Origin: Cyanophora paradoxa CCMP329
Lineage: Eukaryota > Plantae > Glaucophyta
Direction: 5' to 3'
Length of the DNA: 42,215 nucleotides
Assembly: GCA_004431415.1 (NCBI GenBank)
Contig: QPMI01000446.1
Location: forward strand, 1 to 42,215
Notes under the pieces: generated by a model
Told to the model about the DNA's origin: nothing
Seen by the model: only the letters and a program-made list of their open reading frames with translations
Database searches by the model: none
Part shown: positions 1 through 42,215 of the stretch, one piece after another
Position numbering within the stretch: the first letter of the stretch is position 1
How the letters are laid out: every line of letters starts with the position of its first letter
Translations under genes and position numbers: made by a program

Positions 1-3000
1 TCTTTAATTTTGCAACAGCAATTTCTTTATTTTTTTGCCATACTTACACTCGCTATCGCTCGAAGATTATTGCCGAGGTCAACGCAACCACACTTGTCAC
101 GAACGGTCCTATCAACGCCCTGTACCAAGAGATCGTCGGGGGTGGTCTTATCGGCCGCGCGAACTTGACGGTCATCGACGCTGCCGCCCGCTGCAACTTG
201 ACGCGCATCGCCGTTGGCGCCGCTGTCGAGTGCTTGGCGGAGGGCGTCGCGGGCTCCCCACCGATTCTGATTTCAGACCTCGATTTTTCGGGGGCGTCCG
301 TTCCCGGCGGAGCCATCCAGACCGGAGTACCTTTCGTGAAAAGTGGCAACCCGACGCTCATTGCTGTCGGCGTGCGGGCGGAGAGCGCCGTCCCAGTCGC
401 ATTCAAATGGTCGCAGTCGATCGGAGGCGGGGACCTGGTCCAGCATCTTGTGGACGTGGTGCGGGCCGTCCTGCACTGCCCAGAGCGTGTGCGCGAGAAC
501 ATCGATGTACTGTGCACCTTGGGGCGTATGGCCGGCGCCCCCCGCTTCTGACGACGGACTTTCTGCCCGACGCTGCACTGCCGGAGGACTCGGCCACCGT
601 GCTGCAGCCGCAACCGCATGTCCAGCAGCTTGGAAACGTCTCTCTCAGCATTCAGCCTGCGGGCCTCCGGCTGGGTGGAATCGCCATCTCGGTCCACTAC
701 AACTCGAGTCTGCATCCCGCATCGCCCCACGTCGACCAGTCACCCTCGACGGTCTTCCTAATTGCCGCCGTCCTTTCCACAAACGTGACCCGCGTGACCG
801 TCGGTGCCCCTGTCGGCGTCACTCTTGCCCGGAAGAATGGTTCAGAGCCTCTCCTTCCCACCGATTTCGAGGGGATCTGGTTCCAGAACCCAGGCTCTGG
901 GGGCAGCGTCTCCCCGACCTCGGCCCTCGTCCCAGTCGAAACGACCAGCGAATTCCTGAAGTTCCTTGTGAGACCGACCATGCCCGGCGAGCCGGTGCGC
1001 CTGTGGGCAAACTATAGCAGCATCGTTGGTGGCGGCCTTGTGAACGACGTAAACGTCATCGTGCTGGAGGCAACGGTTTCCTGCTCGCCCATCCGCGTCG
1101 TCATCGGCGCAGTCATTACATGCCTCGTCTCGCGCACGGAGTCATCACCGGCCCTCCTGGCGTCCGACCTGACTGTTTCCGTGTCACCACCGAGTGCGGG
1201 CAATGCCAGCGGGCTTATCGCAGTCACGGGGAAGCCGCATCAGTGGGAGTTCACCTTTGTACCCAGCCAGCCTGTACTGGGCAGCATCAACGTGCGCTAC
1301 GCGCCGCTTGTGGATCCTTCTACGCAGCACATCAACGGAAGCCCCGTACGGTTCACTTCCCTAAACGCGACTCTGCGGTGCAGCCCGCTGCGCCGCCACG
1401 TGGGCGCCGAATCCTGGTGCAACGTCACGAAGGCCCCGACCGGTGGCGACCTGTTCCCTTCCGACTTCGTCATTCGTTCCTCTCCAGCGGGTACCGGCGG
1501 CGCGATTGGGCCCCTTCCAACCATCAACGGATCCCTGCAATTTAACTTCACAGCGACAACGCCCACAGGGCCTAACGGAGAGCGCGTTGAGGTAATCGCA
1601 ACTCGCGCCTGCTTTTTGTCATGGGCGGCACTCATGATCGCGCCCTCGCAATTGCAGATTCAGTGGCACTCATCGTTGACGGGCGGACTGCCGAACCCGA
1701 GTGTGAACGCTGTGCTAGCCAACGTCGTCGTTGTTATTAACGCGACCCTGCGCTGCCCACCCCGTGTTGGCCTCGCGTCCAATTTCTCATGTGTGCTTGT
1801 TTCGCCAACGGGCTCAGCTCCGCTCCTTCCAAGTGACTTTGCGGACCTTGGACGCCTCTCGCCTGCGGATCCGGACACTGAGGGCTCCGGAACACCAGTT
1901 GCCACAAGCATGAATGAAGTGTTTATCTCGCACCAGCTGCTAGTGGGCTCGGCGACCGTTCCGGCCATCGGCGTGCTTTCGCTGCAGCTTTTCGAAGTGG
2001 GCGAGGTGTGGCTTCGTCCGCAGTGGAGTCTGCTGGTTGGGAATGGCTTCGTGCGCCCAGCTCCGGTCGACGTGATCGGCGCCCGTCTTTCGTGCCCATC
2101 GCGCAGCATTTTCGTGCTCACCTCCGTGCGGTGCGTTGTGACCCGGCTCACGGGCTCGTCGGAAGCGGTGCTGTCGGACCTCGACCCTGCAGCGTTCATC
2201 CTCCCACCATTCCGGCGGCCAAATTCCCTACGCGGAGCCCTCCGCTGTGCAAGCCCTTAACGCGAACGGCACGGGCATCTACGTTGACGTCAGGGGCTTC
2301 GGATCACTGATGACCTCGCTGACCAGGGGACAACTTGAAGATCTTTGTGCGCTACGCGCTTCGGAATAGCGTCCTCGATGCACCGACACCCTTCGTGACG
2401 GACGCGCCCCAGCCGCTCCAGGCAAGCACTCACGCCCTTTTCTGCATTTGGCCTTCAATTTTCTATTTATCCATGCGCATACGTAGGTTCAAGGCTCAAT
2501 GACCATCATTTCGTCCTATGTTCTGGACAACGGTGCCCGCAGCCCTCGCAATTCGAATTCACCACTTGCGCTTTGCAGAGTGCTAAATGTGTTATCAGGC
2601 ATTCAAGTAGCCGTGACGTTTAATTATCCAGCACGCCGCGAGCCCGAGAGACTGCCAGCGACCTTCTATCTGACCGATGAGTCGGCCGCCAAGCTCGGAA
2701 CCGGCGAGTCATTTCTTCTCTTGCAATTGCAGCTTCATATTCCATCATACGCGTATTTCTGAACGCGCTCGCTCAGGGCGACCGCTTTCTGGTCCGGCCA
2801 GGACACTATTGTGTTTTCCATCATGCCGGACTCGACCGTTGTCATTGGCGACCTTCTCTTCTTCCGCATTCCGATCTACCGGGGCGACACTGCCACTGAC
2901 GAGCGCTTCAGAGGCTTCTTCATCGTGCGCATTTCGAGCTCTGGAATTGCTTGCGCTCATTGCTTCCCAGGTCTCTGTTGGCGACAATTTTGCTCCCGTC

Positions 3001-6000
3001 ATCTCACCACGTTCCCCGAAATCGTAGCGGTCTGCCGTAGGGCCCGCATTGTCGCCTTCCGATCTCTGGAACGGGTCGCCGGCCTCTGACCTACTACTGG
3101 TCGTGCGTCGACGAGGCCACATGCAGCTCGCTGGCAGAGCGTTCCGTGACCGTCAACACTACGCACAACGACACTTTGATTGTACCGGACGACGTTCGCA
3201 CACGCGTGACTACAGGCTCTCGGTGTACGCCCGGAACTACCTCGGCGCGAAGTCCAACACCGTCCAGGTCAAATTATACAAGTCCGGACTATTCGTGCGC
3301 CACTGAGCTGGTGTACCAGTACTAAATTCAAAGCGTTAGCTTCTTGCTCAATAAGTCACGCAACATTGCAGCCGCCGTTCCTGGAGGTCGACGGAGGCAC
3401 GACCGTTTACTCGAAGGCATCGACCCTAACCACCATTAAGGTCGTAGTACAGGTTCGCCTAACAATTCATTCCAATTCCGGATCTGTGCACCGTTCCGTG
3501 AATTCAAATCTCGCAGCGGACAACTTGCAACAAGGAACTCGACGACCTGAAGCATGTAAGGCCTCGCGCTCTTTCGTTAACGTGTTCTTTCTTTGCGGAG
3601 AAATATTTACGGTGTGCTGCGGCGCAGTTGTCATCCTCCGTGGCTTCCAGTGGCTCCGCGCATCGGACATGGAGGCGCAATGGCACCTGCCTGACTCCGC
3701 ACTGGAGTTCTTGCCCAGCACTGTCGAGCTGGACAATCCGACGCTGCTTATCGTGCGAACCGTTTGTATCGGCGTACTGATATTTACAAATGCTTTTGAA
3801 ATTAACTCATCATCATCGCACTGCAGCCGAAAAATACGCTGCAGCCCACAGCCAGTTCACGATGACATGACAGCCCGCGATCTGCAGCAGCCCGACACGC
3901 CATCGGTGAACTCGCTTGACGTCGTGAATTTAGCCGAGTTCTGATGCGCGTGCTACGAATGACTCAGGCATTTATCAATGTGACGCTTGTGATATTGAGC
4001 GAAGACCTGGATGCTCGGATTGCTGGCGGAATCGCGTCGTCTCGCCCACCCGCACCTTCATTTTGGACGCAAGCCTGAGCCGAGATCCGACTACACGGCG
4101 TCCGCAGACGAGGGAGGCATCGCGCTCGTCAGCAGCGTTTTCAAGTATCGGTGGGAGTTCCAAAAGGTCGCCACGGATGCAGCAGCCGCGGCGGCCGCCT
4201 CGGTCGAGGGCAGCCCCGATGAGCTCATGGCGACAATTGAGGCGGCACAGCCAACTCTCACAGTCGATCCGAAAGAGCTGGGCCTCGAGGCAGGCACCGC
4301 GTACTCCGTTACATTGAGCCTCTTCTCCGCGCGCTCCGCGTGGGCGTGCCCGAGGGCAACGCGACGGACAGCACCTCCGTGATCATTACGCTTGCTCAGG
4401 AAAGCGTTCCTGTCGTCTTCATCACGGTGCGCTCGAGACCGCGGATCGCGTTTAAATTTATCGTTTTGCCAGCTGAACATCGATATCTGCAGTCAACGTT
4501 CCCCGCTGACCCGACCTACGCAATCGAGGAGCTCGGCATTTGGGTGCGCTTTAAATTCTGAGCTCGGAACTTACATTAAGAGCGCGCGCATTGCTCGAAG
4601 CCCTCAACTGCGGACGCAGATCCGATGCGAGGCCTCCCAGCCGGATAGGCCCGAGAGCTCTGCGGACGACCTCGTCTTCGTTTGGTCGAGCGCCGACGGA
4701 GACGAAACGATCGCCAATATCTCCAGGTACGTCCGGAGAAGTCGTACGCGTAAAGAAAACAACCCAGAATATTAAATTGAAGTATTTCTGCGCAGCCTTG
4801 CCGTCCGAACTTCGGCGAACTCTTCCACTCTCATTATAAACAAGAAACTTTCTTCAGCGTCTTTCATCTCGCTTGATCGGCTATACCGGTGCACATCTTC
4901 TAATTCTGGTAGCTTACTCCGAGCTTATGTCTTACACTTCACTATCGATATCAGAATTCGGTGCAGCGCGTACGCCAAGGACCAGGGTCCTACGCGGAGC
5001 GGTGCACGGCTTGCATTGAATTTATGATTAGCAACTTCGACGTCGCTGTCTCTAAACTGCCAACGCTTCTGCGCAGCCTCACAAGATACGTCGATTCGCG
5101 TCATCTCGGGACCAATCCCGGGCGAATGCACAGTCAACCCCCCGGTAGGCATCGCTCTCCAGACGCAGGTGCGAGATCGGACGCTCGTTTAAATTTTGCA
5201 AACGCATCGAGATCCGTTGACGTCAATCGCACCTTTTGGCAGTTCGTTGTCACGTGCACGAATTGGATATCCCAGTATACATCGGACCCGTTGCTGTACA
5301 AATTGCAGGTCTGCGACTGAATTTCTGCACTCTGTCTGGCCTTGGGTAGAAAACAAAGCGCCTTGATGACTGATCATGAGCTTTCAGATTATTCCCCCCG
5401 CGAGCCGCCCCGGCGTTTTCGTGACACAAAGCCAGCCAAACTCCGCCCCGGTCGTGCGCGCCGTGCTGCCTCGCGGAGAGGGCGAAGACCGCACAGTTCG
5501 CATGGTGATTATCGTGAAAGACATCTACAACGCTTCTACGGGTAGAATACACCAATCCCCGCTCCGATTTTCGATCACATTCTCACACCCTTGCTGCAGA
5601 GTATTACTTGAACGCGACGTCCGATCTGGAGCAGAGCGTGGAGGGGCTGGACCCGGTCCAGCTGAAATCCTCCGTGCTCGACATCCTGGGCATCGGCTCG
5701 AGGTCCATCGCCGTCACCGACAGCGACGGCGACCTGGAGGCATCTCTCGCCGCCATCGGAAACACCGCGGTCACGATTTCCGGTGCGCACTTGAAAGCAT
5801 GAGAATCGAAGCTGCGGCTGCTGGCCAGGGGTCTCGAATGGAGTTTGATTTCGCGCAGACATTTTGGACAGTTACATCGGGGCCGGCACAGACACCGCTT
5901 ATCGAACGGTGTCGCACCTGGATCGGGACCCCGACTCTACGAAGTCCGCACGTTTTGCGGACAGCGATTTCTTTGATAATACTTTCAGCCACTAATAATC

Positions 6001-9000
6001 GATTGCAGAAAAATAGAAGAGACTCTGGCACCGATGCTCAAGGTTATTAGCTGTGCGCCAGTTCATTGCTCTGTGCGTGGGTTGCCGAACCTGCAGCTGA
6101 TCATGGGCTGCACCGTGGCACCTGCAGCTGTCGGGGCGAACAACCGCTCCTCCAAGTTTCAGCTCGTCCAGGCCGTCTCGGTCAGCACCGCGCTGACGCG
6201 CGTCGTCACACGGTTCGTCTTCACTGAACGTGACGTCGACACGGCCGCTTTGGGCACCGTCTCATTTTTCCAACTTCCAGCACTGGTTCGTCGGAGCTCC
6301 AGACCGGGCTGGCTGATGCGATGCACTCTTTGTACAGCGCTTTAAATCCTTGTGACGATTCCGCTGATGTCAACGAGCTCCTCATTGCTGGAGCCGGTGC
6401 GTGAAGTGAAGGCGAGAATCGCTATCATACCCGCTAGCGCTTTGTGTGCTCATGCGAGAGCTGTGCAGACACCTTCGTTGGCTCTTCGTGGTGGCTTGCT
6501 GAGAATGCAAACGGAACTGACACATCCCAGTTCGCCGACTCCGTCATGCGCATGTTCAAGACCTTCGCGTCGAAGGCGGTCCGCTGCGGCGTGTGCGGCG
6601 CGAGCCCGTCCGTCAGCTCGGGCCTCCGCGTCGCCATCTTCACCGGCCAAGTTTGTCACAACCAAGAGGGCCAGGGCGACTTCAATGTCGGCGGATCCCG
6701 CAATGAGACCGCCGGTTTGGTCGTGCCTCCTGAGCTCCAAAAGCTCTCGAGATCTCTGAACGGCACCGATGGTACGCAACTGACCGTGTACGTCTACCCA
6801 CGCGGACCATACCCGGAGGCCACGGAGGGCACTCTCAACGGCACAAACTCCGTCGTAAAGTAGTGCGCCGGCGCCGCATGCAAAGTCAAGTGGAAGGCAC
6901 GCTCTAAGCGCTACGCGTTTACCGCGCAGCAATGTCTCAAGCTATGTGATGGAGGTGGATGTTGTAGGGCTCGAAGTGTCCAACCTTTCCGAGCCTATCA
7001 CGGTGTGATGATTTTATATCATTAAAAAGCGAACTAGATCTAGATTACGGTCCTTTGATTTGCGAACCATTTGTGATCTTGAGCGCAGTTCCAAATCCCT
7101 CTGCGGATGCCAAATGGAGAGCTCATCAACCCCAACCAAAAGCTAGATCTAATATATTACGACAAGATCAACAAAATCTGGATCAGCTGGTAACTGTCGC
7201 CTGCTTTGCTTTCGCAATATGCAGCAAGCACAGTTCTAATGCCTTCTGTCCGCACAGCGGAAATGTCACCATGATCCTCGACATGGCGGTCATCACCGCC
7301 GTTGCCTCATGCAATCATCTCACGCCTTTCGCAAGTGCGACATTCCCTCATAAGCATGGGTTTATATTATAATTACCGACGAGCTGACAATCGACACCGC
7401 AGTTGGCATTGGGGAGGTGATCACGCAGGCAGTGCAAGAGTCTCCTCCAGGCGCAGCTCTGCCGCCGACGGGTGCAGCCGCGCAAGGTTCCTACTTCAAC
7501 TGGCAGACAACGGAGCCAGAAGGCTCGGGCGTGCATCCAGCAGCTGTGGCAGTCCCGGTGGTGGTGGGAAGCATTACGATTGCACTCCTTGCCGCGGCAA
7601 TCATCTACACAAGAAACATGGGACGGGCAACTACTTTGTCCCAGAAGCCCCTCGGTCCTGCGGGGCGGGTTGAAGTTGTTACGATCGGCCCGTCGCAGCC
7701 ATCGACTGATCGGCCTGTGTCTATGTCGGCCGGGGCCGCCCGCAAGTCGACGGCGCCCACGAACCTGCAGCTGGTGGATGTCGCGTCCGGCATGTTCGGC
7801 GGCACGACGGGCACGCTCTCGTGGTCGCTGCCGACGACGGGCCCGCCGCTTGCGCACCGTGTGCTGCGCGACGGCGTTGAGATTGCGAGGGTGCCGGGGA
7901 CGCAAACGTCGGTGGAGGTGCCGGACCTTGCGAGGGGCTTGGTGTCGACATTTGTCGTGGTGGCAGTGGACGGCGCCAGCGGAGCCGAGTCGAAGCCGCT
8001 CATCGCTGGCATCGCCCGGACCCGAACAGTGGCATCACCCTCAAAGCGGTGCCTACCGCGTCGAACGGCTCGTCAGCGCAGCTCTCGTGGAACACGCCTG
8101 CTGCGTCTGATACAGTGACTCTCTACAAGCTGCTGGTGAACGGCCAGGTCGTCGCGACGCTGCCGCCGTCGGGAATCGCGATGAACGGTTTCGAGGCAAA
8201 GAGCCTGCCGTCGGGTGCGGTGGCGGAGGTGGTGGCGGTGTTCGCGTCAGGCGCCACGCTGTCGAGCACGCCTGTGCCGATCTCGGCGGGAGGCGGCGGC
8301 AGCGGGTTTGGCGTTGCAATTGGGCCGCCCGCAAGTCGACGGCGCCCACGAACCTGCAGCTGGTGGATGTCGCGTCCGGCATGTTCGGCGGCACGACGGG
8401 CACGCTCTCGTGGTCGCTGCCGACGACGGGCCCGCCGCTTGCGCACCGTGTGCTGCGCGACGGCGTTGAGATTGCGAGGGTGCCGGGGACGCAAACGTCG
8501 GTGGAGGTGCCGGACCTTGCGAGGGGCTTGGTGTCGACATTTGTCGTGGTGGCAGTGGACGGCGCCAGCGGAGCCGAGTCGAAGCCGCTCATCGCTGGCA
8601 TCGCCCGGGACCCGAACAGTGGCATCACCCTCAAGGCGGTGCCTACCGCGTCGAACGGCTCGTCAGCGCAGCTCTCGTGGAACACGCCTGCTGCGTCTGA
8701 TACAGTGACTCTCTACAAGCTGCTGGTGAACGGCCAGGTCGTCGCGACGCTGCCGCCGTCGGAATCGCAATGAACGGTTTCGAGGCAAAGAGCCTGCCGT
8801 CGGGTGCGGTGGCGGAGGTGGTGGCGGTGTTCGCGTCAGGCGCCACGCTGTCGAGCACGCCTGTGCCGATCTCGGCGGGAGGCGGCGGCAGCGGGTTTGG
8901 CGTTCGGGCCGCCCGCAAGTCGACGGCGCCCACGAACCTGCAGCTGGTGGATGTCGCGTCCGGCATGTTCGGCGGCACGACGGGCACGCTCTCGTGGTCG

Positions 9001-12000
9001 CTGCCGACGACGGGCCCGCCGCTTGCGCACCGTGTGCTGCGCGACGGCGTTGAGATTGCGAGGGTGCCGGGGACGCAAACGTCGGTGGAGGTGCCGGACC
9101 TTGCGAGGGGCTTGGTGTCGACATTTGTCGTGGTGGCAGTGGACGGCGCCAGCGGAGCCGAGTCGAAGCCGCTCATCGCTGGCATCGCCCGGGACCCGAA
9201 CAGTGGCATCACCCTCAAAGCGGTGCCTACCGCGTCGAACGGCTCGTCAGCGCAGCTCTCGTGGAACACGCCTGCTGCGTCTGATACAGTGACTCTCTAC
9301 AAGCTGCTGGTGAACGGCCAGGTCGTCGCGACGCTGCCGCCGTCGGGAATCGCGATGAACGGTTTCGAGGCAAAGAGCCTGCCGTCGGGTGCGGTGGCGG
9401 AGGTGGTGGCGGTGTTCGCGTCAGGCGCCACGCTGTCGAGCACGCCTGTGCCGATCTCGGCGGGAGGCGGCGGCAGCGGGTTTGGCGTTGGGGCCGCCCG
9501 CAAGTCGACGGCGCCCACGAACCTGCAGCTGGTGGATGTCGCGTCCGGCATGTTCGGCGGCACGACGGGCACGCTCTCGTGGTCGCTGCCGACGACGGGC
9601 CCGCCGCTTGCGCACCGTGTGCTGCGCGACGGCGTTGAGATTGCGAGGGTGCCGGGGACGCAAACGTCGGTGGAGGTGCCGGACCTTGCGAGGGGCTTGG
9701 TGTCGACATTTGTCGTGGTGGCAGTGGACGGCGCCAGCGGAGCCGAGTCGAAGCCGCTCATCGCTGGCATCGCCCGGGACCCGAACAGTGGCATCACCCT
9801 TAAGGCGGTGCCTACCGCGTCGAACGGCTCGTCAGCGCAGCTCTCGTGGAACACGCCTGCTGCGTCTGATACAGTGACTCTCTACAAGCTGCTGGTGAAC
9901 GGCCAGGTCGTCGCGACGCTGCCGCCGTCGGGAATCGCGATGAACGGTTTCGAGGCAAAGAGCCTGCGTCGGGTGCGGTGGCGGAGGTGGTGGCGGTGTT
10001 CGCGTCAGGCGCCACGCTGTCGAGCACGCCTGTGCCGATCTCGGCGGGAGGCGGCGGCAGCGGGTTTGGCGTTGCAATTGGGGCCGCCCGCAAGTCGACG
10101 GCGCCCACGAACCTGCAGCTGGTGGATGTCGCGTCCGGCATGTTCGGCGGCACGACGGGCACGCTCTCGTGGTCGCTGCCGACGACGGGCCCGCCGCTTG
10201 CGCACCGTGTGCTGCGCGACGGCGTTGAGATTGCGAGGGTGCCGGGGACGCAAACGTCGGTGGAGGTGCCGGACCTTGCGAGGGGCTTGGTGTCGACATT
10301 TGTCGTGGTGGCAGTGGACGGCGCCAGTGGAGCCGAGTCGAAGCCGCTCATTGCTGGCATCGCCCGGGACCCGAACAGTGGCATCACCCTCAAAGCGGTG
10401 CCTACCGCGTCGAACGGCTCGTCAGCGCAGCTCTCGTGGAACACGCCTGCTGCGTCTGATACAGTGACTCTCTACAAGCTGCTGGTGAACGGCCAGGTCG
10501 TCGCGACGCTGCCGCCGTCGGGAATCGCGATGAACGGTTTCGAGGCAAAGAGCCTGCCGTCGGGTGCGGTGGCGGAGGTGGTGGCGGTGTTCGCGTCAGG
10601 CGCCACGCTGTCGAGCACGCCTGTGCCGATCTCGGCGGGAGGCGGCGGCAGCGGGTTTGGCGTTGGGGCCGCCCGCAAGTCGACGGCGCCCACGAACCTG
10701 CAGCTGGTGGATGTCGCGTCCGGCATGTTCGGCGGCACGACGGGCACGCTCTCGTGGTCGCTGCCGACGACGGGCCCGCCGCTTGCGCACCGTGTGCTGC
10801 GCGACGGCGTTGAGATTGCGAGGGTGCCGGGGACGCAAACGTCGGTGGAGGTGCCGGACCTTGCGAGGGGCTTGGTGTCGACATTTGTCGTGGTGGCAGT
10901 GGACGGCGCCAGCGGAGCCGAGTCGAAGCCGCTCATCGCTGGCATCGCCCGGGACCCGAACAGTGGCATCACCCTTAAGGCGGTGCCTACCGCGTCGAAC
11001 GGCTCGTCAGCGCAGCTCTCGTGGAACACGCCTGCTGCGTCTGATACAGTGACTCTCTACAAGCTGCTGGTGAACGGCCAGGTCGTCGCGACGCTGCCGC
11101 CGTCGGGAATCGCGATGAACGGTTTCGAGGCAAAGAGCCTGCCGTCGGGTGCGGTGGCGGAGGTGGTGGCGGTGTTCGCGTCAGGCGCCACGCTGTCGAG
11201 CACGCCTGTGCCGATCTCGGCGGGAGGTGGCGGCAGCGGGTTTGGCGTTGGGGCCGCCCGCAAGTCGACGGCGCCCACGAACCTGCAGCTGGTGGATGTC
11301 GCGTCCGGCATGTTCGGCGGCACGACGGGCACGCTCTCGTGGTCGCTGCCGACGACGGGCCCGCCGCTTGCGCACCGTGTGCTGCGCGACGGCGTTGAGA
11401 TTGCGAGGGTGCCGGGGACGCAAACGTCGGTGGAGGTGCCGGACCTTGCGAGGGGCTTGGTGTCGACATTTGTCGTGGTGGCAGTGGACGGCGCCAGCGG
11501 AGCCGAGTCGAAGCCGCTCATCGCTGGCATCGCCCGGGACCCGAACAGTGGCATCACCCTTAAGGCGGTGCCTACCGCGTCGAACGGCTCGTCAGCGCAG
11601 CTCTCGTGGAACACGCCTGCTGCGTCTGATACAGTGACTCTCTACAAGCTGCTGGTGAACGGCCAGGTCGTCGCGACGCTGCCGCCGTCGGGAATCGCGA
11701 TGAACGGTTTCGAGGCAAAGAGCCTGCCGTCGGGTGCGGTGGCGGAGGTGGTGGCGGTGTTCGCGTCAGGCGCCACGCTGTCGAGCACGCCTGTGCCGAT
11801 CTCGGCGGGAGGCGGCGGCAGCGGGTTTGGCGTTGCAATTGGGGCCGCCCGCAAGTCGACGGCGCCCACGAACCTGCAGCTGGTGGATGTCGCGTCCGGC
11901 ATGTTCGGCGGCACGACGGGCACGCTCTCGTGGTCGCTGCCGACGACGGGCCCGCCGCTTGCGCACCGTGTGCTGCGCGACGGCGTTGAGATTGCGAGGG

Positions 12001-15000
12001 TGCCGGGGACGCAAACGTCGGTGGAGGTGCCGGACCTTGCGAGGGGCTTGGTGTCGACATTTGTCGTGGTGGCAGTGGACGGCGCCAGCGGAGCCGAGTC
12101 GAAGCCGCTCATTGCTGGCATCGCCCGGGACCCGAACAGTGGCATCACCCTCAAAGCGGTGCCTACCGCGTCGAACGGCTCGTCAGCGCAGCTCTCGTGG
12201 AACACGCCTGCTGCGTCTGATACAGTGACTCTCTACAAGCTGCTGGTGAACGGCCAGGTCGTCGCGACGCTGCCGCCGTCGGGAATCGCGATGAACGGTT
12301 TCGAGGCAAAGAGCCTGCCGTCGGGTGCGGTGGCGGAGGTGGTGGCGGTGTTCGCGTCAGGCGCCACGCTGTCGAGCACGCCTGTGCCGATCTCGGCGGG
12401 AGGCGGCGGCAGCGGGTTTGGCGTTGGGGCCGCCCGCAAGTCGACGGCGCCCACGAACCTGCAGCTGGTGGATGTCGCGTCCGGCATGTTCGGCGGCACG
12501 ACGGGCACGCTCTCGTGGTCGCTGCCGACGACGGGCCCGCCGCTTGCGCACCGTGTGCTGCGCGACGGCGTTGAGATTGCGAGGGTGCCGGGGACGCAAA
12601 CGTCGGTGGAGGTGCCGGACCTTGCGAGGGGCTTGGTGTCGACATTTGTCGTGGTGGCAGTGGACGGCGCCAGCGGAGCCGAGTCGAAGCCGCTCATCGC
12701 TGGCATCGCCCGGGACCCGAACAGTGGCATCACCCTTAAGGCGGTGCCTACCGCGTCGAACGGCTCGTCAGCGCAGCTCTCGTGGAACACGCCTGCTGCG
12801 TCTGATACAGTGACTCTCTACAAGCTGCTGGTGAACGGCCAGGTCGTCGCGACGCTGCCGCCGTCGGAATCGCGATGAACGGTTTCGAGGCAAAGAGCCT
12901 GCCGTCGGGTGCGGTGGCGGAGGTGGTGGCGGTGTTCGCGTCAGGCGCCACGCTGTCGAGCACGCCTGTGCCGATCTCGGCGGGAGGTGGCGGCAGCGGG
13001 TTTGGCGTTGGGGCCGCCCGCAAGTCGACGGCGCCCACGAACCTGCAGCTGGTGGATGTCGCGTCCGGCATGTTCGGCGGCACGACGGGCACGCTCTCGT
13101 GGTCGCTGCCGACGACGGGCCCGCCGCTTGCGCACCGTGTGCTGCGCGACGGCGTTGAGATTGCGAGGGTGCCGGGGACGCAAACGTCGGTGGAGGTGCC
13201 GGACCTTGCGAGGGGCTTGGTGTCGACATTTGTCGTGGTGGCAGTGGACGGCGCCAGCGGAGCCGAGTCGAAGCCGCTCATCGCTGGCATCGCCCGGGAC
13301 CCGAACAGTGGCATCACCCTTAAGGCGGTGCCTACCGCGTCGAACGGCTCGTCAGCGCAGCTCTCGTGGAACACGCCTGCTGCGTCTGATACAGTGACTC
13401 TCTACAAGCTGCTGGTGAACGGCCAGGTCGTCGCGACGCTGCCGCCGTCGGGAATCGCAATGAACGGTTTCGAGGCAAAGAGCCTGCCGTCGGGTGCGGT
13501 GGCGGAGGTGGTGGCGGTGTTCGCGTCAGGCGCCATGCTGTCGAGCACGCCTGTGCCGATCTCGGCGGGAGGCGGCGGCAGCGGGTTTGGCGTTGCAATT
13601 GTGGCCGCCCGCAAGTCGACGGCGCCCACGAACCTGCAGCTGGTGGATGTCGCGTCCGGCATGTTCGGCGGCACGACGGGCACGCTCTCGTGGTCGCTGC
13701 CGACGACGGGCCCGCCGCTTGCGCACCGTGTGCTGCGCGACGGCGTTGAGATTGCGAGGGTGCCGGGGACGCAAACGTCGGTGGAGGTGCCGGACCTTGC
13801 GAGGGGCTTGGTGTCGACATTTGTCGTGGTGGCAGTGGACGGCGCCAGCGGAGCCGAGTCGAAGCCGCTCATCGCTGGCATCGCCCGGGACCCGAACAGT
13901 GGCATCACCCTTAAGGCGGTGCCTACCGCTTCGAACGGCTCGTCAGCGCAGCTCTCGTGGAACACGCCTGCTGCGTCTGATACAGTGACTCTCTACAAGC
14001 TGCTGGTGAACGGCCAGGTCGTCGCGACGCTGCCGCCGTCGGGAATCGCAATGAACGGTTTCGAGGCAAAGAGCCTGCCGTCGGGTGCGGTGGCGGAGGT
14101 GGTGGCGGTGTTCGCGTCAGGCGCCACGCTGTCGAGCACGCCTGTGCCGATCTCGGCGGGAGGCGGCGGCAGCGGGTTTGGCGTTCGGGCCGCCCGCAAG
14201 TCGACGGCGCCCACGAACCTGCAGCTGGTGGATGTCGCGTCCGGCATGTTCGGCGGCACGACGGGCACGCTCTCGTGGTCGCTGCCGACGACGGGCCCGC
14301 CGCTTGCGCACCGTGTGCTGCGCGACGGCGTTGAGATTGCGAGGGTGCCGGGGACGCAAACGTCGGTGGAGGTGCCGGACCTTGCGAGGGGCTTGGTGTC
14401 GACATTTGTCGTGGTGGCAGTGGACGGCGCCAGCGGAGCCGAGTCGAAGCCGCTCATCGCTGGCATCGCCCGGGACCCGAACAGTGGCATCACCCTTAAG
14501 GCGGTGCCTACCGCGTCGAACGGCTCGTCAGCGCAGCTCTCGTGGAACACGCCTGCTGCGTCTGATACAGTGACTCTCTACAAGCTGCTGGTGAACGGCC
14601 AGGTCGTCGCGACGCTGCCGCCGTCGGGAATCGCGATGAACGGTTTCGAGGCAAAGAGCCTGCCGTCGGGTGCGGTGGCGGAGGTGGTGGCGGTGTTCGC
14701 GTCAGGCGCCACGCTGTCGAGCACGCCTGTGCCGATCTCGGGCTCGCGGATCTTGGGCGCCCGTAGTGGCTCGCTCTCCGGTCCCGGTTGGACAATGAGT
14801 ACTTCAGCCGGCCATAGCGTCCATGACGGGGCGTTCAATGGATCCAGACACCGTCGCTCCTCGACATCCTTCAACGGTGCAGGACTTCTATTGGGAGAAT
14901 CCGCCACTGCTGCGACGGTTGTGGCTGCAGCGGCAATTCCGACTCCGGCACCTGCAGCGCCGGCGCTGTCGCTTTTCCCGCTTCTTCCTGCCTACTACGT

Positions 15001-15683
15001 AATCCGTCGGAACGGCGAGAATATTGGGACGGTTCCGCGGACGCAGCATTCTTTCGAGATCACCGATGTGGAGTTCGATGCGAACGCCATCCTTGATGTT
15101 TATGCAGTGAATGCTGGCGGCGCCTCTGGCCCCCGTCGTACAGCCTCTCTATGGGTGTGGCTTCGAATACTGCCACAGGGATTCACCTGACTGCGCGGCC
15201 GACGCGAGTCAACGGATCCCGCGCAAAGCTGCTCTGGAACACTCCGAAGGTGACGTCCAAGGACCGCTTGACGAGGTGCATTGATTGATTGCTGCTCGCG
15301 TTCGTTAGCGGGGCTGATTATGATGCCCATTCTGCAGCTTCGAAATCTTCCTGAACGGGAACCGCATTGCTGCGGCTCCGGCTCCGGTCGGCAAACAAGG
15401 AGCCGCGCTCAACACGTTCTCAGTCGACAGTGTCCCACCCACTGCCGCCTTCCAAGTGATGGCATTCTCGTCTCGCTCCGGGCCAGTGCCGGTCGCCGCG
15501 AGCCGCGTTGTGGAGTTGCAGCCCTACGACAGCAAGGCCCGAAGTGACAAAGGCGAGGAGGAGGCCCCGAGCGTGGCGGCCCCGGGTGACCTCGAGCTGG
15601 AGCTGAACAAGGTCGCGCAGGATCGGCATGACCCGAAGCGGGCCTCCTGCGTCCTGACCTGGAAGGCCCCGGGGTCATCATAG
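1..15683 (+). CDS. 5'-incomplete, multi-exon polycystin-1/adhesion-receptor-like giant membrane protein: Ig-like repeats, REJ, GAIN/GPS, single TM, FN3-like tandem array
   Basis: Many short GT..AG introns (e.g. 1592-1657, 7335-7402). REJ-like motifs LDASLSRDP (4063), LVFVWSS, VVTCTNW..DPLLYK and LPRGEGEDRTVRMVIIVKDIYNA. GAIN-like EVSNLSEPITV. Spliced GPS motif YYDKINKIWISCGNVT..SCNHLTPFAI (CNHLT at 7310-7324). Hydrophobic helix VAVPVVVGSITIALLAAAIIY (~7545-7607). Repeats follow and the last exon ends in TAG at 15683. Several 1-bp frameshifts in G/C runs look like sequencing errors. Confidence 0.8.
170..2420 (+). repeat. About seven diverged ~100-aa Ig-like protein repeats in the ectodomain
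   Basis: Recurring A-x-L-x-C-(x)P-x-R...C...P-L-L-x-[ST]-D-[FL] pattern: AARCNLTR..PILISDL; AVLHCPER..PLLTTDF; AVLSTNVTR..PLLPTDF; ATVSCSPIR..ALLASDL; ATLRCSPLR..DLFPSDF; ATLRCPPR..PLLPSDF; ARLSCPSR..AVLSDL. Confidence 0.7.
7732..14740 (+). repeat. 12 tandem near-identical 585/591-bp coding units, each encoding about two FN3-like beta-sandwich domains
   Basis: CGCAAGTCGACGGCGCCCACG recurs at 7741, 8330, 8914, 9499, 10089, 10674, 11259, 11850, 12435, 13019, 13610 and 14195. Translation APTNLQL..GTLSWS..HRVLRDG..FVVVAVD and AQLSWNTP..YKLLVNG fits the FN3 pattern. Confidence 0.9.
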
Positions 15684-16225
15684 GCGCAGCCTTTCAAATT
15701 CGAGACCGTTACAGATAAGATATAATTATATATAACTAGATATAGATATATTGATGTAGGCAGAGGCTCACACGTAGCGGTAGCCTTGCAGTGTGCGCAT
15801 TGCAGGCCCTAGGTCAGGAAAGTGTGCGCACAGCCCCAGTGTCTGTGTTAGCCATTTCAATGATGTATTTAGCCTTCATCTGTTCTATTATTTGTATTTC
15901 GCGCATGCGCGATGAGGCATGTCTAGACTCAGACTGAGATCTGCATCAATATCTGTCCAATATCTTCAGTCAGCTTTCGATTCGCTTCTGATGAGCTCGA
16001 CTACTCTGTGTGACTTGTATATTCAATCATATTCTTAACCGACTGTATTCTATTCTGAGATTATTCATCGTGTCCATTAATATTTCTGGCGAGCATTCAA
16101 GGGCAAGCAGCTGAAGGTTGCAGCATGCGCAGGGATGCTGCGGGAGAAATTCTAGATGCTGCGGCTGTGCCCCATTATTAACCAACATTATATAATTAGC
16201 CTAATGCAGGATGATATCGATGAGC

Positions 16226-16332
16226 CACCCCTCCACCTCCTCCCCCTCCACCTCCTCCCCCCACCTCCTCCCGCTCCCCCTCCCCCCACCTCCCCCCGCT
16301 CCCCCCCCCCCCCCCCTCCTGGCCCCCACGGC
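16226..16332. repeat. C-rich low-complexity tract (G-quadruplex/i-motif potential)
   Basis: CTCCACCTCCTCCCC units and a long poly-C run; mirrored as a G-rich tract at 42125-42215 where the window ends. Confidence 0.8.
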
Positions 16333-16611
16333 CTCCACTAATTTAATTCCCCTCGCTCTGAATTTTTCAAGAAGAAGTCCTAAGAAGTCCCCTCCAAATG
16401 ATTTTGAATTTTGTAATCGATATCAACTCCCATGCAATTTCCCTCTTTTTTCTTTCATTCGCTATAAATTTCCCCTCGAATTCGAACTCGATCCACTCCT
16501 CTCGATCGAGCTCCGGAAGAGCTCCACAGGCCGGCCTAGCTCCAGGGCAGAGAAAGAAGCCTGTCAGTCGGTCCCATGTCCGCTTCAAGCGCTAGCGCGG
16601 CATCGATATCG

Positions 16612-19600
16612 ATGGACTCCTTCCCTGGTAATCGAAAATCTCCCGCTGGTGATCATGATTGCAATGCGCCGACGGCTTTCGCATTTAATGCATATGGCAC
16701 ATTTCGGTGCTCGCGATCATACATGGCACATTTCGTGCGCAGATGAAGTCCTCCTCGCTATCATGTCGAATTTAGTGAAGGAAGCGGCGCGGGGCCTCGC
16801 TCCAGTGGCACTTGTGAACAGGAGACTACGCGCGCTGAGCGGAGATCCCTCGCTGTGGGATAGCCCTCGCTTTCGCCACGACGATCCGCCGTCTTTCTTC
16901 GTCGGCTCGTGCAGACGGCACGGGCGGCATTTTCGCCGCCTTTGCATCTCGGGACTCGCTCATTTGTCGGGGCGGGACGCGGTCAGAGGCGTTTCGTACT
17001 GCCCGAACCTGACCCATCTCAGCATATCGAGCTTTCTCGGACATATGGAGAGCTGTCGCTACGAGGAGACGAACGAACACTTGATTTCGAATATTAATCG
17101 CACGATGCTCGTGCGTTCCTACGTTTGGAAGACCCTCCCTCAGATGCCAGTGCGCTACGATTTGATATCGAGCTTCTTCGAATTTCTATTATATTATGCA
17201 ACGGTCCCCTAGAACCTCATTCACCTGAACGCGTCGGACGTCTCCATCACGGCGAGCTGCCTCGCCTCGGTGCTCAAGTCCTGCAGCGAGAAGCTCACCA
17301 AGCTGTACCTAAGGCGCGGCACTCGCCGCTTGTGCCCCATGCGCATGGCCGCTGGATTTCCCGCTGCTGATGCCTCGCCACGCGCAGCGACACCTTCCTC
17401 GTTGCAGACGAGTTCTCTCGGAAGGCCCGAGATAGCACTCCGGAGGAGAGCTGGCCTGCAGCGCACGCTTCGAGCATTCTGCATGCTTTCGCCGACATCG
17501 AGTGCGAGTTTTCCGTTTTCAGAATTCGAACAGATATATATTATAGCTAGTTGCGTACTTTACTTAAACCAGGCGCAGGCTCCCGCGGCTTGAGGAGCTA
17601 GATCTGTCCCGCACCATCTGCGACGAGCGGAATCTGTCGCAATTCCTCGCCCGCCTTCCGTCTCTCAAAGAGCTTTTCCTTGTGGGCTAACGTTCTCTGA
17701 ACTTTAAGAACTCGTCCAGTTTAAGCGAGCTCGCATCTGCGAACAGGTCCATCCGTTAAAGGAGCCGCCTTCGGACTGGCACTTCACGCTCGCTCGAACC
17801 CACTTGAGCAAGCTACGCCACTGGTGCGCGTGACTTTTCATGTCAAGTTTGCCTTGTAGAGCTTCACGTCCGTTTGCACACCTTCGACTTCGCCTCGCAG
17901 GAGCGCCAAGGGCCTGAAGGCAACGCTGCAGGCACGCGGTGTCTCCGTTACTCGAAAGAACTTCCTCAAGCTGGTGCGTGAACGTTGGGCCCCACATGTT
18001 TTCCAGATCCGGGCCCGGGGATCCGCGCCGTATGTACATGTGTATTTATTTTCTAGTCCTTGTAGATGACAGAACTCGTTGTCCTGTCGACGCCACCCTA
18101 CTCGAACTCCCCGCGAGCGCGAGCAGTCTACGCGAAGGTTTGTACGTGTTGTATAAAATCCTAGCATCGATATTTTGATGCACCTTCGATTTCATGCGCG
18201 CGCGCATCAAAATCGTGCGGCGCGCATTATTTATTATGCCCAGGTCATGAAGCTTCTGCCGGTGGTCCAGCGCTGCGCGGGCATCGACGCTCGCCTCCAA
18301 GACGGATCCACGCTCTTCCTCTCCGCTATGTATTCGGGGGTACCTTTGCACATTTGCTCCCCCGCTATATATGCTTTGTTGAATTCGCTCATCGGTCCCC
18401 GCTTTGACTCGAGCGCCGCGCTTGGCAGTACTTTGCGGCGGCGCAGCGGCTCGTGGAGGAGTTCGGGGCGGACCCGCTCGCGCGGTGCCGGCCGACTCGC
18501 TTTCGGGCACAGGAAGACCCCTGGGTGCGCATGCACGCGTCCTCTATCTGATCTTCTCGCCACCATCGATCCCCTCATATTCCTGCCGCCCCTCCATGGC
18601 CGCGGCTCCGATCCACAGTCTCCGCCCTACCCGACTACGGGGCACTTCAGCTTGAAGCGCGAAGCGGAAATCGGTCAGCCCGTTTCCGAGGCTCCCATGA
18701 GCGTATCGATTTCGCTCGTGATATCAGGGCCACAGCTTTTCATGATCAATTCGCGTCCGCGATTGTCATGCCTGGCGCATCGGTGCTCCATCTTTTCGCC
18801 CAAAAAGAGGGGTGCGCACATGTACAGCGCTAGCTATAGCACTCTAGCTAGATACCTTTTCTTTGGTGTTACTTGCAGTTTCCAATCCAGTTTGAGCGGG
18901 AATATCGCAGCCCAAGTTCACTTCAGCTGCGGAGTGCGCCAAGACGCGCTGCAGACCGACAGCTCGTCGGCCAGGTTCCGAACGTGAGTGTATATATGCA
19001 TCCCCTGCAGCTGCCAGCTGCAGGTGGGCTTCTCCGGCCTCTAACCCGTCATCAATCAGTTGCTCCGGGACTGGGGTGCCGCCCGCCTCGTTAATGAGGC
19101 GACCTGGGGCGAGCGGGGCCTCCCCCCCCTCCACGCCTTCTTGGCGACAGAGTGAGCCGGCCTCCCCTTAGGTCTCCCCTTCGCTCCGCGCTCACGAGCC
19201 TCGCGCAGCCCGCCTGTCTCATCCCTCTCAGGGATCTTTCTTGCAAGATCGATTTCCCCGCGCGAAGTGCTCCTAGCGCTGGGCGCCGACGAATCCAAGA
19301 CCGACGCCCGCGGCCGGTCGGTGCTGCACATCGCTGCTGCTTCGGGGCGCCCCCAGGCGGTGCGCGAAATCCTCGCCGCCCACCCCGGCATCATCAACGC
19401 CCGAGGTCTGCCTTCCATTTTAAATTCGAACATTAACTCAGATTTTTATCAATGGTGTGAAACCCGCTGCGTCGCATATAAAAGTGGCTGCACCGCCCTT
19501 CTCCTCGCTATCCGCACAATTGGATCACCAAGTGCGCCCCTGTTTTCCGATTTCCCATCGTTCCCCGCCCCGCGGCCGTCAGAATAACCGCAGATATAAT

Positions 19601-19728
19601 ACTAGTGGCCCGGCCGCGTTTTGGCGCGCCGGGGGTGCAAGGGGGGAATCTGGATCTAATGAAAGAGTAGTAGTGGCACGAACATGCACGGGGCAGATGT
19701 AGATTGACCCCGGCCCAGCGCGCGCGGC
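16612..19728 (+). CDS. Spliced host F-box + LRR + ankyrin-repeat protein (one gene or two adjacent genes), 3' end abutting the viral element
   Basis: ATG at 16612 plus intron 16628-16742 gives MDSFPDEVLLAIMSNL..VALVNRRLRALSGDPSLW (F-box). LRR-like CPNLTHLSIS, LNASDVSIT, EKLTKLYLR, RLEELDLS. Ankyrin-like IDARLQDGSTLFLSA, LLALGADESKTDARGRSVLHIAAASGRPQAVREILAAHPGIINAR and GCTALLLAI. Confidence 0.65.
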
Positions 19729-19823
19729 ACACATATTGAAAAACGAATTTAAATCCCTCGTTCATCTCGATCGCTTCGCGATCTCGATTCACTCTGGATT
19801 TAAATTCGTTTTTCAATATGTGT
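19729..19823 (-). other. 95-nt terminal hairpin with G.A-only mismatches and GCGAAGC apex (putative telomere)
   Basis: Perfect 28-bp stem 19729-19756/19796-19823, a 12x12 internal segment with 7 mismatches (all G.A on the minus strand), and a GATCGC-GAA-GCGATC cap. Lies exactly at the host/element boundary. Confidence 0.8.
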
Positions 19824-20143
19824 TAATTTAATACTAAAATACATATTTTTCGATTAATTTCTTAAACTTTTTATGCAAACTTTGTATAAAATAATGCAAA
19901 CTTTGTATTAAAAATGAAAACGCGTTTACCAAAATGCATATTTTCGATTAAACTTCGATAGATTCAATTGATCTTATATCGATTGATTATGTACTTTGTT
20001 GTTTACATACAAATCTGCGATAGATTAACATTAAACTGCTTAAAGATCGATATAATTGCGATTAAATTGCATAAATTCGCATAAACTCGATATATCTCTC
20101 ATGTATTGAAGTAGACCACCGCCCATTCTGTATCGAAAAACGC

Positions 20144-20401
20144 AAAAAGTGTCACAGAGTTGCATTGTGTCCAATTGAACAATCGATGAGATTGCTGATG
20201 TACATTTTTGCACCGAAAAAGTGTCACAGAGTTGCATTATCTCCCATTAAACAATCGATTAGATTGCGGGATTTTCTATTGGAATATATCGGAACTGCAT
20301 TATGTCCAATTAAACAATCGATGAGATTGCGGATTTATATTTTAGATCGAAAAAGTGTCACAGAGTTGCATGGTCTCCAATTGAACAATCGATTAGATTG
20401 C
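20144..20401. repeat. Four degenerate ~65-75-bp subterminal direct repeats
   Basis: Core TGCAT..TCCAATTRAACAATCGATKAGATTGC four times; three copies are preceded by AAAAAGTGTCACAGAGT (20144, 20216, 20350). Confidence 0.85.
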
Positions 20402-20433
20402 ATATGTTCTATAAAACAGAATAATTGAATTCA

Positions 20434-20960
20434 AGTGTGACAGGTAGTATTCAAATGATATTCAGTAATAGATATATTTGTTTTTGAGAAAGTCAGTAAG
20501 AGGGGTAGAATGTCTGTGACAGGTGTGACAGGTGTGACAGGTGTTTTCAGAAGTCTGTCATTTTTGAAAAATTTAGAAAGTTTGAAAATAGGTGTCACAC
20601 CTGTCACACCTGTCACACTCAATTAAACTACCTGTCACACCTGGTCTCCTTACCATTTTCAGTAAGACAGAAAGGTATTCATGAAATCGACTATTGTTGG
20701 GTGGATTTTGAAGGTGTCACACCTGTCACATAGACTGTTTTCAGTAAGACAACAATAAATTCTTGAATATCTCAGTAAGAAATAGAGTCTTTTGTTAATT
20801 GGGTGTGACGGGTGTGACAGGTGTGACAGGTGTTTTCAGAAGTCTGTAATTTGTGAGAATTTTAAAAAGTTTGAAAATAGGTGTCACACCTGTCACAGGC
20901 GTCACAGTCAATTAAATAGGTGTCACACCCGATTATCTGACCATTTTCAGTAAGACCATC
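20434..20960. promoter_or_regulatory. Iteron-like array (GGTGTGACA / TGTCACACC), putative replication origin or end-binding region
   Basis: Two blocks 289 bp apart (20515-20640 and 20801-20930), each 3 forward 9-mers, a ~55-bp AT-rich core and 3+1 inverted 9-mers; about 17 copies in total; also about five CAGTAAGA boxes. Confidence 0.6.
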
Positions 20961-20986
20961 TGAAATTCTGAATTTCTCAGTGTCAA

Positions 20987-21388
20987 CTAACTCGGAAATC
21001 GCAATACTCTATGTTTCTCCGATTTCTCCAACCCTGAAAACACACCTGTTATTCTCTCATCTATCTCATGAGATACTCTCGTGGTTTTTCTCTCTGCTTC
21101 TAATCCACAACTGAATATATCAATCGCCAGCATACCTTCATTTGAGTAACAATGAGCAGTGCAGTGGCTCTCATCCAGCAGAAGAACCATTGCAAAACCA
21201 GGAGGAGAAATACCACCATCGAAAATCTCGCAATGCTTGTGAACTACTCGAATACCTTGCTCTTGAATAATAGTTTGTAAGAACTGCATTAACCACCTGG
21301 TCGTTGTCTCCAAGTCTTCCACTCCTACTGCTAATTGGGTTCTGAATTTGTAATCCAGCATCACATGGAAGCCTCGATGAGTATTCAT
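20987..21388 (-). CDS. speD: S-adenosylmethionine decarboxylase proenzyme, small prokaryotic/phage type
   Basis: 133 aa with G.H..LD N-terminus and GFAMVLLLDESHCTAHCY..EGMLAIDIFSCG, containing the E|SH autocleavage site and DIFxCG motif. Confidence 0.9.
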   Translation of the reverse strand: MNTHRGFHVMLDYKFRTQLAVGVEDLETTTRWLMQFLQTIIQEQGIRVVHKHCEIFDGGISPPGFAMVLLLDESHCTAHCYSNEGMLAIDIFSCGLEAERKTTRVSHEIDERITGVFSGLEKSEKHRVLRFPS

Positions 21389-21428
21389 TTATGAATAATT
21401 TAGAAAAATTAAAAACGCGATTGGTAGA

Positions 21429-21578
21429 ATGCGAACCATCTTAGCAAGAGTGCTACCTTATGAGTTGGTGGATATCATTCTGCTGCACTACCACAAGACC
21501 TGTCCAAACTGCTTTGACACATGCATAATCACAAAGGGAAAATGGGGAAAGATCCTCATTTCTCTCTCAAAGATCTAA
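21429..21578 (+). CDS. 49-aa small ORF (not in ORF track) with LPYELVDIIL and CxxC motifs
   Basis: MRTILARVLPYELVDIILLHYHKTCPNCFDTCIITKGKWGKILISLSKI*; fills the gap between two genes, and its stop overlaps the stop of the convergent 90-aa ORF. Confidence 0.5.
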   Translation: MRTILARVLPYELVDIILLHYHKTCPNCFDTCIITKGKWGKILISLSKI

Positions 21579-21847
21579 TCAAAGTACAGTACCACTGGTT
21601 TATCATCTATCACAATTCCTGATGTAGTCTTTTTTCTGTAAGCATGAGAGGATTTCTTGTTGCACTCTCTGCATCCACTTCCCCTTACATGATTAAATGG
21701 GTAGGTTTGGAGGATCTTGTTGCATTTAAGGCATCTAACAGAGACCTTCTCTTGTGCTTTCTTATACACTGTCTCACTATAATCGAATTTAGCATCACCA
21801 TGAACCATCATTGCAGATTCTATGAATTTCTTTGTTTTATCATCCAT
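21575..21847 (-). CDS. Stand-alone Zn-ribbon repeat unit of the type found in viral homing-endonuclease N-termini (DUF723-like)
   Basis: FIESAMMVHGDAKFDYSETVY...VSVRCLKC...PFNHVRGSGCREC matches the FI..A..VHG.KYDY..V.Y....V.I.C..H/C.....P.NHL.G.GC..C pattern; no nuclease domain follows. Confidence 0.75.
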   Translation of the reverse strand: MDDKTKKFIESAMMVHGDAKFDYSETVYKKAQEKVSVRCLKCNKILQTYPFNHVRGSGCRECNKKSSHAYRKKTTSGIVIDDKPVVLYFD

Positions 21848-21872
21848 TCCTCTCTATATATACCTGAGATTT

Positions 21873-22700
21873 CTATGGAGCAGTATCCTGCCCGAAAATG
21901 GGGAAGTATCGATTTGTGCCGTAATATTCTGCATATGTATTCTGTCTTGCAATAGCATCGGTTCTCTCAGCATAGAGAATGCATTTGTAGATACCAAATC
22001 TGGTGGCTCTCACCAAAAACTGGTAATCTTCAAGACCGAAATTCACTCCATGATAAGCAATCCCGAAATTGTCATATGGAGTGATTACAACTGCAATATT
22101 TGGGGTTCCACCCTCTACTTGACAGACAGCATAAACATCTGGTGGAATATCCACGACCACCTTGTAGTGGTCACCAATCTCAACAAGAGAATCAACTACT
22201 GATGTCTGCTCATTCACAACAATTGGGAAGATCTTGATAATATATGGTGCATTCATACTGGGGACATAGGTGCGAATTCTGGTGTTGGGATCAATGGGAT
22301 TGGGTTGATCATTTACGAAAAGAGGCGCACCAACAGCTCCACCAATCCGAAGACCATCACCAATATATGCTCCCCCCGTTTTGCAGTTAATAGCTCCCGA
22401 CCGAGATTCAAAAGAATAAGTAGAAAGAGGATCACCATAACTGTCTGGGTCTCCATAATGGGCAGAAAAGTTCGCATTTGTCACAAGGAGTTTCGTTGTC
22501 TTAACTATACCATTATTTTTATCACATCTGAGTTCCTGCAATCTCAGTTTATGGGTGGAACCAAAGGTATTCATTGTAGGTTGTACTTCTGTGGATTGGA
22601 GACCTTCTACATCATCAAAAGTAGCATGCTGCAAAACGTGATTTGCAGGTGCTGCTAATGAGAGTTGGGGTGTAATAATTCGCTCTACTGGGGCAGCCAT
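21873..22700 (-). CDS. Fibre/spike paralogue 4 (275 aa): shared N-terminal domain plus unrecognised beta-rich head
   Basis: LRLQELRCDKNNGIVKTTKLLVTNAN and GAINCKTGGAYIG align with the three neighbouring paralogues. Confidence 0.65.
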   Translation of the reverse strand: MAAPVERIITPQLSLAAPANHVLQHATFDDVEGLQSTEVQPTMNTFGSTHKLRLQELRCDKNNGIVKTTKLLVTNANFSAHYGDPDSYGDPLSTYSFESRSGAINCKTGGAYIGDGLRIGGAVGAPLFVNDQPNPIDPNTRIRTYVPSMNAPYIIKIFPIVVNEQTSVVDSLVEIGDHYKVVVDIPPDVYAVCQVEGGTPNIAVVITPYDNFGIAYHGVNFGLEDYQFLVRATRFGIYKCILYAERTDAIARQNTYAEYYGTNRYFPIFGQDTAP

Positions 22701-22723
22701 TTTACATTAAAGTAATATATAAT

Positions 22724-23569
22724 TTATGGGGTTGGGTTATCAATCACATCTGGTTCCTGGTAAAACCCTGTTTGAGAAAGAGTATCAGGAGTAACACCTC
22801 TTAGAGCTGAGACAGCAGCTATATCTGTTCTGATACCCATAACTGTAATTGTATATTTTCCAATATCTGTAACAAACAGATCATAGGTGAAATTGTTATT
22901 ATAAACACAGAACCCTGTGCCGAAATGATCATATCCTTGAACACTGAAATTGTATCTGTGACCTGGCTGGTTATTGTTGGCTCTACATAAAGAAAGCATT
23001 GCAGAAGGAATGACCAGCCCTCTCATTACTCTTTTGGTTCCTTCAATCAATTCAGAGTTTTCAAGTGTGACAGTATAACCTTGGTAAAATTGAATAATTG
23101 GCTGTTGTGCAACTGGTATATATAATCGAATTCGTTGTGGGTCTTCAACATTCTGTTCAAGAGTATCTGGGACATCATTGTATGCAATTGATGAGGAGAG
23201 TTGACCTGAAACTCTGCAACCACCACCAATAAATGCTCCACCTGATCTCACAGTTACAGCAGCAGAATTCTTGTCAAAATCGAGGGCTTTCAGGTCTACA
23301 CTGTAAGCATCAGGACCTCCATTAGTGGGTTGGAAGAAGTTCGCATTTGAGACAAGGAGTCGAGTTGTTTTAACCACACCCGAATTCTTGTCTGCTCTCA
23401 GTTCTTTAACTCGAATAATCGAATTCTTATCAAAGGAGTTACCATTGGAATTGGGTCTCTCTGTGGATTCTAAACCACGAACCTCATCATTAACTTCATG
23501 CTGGCGAAAGTGCATAGCAGGGGATCCAAGGGAATATATTGGAAGTTGAACTCGATTATATTCACCCAT
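22724..23569 (-). CDS. Fibre/spike paralogue 3 (~281 aa from ATG)
   Basis: IRVKELRADKNSGVVKTTRLLVSNAN and AAVTVRSGGAFIG; likely start MGEYNR at 23569. Confidence 0.65.
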   Translation of the reverse strand: MGEYNRVQLPIYSLGSPAMHFRQHEVNDEVRGLESTERPNSNGNSFDKNSIIRVKELRADKNSGVVKTTRLLVSNANFFQPTNGGPDAYSVDLKALDFDKNSAAVTVRSGGAFIGGGCRVSGQLSSSIAYNDVPDTLEQNVEDPQRIRLYIPVAQQPIIQFYQGYTVTLENSELIEGTKRVMRGLVIPSAMLSLCRANNNQPGHRYNFSVQGYDHFGTGFCVYNNNFTYDLFVTDIGKYTITVMGIRTDIAAVSALRGVTPDTLSQTGFYQEPDVIDNPTP

Positions 23570-23607
23570 TGCTTCTTTTACTAAGAAGGAAAGAAAAATA
23601 ATGTACA

Positions 23608-23871
23608 CTACTCTTCTGTGACATTGTTATACTCGATGCCTTTCTTTACAGTTCCCCTTTGGAATGCCTGTAATACAATCGCTTCCTTTGAGGTTGGTAT
23701 CTGAACTCCTGATGAGATGCAAGATTGGATCTCTTTCTGAACAATCTCATCAATTGCGATTCTTGCCCTGTTGTGGGCAGCATTATCAATCCAGTCCTGA
23801 ACAGAAGCAGCGCAATATTCCATTCCCAACTTTTCGGTATCAGTCAGAACTACTTGGTATATATTCGACAT
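23608..23871 (-). CDS. 87-aa protein resembling small cyanophage/marine-phage proteins encoded downstream of C1q-type fibres (possible fibre chaperone)
   Basis: YQVVLTDTEKLGMEYCAASVQDWIDNAAHNRARIAIDEIV..IPTSKEAIVLQAFQRGTVK; recalled similarity, directly downstream of a C1q ORF. Confidence 0.6.
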   Translation of the reverse strand: MSNIYQVVLTDTEKLGMEYCAASVQDWIDNAAHNRARIAIDEIVQKEIQSCISSGVQIPTSKEAIVLQAFQRGTVKKGIEYNNVTEE

Positions 23872-23890
23872 TCTAAACTACTTGTAGAAA

Positions 23891-24912
23891 TTAAATTATG
23901 CTCAGCAATTCGCCACTAAACGTTGTGAATTCTGAAATGGAAGTATCAACAGCATAAATAGAGACATTATCCCCGGCTCCAAGTCTGAGTATTGCGCTCA
24001 AAATGATTGTTTTGTTGGTTACTGTTTGTGAGTTGTTTACCCTGAAATTGAATTCTGTTGAAACATTCTGATCATTTACTTTCAGATCTACACTCACAGA
24101 TGAGGTAACAATACTATAAGAATTAAGAGAGAATCTATAATCTCCACTTATAGGCGCTGTGAATTTCCCTTCTACTACATCAAATGAGTTGGTATTATCA
24201 AAGAATTCATGCAACCAATTAGTAAGACGCCCATATACTCCACTTCTTGTTGCTACACCAAACCCAACACAAAATCGAGGTTGGGTTTCTTGCTTCAAAT
24301 AAAAGTTTGCTGCGATTGTAAGACCCCTGCATCAATTCGTGCGACTTCTGTGCTATTGCGTTTCAGAATGAGATCTACATTTGCTCCTGTATCTATTTCA
24401 GGTGTTTGAATCTTTGTGGTTGTGGTCATCACAGGGACTGTATAAGTAGGAACAAAAAGACCACCATTTGCATTCACAACACCTGTAAATGTCGTTTGGC
24501 CTGAAATTGAGACGTTTGCAGCTGAGAGTGTTCCATTCACAAAAGCTCCCGAACCTATCCATGCTCCACCTGATTTAACTACAAGTGCTGCATTATTTTC
24601 TGTCCCATCAAAAGTAACAATCTGTGGTGTGGTCACCCCACCTGCATCATCATAAATAGCTGCATCAGCAACTACACCACCTGTTAACACCTGATTCTTG
24701 TTACTTACGATTAATTGTGTGGTTCTTATTTTTCCAGCATTTCTATCACATCGAATCTCCTTGCATCTGATAATCAAATTTTGAGTAAACGAATCTGCTC
24801 CTGTGGTTTCTGTGCAAATAAACCCGGGAATAGCATCTGTAACTGTGTGGTTCAGTTGATGCAATTTAGGTGCTGCATAACAGAAAACAGGAACTGCAAT
24901 TTGGGTAGCCAT
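23891..24912 (-). CDS. Fibre paralogue 2 with C-terminal C1q domain, split into 205-aa and 135-aa ORFs by one frameshift (~340 aa if joined)
   Basis: N-part IRCKEIRCDRNAGKIRTTQLIVSNKN..ALVVKSGGAWIG; C-part QPRF..FDVVEGKFTAPISGDYRFSL..LRLGAGDNVSIY..TTFSGELL (C1q). One extra G in AGGGGTCT gives DAGGLTIAANFYLKQETQPRF. Confidence 0.75.
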
Positions 24913-24934
24913 CTATAAATTCCCAACAAAAAGT

Positions 24935-25980
24935 TTATAATCTACTGATGAGATGCCCCCCAAAACAGGTAATACCTTGTATTGTAGCATCATATTGCAT
25001 GGACGATGTCCAGGTTTGTATAACATTCACAAATTCGTTCGCATATACAGCAAAAGAAGCCTCCATATGAACACTTCGCCTTCCATTGTAAGTTGAAAAT
25101 TCTTGAACCGATTGAGGGAAAGAGCCAAATCATTCTTTCTAAATGCAACTCTACACTCCCCTGTTGATGAAGCTGTTGACATTTGAACAATGAAGAAGAA
25201 TCTATAAATTCCGGACACAGGTGCTGTAAAGGTGCCTGTGGATAATGTGATATTATTGCTTGCATCCACAAGAGTTCTGTTAAAAGCGAATCTTCTTGCT
25301 GTTGATGTGGTTCCCACAGTAACTGCTGATGTTGAATAATTTACAATACAAAACCGAGGGTGAGGAGCTTTCAGATATTTAATTAGATTTATTGAAGGGG
25401 AAACATTGTTTATGGTTGCTGTAACCACTGCATTTCTCTTGATATTGAGTGCATTCGATGATTCAATTTCAGGTGTGTTTAACATTGTGGAAAAGACACC
25501 AACACCAACTGAAAAACTACTCGCATTATATCCACCCTCAAAATTTATTGGACTCTCAAACATTCCACTTCCAGCATTTAGTATGGATGCTGTTACTGTT
25601 CCATTCACCTTTAATGCCTCTCCAAAGTATGCTCCTCCACTCTTGACTACAAGAGCGGAAGTATTACTTGTGTTACCAAAAGAAACTATCTGTGCTGTGG
25701 TAAATCCACCTACATTATCATATATTGCTGAATCTGGGACTACTTGACCTGCTTGAACCTGATTTTTATTCGAGATAATAATTCCTGTGGTTCTTATCTT
25801 GCCTCCATTCCTATCACATCGAATTTCTTTGACTCTGAGTATATTATTCTCTGTGAAAGAGGTATTACTTGAAGTTTCAGTACAAATATACCCAGGGGTT
25901 GAATCAACTACTCCATGAGAGGTGCTGTGCAGTGATTTGGCTGCAAGTTCATAGTTTGGGATTTCTAATAGAGAGGTCAT
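24935..25980 (-). CDS. Fibre paralogue 1 with C1q domain (left copy has a 1-bp deletion near 25115)
   Basis: Mirror of 32518-33564; one C fewer in TTTCCCC shifts the last ~60 codons. Confidence 0.75.
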
Positions 25981-25999
25981 CTTTATATTAATCAAATAG

Positions 26000-27694
26000 T
26001 TAAATTGCGACAGCAATGTAATGGATTGTTACAGTTTTGGATGAATTATTCATTGCATATGGATCAGTGAAAAGTTCACAAGTGAAATAGTTACTGTAAA
26101 CATTCAACAGGTTCACAGTAAAAATGACGGGAGTTACTTGATAATTTGGTTCTTGTCCTTCATGCCTTACAGTTGCTGTAACAACAGGAGGAGAAGCAAA
26201 GGCATTGGTAAAATAGATAGTAAGATTGAACACATATAGATTATTGTAATTTAAAACAGGAGTAGTGTAAACATACTTACCTGCTTGAATTTTCCCATTA
26301 AAATATGCATTGAGTTGACTGGAAAGATCTGCTTCTGTAATGCATCGACTGATGGTCGCATTATTTGAGGGGTTCATAGCATAGAAATTCCTTGCATATG
26401 CATTTCCACGAACAAGTAAGGTTTTATCAAAGTAATTCTGCGAATTGTGGAAGAACCATGTTTCTTCAAACATAGGTCCTGCTGGTTCTACAATCTGACC
26501 TGATCCTACATACATCGTGTTGTTGGCTCTAATAGTGGTTGCTGTGAATGGATCAAGAGTAGGTCGATCTGTAATATCTCCCCAAAGGTGTGTGTGAGCA
26601 AAATCTGTAATTTGAGACTTAGTATGAGTATGAGCAAAGTCTGTAATCTCACCTTTGGTGTGAGTGTGTGCAAAATCTGTTATCTCACTCTTTACATGGG
26701 TGTGAGCAAAGTCTGTAATCTCTCCTTTGGTGTGAGTGTGTGCAAAATCTGTTATCTGTGACTTTGTGTGAGTGTGTGCGAAATCTGTGATTTCAGATTT
26801 AAAATGAGTGTGAGCGAAATTCGTGATATCTGCTCTGGTGTGGAAGTGAGCAAAATCTGTTATCTGGGATTTGGTGTGAGTGTGTGCAAAATCTATAATT
26901 TCTGCCTTTGTGTGGGTGTGTGATCTATTATTCAGATCAAGGAAACTACCTGAGTATGCAACAGGGTGTAAATTGGATGGGGTGGGTTTATTGAGGAGAT
27001 CATTATAATCTCCTGTGAAAGAGATCGTTTTCAGTTCACCCCTTCCAACATAATCAGAAGGTAGGTCAATCTTAATGGGCATAATAGCTGGATCATCTGG
27101 GATCTCATACTCACCTCCTGGATGTACAACTGGGAAGGTTTGATTACTTTCAGTGTGGACAAAGAAGTTACATGCTGTCACTGTTCCATCAATTATTCCA
27201 CCTGTGAGAGGGAGGTAATCACCTGTCACACCAATATTAATACCTGCAATAATTGTATTCAGTTCTGTTTCATCTATGTAGTTTTGGGCTTGAAGGTAAT
27301 CCTCTGTTACCACTCTTGATATGGTCTCATTGTGAATATTCTTTGCTGCTGCCCTTTGATTGATTTCTAAAACTCCCTCACCAACTCCACCATTATAATT
27401 CGTTTTTATCCATGAGATTTCGCATCTCTTGTAGTCATCTCGATTTCCAATGAGAGCATTGGGTAACAATCTCTCTCTGCTGAATATTAATTTGGGTCTT
27501 GAACTATCTAAGTCACTAACATCAGTTACATTAATTTGGATTGCTGCATCTTTGTCATCATAGTTTGCTGGATCAGATGGTAGAGAGATCAATCCTCCTG
27601 TCATTGGGATGTCATCTGCATAGTAACTGGTTAAATAGATACCTGGTTTGGTGTCCATCAAACCGAAATTTCCGCCTGCTGCAATTATCTGCAT
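26000..27694 (-). CDS. HxH-repeat tail-fibre-like protein, 564 aa (left copy)
   Basis: Same translation as 30804-32498. Confidence 0.8.
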   Translation of the reverse strand: MQIIAAGGNFGLMDTKPGIYLTSYYADDIPMTGGLISLPSDPANYDDKDAAIQINVTDVSDLDSSRPKLIFSRERLLPNALIGNRDDYKRCEISWIKTNYNGGVGEGVLEINQRAAAKNIHNETISRVVTEDYLQAQNYIDETELNTIIAGINIGVTGDYLPLTGGIIDGTVTACNFFVHTESNQTFPVVHPGGEYEIPDDPAIMPIKIDLPSDYVGRGELKTISFTGDYNDLLNKPTPSNLHPVAYSGSFLDLNNRSHTHTKAEIIDFAHTHTKSQITDFAHFHTRADITNFAHTHFKSEITDFAHTHTKSQITDFAHTHTKGEITDFAHTHVKSEITDFAHTHTKGEITDFAHTHTKSQITDFAHTHLWGDITDRPTLDPFTATTIRANNTMYVGSGQIVEPAGPMFEETWFFHNSQNYFDKTLLVRGNAYARNFYAMNPSNNATISRCITEADLSSQLNAYFNGKIQAGKYVYTTPVLNYNNLYVFNLTIYFTNAFASPPVVTATVRHEGQEPNYQVTPVIFTVNLLNVYSNYFTCELFTDPYAMNNSSKTVTIHYIAVAI

Positions 27695-29075
27695 CCTTGT
27701 AGGGGTCTGATGTATAATTCACCCTGCATTTTGGTTCCTGCATCTATTCCTTTGAGATTCAGGTAATATTCATCTAATCTTAATCTCTCTGGTATGATAT
27801 TACTTTGGTAGAGAGTAACACCATGTAAGGTGTCGAAATCATCACCTGCTGATGCGAATTTTGGTTGTTCATCTATTTCGCTCCATTTATGTCTGTGATC
27901 TTCTGGTGGAAACTCTTCTGGTTTTCCATCAATATCACCCCAGTCATGCCTGTGATCCTCTGGTGGGAATTTGTCTGGTTTACCTAATATCTCATCCCAG
28001 TCATGGTTGTGATCCTCTGGTGGAAATCTGGCTGGTTTATTGTTGATCTGCTCCCAATCTGGGAAGAATTCCCAAATCTCTGGGCGAAATCCATCTGGTA
28101 ATAATTCTTCATGGGGTTCATATGGTTGCTCATAATCCACAACTGGTGGTTCGAGACCATCTGCTAAATATTCCTCATGGGGTTCATAATTCTGCTCATA
28201 TTCATACTCTTGTGGATCTAAACCATCTGGTAAATACTCTTCCTCATTGGGGTCATATTGATCATACTCATATTCCTGTGGGTCAAAACCGTCTGGTAGG
28301 TATTCCTCCTCATCTGGGACGAAGTAGTAATCATCAAGCTCCAATATATCGATTTCGGGAGGTAAATATTGCTCATCAATTTGCTTTCTTGGTTCAATTA
28401 TCGGTTTATTTCGAACCTGCTCCCAACTCACAATGTGCTGCCCAAAGGGAACTGTCTCATCTGCTGTATACTCTCTTCCTGGTTGCTTTTTGGGTGTTAA
28501 ATCTGGTGGATCCCATGGAAGAGGAAAGGGAACTGGGACAGGTCCATTAGGTCCATAATATTCAAAGATCTCTCTTATGGTCTTCTCACTTACCAGTTTC
28601 TCACCATTTGCATACACATTGCTTCCATGGATATTTCGCCATTGCCTGGTTCTGATACCAAGATCTTTGGTGTTGGTGACCAAAGGTAAAAGGTGCCTAT
28701 CCATTTCGACAAGGTCTGGGTGTAAATGAACTGTTACTGGTTGAGTGGGGCTACTGTTGACAGTGATAGACGCCTTATTCTTTGCTGTATCACCAGGTAG
28801 TTGGAAACCGAATTGTGCATTAGAAGCCGAATTCGCCACAATATCCCTTGGATAAACATTGTTAGTGAACTCGATTTTGTTGGTTTCTCCATGGGGGGCT
28901 ATCTGTAATATTTCGGGAATTTGTGCAATTGCATTTGATCCTTCATTATAGATTCTTAAACCACTCTGATGCCCACCCTTCTCATTTTGAACATTGAATA
29001 TTAACCTACCACTATCGAATCGAGTTGGAATATCTGGATGGGTTCCACTGGTTTTCAGTTTTCTTGGTCTGCTCC
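27685..29075 (-). pseudogene. 5'-truncated copy of the 550-aa fibre protein (lacks the first ~87 codons and the ATG)
   Basis: Homology to 29161-30813 stops at the inversion breakpoint 29075; no in-frame ATG upstream before a TAG. Confidence 0.8.
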
Positions 29076-29160
29076 CCCACCTGATAATGAGAGAATTACA
29101 CGAAGGGGCATCTTTACTTAACTCAAATTTAATAAATCTCTATAAGTAGAGTAAATTGGG

Positions 29161-30813
29161 ATGAGTTTCAATTATCCAGCAAACCTGCAAACCATTCCTT
29201 CATCAGGAAGAGGGAAGGCAGATAACAAACATGTAAATTTCGATAACTTGACAGCCAGAGGGTCAATCTCAATCGACCATAGTGCAGATGAACCCTCAAA
29301 GACTCACCCAAGAATGCATGCACTTTCAATAAACGAAATGGATCCTGAAAAAGAGGATGTGAGTGTTGCTTTCAGCATGGGGAATGTGAAATCGAATCAG
29401 GTAGCCCAGATTAAAGCAACCAGGAGCAGACCAAGAAAACTGAAAACCAGTGGAACCCATCCAGATATTCCAACTCGATTCGATAGTGGAAGGTTAATAT
29501 TCAATGTTCAAAACGAGAAGGGTGGGCATCAGAGTGGTTTGAGAATCTACAATGAAGGATCAAATGCAATTGCACAAATTCCCGAAATATTACAGATAGC
29601 ACCCCATGCAGAAACCAACAAAATCGAGTTCACTAACAATGTTTATCCACGAGATATTGTGGCGAATTCGGCTTCTAATGCGCAATTCGGTTTCCAACTA
29701 CCTGGTGATACAGCAAAGAATAAGGCGTCTATCACTGTCAACAGTAGCCCCACTCAACCAGTAACAATTCATTTACACCCAGACCTTGTCGAAATGGACA
29801 GGCACCTTTTACCATTGGTAACCAACACCAAAGATCTTGGTATCAGAACCAGGCAATGGCGAAATATCCATGGAAGCAATGTGTATGCAAATGGTGAGAA
29901 ACTGGTAAGTGAGAAGACCATAAGAGAGATCTTTGAATATTATGGACCTAATGGACCTGTCCCAGTTCCCTTTCCTCTTCCATGGGATCCACCAGATTTA
30001 ACACCCAAAAAGCAACCAGGAAGAGAGTATACAGCAGATGAGACAGTTCCCTTTGGGCAGCACATTGTGAGTTGGGAGCAGGTTCGAAATAAACCGATAA
30101 TTGAACCAAGAAAGCAAATTGATGAGCAATATTTACCTCCCGAAATCGATATATTGGAGCTTGATGATTACTACTTCGTCCCAGATGAGGAGGAATACCT
30201 ACCAGACGGTTTTGACCCACAGGAATATGAGTATGATCAATATGACCCCAATGAGGAAGAGTATTTACCAGATGGTTTAGATCCACAAGAGTATGAATAT
30301 GAGCAGAATTATGAACCCCATGAGGAATATTTAGCAGATGGTCTCGAACCACCAGTTGTGGATTATGAGCAACCATATGAACCCCATGAAGAATTATTAC
30401 CAGATGGATTTCGCCCAGAGATTTGGGAATTCTTCCCAGATTGGGAGCAGATCAACAATAAACCAGCCAGATTTCCACCAGAGGATCACAACCATGACTG
30501 GGATGAGATATTAGGTAAACCAGACAAATTCCCACCAGAGGATCACAGGCATGACTGGGGTGATATTGATGGAAAACCAGAAGAGTTTCCACCAGAAGAT
30601 CACAGACATAAATGGAGCGAAATAGATGAACAACCAAAATTCGCATCAGCAGGTGATGATTTCGACACCTTACATGGTGTTACTCTCTACCAAAGTAATA
30701 TCATACCAGAGAGATTAAGATTAGATGAATATTACCTGAATCTCAAAGGAATAGATGCAGGAACCAAAATGCAGGGTGAATTATACATCAGACCCCTACA
30801 AGGATGCAGATAA
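29161..30813 (+). CDS. 550-aa fibre-like protein with acidic repeats and PPEDHxHDW..I..KP repeats
   Basis: Phage-fibre motif HLLPLVTNTKDLGIRTRQWRNIH; four EEYLPDG-type acidic repeats; three 19-aa FPPEDHxHxWxxIxxKP-type repeats. May be one gene with the next ORF. Confidence 0.75.
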   Translation: MSFNYPANLQTIPSSGRGKADNKHVNFDNLTARGSISIDHSADEPSKTHPRMHALSINEMDPEKEDVSVAFSMGNVKSNQVAQIKATRSRPRKLKTSGTHPDIPTRFDSGRLIFNVQNEKGGHQSGLRIYNEGSNAIAQIPEILQIAPHAETNKIEFTNNVYPRDIVANSASNAQFGFQLPGDTAKNKASITVNSSPTQPVTIHLHPDLVEMDRHLLPLVTNTKDLGIRTRQWRNIHGSNVYANGEKLVSEKTIREIFEYYGPNGPVPVPFPLPWDPPDLTPKKQPGREYTADETVPFGQHIVSWEQVRNKPIIEPRKQIDEQYLPPEIDILELDDYYFVPDEEEYLPDGFDPQEYEYDQYDPNEEEYLPDGLDPQEYEYEQNYEPHEEYLADGLEPPVVDYEQPYEPHEELLPDGFRPEIWEFFPDWEQINNKPARFPPEDHNHDWDEILGKPDKFPPEDHRHDWGDIDGKPEEFPPEDHRHKWSEIDEQPKFASAGDDFDTLHGVTLYQSNIIPERLRLDEYYLNLKGIDAGTKMQGELYIRPLQGCR

Positions 30814-32498
30814 TTGCAGCAGGCGGAAATTTCGGTTTGATGGACACCAAACCAGGTATCTATTTAACCAGTTACTATGCAGATGACATCCCAATGACAG
30901 GAGGATTGATCTCTCTACCATCTGATCCAGCAAACTATGATGACAAAGATGCAGCAATCCAAATTAATGTAACTGATGTTAGTGACTTAGATAGTTCAAG
31001 ACCCAAATTAATATTCAGCAGAGAGAGATTGTTACCCAATGCTCTCATTGGAAATCGAGATGACTACAAGAGATGCGAAATCTCATGGATAAAAACGAAT
31101 TATAATGGTGGAGTTGGTGAGGGAGTTTTAGAAATCAATCAAAGGGCAGCAGCAAAGAATATTCACAATGAGACCATATCAAGAGTGGTAACAGAGGATT
31201 ACCTTCAAGCCCAAAACTACATAGATGAAACAGAACTGAATACAATTATTGCAGGTATTAATATTGGTGTGACAGGTGATTACCTCCCTCTCACAGGTGG
31301 AATAATTGATGGAACAGTGACAGCATGTAACTTCTTTGTCCACACTGAAAGTAATCAAACCTTCCCAGTTGTACATCCAGGAGGTGAGTATGAGATCCCA
31401 GATGATCCAGCTATTATGCCCATTAAGATTGACCTACCTTCTGATTATGTTGGAAGGGGTGAACTGAAAACGATCTCTTTCACAGGAGATTATAATGATC
31501 TCCTCAATAAACCCACCCCATCCAATTTACACCCTGTTGCATACTCAGGTAGTTTCCTTGATCTGAATAATAGATCACACACCCACACAAAGGCAGAAAT
31601 TATAGATTTTGCACACACTCACACCAAATCCCAGATAACAGATTTTGCTCACTTCCACACCAGAGCAGATATCACGAATTTCGCTCACACTCATTTTAAA
31701 TCTGAAATCACAGATTTCGCACACACTCACACAAAGTCACAGATAACAGATTTTGCACACACTCACACCAAAGGAGAGATTACAGACTTTGCTCACACCC
31801 ATGTAAAGAGTGAGATAACAGATTTTGCACACACTCACACCAAAGGTGAGATTACAGACTTTGCTCATACTCATACTAAGTCTCAAATTACAGATTTTGC
31901 TCACACACACCTTTGGGGAGATATTACAGATCGACCTACTCTTGATCCATTCACAGCAACCACTATTAGAGCCAACAACACGATGTATGTAGGATCAGGT
32001 CAGATTGTAGAACCAGCAGGACCTATGTTTGAAGAAACATGGTTCTTCCACAATTCGCAGAATTACTTTGATAAAACCTTACTTGTTCGTGGAAATGCAT
32101 ATGCAAGGAATTTCTATGCTATGAACCCCTCAAATAATGCGACCATCAGTCGATGCATTACAGAAGCAGATCTTTCCAGTCAACTCAATGCATATTTTAA
32201 TGGGAAAATTCAAGCAGGTAAGTATGTTTACACTACTCCTGTTTTAAATTACAATAATCTATATGTGTTCAATCTTACTATCTATTTTACCAATGCCTTT
32301 GCTTCTCCTCCTGTTGTTACAGCAACTGTAAGGCATGAAGGACAAGAACCAAATTATCAAGTAACTCCCGTCATTTTTACTGTGAACCTGTTGAATGTTT
32401 ACAGTAACTATTTCACTTGTGAACTTTTCACTGATCCATATGCAATGAATAATTCATCCAAAACTGTAACAATCCATTACATTGCTGTCGCAATTTAA
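30804..32498 (+). CDS. HxH-repeat tail-fibre-like protein with H-type-lectin/gp53-like C-terminus, 564 aa
   Basis: YLPLTGG, FTGDYNDLLNKP, ten 12-aa HTHTKSQITDFA-type repeats (~31577-31936), and C-terminal YFTNAFASPPVVTAT..VTIHYIAV. Confidence 0.8.
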   Translation: MQIIAAGGNFGLMDTKPGIYLTSYYADDIPMTGGLISLPSDPANYDDKDAAIQINVTDVSDLDSSRPKLIFSRERLLPNALIGNRDDYKRCEISWIKTNYNGGVGEGVLEINQRAAAKNIHNETISRVVTEDYLQAQNYIDETELNTIIAGINIGVTGDYLPLTGGIIDGTVTACNFFVHTESNQTFPVVHPGGEYEIPDDPAIMPIKIDLPSDYVGRGELKTISFTGDYNDLLNKPTPSNLHPVAYSGSFLDLNNRSHTHTKAEIIDFAHTHTKSQITDFAHFHTRADITNFAHTHFKSEITDFAHTHTKSQITDFAHTHTKGEITDFAHTHVKSEITDFAHTHTKGEITDFAHTHTKSQITDFAHTHLWGDITDRPTLDPFTATTIRANNTMYVGSGQIVEPAGPMFEETWFFHNSQNYFDKTLLVRGNAYARNFYAMNPSNNATISRCITEADLSSQLNAYFNGKIQAGKYVYTTPVLNYNNLYVFNLTIYFTNAFASPPVVTATVRHEGQEPNYQVTPVIFTVNLLNVYSNYFTCELFTDPYAMNNSSKTVTIHYIAVAI

Positions 32499-32517
32499 CT
32501 ATTTGATTAATATAAAG

Positions 32518-33564
32518 ATGACCTCTCTATTAGAAATCCCAAACTATGAACTTGCAGCCAAATCACTGCACAGCACCTCTCATGGAGTAGTTGATTCAAC
32601 CCCTGGGTATATTTGTACTGAAACTTCAAGTAATACCTCTTTCACAGAGAATAATATACTCAGAGTCAAAGAAATTCGATGTGATAGGAATGGAGGCAAG
32701 ATAAGAACCACAGGAATTATTATCTCGAATAAAAATCAGGTTCAAGCAGGTCAAGTAGTCCCAGATTCAGCAATATATGATAATGTAGGTGGATTTACCA
32801 CAGCACAGATAGTTTCTTTTGGTAACACAAGTAATACTTCCGCTCTTGTAGTCAAGAGTGGAGGAGCATACTTTGGAGAGGCATTAAAGGTGAATGGAAC
32901 AGTAACAGCATCCATACTAAATGCTGGAAGTGGAATGTTTGAGAGTCCAATAAATTTTGAGGGTGGATATAATGCGAGTAGTTTTTCAGTTGGTGTTGGT
33001 GTCTTTTCCACAATGTTAAACACACCTGAAATTGAATCATCGAATGCACTCAATATCAAGAGAAATGCAGTGGTTACAGCAACCATAAACAATGTTTCCC
33101 CTTCAATAAATCTAATTAAATATCTGAAAGCTCCTCACCCTCGGTTTTGTATTGTAAATTATTCAACATCAGCAGTTACTGTGGGAACCACATCAACAGC
33201 AAGAAGATTCGCTTTTAACAGAACTCTTGTGGATGCAAGCAATAATATCACATTATCCACAGGCACCTTTACAGCACCTGTGTCCGGAATTTATAGATTC
33301 TTCTTCATTGTTCAAATGTCAACAGCTTCATCAACAGGGGAGTGTAGAGTTGCATTTAGAAAGAATGATTTGGCTCTTTCCCCTCAATCGGTTCAAGAAT
33401 TTTCAACTTACAATGGAAGGCGAAGTGTTCATATGGAGGCTTCTTTTGCTGTATATGCGAACGAATTTGTGAATGTTATACAAACCTGGACATCGTCCAT
33501 GCAATATGATGCTACAATACAAGGTATTACCTGTTTTGGGGGGCATCTCATCAGTAGATTATAA
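32518..33564 (+). CDS. Fibre paralogue 1 with C-terminal C1q domain (348 aa from ATG)
   Basis: LRVKEIRCDRNGGKIRTTGIIISNKN..ALVVKSGGAYFG; C1q motifs HPRF..FAFNRTLVDASNNITLSTGTFTAPVSGIYRFFF..TCFGGHLI. Confidence 0.8.
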   Translation: MTSLLEIPNYELAAKSLHSTSHGVVDSTPGYICTETSSNTSFTENNILRVKEIRCDRNGGKIRTTGIIISNKNQVQAGQVVPDSAIYDNVGGFTTAQIVSFGNTSNTSALVVKSGGAYFGEALKVNGTVTASILNAGSGMFESPINFEGGYNASSFSVGVGVFSTMLNTPEIESSNALNIKRNAVVTATINNVSPSINLIKYLKAPHPRFCIVNYSTSAVTVGTTSTARRFAFNRTLVDASNNITLSTGTFTAPVSGIYRFFFIVQMSTASSTGECRVAFRKNDLALSPQSVQEFSTYNGRRSVHMEASFAVYANEFVNVIQTWTSSMQYDATIQGITCFGGHLISRL

Positions 33565-33586
33565 ACTTTTTGTTGGGAATTTATAG

Positions 33587-34607
33587 ATGGCTACCCAAAT
33601 TGCAGTTCCTGTTTTCTGTTATGCAGCACCTAAATTGCATCAACTGAACCACACAGTTACAGATGCTATTCCCGGGTTTATTTGCACAGAAACCACAGGA
33701 GCAGATTCGTTTACTCAAAATTTGATTATCAGATGCAAGGAGATTCGATGTGATAGAAATGCTGGAAAAATAAGAACCACACAATTAATCGTAAGTAACA
33801 AGAATCAGGTGTTAACAGGTGGTGTAGTTGCTGATGCAGCTATTTATGATGATGCAGGTGGGGTGACCACACCACAGATTGTTACTTTTGATGGGACAGA
33901 AAATAATGCAGCACTTGTAGTTAAATCAGGTGGAGCATGGATAGGTTCGGGAGCTTTTGTGAATGGAACACTCTCAGCTGCAAACGTCTCAATTTCAGGC
34001 CAAACGACATTTACAGGTGTTGTGAATGCAAATGGTGGTCTTTTTGTTCCTACTTATACAGTCCCTGTGATGACCACAACCACAAAGATTCAAACACCTG
34101 AAATAGATACAGGAGCAAATGTAGATCTCATTCTGAAACGCAATAGCACAGAAGTCGCACGAATTGATGCAGGGGTCTTACAATCGCAGCAAACTTTTAT
34201 TTGAAGCAAGAAACCCAACCTCGATTTTGTGTTGGGTTTGGTGTAGCAACAAGAAGTGGAGTATATGGGCGTCTTACTAATTGGTTGCATGAATTCTTTG
34301 ATAATACCAACTCATTTGATGTAGTAGAAGGGAAATTCACAGCGCCTATAAGTGGAGATTATAGATTCTCTCTTAATTCTTATAGTATTGTTACCTCATC
34401 TGTGAGTGTAGATCTGAAAGTAAATGATCAGAATGTTTCAACAGAATTCAATTTCAGGGTAAACAACTCACAAACAGTAACCAACAAAACAATCATTTTG
34501 AGCGCAATACTCAGACTTGGAGCCGGGATAATGTCTCTATTTATGCTGTTGATACTTCCATTTCAGAATTCACAACGTTTAGTGGCGAATTGCTGAGCAT
34601 AATTTAA
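33587..34607 (+). CDS. Fibre paralogue 2 with C1q domain (right copy; shared frameshift near 34172 plus an arm-specific one near 34525)
   Basis: Mirror of 23891-24912. Confidence 0.7.
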
Positions 34608-34626
34608 TTTCTACAAGTAGTTTAGA

Positions 34627-34890
34627 ATGTCGAATATATACCAAGTAGTTCTGACTGATACCGAAAAGTTGGGAATGGAATATTGCGCTGCTTCTGTTCA
34701 GGACTGGATTGATAATGCTGCCCACAACAGGGCAAGAATCGCAATTGATGAGATTGTTCAGAAAGAGATCCAATCTTGCATCTCATCAGGAGTTCAGATA
34801 CCAACCTCAAAGGAAGCGATTGTATTACAGGCATTCCAAAGGGGAACTGTAAAGAAAGGCATCGAGTATAACAATGTCACAGAAGAGTAG
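34627..34890 (+). CDS. 87-aa cyanophage-like fibre partner protein (right copy)
   Basis: Same translation as 23608-23871. Confidence 0.6.
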   Translation: MSNIYQVVLTDTEKLGMEYCAASVQDWIDNAAHNRARIAIDEIVQKEIQSCISSGVQIPTSKEAIVLQAFQRGTVKKGIEYNNVTEE

Positions 34891-34928
34891 TGTACATTAT
34901 TTTTCTTTCCTTCTTAGTAAAAGAAGCA

Positions 34929-35774
34929 ATGGGTGAATATAATCGAGTTCAACTTCCAATATATTCCCTTGGATCCCCTGCTATGCACTTTCGCCAGCAT
35001 GAAGTTAATGATGAGGTTCGTGGTTTAGAATCCACAGAGAGACCCAATTCCAATGGTAACTCCTTTGATAAGAATTCGATTATTCGAGTTAAAGAACTGA
35101 GAGCAGACAAGAATTCGGGTGTGGTTAAAACAACTCGACTCCTTGTCTCAAATGCGAACTTCTTCCAACCCACTAATGGAGGTCCTGATGCTTACAGTGT
35201 AGACCTGAAAGCCCTCGATTTTGACAAGAATTCTGCTGCTGTAACTGTGAGATCAGGTGGAGCATTTATTGGTGGTGGTTGCAGAGTTTCAGGTCAACTC
35301 TCCTCATCAATTGCATACAATGATGTCCCAGATACTCTTGAACAGAATGTTGAAGACCCACAACGAATTCGATTATATATACCAGTTGCACAACAGCCAA
35401 TTATTCAATTTTACCAAGGTTATACTGTCACACTTGAAAACTCTGAATTGATTGAAGGAACCAAAAGAGTAATGAGAGGGCTGGTCATTCCTTCTGCAAT
35501 GCTTTCTTTATGTAGAGCCAACAATAACCAGCCAGGTCACAGATACAATTTCAGTGTTCAAGGATATGATCATTTCGGCACAGGGTTCTGTGTTTATAAT
35601 AACAATTTCACCTATGATCTGTTTGTTACAGATATTGGAAAATATACAATTACAGTTATGGGTATCAGAACAGATATAGCTGCTGTCTCAGCTCTAAGAG
35701 GTGTTACTCCTGATACTCTTTCTCAAACAGGGTTTTACCAGGAACCAGATGTGATTGATAACCCAACCCCATAA
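34929..35774 (+). CDS. Fibre/spike paralogue 3 (right copy)
   Basis: Same translation as 22724-23569. Confidence 0.65.
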   Translation: MGEYNRVQLPIYSLGSPAMHFRQHEVNDEVRGLESTERPNSNGNSFDKNSIIRVKELRADKNSGVVKTTRLLVSNANFFQPTNGGPDAYSVDLKALDFDKNSAAVTVRSGGAFIGGGCRVSGQLSSSIAYNDVPDTLEQNVEDPQRIRLYIPVAQQPIIQFYQGYTVTLENSELIEGTKRVMRGLVIPSAMLSLCRANNNQPGHRYNFSVQGYDHFGTGFCVYNNNFTYDLFVTDIGKYTITVMGIRTDIAAVSALRGVTPDTLSQTGFYQEPDVIDNPTP

Positions 35775-35797
35775 ATTATATATTACTTTAATGTAAA

Positions 35798-36624
35798 ATG
35801 GCTGCCCCAGTAGAGCGAATTATTACACCCCAACTCTCATTAGCAGCACCTGCAAATCACGTTTTGCAGCATGCTACTTTTGATGATGTAGAAGGTCTCC
35901 AATCCACAGAAGTACAACCTACAATGAATACCTTTGGTTCCACCCATAAACTGAGATTGCAGGAACTCAGATGTGATAAAAATAATGGTATAGTTAAGAC
36001 AACGAAACTCCTTGTGACAAATGCGAACTTTTCTGCCCATTATGGAGACCCAGACAGTTATGGTGATCCTCTTCTACTTATTCTTTTGAATCTCGGTCGG
36101 GAGCTATTAACTGCAAAACGGGGGGAGCATATATTGGTGATGGTCTTCGGATTGGTGGAGCTGTTGGTGCGCCTCTTTTCGTAAATGATCAACCCAATCC
36201 CATTGATCCCAACACCAGAATTCGCACCTATGTCCCAAGTATGAATGCACCATATATTATCAAGATCTTCCCAATTGTTGTGAATGAGCAGACATCAGTA
36301 GTTGATTCTCTTGTTGAGATTGGTGACCACTACAAGGTGGTCGTGGATATTCCACCAGATGTTTATGCTGTCTGTCAAGTAGAGGGTGGAACCCCAAATA
36401 TTGCAGTTGTAATCACTCCATATGACAATTTCGGGATTGCTTATCATGGAGTGAATTTCGGTCTTGAAGATTACCAGTTTTTGGTGAGAGCCACCAGATT
36501 TGGTATCTACAAATGCATTCTCTATGCTGAGAGAACCGATGCTATTGCAAGACAGAATACATATGCAGAATATTACGGCACAAATCGATACTTCCCCATT
36601 TTCGGGCAGGATACTGCTCCATAG
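35798..36624 (+). CDS. Fibre/spike paralogue 4 (right copy, 1-bp deletion near 36072)
   Basis: Mirror of 21873-22700; CCTCTTCTA here versus CCTCTTTCTA in the left arm. Confidence 0.6.
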
Positions 36625-36649
36625 AAATCTCAGGTATATATAGAGAGGA

Positions 36650-36922
36650 ATGGATGATAAAACAAAGAAATTCATAGAATCTGCAATGATGGTTCATGGT
36701 GATGCTAAATTCGATTATAGTGAGACAGTGTATAAGAAAGCACAAGAGAAGGTCTCTGTTAGATGCCTTAAATGCAACAAGATCCTCCAAACCTACCCAT
36801 TTAATCATGTAAGGGGAAGTGGATGCAGAGAGTGCAACAAGAAATCCTCTCATGCTTACAGAAAAAAGACTACATCAGGAATTGTGATAGATGATAAACC
36901 AGTGGTACTGTACTTTGATTAG
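36650..36922 (+). CDS. Stand-alone Zn-ribbon (DUF723-like) protein (right copy)
   Basis: Same translation as 21575-21847. Confidence 0.75.
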   Translation: MDDKTKKFIESAMMVHGDAKFDYSETVYKKAQEKVSVRCLKCNKILQTYPFNHVRGSGCRECNKKSSHAYRKKTTSGIVIDDKPVVLYFD

Positions 36923-37068
36923 ATCTTTGAGAGAGAAATGAGGATCTTTCCCCATTTTCCCTTTGTGATTATGCATGTGTCAAAGCAGTTTGGACAGGTC
37001 TTGTGGTAGTGCAGCAGAATGATATCCACCAACTCATAAGGTAGCACTCTTGCTAAGATGGTTCGCAT
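36919..37068 (-). CDS. 49-aa small ORF (right copy)
   Basis: Mirror of 21429-21578. Confidence 0.5.
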   Translation of the reverse strand: MRTILARVLPYELVDIILLHYHKTCPNCFDTCIITKGKWGKILISLSKI

Positions 37069-37108
37069 TCTACCAATCGCGTTTTTAATTTTTCTAAATT
37101 ATTCATAA

Positions 37109-37509
37109 ATGAATACTCATCGAGGCTTCCATGTGATGCTGGATTACAAATTCAGAACCCAATTAGCAGTAGGAGTGGAAGACTTGGAGACAACGACCAG
37201 GTGGTTAATGCAGTTCTTACAAACTATTATTCAAGAGCAAGGTATTCGAGTAGTTCACAAGCATTGCGAGATTTTCGATGGTGGTATTTCTCCTCCTGGT
37301 TTTGCAATGGTTCTTCTGCTGGATGAGAGCCACTGCACTGCTCATTGTTACTCAAATGAAGGTATGCTGGCGATTGATATATTCAGTTGTGGATTAGAAG
37401 CAGAGAGAAAACCACGAGAGTATCTCATGAGATAGATGAGAGAATAACAGGTGTGTTTTCAGGGTTGGAGAAATCGGAGAAACATAGAGTATTGCGATTT
37501 CCGAGTTAG
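37109..37509 (+). CDS. speD: S-adenosylmethionine decarboxylase (right copy, 1-bp deletion in an A run near 37410)
   Basis: Mirror of 20987-21388 with ESH and DIFSCG motifs. Confidence 0.85.
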
Positions 37510-37534
37510 TTGACACTGAGAAATTCAGAATTTC

Positions 37535-38349
37535 AGATGGTCTTACTGAAATGGTCAGATAATCGGGTGTGACACCTATTTAATTGACTGTGACGCCTGT
37601 GACAGGTGTGACACCTATTTTCAAACTTTTTAAAATTCTCACAAATTACAGACTTCTGAAAACACCTGTCACACCTGTCACACCCGTCACACCCAATTAA
37701 CAAAGACTCTATTTCTTACTGAGATATTCAAGATTTATTGTTGTCTTACTGAAAACAGTCTATGTGACAGGTGTGACACCTTCAAAATCCACCCAACAAT
37801 AGTCGATTTCATGAATACCTTTCTGTCTTACTGAAAATGGTAAGGAGACCAGGTGTGACAGGTAGTTTAATTGAGTGTGACAGGTGTGACAGGTGTGACA
37901 CCTATTTTCAAACTTTCTAAATTTTTCAAAAATGACAGACTTCTGAAAACACCTGTCACACCTGTCACACCTGTCACAGACATTCTACCCCTCTTACTGA
38001 CTTTCTCAAAAACAAATATATCTATTACTGAATATCATTTGAATACTACCTGTCACACTTGAATTCAATTATTCTGTTTTATAGAACATATGCAATCTAA
38101 TCGATTGTTCAATTGGAGACCATGCAACTCTGTGACACTTTTTCGATCTAAAATATAAATCCGCAATCTCATCGATTGTTTAATTGGACATAATGCAGTT
38201 CCGATATATTCCAATAGAAAATCCCGCAATCTAATCGATTGTTTAATGGGAGATAATGCAACTCTGTGACACTTTTTCGGTGCAAAAATGTACATCAGCA
38301 ATCTCATCGATTGTTCAATTGGACACAATGCAACTCTGTGACACTTTTT
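37535..38349. repeat. Mirror copy of the iteron-like array and ~70-bp subterminal repeats
   Basis: Reverse complement of 20144-20960. Confidence 0.85.
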
Positions 38350-38669
38350 GCGTTTTTCGATACAGAATGGGCGGTGGTCTACTTCAATACATGAGAGATA
38401 TATCGAGTTTATGCGAATTTATGCAATTTAATCGCAATTATATCGATCTTTAAGCAGTTTAATGTTAATCTATCGCAGATTTGTATGTAAACAACAAAGT
38501 ACATAATCAATCGATATAAGATCAATTGAATCTATCGAAGTTTAATCGAAAATATGCATTTTGGTAAACGCGTTTTCATTTTTAATACAAAGTTTGCATT
38601 ATTTTATACAAAGTTTGCATAAAAAGTTTAAGAAATTAATCGAAAAATATGTATTTTAGTATTAAATTA

Positions 38670-38764
38670 ACACATATTGAAAAACGAATTTAAATCCAGA
38701 GTGAATCGAGATCGCGAAGCGATCGAGATGAACGAGGGATTTAAATTCGTTTTTCAATATGTGT
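38670..38764 (+). other. Terminal hairpin, right copy (G.A strand is the + strand here)
   Basis: ACACATATTGAAAAACGAATTTAAATCC-AGAGTGAATCGA-GATCGC-GAA-GCGATC-GAGATGAACGAG-GGATTTAAATTCGTTTTTCAATATGTGT. Confidence 0.8.
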
Positions 38765-41700
38765 GCCGCGCGCGCTGGGCCGGGGTCAATCTACATCTGC
38801 CCCGTGCATGTTCGTGCCCTACTACTCTTTCATTAGATCCAGATTCCCCCCTTGCACCCCGGCGCGCCAAAACGCGGCCGGGCCACTAGTATTATATCTG
38901 CGGTTATTCTGACGGCCGCGGGGCGGGGAACGATGGGAAATCGGAAAACAGGGCGCACTTGGTGATCCAATTGTGCGGATAGCGAGGAGAAGGGCGGTGC
39001 AGCCACTTTTATATGCGACGCAGCGGGTTTCACACCATTGATAAAAATCTGAGTTAATGTTCGAATTTAAAATGGAAGGCAGACCTCGGGCGTTGATGAT
39101 GCCGGGGTGGGCGGCGAGGATTTCGCGCACCGCCTGGGGGCGCCCCGAAGCAGCAGCGATGTGCAGCACCGACCGGCCGCGGGCGTCGGTCTTGGATTCG
39201 TCGGCGCCCAGCGCTAGGAGCACTTCGCGCGGGAAATCGATCTTGCAAGAAAGATCCCTGAGAGGGATGAGACAGGCGGGCTGCGCGAGGCTCGTGAGCG
39301 CGGAGCGAAGGGGAGACCTAAGGGAGGCCGGCTCACTCTGTCGCCAAGAAGGCGTGGAGGGGGGGAGGCCCGCGCTCGCCCCAGGTCGCTCATTAACGAG
39401 GCGGGCGGCACCCAGTCCCGGAGCAACTGATTGATGACGGGTTAGAGGCCGGAGAAGCCCACTGCAGCTGGCAGCTGCAGGGGATGCATATATACACTCA
39501 CGTTCGGAACCTGGCCGACGAGCTGTCGGTCTGCAGCGCGTCTTGGCGCACTCCGCAGCTGAAGTGAACTTGGGCTGCGATATTCCCGCTCAAACTGGAT
39601 TGGAAACTGCAAGTAACACCAAGAAAAGGTATCTAGCTAGAGTGCTATAGCTAGCGCTGTACATGTGCGCACCCTCTTTTTGGGCGAAAAGATGGAGCAC
39701 CGATGCGCAGGCATGACAATCGCGGACGCGAATTGATCATGAAAAGCTGTGGCCCTGATATCACGAGCGAAATCGATACGCTCATGGGAGCCTCGGAAAC
39801 GGGCTGACCGATTTCGCTTCGCGCTTCAAGCTGAAGTGCCCCGTAGTCGGGTAGGGCGGAGACTGTGGATCGGAGCCGCGGCCATGGAGGGGCGGCAGGA
39901 ATATGAGGGGATCGATGGTGGCGAGAAGATCAGATAGAGGACGCGGTGCATGCGCACCAGGGGTCTTCCTGTGCCCGAAAGCGAGTCGGCCGGCACCGGC
40001 GCGAGCGGGTCCGCCCCGAACTCCTCACGAGCCGCTGCGCCGCCGCAAAGTACTGCCAAGCGCGGCGCTCGAGTCAAAGCGGGGACCGATGAGCGAATTC
40101 AACAAAGCATATATAGCGGGGGAGCAAATGTGCAAAGGTACCCCCGAATACATAGCGGAGAGGAAGAGCGTGGATCCGTCTTGGAGGCGAGCGTCGATGC
40201 CCGCGCAGCGCTGGACCACCGGCAGAAGCTTCATGACCTGGGCATAATAAATAATGCGCGCCGCACGATTTTGATGCGCGCGCGCATGAAATCGAAGGTG
40301 CATCAAAATATCGATGCTAGGATTTTATACAACACGTACAAACCTTCGCGTAGACTGCTCGCGCTCGCGGGGAGTTCGAGTAGGGTGGCGTCGACAGGAC
40401 AACGAGTTCTGTCATCTACAAGGACTAGAAAATAAATACACATGTACATACGGCGCGGATCCCGGGCCCGGATCTGGAAAACATGTGGGGCCCAACGTTC
40501 ACGCACCAGCTTGAGAAGTTCTTTCGAGTAACGGAGACACGCGTGCCTGCAGCGTTGCCTTCAGGCCCTTGGCGCTCCTGCGAGGCGAAGTCGAAGGTGT
40601 GCAAACGGACGTGAAGCTCTACAAGGCAAACTTGACATGAAAAGTCCGCGCACCAGTGGCGTAGCTTGCTCAAGTGGGTTCGAGCGAGCGTGAAGTGCCA
40701 GTCCGAAGGCGGCTCCTTTAACGGATGGACCTGTTCGCAGATGCGAGCTCGCTTAAACTGGACGAGTTCTTAAAGTTCAGAGAACGTTAGCCACAAGGAA
40801 AAGCTCTTTGAGAGACGGAAGGCGGGCGAGGAATTGCGACAGATTCCGCTCGTCGCAGATGGTGCGGGACGATCTAGCTCCTCAAGCCGCGGGCCTGCGC
40901 GGTTTAAGTAAAGTACGCAACTAGCTATAATATATATCTGTTCGAATTCTGAAAACGGAAAACTCGCACTCGATGTCGGCGAAAGCATGCAGAATGCTCG
41001 AAGCGTGCGCTGCAGGCCAGCTCTCCTCGGAGTGCTATCTCGGGCCTTCCGAGAGAACTCGTCTGCAACGAGGAAGGTGTCGCTGCGCGTGGCGAGGCAT
41101 CAGCAGCGGGAAATCCAGCGGCCATGCGCATGGGGCACAAGCGGCGAGTGCCGCGCCTTAGGTACAGCTTGGTGAGCTTCTCGCTGCAGGACTTGAGCAC
41201 CGAGGCGAGGCAGCTCGCCGTGATGGAGACGTCCGACGCGTTCAGGTGAATGAGGTTCTAGGGGACCGTTGCATAATATAATAGAAATTCGAAGAAGCTC
41301 GATATCAAATCGTAGCGCACTGGCATCTGAGGGAGGGTCTTCCAACGTAGGAACGCACGAGCATCGTGCGATTAATATTCGAAATCAAGTGTTCGTTCGT
41401 CTCCTCGTAGCGACAGCTCTCCATATGTCCGAGAAAGCTCGATATGCTGAGATGGGTCAGGTTCGGGCAGTACGAAACGCCTCTGACCGCGTCCGCCCCG
41501 ACAAATGAGCGAGTCCCGAGATGCAAAGGCGGCGAAATGCCGCCGTGCCGTCTGCACGAGCCGACGAAGAAAGACGGCGGATCGTCGTGGCGAAAGCGAG
41601 GGCTATCCCACAGCGAGGGATCTCCGCTCAGCGCGCGTAGTCTCCTGTTCACAAGTGCCACTGGAGCGAGGCCCCGCGCGCTTCCTTCACTAAATTCGAC

Positions 41701-41853
41701 ATGATAGCGAGGAGGACTTCATCTGCGCACGAAATGTGCCATGTATGATCGCGAGCACCGAAATGTGCCATATGCATTAAATGCGAAAGCCGTCGGCGCA
41801 TTGCAATCATGATCACCAGCGGGAGATTTTCGATTACCAGGGAAGGAGTCCAT
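38765..41853 (-). pseudogene. Mirror copy of the F-box/LRR/ankyrin gene with many 1-bp deletions (probably low-quality consensus)
   Basis: Reverse complement of 16612-19728 with more than 20 net missing bases, judged from the drift in mirror coordinate sums. Confidence 0.6.
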
Positions 41854-42215
41854 CGATATCGATGCGATGCGCTAGGCTTGAAGCGGACATGGGACCGACT
41901 GACAGGCTTCTTTCTCTGCCCTGGAGCTAGGCCGGCCTGTGGAGCTTTCCGGAGCTCGATCGAGAGGAGTGGATCGAGTTCGAATTCGAGGGGAAATTTA
42001 TAGCGAATGAAAGAAAAAGAGGGAAATTGCATGGGAGTTGATATCGATTACAAAATTCAAATCATTTGGAGGGGACTTCTTAGGACTTCTTCTTGAAAAA
42101 TTCAGAGCGAGGGGAATTAAATTAGTGGAGGCCGTGGGGGCCAGGAGGGGGGGGGGGGGGGGAGCGGAGGAGGTGGGGGGGAGGGGAGGGGAGGAGGTGG
42201 GGGGAGGAGGTGGAG

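Follow-up and report, generated by a model that had tools for sequence, protein, structure and literature searches.

A G.A-mismatch hairpin and a Helitron-type 3' end at the margin of a multi-copy, virus-like element in Cyanophora paradoxa

Results

Gene content and repeats of the element

We analysed a window of 42,215 nucleotides from Cyanophora paradoxa CCMP329 (GCA_004431415.1, contig QPMI01000446.1, positions 1 to 42,215). At 7588-14769 it carries twelve near-identical tandem units of 585-591 bp (GC about 0.68) that encode fibronectin type III domains and whose single-base length differences break the reading frame. A segment of a host ankyrin-repeat gene, recognised by Ank matches and low-depth contigs, occupies 19267-19601 on the plus strand, up to the insertion. 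It is followed on the minus strand by a 127-bp GC-rich repeat (19602-19728), which we refer to as the cap, and by a hairpin of 95 nucleotides (19729-19823). Self-comparison of the element body revealed subterminal direct repeats of about 70 bp (20144-20401, 88-94% identity) and a palindromic iteron-like array (20515-20617) that consists of three 9-bp repeats, an AT-rich spacer and three inverted repeats. A second iteron-like array (20804-20906) is 88% identical over 154 bp. By their sequence layout these arrays may be origin-like; we take them to resemble helicase-primase origins.

The first gene after the terminal repeats encodes an S-adenosylmethionine decarboxylase of phage/bacterial type (20987-21388, minus strand; PF02675, E 6e-11; phrog_3125), and it is followed on the same strand by a short zinc-finger ORF of the HNH-endonuclease-attached type (21575-21847; phrog_681, E 7e-11; PF14311 below cut-off). 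Four paralogous fibre-like genes and an 87-aa ORF fill 21873-25980 (minus strand). Alignment and C1q matches show that the four paralogues share an unnamed N-terminal domain and carry C1q or beta-sandwich heads. For the genes at 23891-24912 and 25027-25980 the C1q part lies in a separate or cut frame, through either an assembly error or a real break. A further fibre-like gene with phage-tail-type repeats (26000-27694, minus strand) has weak PHROG matches and a PF12789 match below cut-off. A complete tail-fibre-like gene (29161-30813, plus strand; phrog_23676 tail fibre, E 2e-10) has a mirror at 27685-29075 (minus strand) whose 5' part is missing.

A profile of the fibre paralogues matched 8 proteins at E<=0.001 among 1.84 billion: four unnamed metagenomic/Logan proteins, one weakly matching repeat protein, and three from Cyanophora paradoxa clusters of 1, 5 and 10 members. 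The unnamed N-terminal domain is found in at least 16 predicted genes of this alga, pointing to a related endogenous family. The low-confidence structure model (pLDDT 47) aligns best, though weakly, with a tailspike head (Z 5.8, rmsd 2.5, 69 residues aligned). Protein-based locus searches returned no relative in IMG/VR or the JGI metagenomes, word-based protein searches gave no match, and atlas searches returned unnamed phage clusters only. No RepHel (HUH plus Pif1 helicase), major or minor capsid protein, packaging (A32-like) ATPase, polymerase or integrase was found in the 10 element ORFs, which span the 9.5 kb of element in the window, and no replicase was found in the window as a whole. 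The element has a low GC content (about 0.39 versus 0.55-0.68) and a read depth far above that of its flank, a multi-copy, low-GC signature that agrees with a Polinton-like virus or virophage but is not diagnostic alone. We call it virus-like on the basis of its fibre genes, low GC and copy number.

An inverted copy of the locus

The stretch 16246-29075 recurs in inverted orientation at 29423-42215, the window end, with 99.5% identity over 12,836 columns and with the host flank included. Self-comparison leaves an unpaired centre of 347 bp (29076-29422). A mirror hairpin (38670-38764) and a mirror cap (38765-38889) lie on the plus strand, next to the same host flank. Single-base losses are one-sided (43 in the right arm versus 6 in the left) and fall mostly in host DNA. 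This 12.8-kb mirror is probably an assembly fold-back, which would inflate repeat and terminal-repeat counts. On this reading the hairpin at 38670-38764 does not represent another insertion, and the element interior beyond 29076 is absent from the window, as is the true far end, where terminal inverted repeats and a target duplication of a Polinton-like virus or virophage would lie. We rejected the mirror hairpin as independent evidence in view of the identity, the shared host flank and the one-sided base losses. Within 400 bp of the mirror centre, in the fibre gene, 13 substitutions give two haplotypes that differ at 10 codons synonymously and at 2 non-synonymously, so real, diverged family members exist.

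A hairpin with G.A mismatches at the edge of the AT-rich element

A sequence-only reading of the locus had described a 95-nt fold-back with a 28-bp stem, seven G.A mismatches and a GCGAAGC cap. End-to-end pairing, folding and base composition bear this out exactly on the minus strand, and the sequence it quoted is the minus strand at 19729-19823, or the plus strand of the mirror copy. Beyond its perfect 28-bp stem the hairpin forms 11 more Watson-Crick pairs; there are 7 mismatches, and the loop has 3 nt. Read on the minus strand, the 28-bp stem is followed by an A.G mismatch with a tandem GA step, 2 bp, a second tandem GA, 3 bp, a third tandem GA, 6 bp and a GAA loop. All seven mismatches on this strand are thus G.A or A.G (three tandem GA steps plus one A.G) and the apex reads GCGAAGC, whereas the plus-strand mismatches are C.T. 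The two inner tandem GA steps stand in a pyrimidine-GA-purine context on both arms, a stable context for sheared tandem GA. The folding z-score is -8.9 for the plus strand and -9.9 for the minus strand under an energy model in which sheared G.A pairs are unscored, and none of 200 shuffles folded as well. The probability that all seven mismatches fall in one class is about 4e-6 from the local base composition and about 4e-4 from the composition of the purine-rich centre itself. GCGAAGC is a very stable, nuclease-resistant mini-hairpin, and GNA mini-hairpins are found at the single-strand priming sites of phage G4 and ssiA (PMC13037366).

GC content is 0.65 in the cap (19602-19728), 0.36 in the hairpin and 0.24 in the following stretch (19824-20100), and the stem starts at the first base of the AT-rich element. 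The 3' arm of the minus strand ends at the element edge, which fits a fold-back tip. No further copy of the hairpin core motif was found in the window apart from the mirror, and an Rfam scan returned generic miRNA-like hairpins only, all below their gathering scores. The hairpin at 19729-19823 is a real and unusual structure.

Similar hairpin geometry in bacterial repeats

A degenerate pattern of the hairpin geometry, which matches the window, had no match in IMG/VR and eight in GTDB. Seven of these eight come from a single repeat family shared by two Phycisphaerae genomes; the eighth, in Streptomyces, pairs poorly and is probably a chance match. Over the apical 31 nt the Phycisphaerae repeats have the same cap and tandem-GA spacing as the hairpin, while their stem pairs are different and mostly complementary. 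The difference in stem sequence suggests that the likeness is probably convergent. Their core has 57 and 40 matches in the two genomes, compared with 0 for the reversed control, and their loops read GAA, GCA or GGA, leaving the middle base free. The repeats are REP-like and dispersed, often in direct or inverted pairs. A single Y1 transposase is present in one of the two genomes, with no such repeat adjoining it. Two further searches of IMG/VR gave a single match to the 20-nt hairpin core, in a microvirus without the stem, which we discarded as chance, and 29 matches to the stem pattern, none with a complementary arm or cap. The G.A/GNA geometry occurs in dispersed internal repeats of bacteria and therefore does not by itself identify a telomere.

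Variable host flanks begin 127 bp outside the hairpin

We used read depth and assembled contigs to locate the boundary of the multi-copy sequence. At least half of the words of 19300-22300 are present in 20 of the 21 listed runs, which represent one organism and perhaps one strain. All four of the four runs mapped show a jump in contig depth near 19602, with summed depth about 200 times higher in the bin that starts at 19585. In run X1 the depth of 41 on the flank gives way to 4,000-16,000 from about 19602, and at finer scale, by a crude estimate, the edge fits 19602 best. The host flank forms a single low-depth contig of 3.3-4.9 kb in each of the four runs, ending at 19626. In run X1, contigs with other long flanks diverge at 19597 (three) and 19599 (two). 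The sequence-only reading had placed host sequence directly outside the stem. Instead, the adjoining 127 bp are a multi-copy repeat, and both the low depth of the flank and its variability set in near 19601. The limit towards variable host DNA falls at about 19601/19602, so that the earlier junction is off by 127 bp.

At its outer end the cap has the form of a canonical Helitron 3' terminus. These transposons carry a short palindrome and then CTRR at that terminus; they integrate between an A and a T, with a preference for AT-rich sequence on the 3' side (PMC4778049). On the minus strand the cap closes with a GC-rich, terminator-like hairpin (19633-19609), which came out of the fold ranking and ends 7 nt before the 3' end, then three bases, CTAG (19605-19602) and a T (19601). 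These last five bases (19601-19605), supported by the sequence, the depth edge and the Helitron end rule, are the inferred host junction. Of the 172 CTRRT sites in window positions 1-29075, none other has an upstream fold as stable as that of this CTAG|T site. The end thus combines the CTRR terminus followed by T, the short hairpin near it, and many copies with different flanks, as seen in the depth jump of 4/4 runs and in five contigs. The G.A hairpin and the GC hairpin fold on the same strand, for which chance alone gives even probability.

Variant copies of the cap extend inward to 19728 or 19729, with 5-9 differences from it in 82-123 letters; in six contigs that have a variant at 19699 the match to the window reaches about 19729. 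Depth at variant sites in run X1 falls stepwise inward, from 13,700 (19624) to 7,900 (19651), 2,700 (19699) and 1,600 (19849), as expected of nested subfamilies with a common 3' end. Depth is higher in the cap (2,700) than in the body (1,600), so caps without a body may exist. Summed depths are not copy numbers, yet they imply tens of bodies and more caps.

Deep contigs cross from the inner stem into the AT-rich body (19795-19888, depth 1,106), and the hairpin is accordingly not a dispersed host MITE unlinked to the body. Among those listed, no contig of another copy covers both cap and hairpin. The six of 19 loose ends listed include no flank that departs at 19729, where overlaps of about 30 nt would probably be missed, and no strand-change joint at the hairpin. 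Other letters at 19757-19759 or 19793-19795 were absent from the 8 of 133 pieces and 6 of 19 loose ends listed. Neither flip and flop forms of the hairpin nor copies with different flanks at its edge, both of which the sequence-only reading had proposed to look for, appear among these loose ends; the other flanks lie at 19597 and 19599.

Several single contigs depart from the window sequence within or near the hairpin. One leaves for unrelated DNA at 19827 and is perhaps a truncated copy, and in another, at a depth of 497, the central 10 nt of an inner stem arm (19796-19827) differ although the arm is equally long. A 100-nt contig carries 9 unmatched letters beyond 19729. In run X1, one contig departs from the hairpin early, at 19759, and runs into two cap motifs in tandem; this shortened variant retains the mini-hairpin.

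Discussion

A virus-like element probably carried by a Helitron end

The variable host boundary lies 127 bp outside the hairpin, at a Helitron-type 3' end, which argues that the element was probably amplified as rolling-circle cargo. Our preferred explanation, in which belief and doubt are about equally balanced, is that a virus-like element ending in the G.A hairpin became lodged permanently within a Helitron end, with which it then spread. The G.A hairpin itself is likely to be the tip of the ancestral viral genome. That the hairpin is the terminal hairpin of a linear virus was also the claim of the sequence-only reading. This part is favoured by a structure that is strand-specific, non-random, multi-copy and placed at an AT-rich edge with fibre-like genes. 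Its companion, integration of each copy by its very end, is not supported, given the variable flanks 127 bp outward at CTAG|T. The corrected junction at the Helitron-type end is the more interesting part of the result than the junction first claimed.

In the scenario we propose, an element of the Polinton-like virus or virophage type with a terminal palindrome would have entered a non-autonomous Helitron at a point 127 bp short of the transposon's 3' end. A RepHel protein, acting in cis or in trans, would peel off the minus strand, stop at the GC hairpin and CTAG, and join the composite to A|T sites. Once displaced, the minus strand could fold into the G.A/GCGAAGC hairpin without protein, and this hairpin might serve as a nuclease-resistant signal for priming or protein recognition, either in the viral replicon or in second-strand synthesis. 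An extended form of this scenario, which we hold to be possible although rather doubtful, has a still-functional, virion-forming eukaryotic DNA virus that is fused with Helitron ends, uses the RepHel rolling-circle route into and around the genome, and keeps the sheared-G.A hairpin as the tip of its free genome or as a priming signal.

Alternative explanations

The sharp GC step exactly at the stem could also mean that integration proceeds through the hairpin end of the virus by means of its own integrase, repeatedly at one site in a multi-copy, Helitron-like host repeat, the cap being its target; this amounts to the model of the sequence-only reading once its flank is corrected. A cap that is deeper than the body and varies by 5-9 letters in 82-123 would suit such targeting, as would the mostly synonymous divergence, which points to a functional virus, and the palindromes that have been reported beside target duplications of endogenous virophages and Polinton-like viruses (bioRxiv 10.64898/2026.07.28.741278). 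The integrase would, however, have to hit its target to the base tens of times, and no deep contig leaves the cap at 19728 into other DNA among those listed. The rve integrases that accompany terminal palindromes are not typically so precise in their choice of site. We consider repeated targeted integration unlikely, and less probable still that the hairpin was never a genome tip and instead acts as an internal single-strand signal, for priming or HUH recognition, of a large rolling-circle element with virus-derived genes. The G.A hairpin does lie on the strand that a Helitron would displace, mini-hairpins of its kind are known from the phage G4 and ssiA priming sites (PMC13037366), and the same GNA/tandem-GA geometry recurs in the dispersed Phycisphaerae repeats with their 57 and 40 matches. 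Those repeats, however, were picked out by a pattern of the hairpin's own geometry, and the lone Y1 transposase in their genomes has none adjoining. An internal signal would also have no need of a stem that starts at the very first AT-rich base.

The inverted copy of the locus allows a further reading, as a real 19-kb palindrome: a defective element with terminal inverted repeats of about 9.5 kb, each ending in hairpin and cap, in which only the right host flank is mis-assembled. The tail-fibre-like gene is complete beside one inner margin and truncated beside the other, and the 13 mostly synonymous substitutions in 400 bp by the centre resemble the margins of long terminal repeats. A real palindrome is nonetheless hard to reconcile with the same 3.4-kb host flank on both arms and with single-base losses concentrated in the right one (43 versus 6). 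The block of substitutions is about as long as one short-read insert, as polishing from other family members might produce. We regard a real palindrome as very improbable.

Comparison with known systems

Endogenous virophages and Polinton-like viruses have already been reported to carry palindromes at their termini, the fusion of a transposon with a virus has been reported as well, and the claim that the hairpin is an undescribed end structure was too strong. Terminal palindromes and a hairpin-priming model were described for the non-pPolB virophages and Polinton-like viruses of Halocafeteria seosinensis (bioRxiv 10.64898/2026.07.28.741278). As in our case, these are low-GC endogenous elements of a eukaryote genome with a palindrome at the end. 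Their palindromes, however, adjoin target-site duplications and rve integrases, whereas a Helitron-type cap lies outside the one described here. The accessible text of that preprint does not mention G.A mismatches, which its supplement may show. The 95-nt hairpin offers a concrete handle on the proposal that non-pPolB elements replicate from terminal hairpins.

Terminal hairpins of other replicons are more distant. The sheared G.A pairs of Streptomyces telomeres stand in GNA loops (PMC5449611); there several palindromes are packed at the end together with a terminal protein, whereas we find one GNA hairpin, in an integrated form. Poxvirus telomeres are mismatched hairpins that come in flip and flop (PMC8956199), while a single isomer, again integrated, was seen here among the contigs listed. 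The Phycisphaerae repeats share an identical apical 31-nt geometry, but they are internal, bacterial, present in dozens of copies and built on a different stem.

With Helraiser and canonical Helitrons the element has in common a 3' hairpin, the CTAG end with a T after it, many different flanks and, in our scenario, a single transferred strand; Helitrons transfer one strand only (PMC5876387) and carry cargo of up to 39 kb (PMC6431247). The distance from the GC hairpin to the 3' end is 7 nt here versus 11 in Helraiser (PMC4778049). At its other end a canonical Helitron starts with 5'-TC after an A and leaves no target duplication; the corresponding end of the element lies outside the window. The element departs from canonical Helitrons in its cargo of intact-looking fibre genes, its own origin-like repeats and the second, G.A hairpin.

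Endogenous Polinton-like viruses and virophages integrate via rve or tyrosine integrases (bioRxiv 10.64898/2026.06.19.733378, PMC10120064). HUH genes are reported for mriyavirus-like groups, and the word Helitron is absent from the accessible text of that report (bioRxiv 10.64898/2026.06.19.733378). A virus with Helitron ends is not described in the accessible parts of PMC10120064, PMC11296320 and bioRxiv 10.64898/2026.10.09.758095, and we found no published Helitron-capped virus among the literature matches listed, which leave most subscription papers out of reach. Spread by Helitron ends would add a third, rolling-circle route beside those of the rve and tyrosine integrases.

A parallel is Teratorn, a fusion of a piggyBac transposon with a herpesvirus (PMC10175614, PMC6431247), in which a virus likewise spread in a genome through transposon ends. 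Teratorn joins a cut-and-paste transposon to a fish herpesvirus whose gene set is complete, whereas the element of Cyanophora paradoxa appears to combine rolling-circle ends with an unclassified virus-like body. A family with Helitron ends would be the second kind of transposon-virus fusion after Teratorn and, if our extended scenario is true, its rolling-circle counterpart.

What the first reader, a model, noticed from the sequence alone, without database searches (positions are those of the whole stretch)
19729..38764. Endogenous eukaryotic virus-like element whose visible cargo is a bacteriophage-style fibre/adhesin cassette
Seen: an AT-rich, intronless block of about 9-11 ORFs joined to a spliced GC-rich gene, ordered hairpin, repeats, AdoMetDC, Zn-ribbon, then 5-6 fibre genes and a small partner. 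The fibre motifs (YLPLTGG, HxH repeats, DLG..W, C1q heads) are typical of tailed phages, but there is no consistent Shine-Dalgarno and the flank is eukaryotic. No capsid, pPolB, ATPase or integrase is present. Inference: terminal fragment of an unclassified protist virus (nucleocytovirus, mirusvirus or large polinton-like/virophage type) that built its attachment apparatus from phage genes.
Basis: partly seen in the sequence, partly recalled or inferred. Interest (0 to 1): 0.85.

Follow-up and report, generated by a model that had tools for sequence, protein, structure and literature searches.

The report
Hairpin-ended virus fragment in glaucophyte alga
This is one 9.7-kb end of an AT-rich DNA element joined to a spliced algal gene and shown twice by a mirror-image fold in the sequence; it is likely a Polinton-like virus of Cyanophora-type algae whose predicted attachment fibres carry phage-type tips on an unnamed shared base domain, and phage-like fibres are already known in such viruses.

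Summary
The features are real, but the element is half the stated size. Window 16246-29075 is mirrored at 29423-42215 (99.5%), host flank included, so only 19729-29422 is unique. It has a 95-nt terminal hairpin at a sharp GC step, an array of 9-bp repeats, AdoMetDC, a zinc finger and 5-6 fibre-like genes; no capsid, polymerase, ATPase or integrase. A phage chimera is very unlikely. The hairpin's translation matches 29 of 29 residues at the start of a published Cyanophora paradoxa gene call, where it abuts a different flank (a truncated capsid gene). A host gene at the far end of the window has one hit, from C. paradoxa. The domain shared by four fibres has named relatives only in multi-copy C. 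paradoxa genes. Best reading: the end of an integrated, multi-copy Polinton-like virus/virophage-type element of a glaucophyte (0.65); giant-virus end 0.15. Phage-like fibres, a PTR+H-lectin fibre in a C. paradoxa PLV, and terminal palindromes are in print. New: the unnamed N-terminal domain family, AdoMetDC cargo, and the repeat array beside the hairpin. Family membership cannot be tested without the missing core genes; no reads could be examined.

The parts
16246..19728 (+). Host flank: GC-rich gene(s) with F-box and ankyrin exons and short intron-like gaps; last exon appears to stop about 60 nt before the element (read by eye)
19729..19823 (.). Terminal palindrome: 28-bp perfect stem, 39-nt imperfect centre; element end. 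Same sequence (as translation) occurs at another locus in C. paradoxa with a different flank
20144..20401 (.). Three degenerate subterminal direct repeats (73-91% alike), each holding one copy of the 7-bp core
20436..20956 (.). Iteron-like array: 9-bp repeats in head-to-head runs around an AT-rich spacer, the 154-bp unit duplicated (20515-20668, 20804-20956; 88%); likely replication origin (inferred)
20987..21388 (-). Class 1b AdoMetDC homologue, 133 aa, ESH self-cleavage motif aligned to solved enzymes; substrate untested
21429..21578 (+). 49-aa ORF with a CxxC pair, no family
21575..21847 (-). 90-aa zinc-finger protein like the repeat domain of phage HNH/endonuclease proteins
21873..22700 (-). 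g275: shared N-terminal domain plus predicted beta-sandwich tip weakly like H-type lectins and fibre tips; two environmental relatives at 65%
22724..23569 (-). g281: full-length paralogue of g275 (33%)
23608..23871 (-). g87: small partner, 47-52% identical to genes in 23 viral loci; follows a C1q-like fibre gene in several of them
23891..24912 (-). C1q fibre A: shared N-terminal domain plus C1q head, split by one frameshift in both arms
24935..25980 (-). C1q fibre B: shared N-terminal domain plus C1q head; frameshifted in this arm, open (348 aa) in the mirror copy 32518-33564
26000..27694 (-). g564: fibre with YLPLTGG motif, about nine 12-aa His repeats (PTR-like) and a weak C-terminal H-lectin match; overlaps g550 by 10 nt with no AT-rich leader, so possibly the 3' half of one long fibre gene
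27685..29075 (-). 3' part of g550 (complete, 550 aa, at 29161-30813 +): acidic repeats and phage tail-type FPP..H.H repeats; its last 400 nt here are a second allele (12 codons differ, 10 synonymous)
29076..29422 (+). Unique 347-nt centre of the palindrome: upstream region, start codon and first 87 codons of g550; the fold-back junction is 29075/29076
29423..38764 (+). Mirror copy of the element half; not a terminal inverted repeat
38765..42215 (-). Mirror copy of the host flank with many 1-nt deletions

Best explanation
The unique stretch 19729-29422 is one end of an AT-rich element joined to a spliced algal gene, likely a multi-copy Polinton-like virus or virophage-type provirus of a Cyanophora-type glaucophyte, and the rest of the window is a mirror copy, likely an assembly fold-back. 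Shown: the hairpin marks the boundary here and, by translation, at a second locus in C. paradoxa with another flank. Inferred: an integrase encoded in the missing part joins this end precisely to host DNA; after excision the palindrome folds into a hairpin and, with the 9-bp repeat array 0.7 kb inward, serves as origin for an element-encoded primase/helicase rather than a protein-primed polymerase. Shown: four genes share an unnamed ~125-aa N-terminal domain followed by different C-terminal domains (C1q twice, lectin-like beta-sandwich twice), and relatives fuse it to C1q or to another C-terminal domain. Inferred: the domain anchors trimeric fibres on the capsid and the tips, exchanged with phages, bind the host surface; g550/g564 form a long fibre and g87 assists assembly. 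AdoMetDC likely adjusts polyamine supply; its substrate is untested.
For: Boundary reused: window 19730-19816 translates to the first 29 residues of gene_58741 on C. paradoxa contig QPMI01000594.1, 29 of 29 identical, after which the two diverge. Host gene 42-1597: one hit among the 7998 candidates scored, C. paradoxa, 57-63%. N-terminal domain: 7 hits in 1.84 billion representatives; 3 clusters are C. paradoxa (16 sequences, listed on 16 contigs), 4 unnamed environmental. C. paradoxa has 366 PLV-type capsid genes and a PLV with a PTR-PTR-H_lectin fibre, the architecture of g564. Terminal palindromes occur in endogenous virophages and PLVs with non-pPolB replication genes. Multi-copy signs: second allele in 28678-29008 (10 of 12 changed codons synonymous); arm-to-arm indels 13 in the last host kb against 0 in the first element kb. 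The repeat cluster lies in or at the 3' end of a primase/helicase gene in 4 of 11 viral loci with the pattern (3 independent). CpG o/e 0.37, below all 23 phage-like control loci (0.44-0.68).
Against: No hallmark gene is present, so the class is not shown. The capsid gene beside the second hairpin copy is most simply the target of an insertion, not the element's own gene. That the C. paradoxa genes with the N-terminal domain lie in PLVs was not tested, and they are only about 19-26% identical over the alignment. AdoMetDC of class 1b is reported from Algavirales and phages and the term was absent from all 20 listed PLV/virophage papers. A 102-bp incompletely paired terminal hairpin is also a nucleocytovirus feature, and C. 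paradoxa has giant-virus insertions. The H-lectin, PTR and zinc-finger Pfam matches are below cut-off; the fold match is weak (Z 5.7, rmsd 2.9, 86 aligned) and the N-terminal domain did not fold confidently. The helicases beside the phage repeats are AAA_25 type, not D5 type. Host GC here (0.57) is well below the 67.6% given for C. paradoxa. No reads were examined.
Confidence: 0.65

Rival explanations
1. It is the terminal 10 kb of an integrated nucleocytovirus (giant endogenous viral element) whose linear genome had covalently closed hairpin ends, with fibre genes in the variable end region.
For: 95-nt incompletely paired hairpin resembles the 102-bp Kaumoebavirus end; class 1b AdoMetDC is known in Algavirales; C. 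paradoxa has GEVEs.
Against: Signs of several near-identical copies and of precise insertion at unrelated sites; the signature domain sits in a 16-contig multi-copy family; no relative in IMG/VR.
Confidence: 0.15
2. It is a non-autonomous or deleted satellite that keeps the ends, origin and fibre genes and borrows capsid, replicase and integrase from a helper PLV.
For: No core gene in 9.7 kb; one or two frameshifts shared by both arms; the second hairpin copy abuts a PLV-type capsid gene.
Against: The sequence is cut by the fold-back inside a gene-dense run (98% coding), so absence is uninformative; PLVs of 15-30 kb leave room for the core; frameshifts of the same kind differ between arms and occur in host genes.
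Confidence: 0.1
3. Separate question, not exclusive with the above: the mirror is real DNA, a giant palindrome or head-to-head junction of two copies formed at a pre-existing diverged inverted repeat (28678-29075 with 29423-29820) around the 347-nt spacer.
For: All 13 central substitutions cluster in the 400 nt next to the junction and are mostly synonymous, which sequencing error cannot give; the junction is asymmetric.
Against: The host gene is mirrored to the window end; 43 of 49 indel columns are bases missing from the right arm, concentrated far from the centre; polishing with reads from another copy anchored in the unique spacer would give the same cluster (inference).
Confidence: 0.25
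4. It is a chimeric join of host DNA with a co-cultured tailed phage.
For: g87 with a C1q neighbour matches freshwater cyanophage-like loci at 47-52%; g550 repeats match tail proteins in 409 phage records; fold neighbours of g275 are phage proteins.
Against: The same hairpin end lies in a C. paradoxa nuclear contig; the N-terminal domain has no hit in PHROGs, IMG/VR, JGI metagenomes, GTDB genomes or the phage record set; the hairpin stem has no exact match in IMG/VR or GTDB; the join falls exactly at the hairpin end.
Confidence: 0.03
5. It belongs to another eukaryotic DNA virus group (mirusvirus or unclassified).
For: Nothing specific; core genes are missing.
Against: No marker; three papers hold both 'Cyanophora' and 'mirusvirus' and the passages read from one do not report a mirusvirus in this alga.
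Confidence: 0.05

Closest known systems
Endogenous Polinton-like viruses of Cyanophora paradoxa (PMC10120064 supplement; PMC12220804)
   Same: Host lineage; identical terminal 29-codon stretch at one locus; shared N-terminal fibre domain in multi-copy genes; PTR + H-lectin fibre architecture.
   Different: No capsid gene here to place it in either of the two reported clusters; fibre proteins only distantly related to annotated C. paradoxa models; AdoMetDC and repeat array not reported for them in the text seen.
Palindrome-ended endogenous virophages and PLV subtype 4 of Halocafeteria seosinensis (bioRxiv 10.64898/2026.07.28.741278)
   Same: AT-rich insertion in a GC-richer host; palindrome at the very end; proposed hairpin-primed, non-pPolB replication.
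   Different: Their example palindrome is 52 nt, here 95 nt with an imperfect centre; TIR, target-site duplication and replication gene cannot be seen here; different host supergroup.
PLV Gezel-14T (PgVV-14T) and cryptophyte PLV fibres (bioRxiv 10.1101/2022.07.28.501842; PMC12220804)
   Same: Phage-like fibre proteins; in Gezel-14T found in virions.
   Different: Here 5-6 adjacent genes, four on one unnamed N-terminal domain, with C1q tips; 'C1q' does not occur in PMC12220804's main text.
Hairpin-ended nucleocytoviruses (Kaumoebavirus LCC10, PMC7909422)
   Same: About 100-nt incompletely paired terminal hairpin next to a repeat-rich non-coding end.
   Different: Here the hairpin is joined to host DNA at two unrelated sites; no giant-virus core gene seen.
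Freshwater cyanophage-like C1q fibre plus small partner module (loci L001-L023; Synechococcus phage S-SRM01, Limnohabitans phage DC33)
   Same: g87 at 43-52% identity, adjacent to a C1q gene in the same order.
   Different: Phage C1q fibres match only the head; the N-terminal domain and all other genes are not shared.

Membership tests
Polinton-like virus / virophage | Double jelly-roll major capsid and penton genes | not testable with these tools
   Absent from the visible 9.7 kb, but the sequence folds back at 29075; no genome, contig look-up or reads available.
Polinton-like virus / virophage | A32-like packaging ATPase | not testable with these tools
   Not in the visible half.
Polinton-like virus / virophage | pPolB or primase-helicase; RVE or tyrosine integrase | not testable with these tools
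   Not in the visible half; only indirect signs (precise end, repeat array).
Polinton-like virus / virophage | 15-40 kb length bounded by TIRs with a target-site duplication | not testable with these tools
   Only one true end is present; the apparent second end is a mirror that includes host DNA.
Polinton-like virus / virophage | Gene-dense, intronless insertion with GC shift in a eukaryotic chromosome | tested here: met
   GC 0.57 to 0.34-0.40, GC3 0.67-0.83 against 0.27-0.39, 98% coding; F-box and ankyrin flank.
Polinton-like virus / virophage | Several copies at unrelated genomic sites | tested here: inconclusive
   Same end at one other locus, seen only as a published translation and possibly in another strain or species; second allele and indel step are indirect.
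Nucleocytoviricota (GEVE) | Core genes (PolB, MCP, A32, D5, VLTF3) in a genome over 100 kb | not testable with these tools
   None in the visible half.
Nucleocytoviricota (GEVE) | Incompletely paired terminal hairpin (pox/asfar/chlorovirus type) | tested here: inconclusive
   Structure alike but also described for virophages and PLVs; flip/flop forms not testable.
Tailed phage (Caudoviricetes) | Terminase, portal, HK97 capsid, lysis genes; bacterial context | tested here: not met
   No such PHROG among 12 ORFs; flank eukaryotic. Applies to the visible half only.
Class 1b AdoMetDC | Fold family with E|S self-cleavage site and downstream cysteine | tested here: met
   Pfam 43 bits over cut-off 25; ESH and CG aligned to solved enzymes. 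Below the TIGR03330 equivalog cut-off (42 against 75.65).
Class 1b AdoMetDC | Decarboxylates S-adenosylmethionine rather than ornithine or arginine | not testable with these tools
   Viral homologues switch substrate (PMC9992855); needs an assay.

The most novel reading that the evidence does not exclude
A recently mobile, hairpin-primed virus of glaucophytes that has moved between Cyanophora lineages with an unchanged end, uses a phage-type iteron origin, and displays an array of exchangeable phage-derived tips on its own lineage-specific anchor domain; at the boldest, the 347-nt segment carrying the fibre gene's promoter and start between two 400-nt diverged inverted repeats is an invertible switch that toggles fibre cassettes, a phase-variation device not seen in the PLV papers read. 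The switch alone has a probability of about 0.05.
Probability: 0.15. Interest if true: 0.8.

Novelty: new variant of a known kind. Interest (0 to 1): 0.45.

Why it matters
It gives a concrete handle on the uncharacterised viruses of glaucophytes: a 95-nt end sequence that can be used to pull out and delimit every copy in Cyanophora genomes, and an unnamed domain that marks their fibre genes. If full copies carry a primase-helicase and no pPolB, the hairpin-primed replication model proposed for Halocafeteria elements gains an independent, testable case with a candidate origin. The anchor-plus-tip layout would show how eukaryotic viruses reuse phage receptor-binding domains. It also warns that this contig doubles the element.

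Tried and rejected
Mirror as terminal inverted repeats: rejected, host gene mirrored too. g275 as penton or capsid: no jelly-roll capsid among the leading matches; Foldseek on PDB gave no hit at E 0.001 and the wide search tops at H-type lectin and fibre tips with Z 5.7 or less; a family not listed is not excluded. Recalled lead that the host was Paratrimastix: dropped. Shine-Dalgarno absence as evidence: not discriminating. TCTA (recalled giant-virus late promoter) lies 16-22 nt upstream of 3 of 10 starts; not tested further. No relatives with genomic context: N-terminal domain in IMG/VR, JGI metagenomes, GTDB, phage records; g550; g564 in phage records; AdoMetDC; hairpin stem. ESM Atlas for g275 gave unnamed viral clusters at 0.93 with recognition below threshold, weak. 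AlphaFold of the 348-aa fibre modelled only the C1q head. C. paradoxa contig names were not in the supplement of PMC12344493. No tRNA. Earlier scan findings: none in 4 look-ups.


Full report
1. Layout of the window. The window holds a near-perfect palindrome: 16246-29075 aligns to the reverse complement of 29423-42215 at 99.5%, with a unique 347-nt centre, 29076-29422. The mirror runs 3.5 kb into the GC-rich flank, so it is not a terminal inverted repeat of the element. The centre belongs to the right-hand reading: a 550-aa ORF starts at 29161 after an AT-rich leader and runs into the right arm, while the left copy is cut at 29075. The unique element is therefore 19729-29422, about 9.7 kb, and it is open-ended. 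Of 49 indel columns between the arms, 43 are bases missing on the right; 42 lie in 3483 nt of host flank and 7 in 9346 nt of element. This pattern fits a fold-back assembly with falling consensus quality (inference). Of 18 substitutions, 13 cluster in 28678-29008; they change 12 codons, 10 synonymously. That is a real second allele, so a second copy of this gene region exists in the sample. Either reads of another copy polished one arm, or the fold-back arose at a pre-existing diverged inverted repeat; reads are needed to tell and could not be examined.

2. The end. GC drops from 0.57 to 0.34-0.40 at 19729. The first 95 nt form a 28-bp perfect stem with a 39-nt imperfect centre (z -9.7). Three degenerate repeats follow, then a 9-bp repeat in head-to-head runs around an AT-rich spacer, the unit duplicated at 88% (11 copies against 0.01 expected). 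An exact 22-nt pattern from the array hit 11 IMG/VR loci. In 4 of 11 (L024, L028, L033, L034; three independent) the cluster lies in or at the 3' end of a gene with an AAA_25 helicase domain, with Toprim in the same or the adjacent gene; L030 repeats L024; in L032 it lies in the gene before a DnaB helicase; in L025 and L031 about 2 kb from a primase-type gene (L031 scanned: Prim-Pol plus AAA_25); in L026, L027 and L029 there are only two or three copies in unrelated genes. An origin function is an inference from this.

3. The genes. AdoMetDC passes the Pfam cut-off and keeps the self-cleavage motif. The zinc finger matches phage endonuclease-associated domains. Four genes share an N-terminal domain of about 125 aa (31-48% pairwise) with no Pfam, PHROG or NCBIfam match of note. 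Two end in C1q heads; in g275 the C-terminal domain models at pLDDT about 70 and resembles H-type lectins and fibre tips weakly. g87 has relatives in 23 viral loci at 47-52%, and the C1q head of its neighbour matches adjacent genes in 5 of these loci. g550 carries tail-type repeats; g564 has PTR-like His repeats and a weak H-lectin end. One C1q gene is split in both arms; g550 and g564 overlap by 10 nt without a leader and may be one gene. Frameshifts that differ between arms and one in a host gene show that such breaks can be consensus errors. No capsid, ATPase, polymerase, integrase, terminase, portal or holin family was found in the ORFs scanned.

4. Where the relatives are. A profile of the N-terminal domain found 7 proteins among 1.84 billion representatives: four unnamed environmental sequences from contigs of 1.3-3.3 kb and three clusters of Cyanophora paradoxa gene models, 16 sequences listed on 16 different contigs. 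Twelve invariant columns hold across 13 aligned sequences, and C1q follows the domain in 4 of the 7 relatives scanned, 3 at or above cut-off. Searches of IMG/VR, JGI metagenomes, GTDB genomes and phage records found none; these pattern searches have limited reach. Independently, the host gene at 42-1597 has a single hit, C. paradoxa tig00000654_g2818 at 57-63%. The host is thus a Cyanophora-type glaucophyte; its GC here (0.57) is lower than the 67.6% reported for C. paradoxa, so it may be another species or an atypical region.

5. The decisive link. In Table S2 of PMC10120064, gene_58741 on C. paradoxa contig QPMI01000594.1, called a major capsid protein by HHpred (96.9%), begins with 29 residues identical to residues 3-31 of the minus-strand translation of window 19700-19822 (compared by eye). 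After them the window continues into host DNA and the published gene into a capsid sequence that, against gene_49165 in the same table, lacks about 25 N-terminal residues. The switch falls within two bases of the hairpin end. The simplest reading is that an element with this end inserted into another element's capsid gene; if the hairpin occurs in flipped form, it could be a deleted copy joined to its own capsid gene. Either way the end is used precisely at two unrelated sites in glaucophyte nuclear DNA, which a chance phage chimera would not give. Only the translation was seen, not the DNA.

6. Comparison with what is known. C. paradoxa has 366 PLV-type capsid genes in two clusters (PMC10120064: passages and supplement rows). 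PLVs commonly encode phage-like fibres and one C. paradoxa PLV has PTR-PTR-H_lectin (PMC12220804: passages, part 1 of 2 of section 13, supplement rows). Gezel-14T carries its fibre in virions (10.1101/2022.07.28.501842: passages). Terminal palindromes linked to non-pPolB replication are described in Halocafeteria virophages and one PLV subtype (10.64898/2026.07.28.741278: passages and section 7; its supplements are closed and may bear on palindrome length and gene content). On the other side, Kaumoebavirus has a 102-bp imperfect hairpin end (PMC7909422: passages), C. paradoxa has giant-virus insertions (PMC12344493: passages, supplement search empty), and class 1b AdoMetDC is known in Algavirales and phages with changes of substrate (PMC9992855: passages). 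Term searches in 10.64898/2026.10.13.758929, 10.64898/2026.10.09.758095 and 10.64898/2026.06.19.733378 gave nothing on Cyanophora or hairpins where those terms were asked; PMC8502044 mentions adintovirus-like proteins in C. paradoxa contigs (one passage); PMC6704402 has no mention of viruses (passages). No description of this element, its N-terminal domain or AdoMetDC in a PLV appeared in searches (listings only); the library omits most subscription papers.

7. Mechanism. Shown: a precise hairpin end, a repeat array, a modular fibre cassette, a glaucophyte context. Inferred: integrase-mediated insertion, hairpin-primed replication by a primase/helicase at the repeat array, capsid anchoring through the N-terminal domain, host binding through exchanged tips. 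It works like a palindrome-ended PLV or virophage; membership is untested because every defining gene would lie beyond the fold-back. Weak support: CpG o/e 0.37 is below all 23 phage-like control loci, which are related to each other. Against over-reading: the Shine-Dalgarno argument fails its control, and the structural matches are weak.

8. Verdict. A real endogenous viral end, half the size reported, most likely of PLV/virophage type (0.65). The headline feature, phage-style fibres in a eukaryotic virus, is known. The unnamed anchor domain, the AdoMetDC cargo, the origin-like array and the usable end sequence make it a new variant worth one targeted follow-up. Interest 0.45.

Noticed in passing
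window 7588-14769: Twelve near-identical tandem copies of a 585-591-nt unit, each coding fibronectin type III domains (Pfam fn3 E 2e-23); spacings of 584, 589 and 590 look like consensus errors.
   Followed up: partly
window 42-2260: Long exon(s) with a repeated Cys-containing beta domain, no Pfam family; only hit is C. paradoxa tig00000654_g2818 (57-63%); a frameshift near 540.
   Followed up: partly
window 28678-29008: 13 substitutions between the arms, 10 of 12 codons synonymous, confined to the 400 nt next to the fold-back: a second allele of g550.
   Followed up: partly
window 19729-20430: The subterminal region is rich in ATCGAT (12 in 19729-20986 against 1.2 expected, largest of 2000 simulations 10) and is not CpG-depleted, unlike the genes (o/e 0.37).
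   Followed up: no
PMC10120064 Table S2, gene_58741 (QPMI01000594.1): This published capsid prediction is a chimera: its first 29 residues are the read-through of this element's hairpin, not capsid.
   Followed up: yes
P0006, P0011, P0012 (C. paradoxa models): The N-terminal domain is fused to a different C-terminal domain with no Pfam hit in P0006; by recall it resembles intramolecular chaperone domains. Several other models stop near residue 120.
   Followed up: no
L024, L028, L031, L032, L033: The same 9-bp repeat forms head-to-head clusters in or near primase/helicase genes of unrelated phages, suggesting a widespread origin motif.
   Followed up: partly
window 16229-16320 and 42143-42215: The mirror ends inside a poly-C/poly-G tract at the window end.
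   Followed up: no

Follow-up and report, generated by a model that had tools for sequence, protein, structure and literature searches.

The closest described relatives of the DNA analysed here are the Polinton-like viruses (PLVs) integrated in protist genomes. In the sections of PMC12220804 available to us, protist PLVs are described with phage-like fibre genes that carry phage-tail repeats, one protein of a Cyanophora paradoxa PLV combines PTR with a C-terminal H-lectin, and patatin-like phospholipase genes are placed in glaucophyte and rhizarian PLVs. For multi-copy elements of viral origin, the accessible part of Bellas et al. 2023 (PMC10120064) reports that short reads from near-identical viral copies pile up and generate a false consensus, SNVs and frameshifts. 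Fold-back artefacts of long reads, as treated in the excerpts of PMC12870357 and PMC6218980 at hand, convert an inverted copy of the same locus into a false inverted duplication; the excerpt of PMC12870357 defines the artefact as a turn onto the opposite strand, of at most 200 bp and close to the middle of the read, and describes PacBio HiFi data as virtually free of it. Genuine fold-back inverted duplications have also been reported, and those in the available portion of Hermetz et al. 2014 (PMC3907307) have spacers of at least 766 bp and short inverted microhomologies (2-8 bp) at their edges.

Our study concerns a stretch of 42,215 nucleotides from C. paradoxa CCMP329 (contig QPMI01000446.1), here called the window, in which self-alignment and a full arm-against-arm alignment identified two inverted arms of 12.8 kb: the left arm at 16246-29075 (minus strand), whose reverse complement matches the right arm at 29423-42215 (plus strand) with 99.5% identity, the whole alignment holding 18 substitutions and 46 indels. 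Between them lies a spacer of 347 bp (29076-29422), made up of a natural intergenic region and the 5' part of the gene at the centre, of which no second copy was found within the window. From the outside inwards, the arms contain 3.4 kb of GC-rich host DNA, an AT-rich repeat, hairpins and a virus-like element of about 8.6 kb with 39.5% GC (0.395, versus approximately 0.575 in the host DNA), severed at 29075 in the left arm; the right arm, an inverted copy of the left with a consensus of low quality, extends as far as the window does and stops within a G-rich tract. The host gene stretch (16205-19601, plus strand) matches F-box-like and ankyrin families in Pfam and is present in both arms. An interpretation of the arms as terminal inverted repeats was ruled out by the genes and host DNA inside them. 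In addition, positions 7733-14741 hold about 12 tandem copies of a 585-bp unit (98.8-99.5% identity) that encode fibronectin type III domains and close a long intron-containing host gene; the copy number and frameshifts of this array may likewise depend on assembly.

By its gene content, the element looks like an endogenous PLV. It resembles the endogenous PLVs in the available sections of PMC12220804 in its phage-tail-repeat fibre genes and differs from them in that capsid, packaging ATPase, polymerase and integrase genes are absent from the window. Among the open reading frames scanned with Pfam and PHROGs, no PLV capsid (double jelly-roll major, or minor) or packaging ATPase was found, the element being severed at 29071, and no PLV replicase (pPolB, primase-helicase) or integrase (rve, tyrosine recombinase) was found in its 8.6 kb. 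The same two collections gave no Nucleocytoviricota core gene in the window. PLVs are delimited as elements of 14-40 kb with terminal inverted repeats and sometimes a target-site duplication; the window contains only one candidate element end, a pair of imperfect hairpins that carry 9-mer repeats (20500-20980). The shift in GC against the host and the existence of many related, non-identical copies are as expected of a PLV, and so are matches to PHROGs tail-fibre families, which are typical of PLVs without defining them.

The centre gene (29161-30813, plus strand) encodes 550 amino acids of a fibre-like protein with acidic and phage-tail-type repeats, and a copy cut at its 5' end lies in the left arm (27685-29075, minus strand). 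Its PHROGs matches are tail-fibre families (best E 2e-10), its 14 homologues match 9-18% of the query only, and no match was found in viral contigs. Another frame of 572 amino acids with His-Thr-His repeats (26000-27718, minus strand; mirror 30780-32498) matches PTR (PF12789, E 4.9e-5) and, at its C terminus, H-lectin (PF09458, E 0.0099), both below the curated cut-off. Four paralogous genes (21873-26028, minus strand, with frameshifts at about 24323 and 25115) have in common an N-terminal domain of about 120 amino acids, and C1q domains (Pfam, above cut-off) lie downstream of two of them. This N-terminal domain is unannotated and is joined to different C-termini, C1q and others, which makes it a candidate fibre-anchoring domain. 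A profile of the four paralogues retrieved seven relatives among 1.84 billion proteins; the named ones (three of the seven clusters) are all from C. paradoxa, on many contigs and at 23-28% identity, and they may be taken as a lead to an algal or protist host, not as an identification of the source. The AlphaFold model of the 281-amino-acid paralogue has a pLDDT of 40, and none of the candidates held up in the paralogue alignments (0 of 72 and 0 of 38 in viral contigs, 0 of 257 in metagenomes). A small zinc-finger-like open reading frame is also part of the element.

The element also carries a gene for S-adenosylmethionine decarboxylase (AdoMetDC; 20987-21388, minus strand; PF02675, E 6e-11), for which 0 of 41 candidates in viral contigs and 158 of 424 in metagenomes were accepted, and 80 loci were kept. 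No other element gene was found beside it at E 1e-3 in these 80 loci, for four of which open reading frames were listed. In this respect the element departs from the PLVs: the best AdoMetDC relative with context (50% identity) lies on a giant-virus contig, L001, that encodes Capsid_NCLDV (E 9e-64). Three GC-rich giant-virus contigs, L001, L002 and L003, hold an AdoMetDC clade 46-50% identical to that of the element, beside Erv1/Alr and RNase III genes; genes may have been exchanged between giant viruses and the element.

Next to the host DNA lies an AT-rich multi-copy repeat (19602-20430, minus strand) of high contig depth, the outer end of which resembles the 3' end of a Helitron. Helitrons are marked by a 3' hairpin followed by CTRR, insertion before a T, a 5' TC terminus and a RepHel gene. 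At 19602-19640 (minus strand) we found a GC-rich hairpin and CTAG followed by a host T, which agrees with the 3' marks; by eye, no clear 5' end was seen near 20430, and the sole open reading frame there has no Pfam match. This repeat is oriented like all the genes of the element and has a 95-bp hairpin (19729-19823) and 135-bp repeats inside; it may be a transposon of its own or may close the viral unit in every copy. Rfam gave no matches.

Special attention was given to the substitutions between the arms. The earlier note on this DNA had reported 13 mostly silent differences next to the centre, and our full alignment bears this out: 13 of the 18 substitutions are confined to 29490-29820 (plus strand; mirror 28678-29008), at distances of 68-398 bp from the spacer, so an even spread along the arms is refuted. 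All 12 codon pairs that the note listed are correct. Read in frame with the centre gene, the 12 changed codons include 10 silent ones (P = 1.3e-5) and the 13 changed bases 11 (P = 3.4e-6), against an expectation of 22%, and dN/dS between the two tracts is approximately 0.05, uncorrected. Sequencing error and neutral decay as sources of the 13 changes were rejected because of this silent bias. The remaining five substitutions (36237, 41868, 42168, 42181 and 42182) adjoin homopolymers or indels. Also as the note had it, the outer arms are nearly identical save for small indels: the 3,559 bp beyond the tract show no mismatch, with the 46 indels thereafter, and the tract ends somewhere about 398-490 bp away from the spacer.

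Sequence from the window, in whole or in part, was found in 20 of the 24 listed sequencing runs, and 16 of them contain at least half of its words, all being filed under a single organism label; there were no RNA runs among them, which counts neither for nor against any reading. In four short-read runs, the contigs matching positions 19000-29422 numbered 2,212, 2,323, 1,462 and 2,535. The 2,212 contigs of run X1 fall into identity classes of 99% and above (688), 95-99% (570), 90-95% (616) and below 90% (338). The host flank is a single contig with the lowest depth (188 in X1, 81 in X2 and 251 in X12), and in X1 depths of about 950-2,800 are attained by individual contigs of the element, contig depth being a rough sign of multiplicity and no measure of copy number. 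We identified 909 variant places, and the 40 best supported comprise 27 coding places outside the tract, three in the tract and 10 non-coding ones; among these 40, a non-random sample, 20 of the 27 coding variants outside the tract are silent. The element thus belongs to a family that is deep and polymorphic and whose variation is silent-biased, as the note had anticipated in speaking of related copies under purifying selection. Since the silent bias occurs throughout the family, it is a property of the family and nothing specific to the junction.

Contig depth across 23872-25611 is about tenfold below that of the neighbouring genes, as a rough guide, and this block may belong to a subfamily of copies only. 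Loose contig ends at 28668, 28760, 21205 and 21874 are common to three or four of the four runs, and one at 21105 occurs in two; they mark sites beyond which the sequence of other copies is dissimilar, which suggests modular exchange within the family. The distance between the end at 28668 and the outer limit of the tract is 10 bp.

Both sets of alleles come from this family pool. The right-arm alleles at 28816, 28846 and 28848 were found in all four runs, and the left allele at 29008 in X1, X2 and X12, the X2 copy being on a contig that runs naturally into the spacer. One contig of a further run (X5 record 32) combines left alleles at five further sites with those three right alleles, the phase of such contigs being reliable to about 31 bp only. 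Nine of the 13 sites could be resolved on the main contig path, which the left tract matches at six and the right tract at three, so neither tract equals the main path. Polishing to a simple family majority was rejected, given that the right tract agrees with the main path at only three of the nine. Outside the tract, both arms have letters in common that are absent from the examined contigs, for example at 28594 and 25882.

The join between left arm and spacer has the geometry of a fold-back. In all four runs, the natural path connects 29075 with 29422 on opposite strands, which is the arrangement of the right arm; consequently, the spacer is naturally continuous with the right arm alone. Contigs of the upstream region stop aligning at 29071, which indicates that the join used a 5-bp match (29071-29075, inverted partner 29423-29427) whose chance for a given join is about 0.001. 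In element coordinates, 352 bp separate the two breakpoints, and the join matches the upstream gene to the centre gene, which lies on the opposite strand. The join also cuts a divergent open reading frame (29071-29111, minus strand) after its first 13 codons; loose ends read by hand show that in other copies this frame extends into a GGGxRG-type motif, and we presume the product to be patatin-like. No contig bridging 29075|29076 was found in X1, X2 or X12 (24 of 42 pieces shown), an absence that is no proof since low-depth joins survive unevenly (that at 21646-21743 is present in two of four runs) and contigs drop rare paths. In these three runs, the bin depths over the join are fully accounted for by contigs that do not bridge it.

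The right arm is a weakly supported sequence with uncorrected small deletions. All 46 indels are of 1-2 bp and lie past the identical 3,559 bp, and 41 of them are bases absent from the right arm; 37 fall in 3.3 kb of host DNA versus nine in 9.5 kb of AT-rich DNA, a density about 12 times higher. Over the host stretch 19000-19626, the short-read contigs of X1, X2 and X12 fit the left arm with no differences and no gaps, and they contradict all eight right-arm indels. Contigs likewise contradict the frameshifts at about 25115 (left arm) and 24323 (both arms). The passages of PMC8812927 available to us note that errors can persist in one copy of a repeat when reads prefer the clean copy.

Based on these observations, the mirror structure is likely an assembly error, and the explanation that we favour, with somewhat better than even confidence, is a fold-back or layout chimera of long reads whose centre-side tract took on alleles of sister copies during consensus building or polishing. 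A sheared or broken molecule would have folded back on the 5-bp match to give an arm-loop-arm structure or, alternatively, the assembler would have reversed along the same locus at the contig end. A pure fold-back gives identical arms, and the 13 differences therefore require a second step. Reads lying wholly within the arms would fit both equally and would impose the same letters on the two, and read pairs of which one mate falls within the unique spacer would fit the right arm only, up to about one fragment length. If the pool anchored in the spacer derives from different copies, other alleles would appear over some 400 bp and nowhere else. In a model of the geometry only, the share of coverage that spacer-anchored pairs provide at a distance of 400 bp is 15-33% for 450-550-bp fragments and less than 2% for 300-350-bp fragments; at 600 bp the share of the 450-550-bp fragments is 0-5%. 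The length of the tract may thus be called compatible with paired-end reach, which is not proof.

On this reading, the silent bias reflects selection on the viral family and not a local event. This bears on the earlier argument that a fold-back read cannot create silent-biased changes, which holds for the read by itself and fails for a fold-back contig polished with sister copies. The two haplotypes meeting at the centre of the palindrome were more likely brought together in assembly than in the cell. The situation resembles that of the elements in the accessible part of PMC10120064, which are also multi-copy, near-identical and GC-shifted viral insertions whose sister-copy reads aggregate, but here the effect would be one-sided, extend over about 400 bp and be bounded by the spacer of a palindrome, a geometry not described in that part. 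The likeness to the fold-back artefacts in the excerpts of PMC12870357 and PMC6218980 lies in the inverted copy of a single locus, which gives rise to a false inverted duplication; the turn at this locus skips 347 bp and so exceeds the 200-bp default of PMC12870357, and the allele tract needs an extra consensus step. It is important to consider that a right tract differing from the family majority is something that simple polishing would not predict, and that the case for a chimera is built on contigs, from which we infer the fold-back read and the polishing step.

The alternative that survives best, which we nevertheless consider unlikely, is a real fold-back palindrome: a break within the integrated virus, primed by the 5-bp match and then replicated, with the spacer-side tract converted afterwards from another copy of the family or with priming on an older, already diverged inverted pair. 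Gene-conversion tracts can equal this tract in length. The single-copy spacer with inverted 5-bp microhomology at its edge is what real fold-back inverted duplications exhibit, including those in the available portion of Hermetz et al. 2014 (PMC3907307), from which the locus departs in its shorter spacer (347 bp versus at least 766 bp) and in the divergence of its arms over 398 bp; in addition, the portion of PMC10164571 at hand describes diverged inverted repeats as drivers of fold-backs in yeast. Donor copies are plentiful, neither arm tract represents the family majority, and the poor quality of the right arm could be a mere effect of the contig end. Against a real palindrome stand the need for two events and the missing bridge across the join in three of three runs, although such a hole proves nothing. 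Moreover, a 4,919-bp contig ending at 19626 (X12 record 9), if collinear, would pass 16246 unbroken, and the exit that a second arm should have there was not seen in that run.

Slightly less probable still is a true join between a truncated copy of the element and a second, inverted copy, after which the assembler jumped to the reverse strand of the first copy some 400 bp on. This is where the earlier suggestion that the assembler merged two loci now stands: its appeal to the assembly agrees in spirit with the chimera that we prefer, and a mere merger of two loci survives as this doubtful rival. Such a join would yield two haplotypes directly, together with a right arm that is chimeric and backed by few reads, and copies that are 95-99% alike are common. 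However, breakpoints no more than 352 bp apart would be expected of two independent copies in only 3-5% of cases (for an assumed element of 15-25 kb), long reads crossing the join should hold the alleles of the second copy for kilobases rather than 400 bp, and no contig bridges the join here either, with the same reservation that absence is no proof.

Finally, two independent viral insertions, nested or adjacent, with arms homogenised later can scarcely be credited: the silent-biased differences do require two functional sources, but the 3.4 kb of host gene DNA and the adjoining repeat present in both arms mean one locus present twice, independent insertions having no common flank, and the host flank is one contig of lowest depth, unlike a multi-copy mobile unit. 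The note's idea of two viral haplotypes meeting with homogenised arms is set aside on the same host DNA, on the alleles that both arms hold and the contigs lack, and on the fold-back geometry.

If the chimera holds, haplotypes, frameshifts and inverted repeats of multi-copy endogenous viruses in genome assemblies can be chimeras, and a contig folded back in this way could be mistaken for an entire element bearing long terminal repeats. If, on the contrary, the palindrome is real, the locus would directly exemplify the remodelling of a host chromosome through recombination among integrated copies of the virus; in this improbable event, integrated copies would serve, at this one locus, both as chromosome break points and as donors of fibre-gene alleles. 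The family itself is as expected of Polinton-like viruses, a known kind, that are or recently were active in a host of protist type.

Follow-up and report, generated by a model that had tools for sequence, protein, structure and literature searches.

Four neighbouring genes with a common N-terminal domain and different heads in Cyanophora paradoxa: candidate modular attachment fibres of an integrated virus that is probably Polinton-like

What is encoded by four neighbouring genes that share their N-terminal part and then diverge into different heads? The genes are located on a 42,215-nucleotide contig of Cyanophora paradoxa (QPMI01000446.1), which was analyzed at its full length and is referred to here as the window. 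The reading that we favor, with a probability of about 0.62, is that their products are short trimeric fibres for the attachment of an integrated and probably Polinton-like virus (PLV), and that the tips of these fibres are exchanged on a base that stays constant. All four genes are on the forward strand. ORF1 (32518..33564) encodes 348 aa comprising the shared N-terminal domain (N-domain, ~aa 1-128), a beta-rich linker and a C1q head (aa 228-344). The same order of N-domain, linker and C1q head is found in ORF2 (33587..34607; ~339 aa if read through with X). ORF3 (34929..35774; 281 aa) and ORF4 (35798..36624; split in this copy, with the orthologues P0001 and P0002) combine the N-domain with mutually related beta-sandwich heads. 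All four genes of the tandem array reported in the preliminary description are thus present, but an unrelated 87-aa gene lacking the N-domain (34627..34890, forward strand) separates ORF2 from ORF3. Homologues of this small gene occur in cyanophage-like contigs, where 17 of 23 viral loci have a C1q gene next to it, and it might possibly act as a fibre-assembly partner.

The window contains a 12.8-kb inverted duplication, so that the four-gene cluster is present twice; the second cluster (21873-25980, reverse strand) is an inverted copy and was not counted as independent evidence. In the left arm ORF4 is whole (21873-22700, reverse strand, 275 aa) and ORF1 is frameshifted, while in the right arm (32518 onward) ORF1 is whole. 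In the right arm, moreover, the first part of ORF2 (33587-34204) is out of frame with its C1q part (34201-34607), with frame breaks near 34200 in both arms and near 34528 in the right arm, and ORF4 is split into 35798-36184 and 36241-36624 by a one-base gap. An assembly artefact or a decayed, functionless duplication could be suspected from the inverted duplication itself, from the uneven distribution of gap runs between its arms (38 in the right arm versus 4 in the left) and from the fact that two of the four genes are broken at these coordinates. Against this stand the paralogue identity of only 33-58%, the homologues found elsewhere and the short-read contigs, which cover each of the 30 bins in all four DNA runs and join ORF1 to ORF2 (X2 contig 10). 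Across the breaks they carry one more letter, as seen in contigs 18 (X6) and 25 (X7) for the first ORF2 break and in contig 20 (X6) for the second, and one contig matches ORF1 at 32838-33567 with zero differences. The frameshifts of ORF2 and ORF4 are therefore probably assembly errors, and an artefactual or functionless array is so improbable that it can be regarded as largely refuted.

The N-domain comprises ~125 aa in each of the four proteins, which start with ATG at 32518, 33587, 34929 and 35798 as originally described. Pairwise identities in the six pairs range from 33 to 58%, and local alignment scores of 151-384 were obtained for all of them, while the maximum reached with 1000 shuffles per pair was 58. 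The four aligned N-termini have 26 invariant columns, including P8, H18, H22, D26, G30, T34-E35, F42, R49, E52, R54 and D56 in the first half and N58, G60, T64-T65, N71, N73, A109, G115-G116-A117 and G120 in the second, which agrees with the motif first proposed except for its 'AA', which varies. The N-domain had initially not been recognized, and searches of Pfam, PHROG, NCBIfam and PDB likewise gave no match, neither to a known non-structural family nor, at the sequence level, to penton, fibre-base or known phage anchor domains. The best Atlas score (0.89) was to a cluster without a name. The domain is also not treated in the available portions of PMC12344493, PMC8502044, bioRxiv 10.64898/2026.06.19.733378 and PMC7242381, and as a base module it appears to be new.

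Two classes of heads are present in the window, C1q and beta-sandwich. The C1q heads (PF00386) of ORF1 and ORF2 scored 27.3 and 36.7 bits, above the Pfam cut-off of 23.7 bits. The heads of ORF3 and ORF4 are related to each other (31 of 116 positions identical, z 8.6; HMM E 1e-7), while their scores against the C1q heads were at chance level (z at most 2.5). This corresponds to the two C1q and two mutually related beta-rich heads noted from the outset; the C-terminal endings quoted for ORF3 and ORF4 exist, but sit 20-30 residues before the stops. The ORF4 head was modeled with block pLDDT values of 57-89, and its best fold matches were weak, with Z scores of 5.0 (7eea; rmsd 2.2, 68 aligned), 4.8 (2ccv) and 4.6 (4mtm) that fall within the range of common folds. 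Foldseek similarity to fibre tips and H-type lectins was weak as well (E at least 0.03), and matches in the viral library, with rmsd mostly >10, were set aside. In the tree of C1q heads 0 of 4 branches were supported, so that no swap between ORF1 and ORF2 is demonstrated. Compared with P0001 and P0002, ORF4 is conserved over its whole length, with 102 and 101 of 150 head positions identical, respectively, a pattern unlike that of a fast-changing receptor tip. Summed contig depth over ORF3 and ORF4 exceeded that over the ORF1 head and ORF2. Variable C1q tips could account for this contrast, but genes cannot be ranked by contig depth and it was not counted as evidence. Four runs that are putatively RNA gave no cover over the ORF1 head and ORF2, which is uninformative.

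Beyond the cluster, relatives were recovered from metagenomes and from C. paradoxa. The domain is rare, with five metagenomic proteins and more than 20 C. paradoxa gene models. The Cyanophora proteins P0006, P0007, P0015 and P0023 have N-domains that are 83-93% identical, and such near-identical N-domains carry C1q, tail-spike-chaperone-like or unrelated heads. Past residue 125, identity per 25-aa block drops from 60-100% to 8-44% in these proteins, falling sharply directly after the GGAxxG motif, and the head of P0006 resembles those of P0007 and P0023 at chance level only (z -0.7 and -0.6). Similarly, the base of P0004 is 76% identical to that of P0005, with 40 of 123 head positions identical. 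Family-wide, at least four types of heads that are unrelated to each other occur on the N-domain. Judged from the sequences, different heads on N-domains of 83-93% identity are a signature of head swapping. The C-terminal end of P0007 resembles the Peptidase_G2 intramolecular chaperone (Atlas 0.95, 192 of 256 features shared); PF11962 is present on 69% of its Atlas cluster and P0007 matches phrog_34132 at E 6e-44, while Pfam gave no match to this end at E 0.1. P0011 lacks the N-domain and was excluded from the counts, and P0009 was removed from the family, as its match was of the repeat type and confined to the last ~25 residues.

Related loci were sought with pattern scans that require exact short words, so that their outcome is weak evidence of absence: in viral contigs 0 of 72 pattern matches were confirmed with the four-sequence alignment and 0 of 15 with P0004, in metagenome contigs 0 of 257 (in two scans with nearly the same pattern) and in prokaryote genomes 0 of 153. 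The N-domain was not found by tblastn in 50,697 phage records, and 23 viral loci with C1q or the small-gene cassette gave no match to the N-domain profile (best E 6.6). The cassette of C1q and the small gene is also present in cyanophage-like contigs.

In AlphaFold2 monomer models the N-domain had no confident fold (block pLDDT 24-36; mean 46 in a second model), and a fold search with the second model, which is too poor to be informative, yielded nothing at Z >=2. A trimeric architecture, as expected in the preliminary description, was predicted for ORF4, the homotrimer model of which passed the test for complexes (0.53 versus 0.00 for the best of 3 controls). The runs agreed in at least 64% of contacts at a pLDDT of 51-52. 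Confident contacts involved the second half of the N-domain and the head, and residues 1-56 were not among them. In the calibration, 21 of 30 proteins with a solved pair structure and 0 of 23 single chains attained this mark, as did 17 of 29 and 0 of 30, respectively, among eukaryotic proteins; these counts refer to two copies and are only rough for a trimer. Among eukaryotic proteins without an older solved relative the mark was attained by only 1 of 7, so that the ORF4 trimer may have passed owing to its likeness to solved fibres. We regard it as very probable that the ORF products are trimeric fibre-type proteins.

It is conceivable that the paralogues instead assemble into mixed trimers (ORF1 with ORF2, ORF3 with ORF4, or 1:1:1), forming one or two fibres, with the N-domain serving as co-assembly register. 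By length the proteins form two like pairs (348/~339 aa and 281/275 aa), and complement C1q is a heterotrimer. A precedent is available in the virophage DSLV2, for which three consecutive tail genes are described to form a heterotrimer, based on co-purification (PMC12724248, consulted in part). We take this arrangement as a serious rival that is clearly less probable than homomeric fibres, since the ORF4 homotrimer model passes on its own, there are four genes rather than a triplet, the C1q and ORF4-type heads show no relationship (z at most 2.5) and unique heads, for example the one of P0007, point to trimers that are self-sufficient.

The cluster lies near one end of an AT-rich element, of which ~9.7 kb is contained in the window. 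Its part in the right arm (29076..38764) has a GC content of 0.389, compared with 0.57-0.61 in the flanks, and is truncated by the inverted-repeat fold. The genes in the flanks suggest a protist host. Upstream of ORF1, on the forward strand, are a 550-aa gene (29161..30813), the repeats of which match PHROGs of phage tails and tail fibres, and a 564-aa fibre-like gene (30804..32498), the His repeats of which resemble phage tail repeats (PTR) and the end of which resembles H-type lectins, in both cases below the Pfam cut-off; neither gene has the N-domain. A PTR-like repeat upstream of the N-domain was also observed in P0026, which looks like a fused gene model and gives no more than a hint that the gene order is shared. 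Downstream follow, on the same strand, a 90-aa zinc-finger gene (36650..36922) resembling accessory domains of phage endonucleases and an S-adenosylmethionine decarboxylase (AdoMet_dc) gene (37109..37509, 43.1 bits; left-arm copy 20987-21388, reverse strand, 133 aa). The non-coding end (37510..38764) consists of short repeats followed by a terminal hairpin of 95 nt (38670-38764), the stem of which is perfect over 28 bp (z -10.4), and alternative flanks attach at 38765-38766, the end of the element. A start-motif scan found nothing, and five miRNA hairpin matches in an Rfam scan were all sub-threshold. The element is multicopy, as 1452-2293 short-read contigs per run match 10.4 kb in many variants.

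Genes for capsid, penton, ATPase and integrase were not found in the window, and the element is probably a PLV, a label that is based on circumstantial genes, with the core genes outside the window. Multicopy insertion and a distinct base composition in a unicellular eukaryote agree with it, and AdoMet_dc and the PTR and H-lectin fibre are supportive, not diagnostic accessory traits. In the consulted parts of PMC12220804, AdoMet_dc is reported for 66 of 156 glaucophyte PLVs and listed under 4 of 19 host groups (Table S6), and one C. paradoxa PLV has a PTR and H-lectin gene.

The products could also be non-virion proteins of the element, such as immune-like lectins, anti-giant-virus factors or factors co-opted by the host, in which the N-domain binds a metal or a partner via His, Glu and Asp. 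H18, H22, E35, E52 and D56 are indeed invariant or nearly so across 12-20 N-domain sequences, an ORF4-like allele was seen in the four runs guessed to be RNA, and no predicted structure of the front half of the N-domain contradicts such binding. However, the fibre-gene neighborhood, the tail-spike-chaperone-like head on one member (P0007), the trimer contacts in the predicted shaft and the lack of a signal or membrane segment in N-domain proteins make a non-virion role very unlikely. None of the 6 proteins checked has a hydrophobic membrane segment (hydropathy over 19 residues <=1.39), as expected if the proteins assemble inside the cell.

The modular fibre or spike proposed originally is retained in its shared base and varied heads, and is supported by the head turnover, the trimeric-fibre types of heads, the passing ORF4 homotrimer and the fibre-gene neighbors. 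In such a fibre, residues ~57-132 are predicted to wind three chains into a beta-rich shaft leading into the trimeric head. The conserved residues ~1-56 would dock the trimer on the capsid, at a vertex protein or a longer fibre, and might fold only there; for capsid docking through this front half we see the chances as even. The C1q and lectin-like heads would bind surface glycans or proteins at entry, and the idea that several distinct receptors are served at once, as in the multi-receptor host-range system proposed originally, is plausible though somewhat doubtful. Heads may be replaced by recombination within or just past the conserved base, with replacements drawn from other integrated copies and from a phage-type pool, as the C1q and small-gene cassette in cyanophage-like contigs suggests.

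The fibres could also be real without selecting host cells and instead hold on to a helper giant virus or to prey bacteria in order to be carried into the cell, or ORF3 and ORF4 could form structural decoration or adaptor trimers. The well-conserved ORF4 head would suit the latter, and the C1q cassette is common to cyanophage-like contigs, the ligands of which are presumably bacterial. Moreover, DSLV2 tail proteins are reported to bind Synechococcus LPS, for which a hitch-hiking model was put forward (PMC12724248, in part). A non-host target would keep the N-domain fusion, the shaft and the docking steps and depart from the host-attachment fibre in the target alone; we judge it still less probable than mixed trimers.

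More tentatively, and rather unlikely in our view, the N-domain could be a new capsid-docking socket on which a small eukaryotic virus mounts several different fibres at once, with the integrated copies as a library of tip cassettes recombining within the host chromosome. If so, attachment would be diversified from inside the host chromosome. So far, attachment of PLVs to cells or helper viruses and the fixing of their fibres to capsids have mostly been inferred by analogy. The proteins of this family are small (270-400 aa), look soluble and occur in natural variants that keep the base and differ in the tip, and with >20 gene models in a cultured alga, docking, ligand binding and head exchange are directly testable.

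A shared base with exchangeable tips is a principle already known from phage tailspikes, which lessens the surprise. Like the present cluster, the TSP1-4 genes of Ackermannviridae are four clustered receptor-binding genes with conserved N-termini and variable C-terminal modules; according to the parts of PMC8432352 consulted, these tailspikes are trimeric and a conserved motif was proposed as swap point. Ackermannviridae differ in being tailed phages whose baseplate carries enzymatic spikes of the beta-helix type, and the N-domain had no sequence match in PHROG, PDB or the phage-record tblastn. In marine phages, C1q genes of variable islands (PMC3909814, in part) combine a conserved N-terminus with a hypervariable C1q head and have tail-fibre neighbors, and eCIS fibres with eBAP anchors (PMC12923769, in part) bear C1q, H-lectin or chaperone ends, although both have prokaryotic hosts and tails. 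The PLV fibres covered by the consulted portions of PMC12220804, together with the Ltf of Gezel-14T, are phage-like fibres with a C-terminal chaperone in integrated protist viruses; there, too, a PTR and H-lectin gene is described and AdoMet_dc is found in the same elements. Most of the PLV fibres described differ in that they consist of one long protein bearing S74 chaperones, laminin G or BppL domains; the text and two supplement files of PMC12220804 do not mention C1q (0 occurrences), and a comparable shared base was not encountered in the portions on PLV fibres. DSLV2, finally, is a small protist-associated virus with a tripartite tail encoded by consecutive paralogous fibre genes, the proteins of which have a conserved collar and a variable binding region (PMC12724248, in part). 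Its three T4 gp37-like genes form a heterotrimer and lie beside a minor capsid gene, whereas the cluster described here comprises four genes with heads of the C1q or beta-sandwich type, and has a homotrimer model that passes.

The four plus-strand ORFs, ORF1 (32518..33564), ORF2 (33587..34607), ORF3 (34929..35774) and ORF4 (35798..36624), begin where the preliminary description had placed them, and the N-terminus of about 125 residues that they were said to share (N-domain, or base) was recovered in an alignment with 26 invariant columns. Pairwise identity of the N-domains is 33-58%, and local scores of 151-384 were obtained in all six pairs, against a maximum of 58 among 1000 shuffles per pair. 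The C-terminal heads likewise diverge as described: C1q domains above the Pfam cut-off are present in ORF1 and in the downstream portion of ORF2, and the head of ORF3 is related to that of ORF4 (E 1e-7), neither being related to C1q. The N-domain had no match in Pfam, PHROGs, NCBIfam or PDB sequences, and its top Atlas score (0.89) was to unnamed clusters. It is a real, undescribed base domain. Within ORF3, 310 bases (34954-35265) are skipped by contigs in three of four sequencing runs guessed to be RNA, a deleted copy from which most of the N-domain is removed.

Of eight matches to an HMM among 1.84 billion representatives, seven span the N-domain; P0009 matches only its last part. This protein of 761 aa starts with a signal-like segment and contains about ten repeats that resemble the final part of the N-domain. 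Word-based searches contributed P0001 and P0023-P0026. Five family members are metagenomic and all others come from gene models of C. paradoxa (22 accessions, 21 with the N-domain, plus four further clusters). Across the family the proposed display of different heads on one N-domain extends to at least four unrelated types: C1q (ORF1, ORF2, P0004-P0006, P0015, P0025), the ORF3/ORF4 type (also P0001, P0002), a Peptidase_G2 chaperone-like end (P0007, P0012, P0013) and the head of P0023. The Cyanophora bases are 83-93% identical and identity collapses past residue 125, where P0006 is at chance level with both P0007 and P0023. The strongest argument that heads have been exchanged while the base stayed constant comes from these near-identical bases with unlike heads. 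Within the window, the bases of ORF1 and ORF2 are each other's closest, yet the ORF2 head scored 126-133 against P0004, P0015 and P0025 and 84 against the ORF1 head; a C1q head tree gave no supported branch. Contigs in three of four DNA runs that begin like ORF2 and continue like ORF1, with the joint within the base (33722 to 32667), may represent a mosaic copy or else a third allele.

In the AlphaFold2 model, the ORF4 head (residues ~130-250) adopts a beta-sandwich fold and residues 1-128 stay below a pLDDT of 50; the N-domain modelled alone reached a mean of 46. The best structural matches of this head were weak (Z 4.3-5.0), to phage fibre/spike tips and H-type lectins. Consistent with the trimeric architecture proposed earlier, three copies of ORF4 scored 0.53 while the best of three controls scored 0.00, and at least 64% of contacts recurred between runs (pLDDT at least 51). 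The mark applied, which was calibrated on two copies, is reached by 21/30 solved pairs and 0/23 single chains, and among eukaryotes by 17/29 pairs, 0/30 single chains and 1/7 of those lacking an older solved relative. The confidently predicted contacts involve residues 57-81 and 94-132 as well as the head but not residues 1-56, and thus the N-domain seems, in this model, to comprise a trimerising shaft, whose last motif recurs as the repeat of P0009, and a conserved front, a candidate anchor. Trimer formation is predicted for ORF4 only; alternatively, the paralogues may form mixed trimers, as described for the virophage DSLV2.

Homologues of the 87-aa gene between ORF2 and ORF3 (34627..34890) occur at 23 loci of viral contigs (47-52% identity), three of which, judged by their sequence starts, are presumably T4-type cyanophages. 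In 17 of these 23 loci, many being near-duplicates, the homologue has a C1q gene no more than 56 bases away, and three of the other six have their match at the locus edge. The N-domain was found in none of the 23; therefore the cassette of C1q and 87-aa gene appears from sequence to be common to element and phages but to be mounted in the two on different bases.

The genes belong to an AT-rich element (GC 0.389, surrounding DNA 0.57-0.61) flanked by eukaryotic-looking ORFs with fibronectin III repeats, F-box and ankyrin; in the host flank (7732-14741), such fibronectin III repeats are encoded by a ~585-bp unit present in about 12 tandem copies, ~99% identical. Its order is two fibre-like genes, ORF1, ORF2, the 87-aa gene, ORF3, ORF4, zinc finger, AdoMet decarboxylase and a repeat region, and the end is formed by a hairpin of 95 nt (38670-38764 and 19729-19823; perfect 28-bp stem, inner GCGAAGC loop, z -10.4), which might serve replication or integration as an origin or as a terminal structure. 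The two fibre-like genes, upstream of ORF1, contain 22-aa acidic, 19-aa and 12-aa His-rich repeats (30190-30609, 31525-31931), whose copy number varies among contigs. In one contig the zinc-finger region is exchanged for other sequence (joint 36623-37292), and variants of the decarboxylase (37109-37509), which adjoins the element end, are covered in the putative RNA runs.

Among the runs listed, 16 from one organism contain at least half of the sampled words. In four DNA runs, 10.4 kb of the element drew 1452-2293 contigs per run with many variants, and its hairpin end joins other flanks; the element is therefore a multicopy family. It adjoins a separate high-copy GC-rich repeat (38765-38890) with a short hairpin end, then CTAG, then T, which we take to resemble a Helitron 3' end. 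Since contigs have differing flanks on both sides, the element may be inserted into a mini-Helitron. No core viral genes were found within the window. The element is nevertheless likely a Polinton-like virus (PLV) because, in PMC12220804, AdoMet decarboxylase is listed for 66/156 glaucophyte PLVs and only 4/19 host groups (Table S6), and one C. paradoxa PLV carries a phage-tail-repeat and H-lectin gene resembling a 564-aa ORF of the window.

The region lies in a 12.8-kb inverted repeat (16246-29075 and 29423-42215; 99.5% identical, 347-nt spacer, host flank included), which we favour as an assembly fold-back. The arms differ mainly by one-base gaps, with 38 gap runs in the right arm vs four in the left. 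Beside the fold are 13 substitutions, ten at third codon positions, and at two (29601, 29609) the letters agree with short-read contigs. The left arm has an intact ORF4 (275 aa) and the right arm an intact ORF1; ORF2 is interrupted in both. This break is probably an error, because two short-read contigs spanning it carry one extra letter and another one rules out a gap before 34129; the spanning contigs have 8 and 12 other mismatches and may derive from other copies. One ~90%-identical contig covers ORF4 wholly in three putative RNA runs and partly in the fourth. Where right-arm ORF4 is broken, this contig has six inserted bases and an uninterrupted frame, a weak hint, as RNA is only a guess for these runs, that a further copy is transcribed.

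The N-domain, its fusion to unrelated heads and its gene context are direct observations. We consider it about 60% probable that ORF1-ORF4 encode attachment fibres that are trimeric and carry exchangeable tips on a base that stays constant. Such fibres would dock on the capsid, their heads would bind ligands and the tips would be exchanged by recombination. They might instead bind a helper virus or prey, or the well-conserved ORF4 might have a structural role; in a further rival reading, the ORF1-ORF4 products would have a non-virion function. In full-text literature with few subscription journals covered, 'C1q' together with 'Polinton' returned a clam genome paper only, and in other searches of that kind neither C1q nor, in one of them, the phrase 'C1q domain' was found among the matches listed. 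As attachment fibres, the proteins would place an undescribed base domain in the service of an already known design of constant base and exchangeable tips: the tailspike sets of Ackermannviridae, eCIS fibres and phage C1q island genes work similarly, although by sequence the window proteins are members of none of these.
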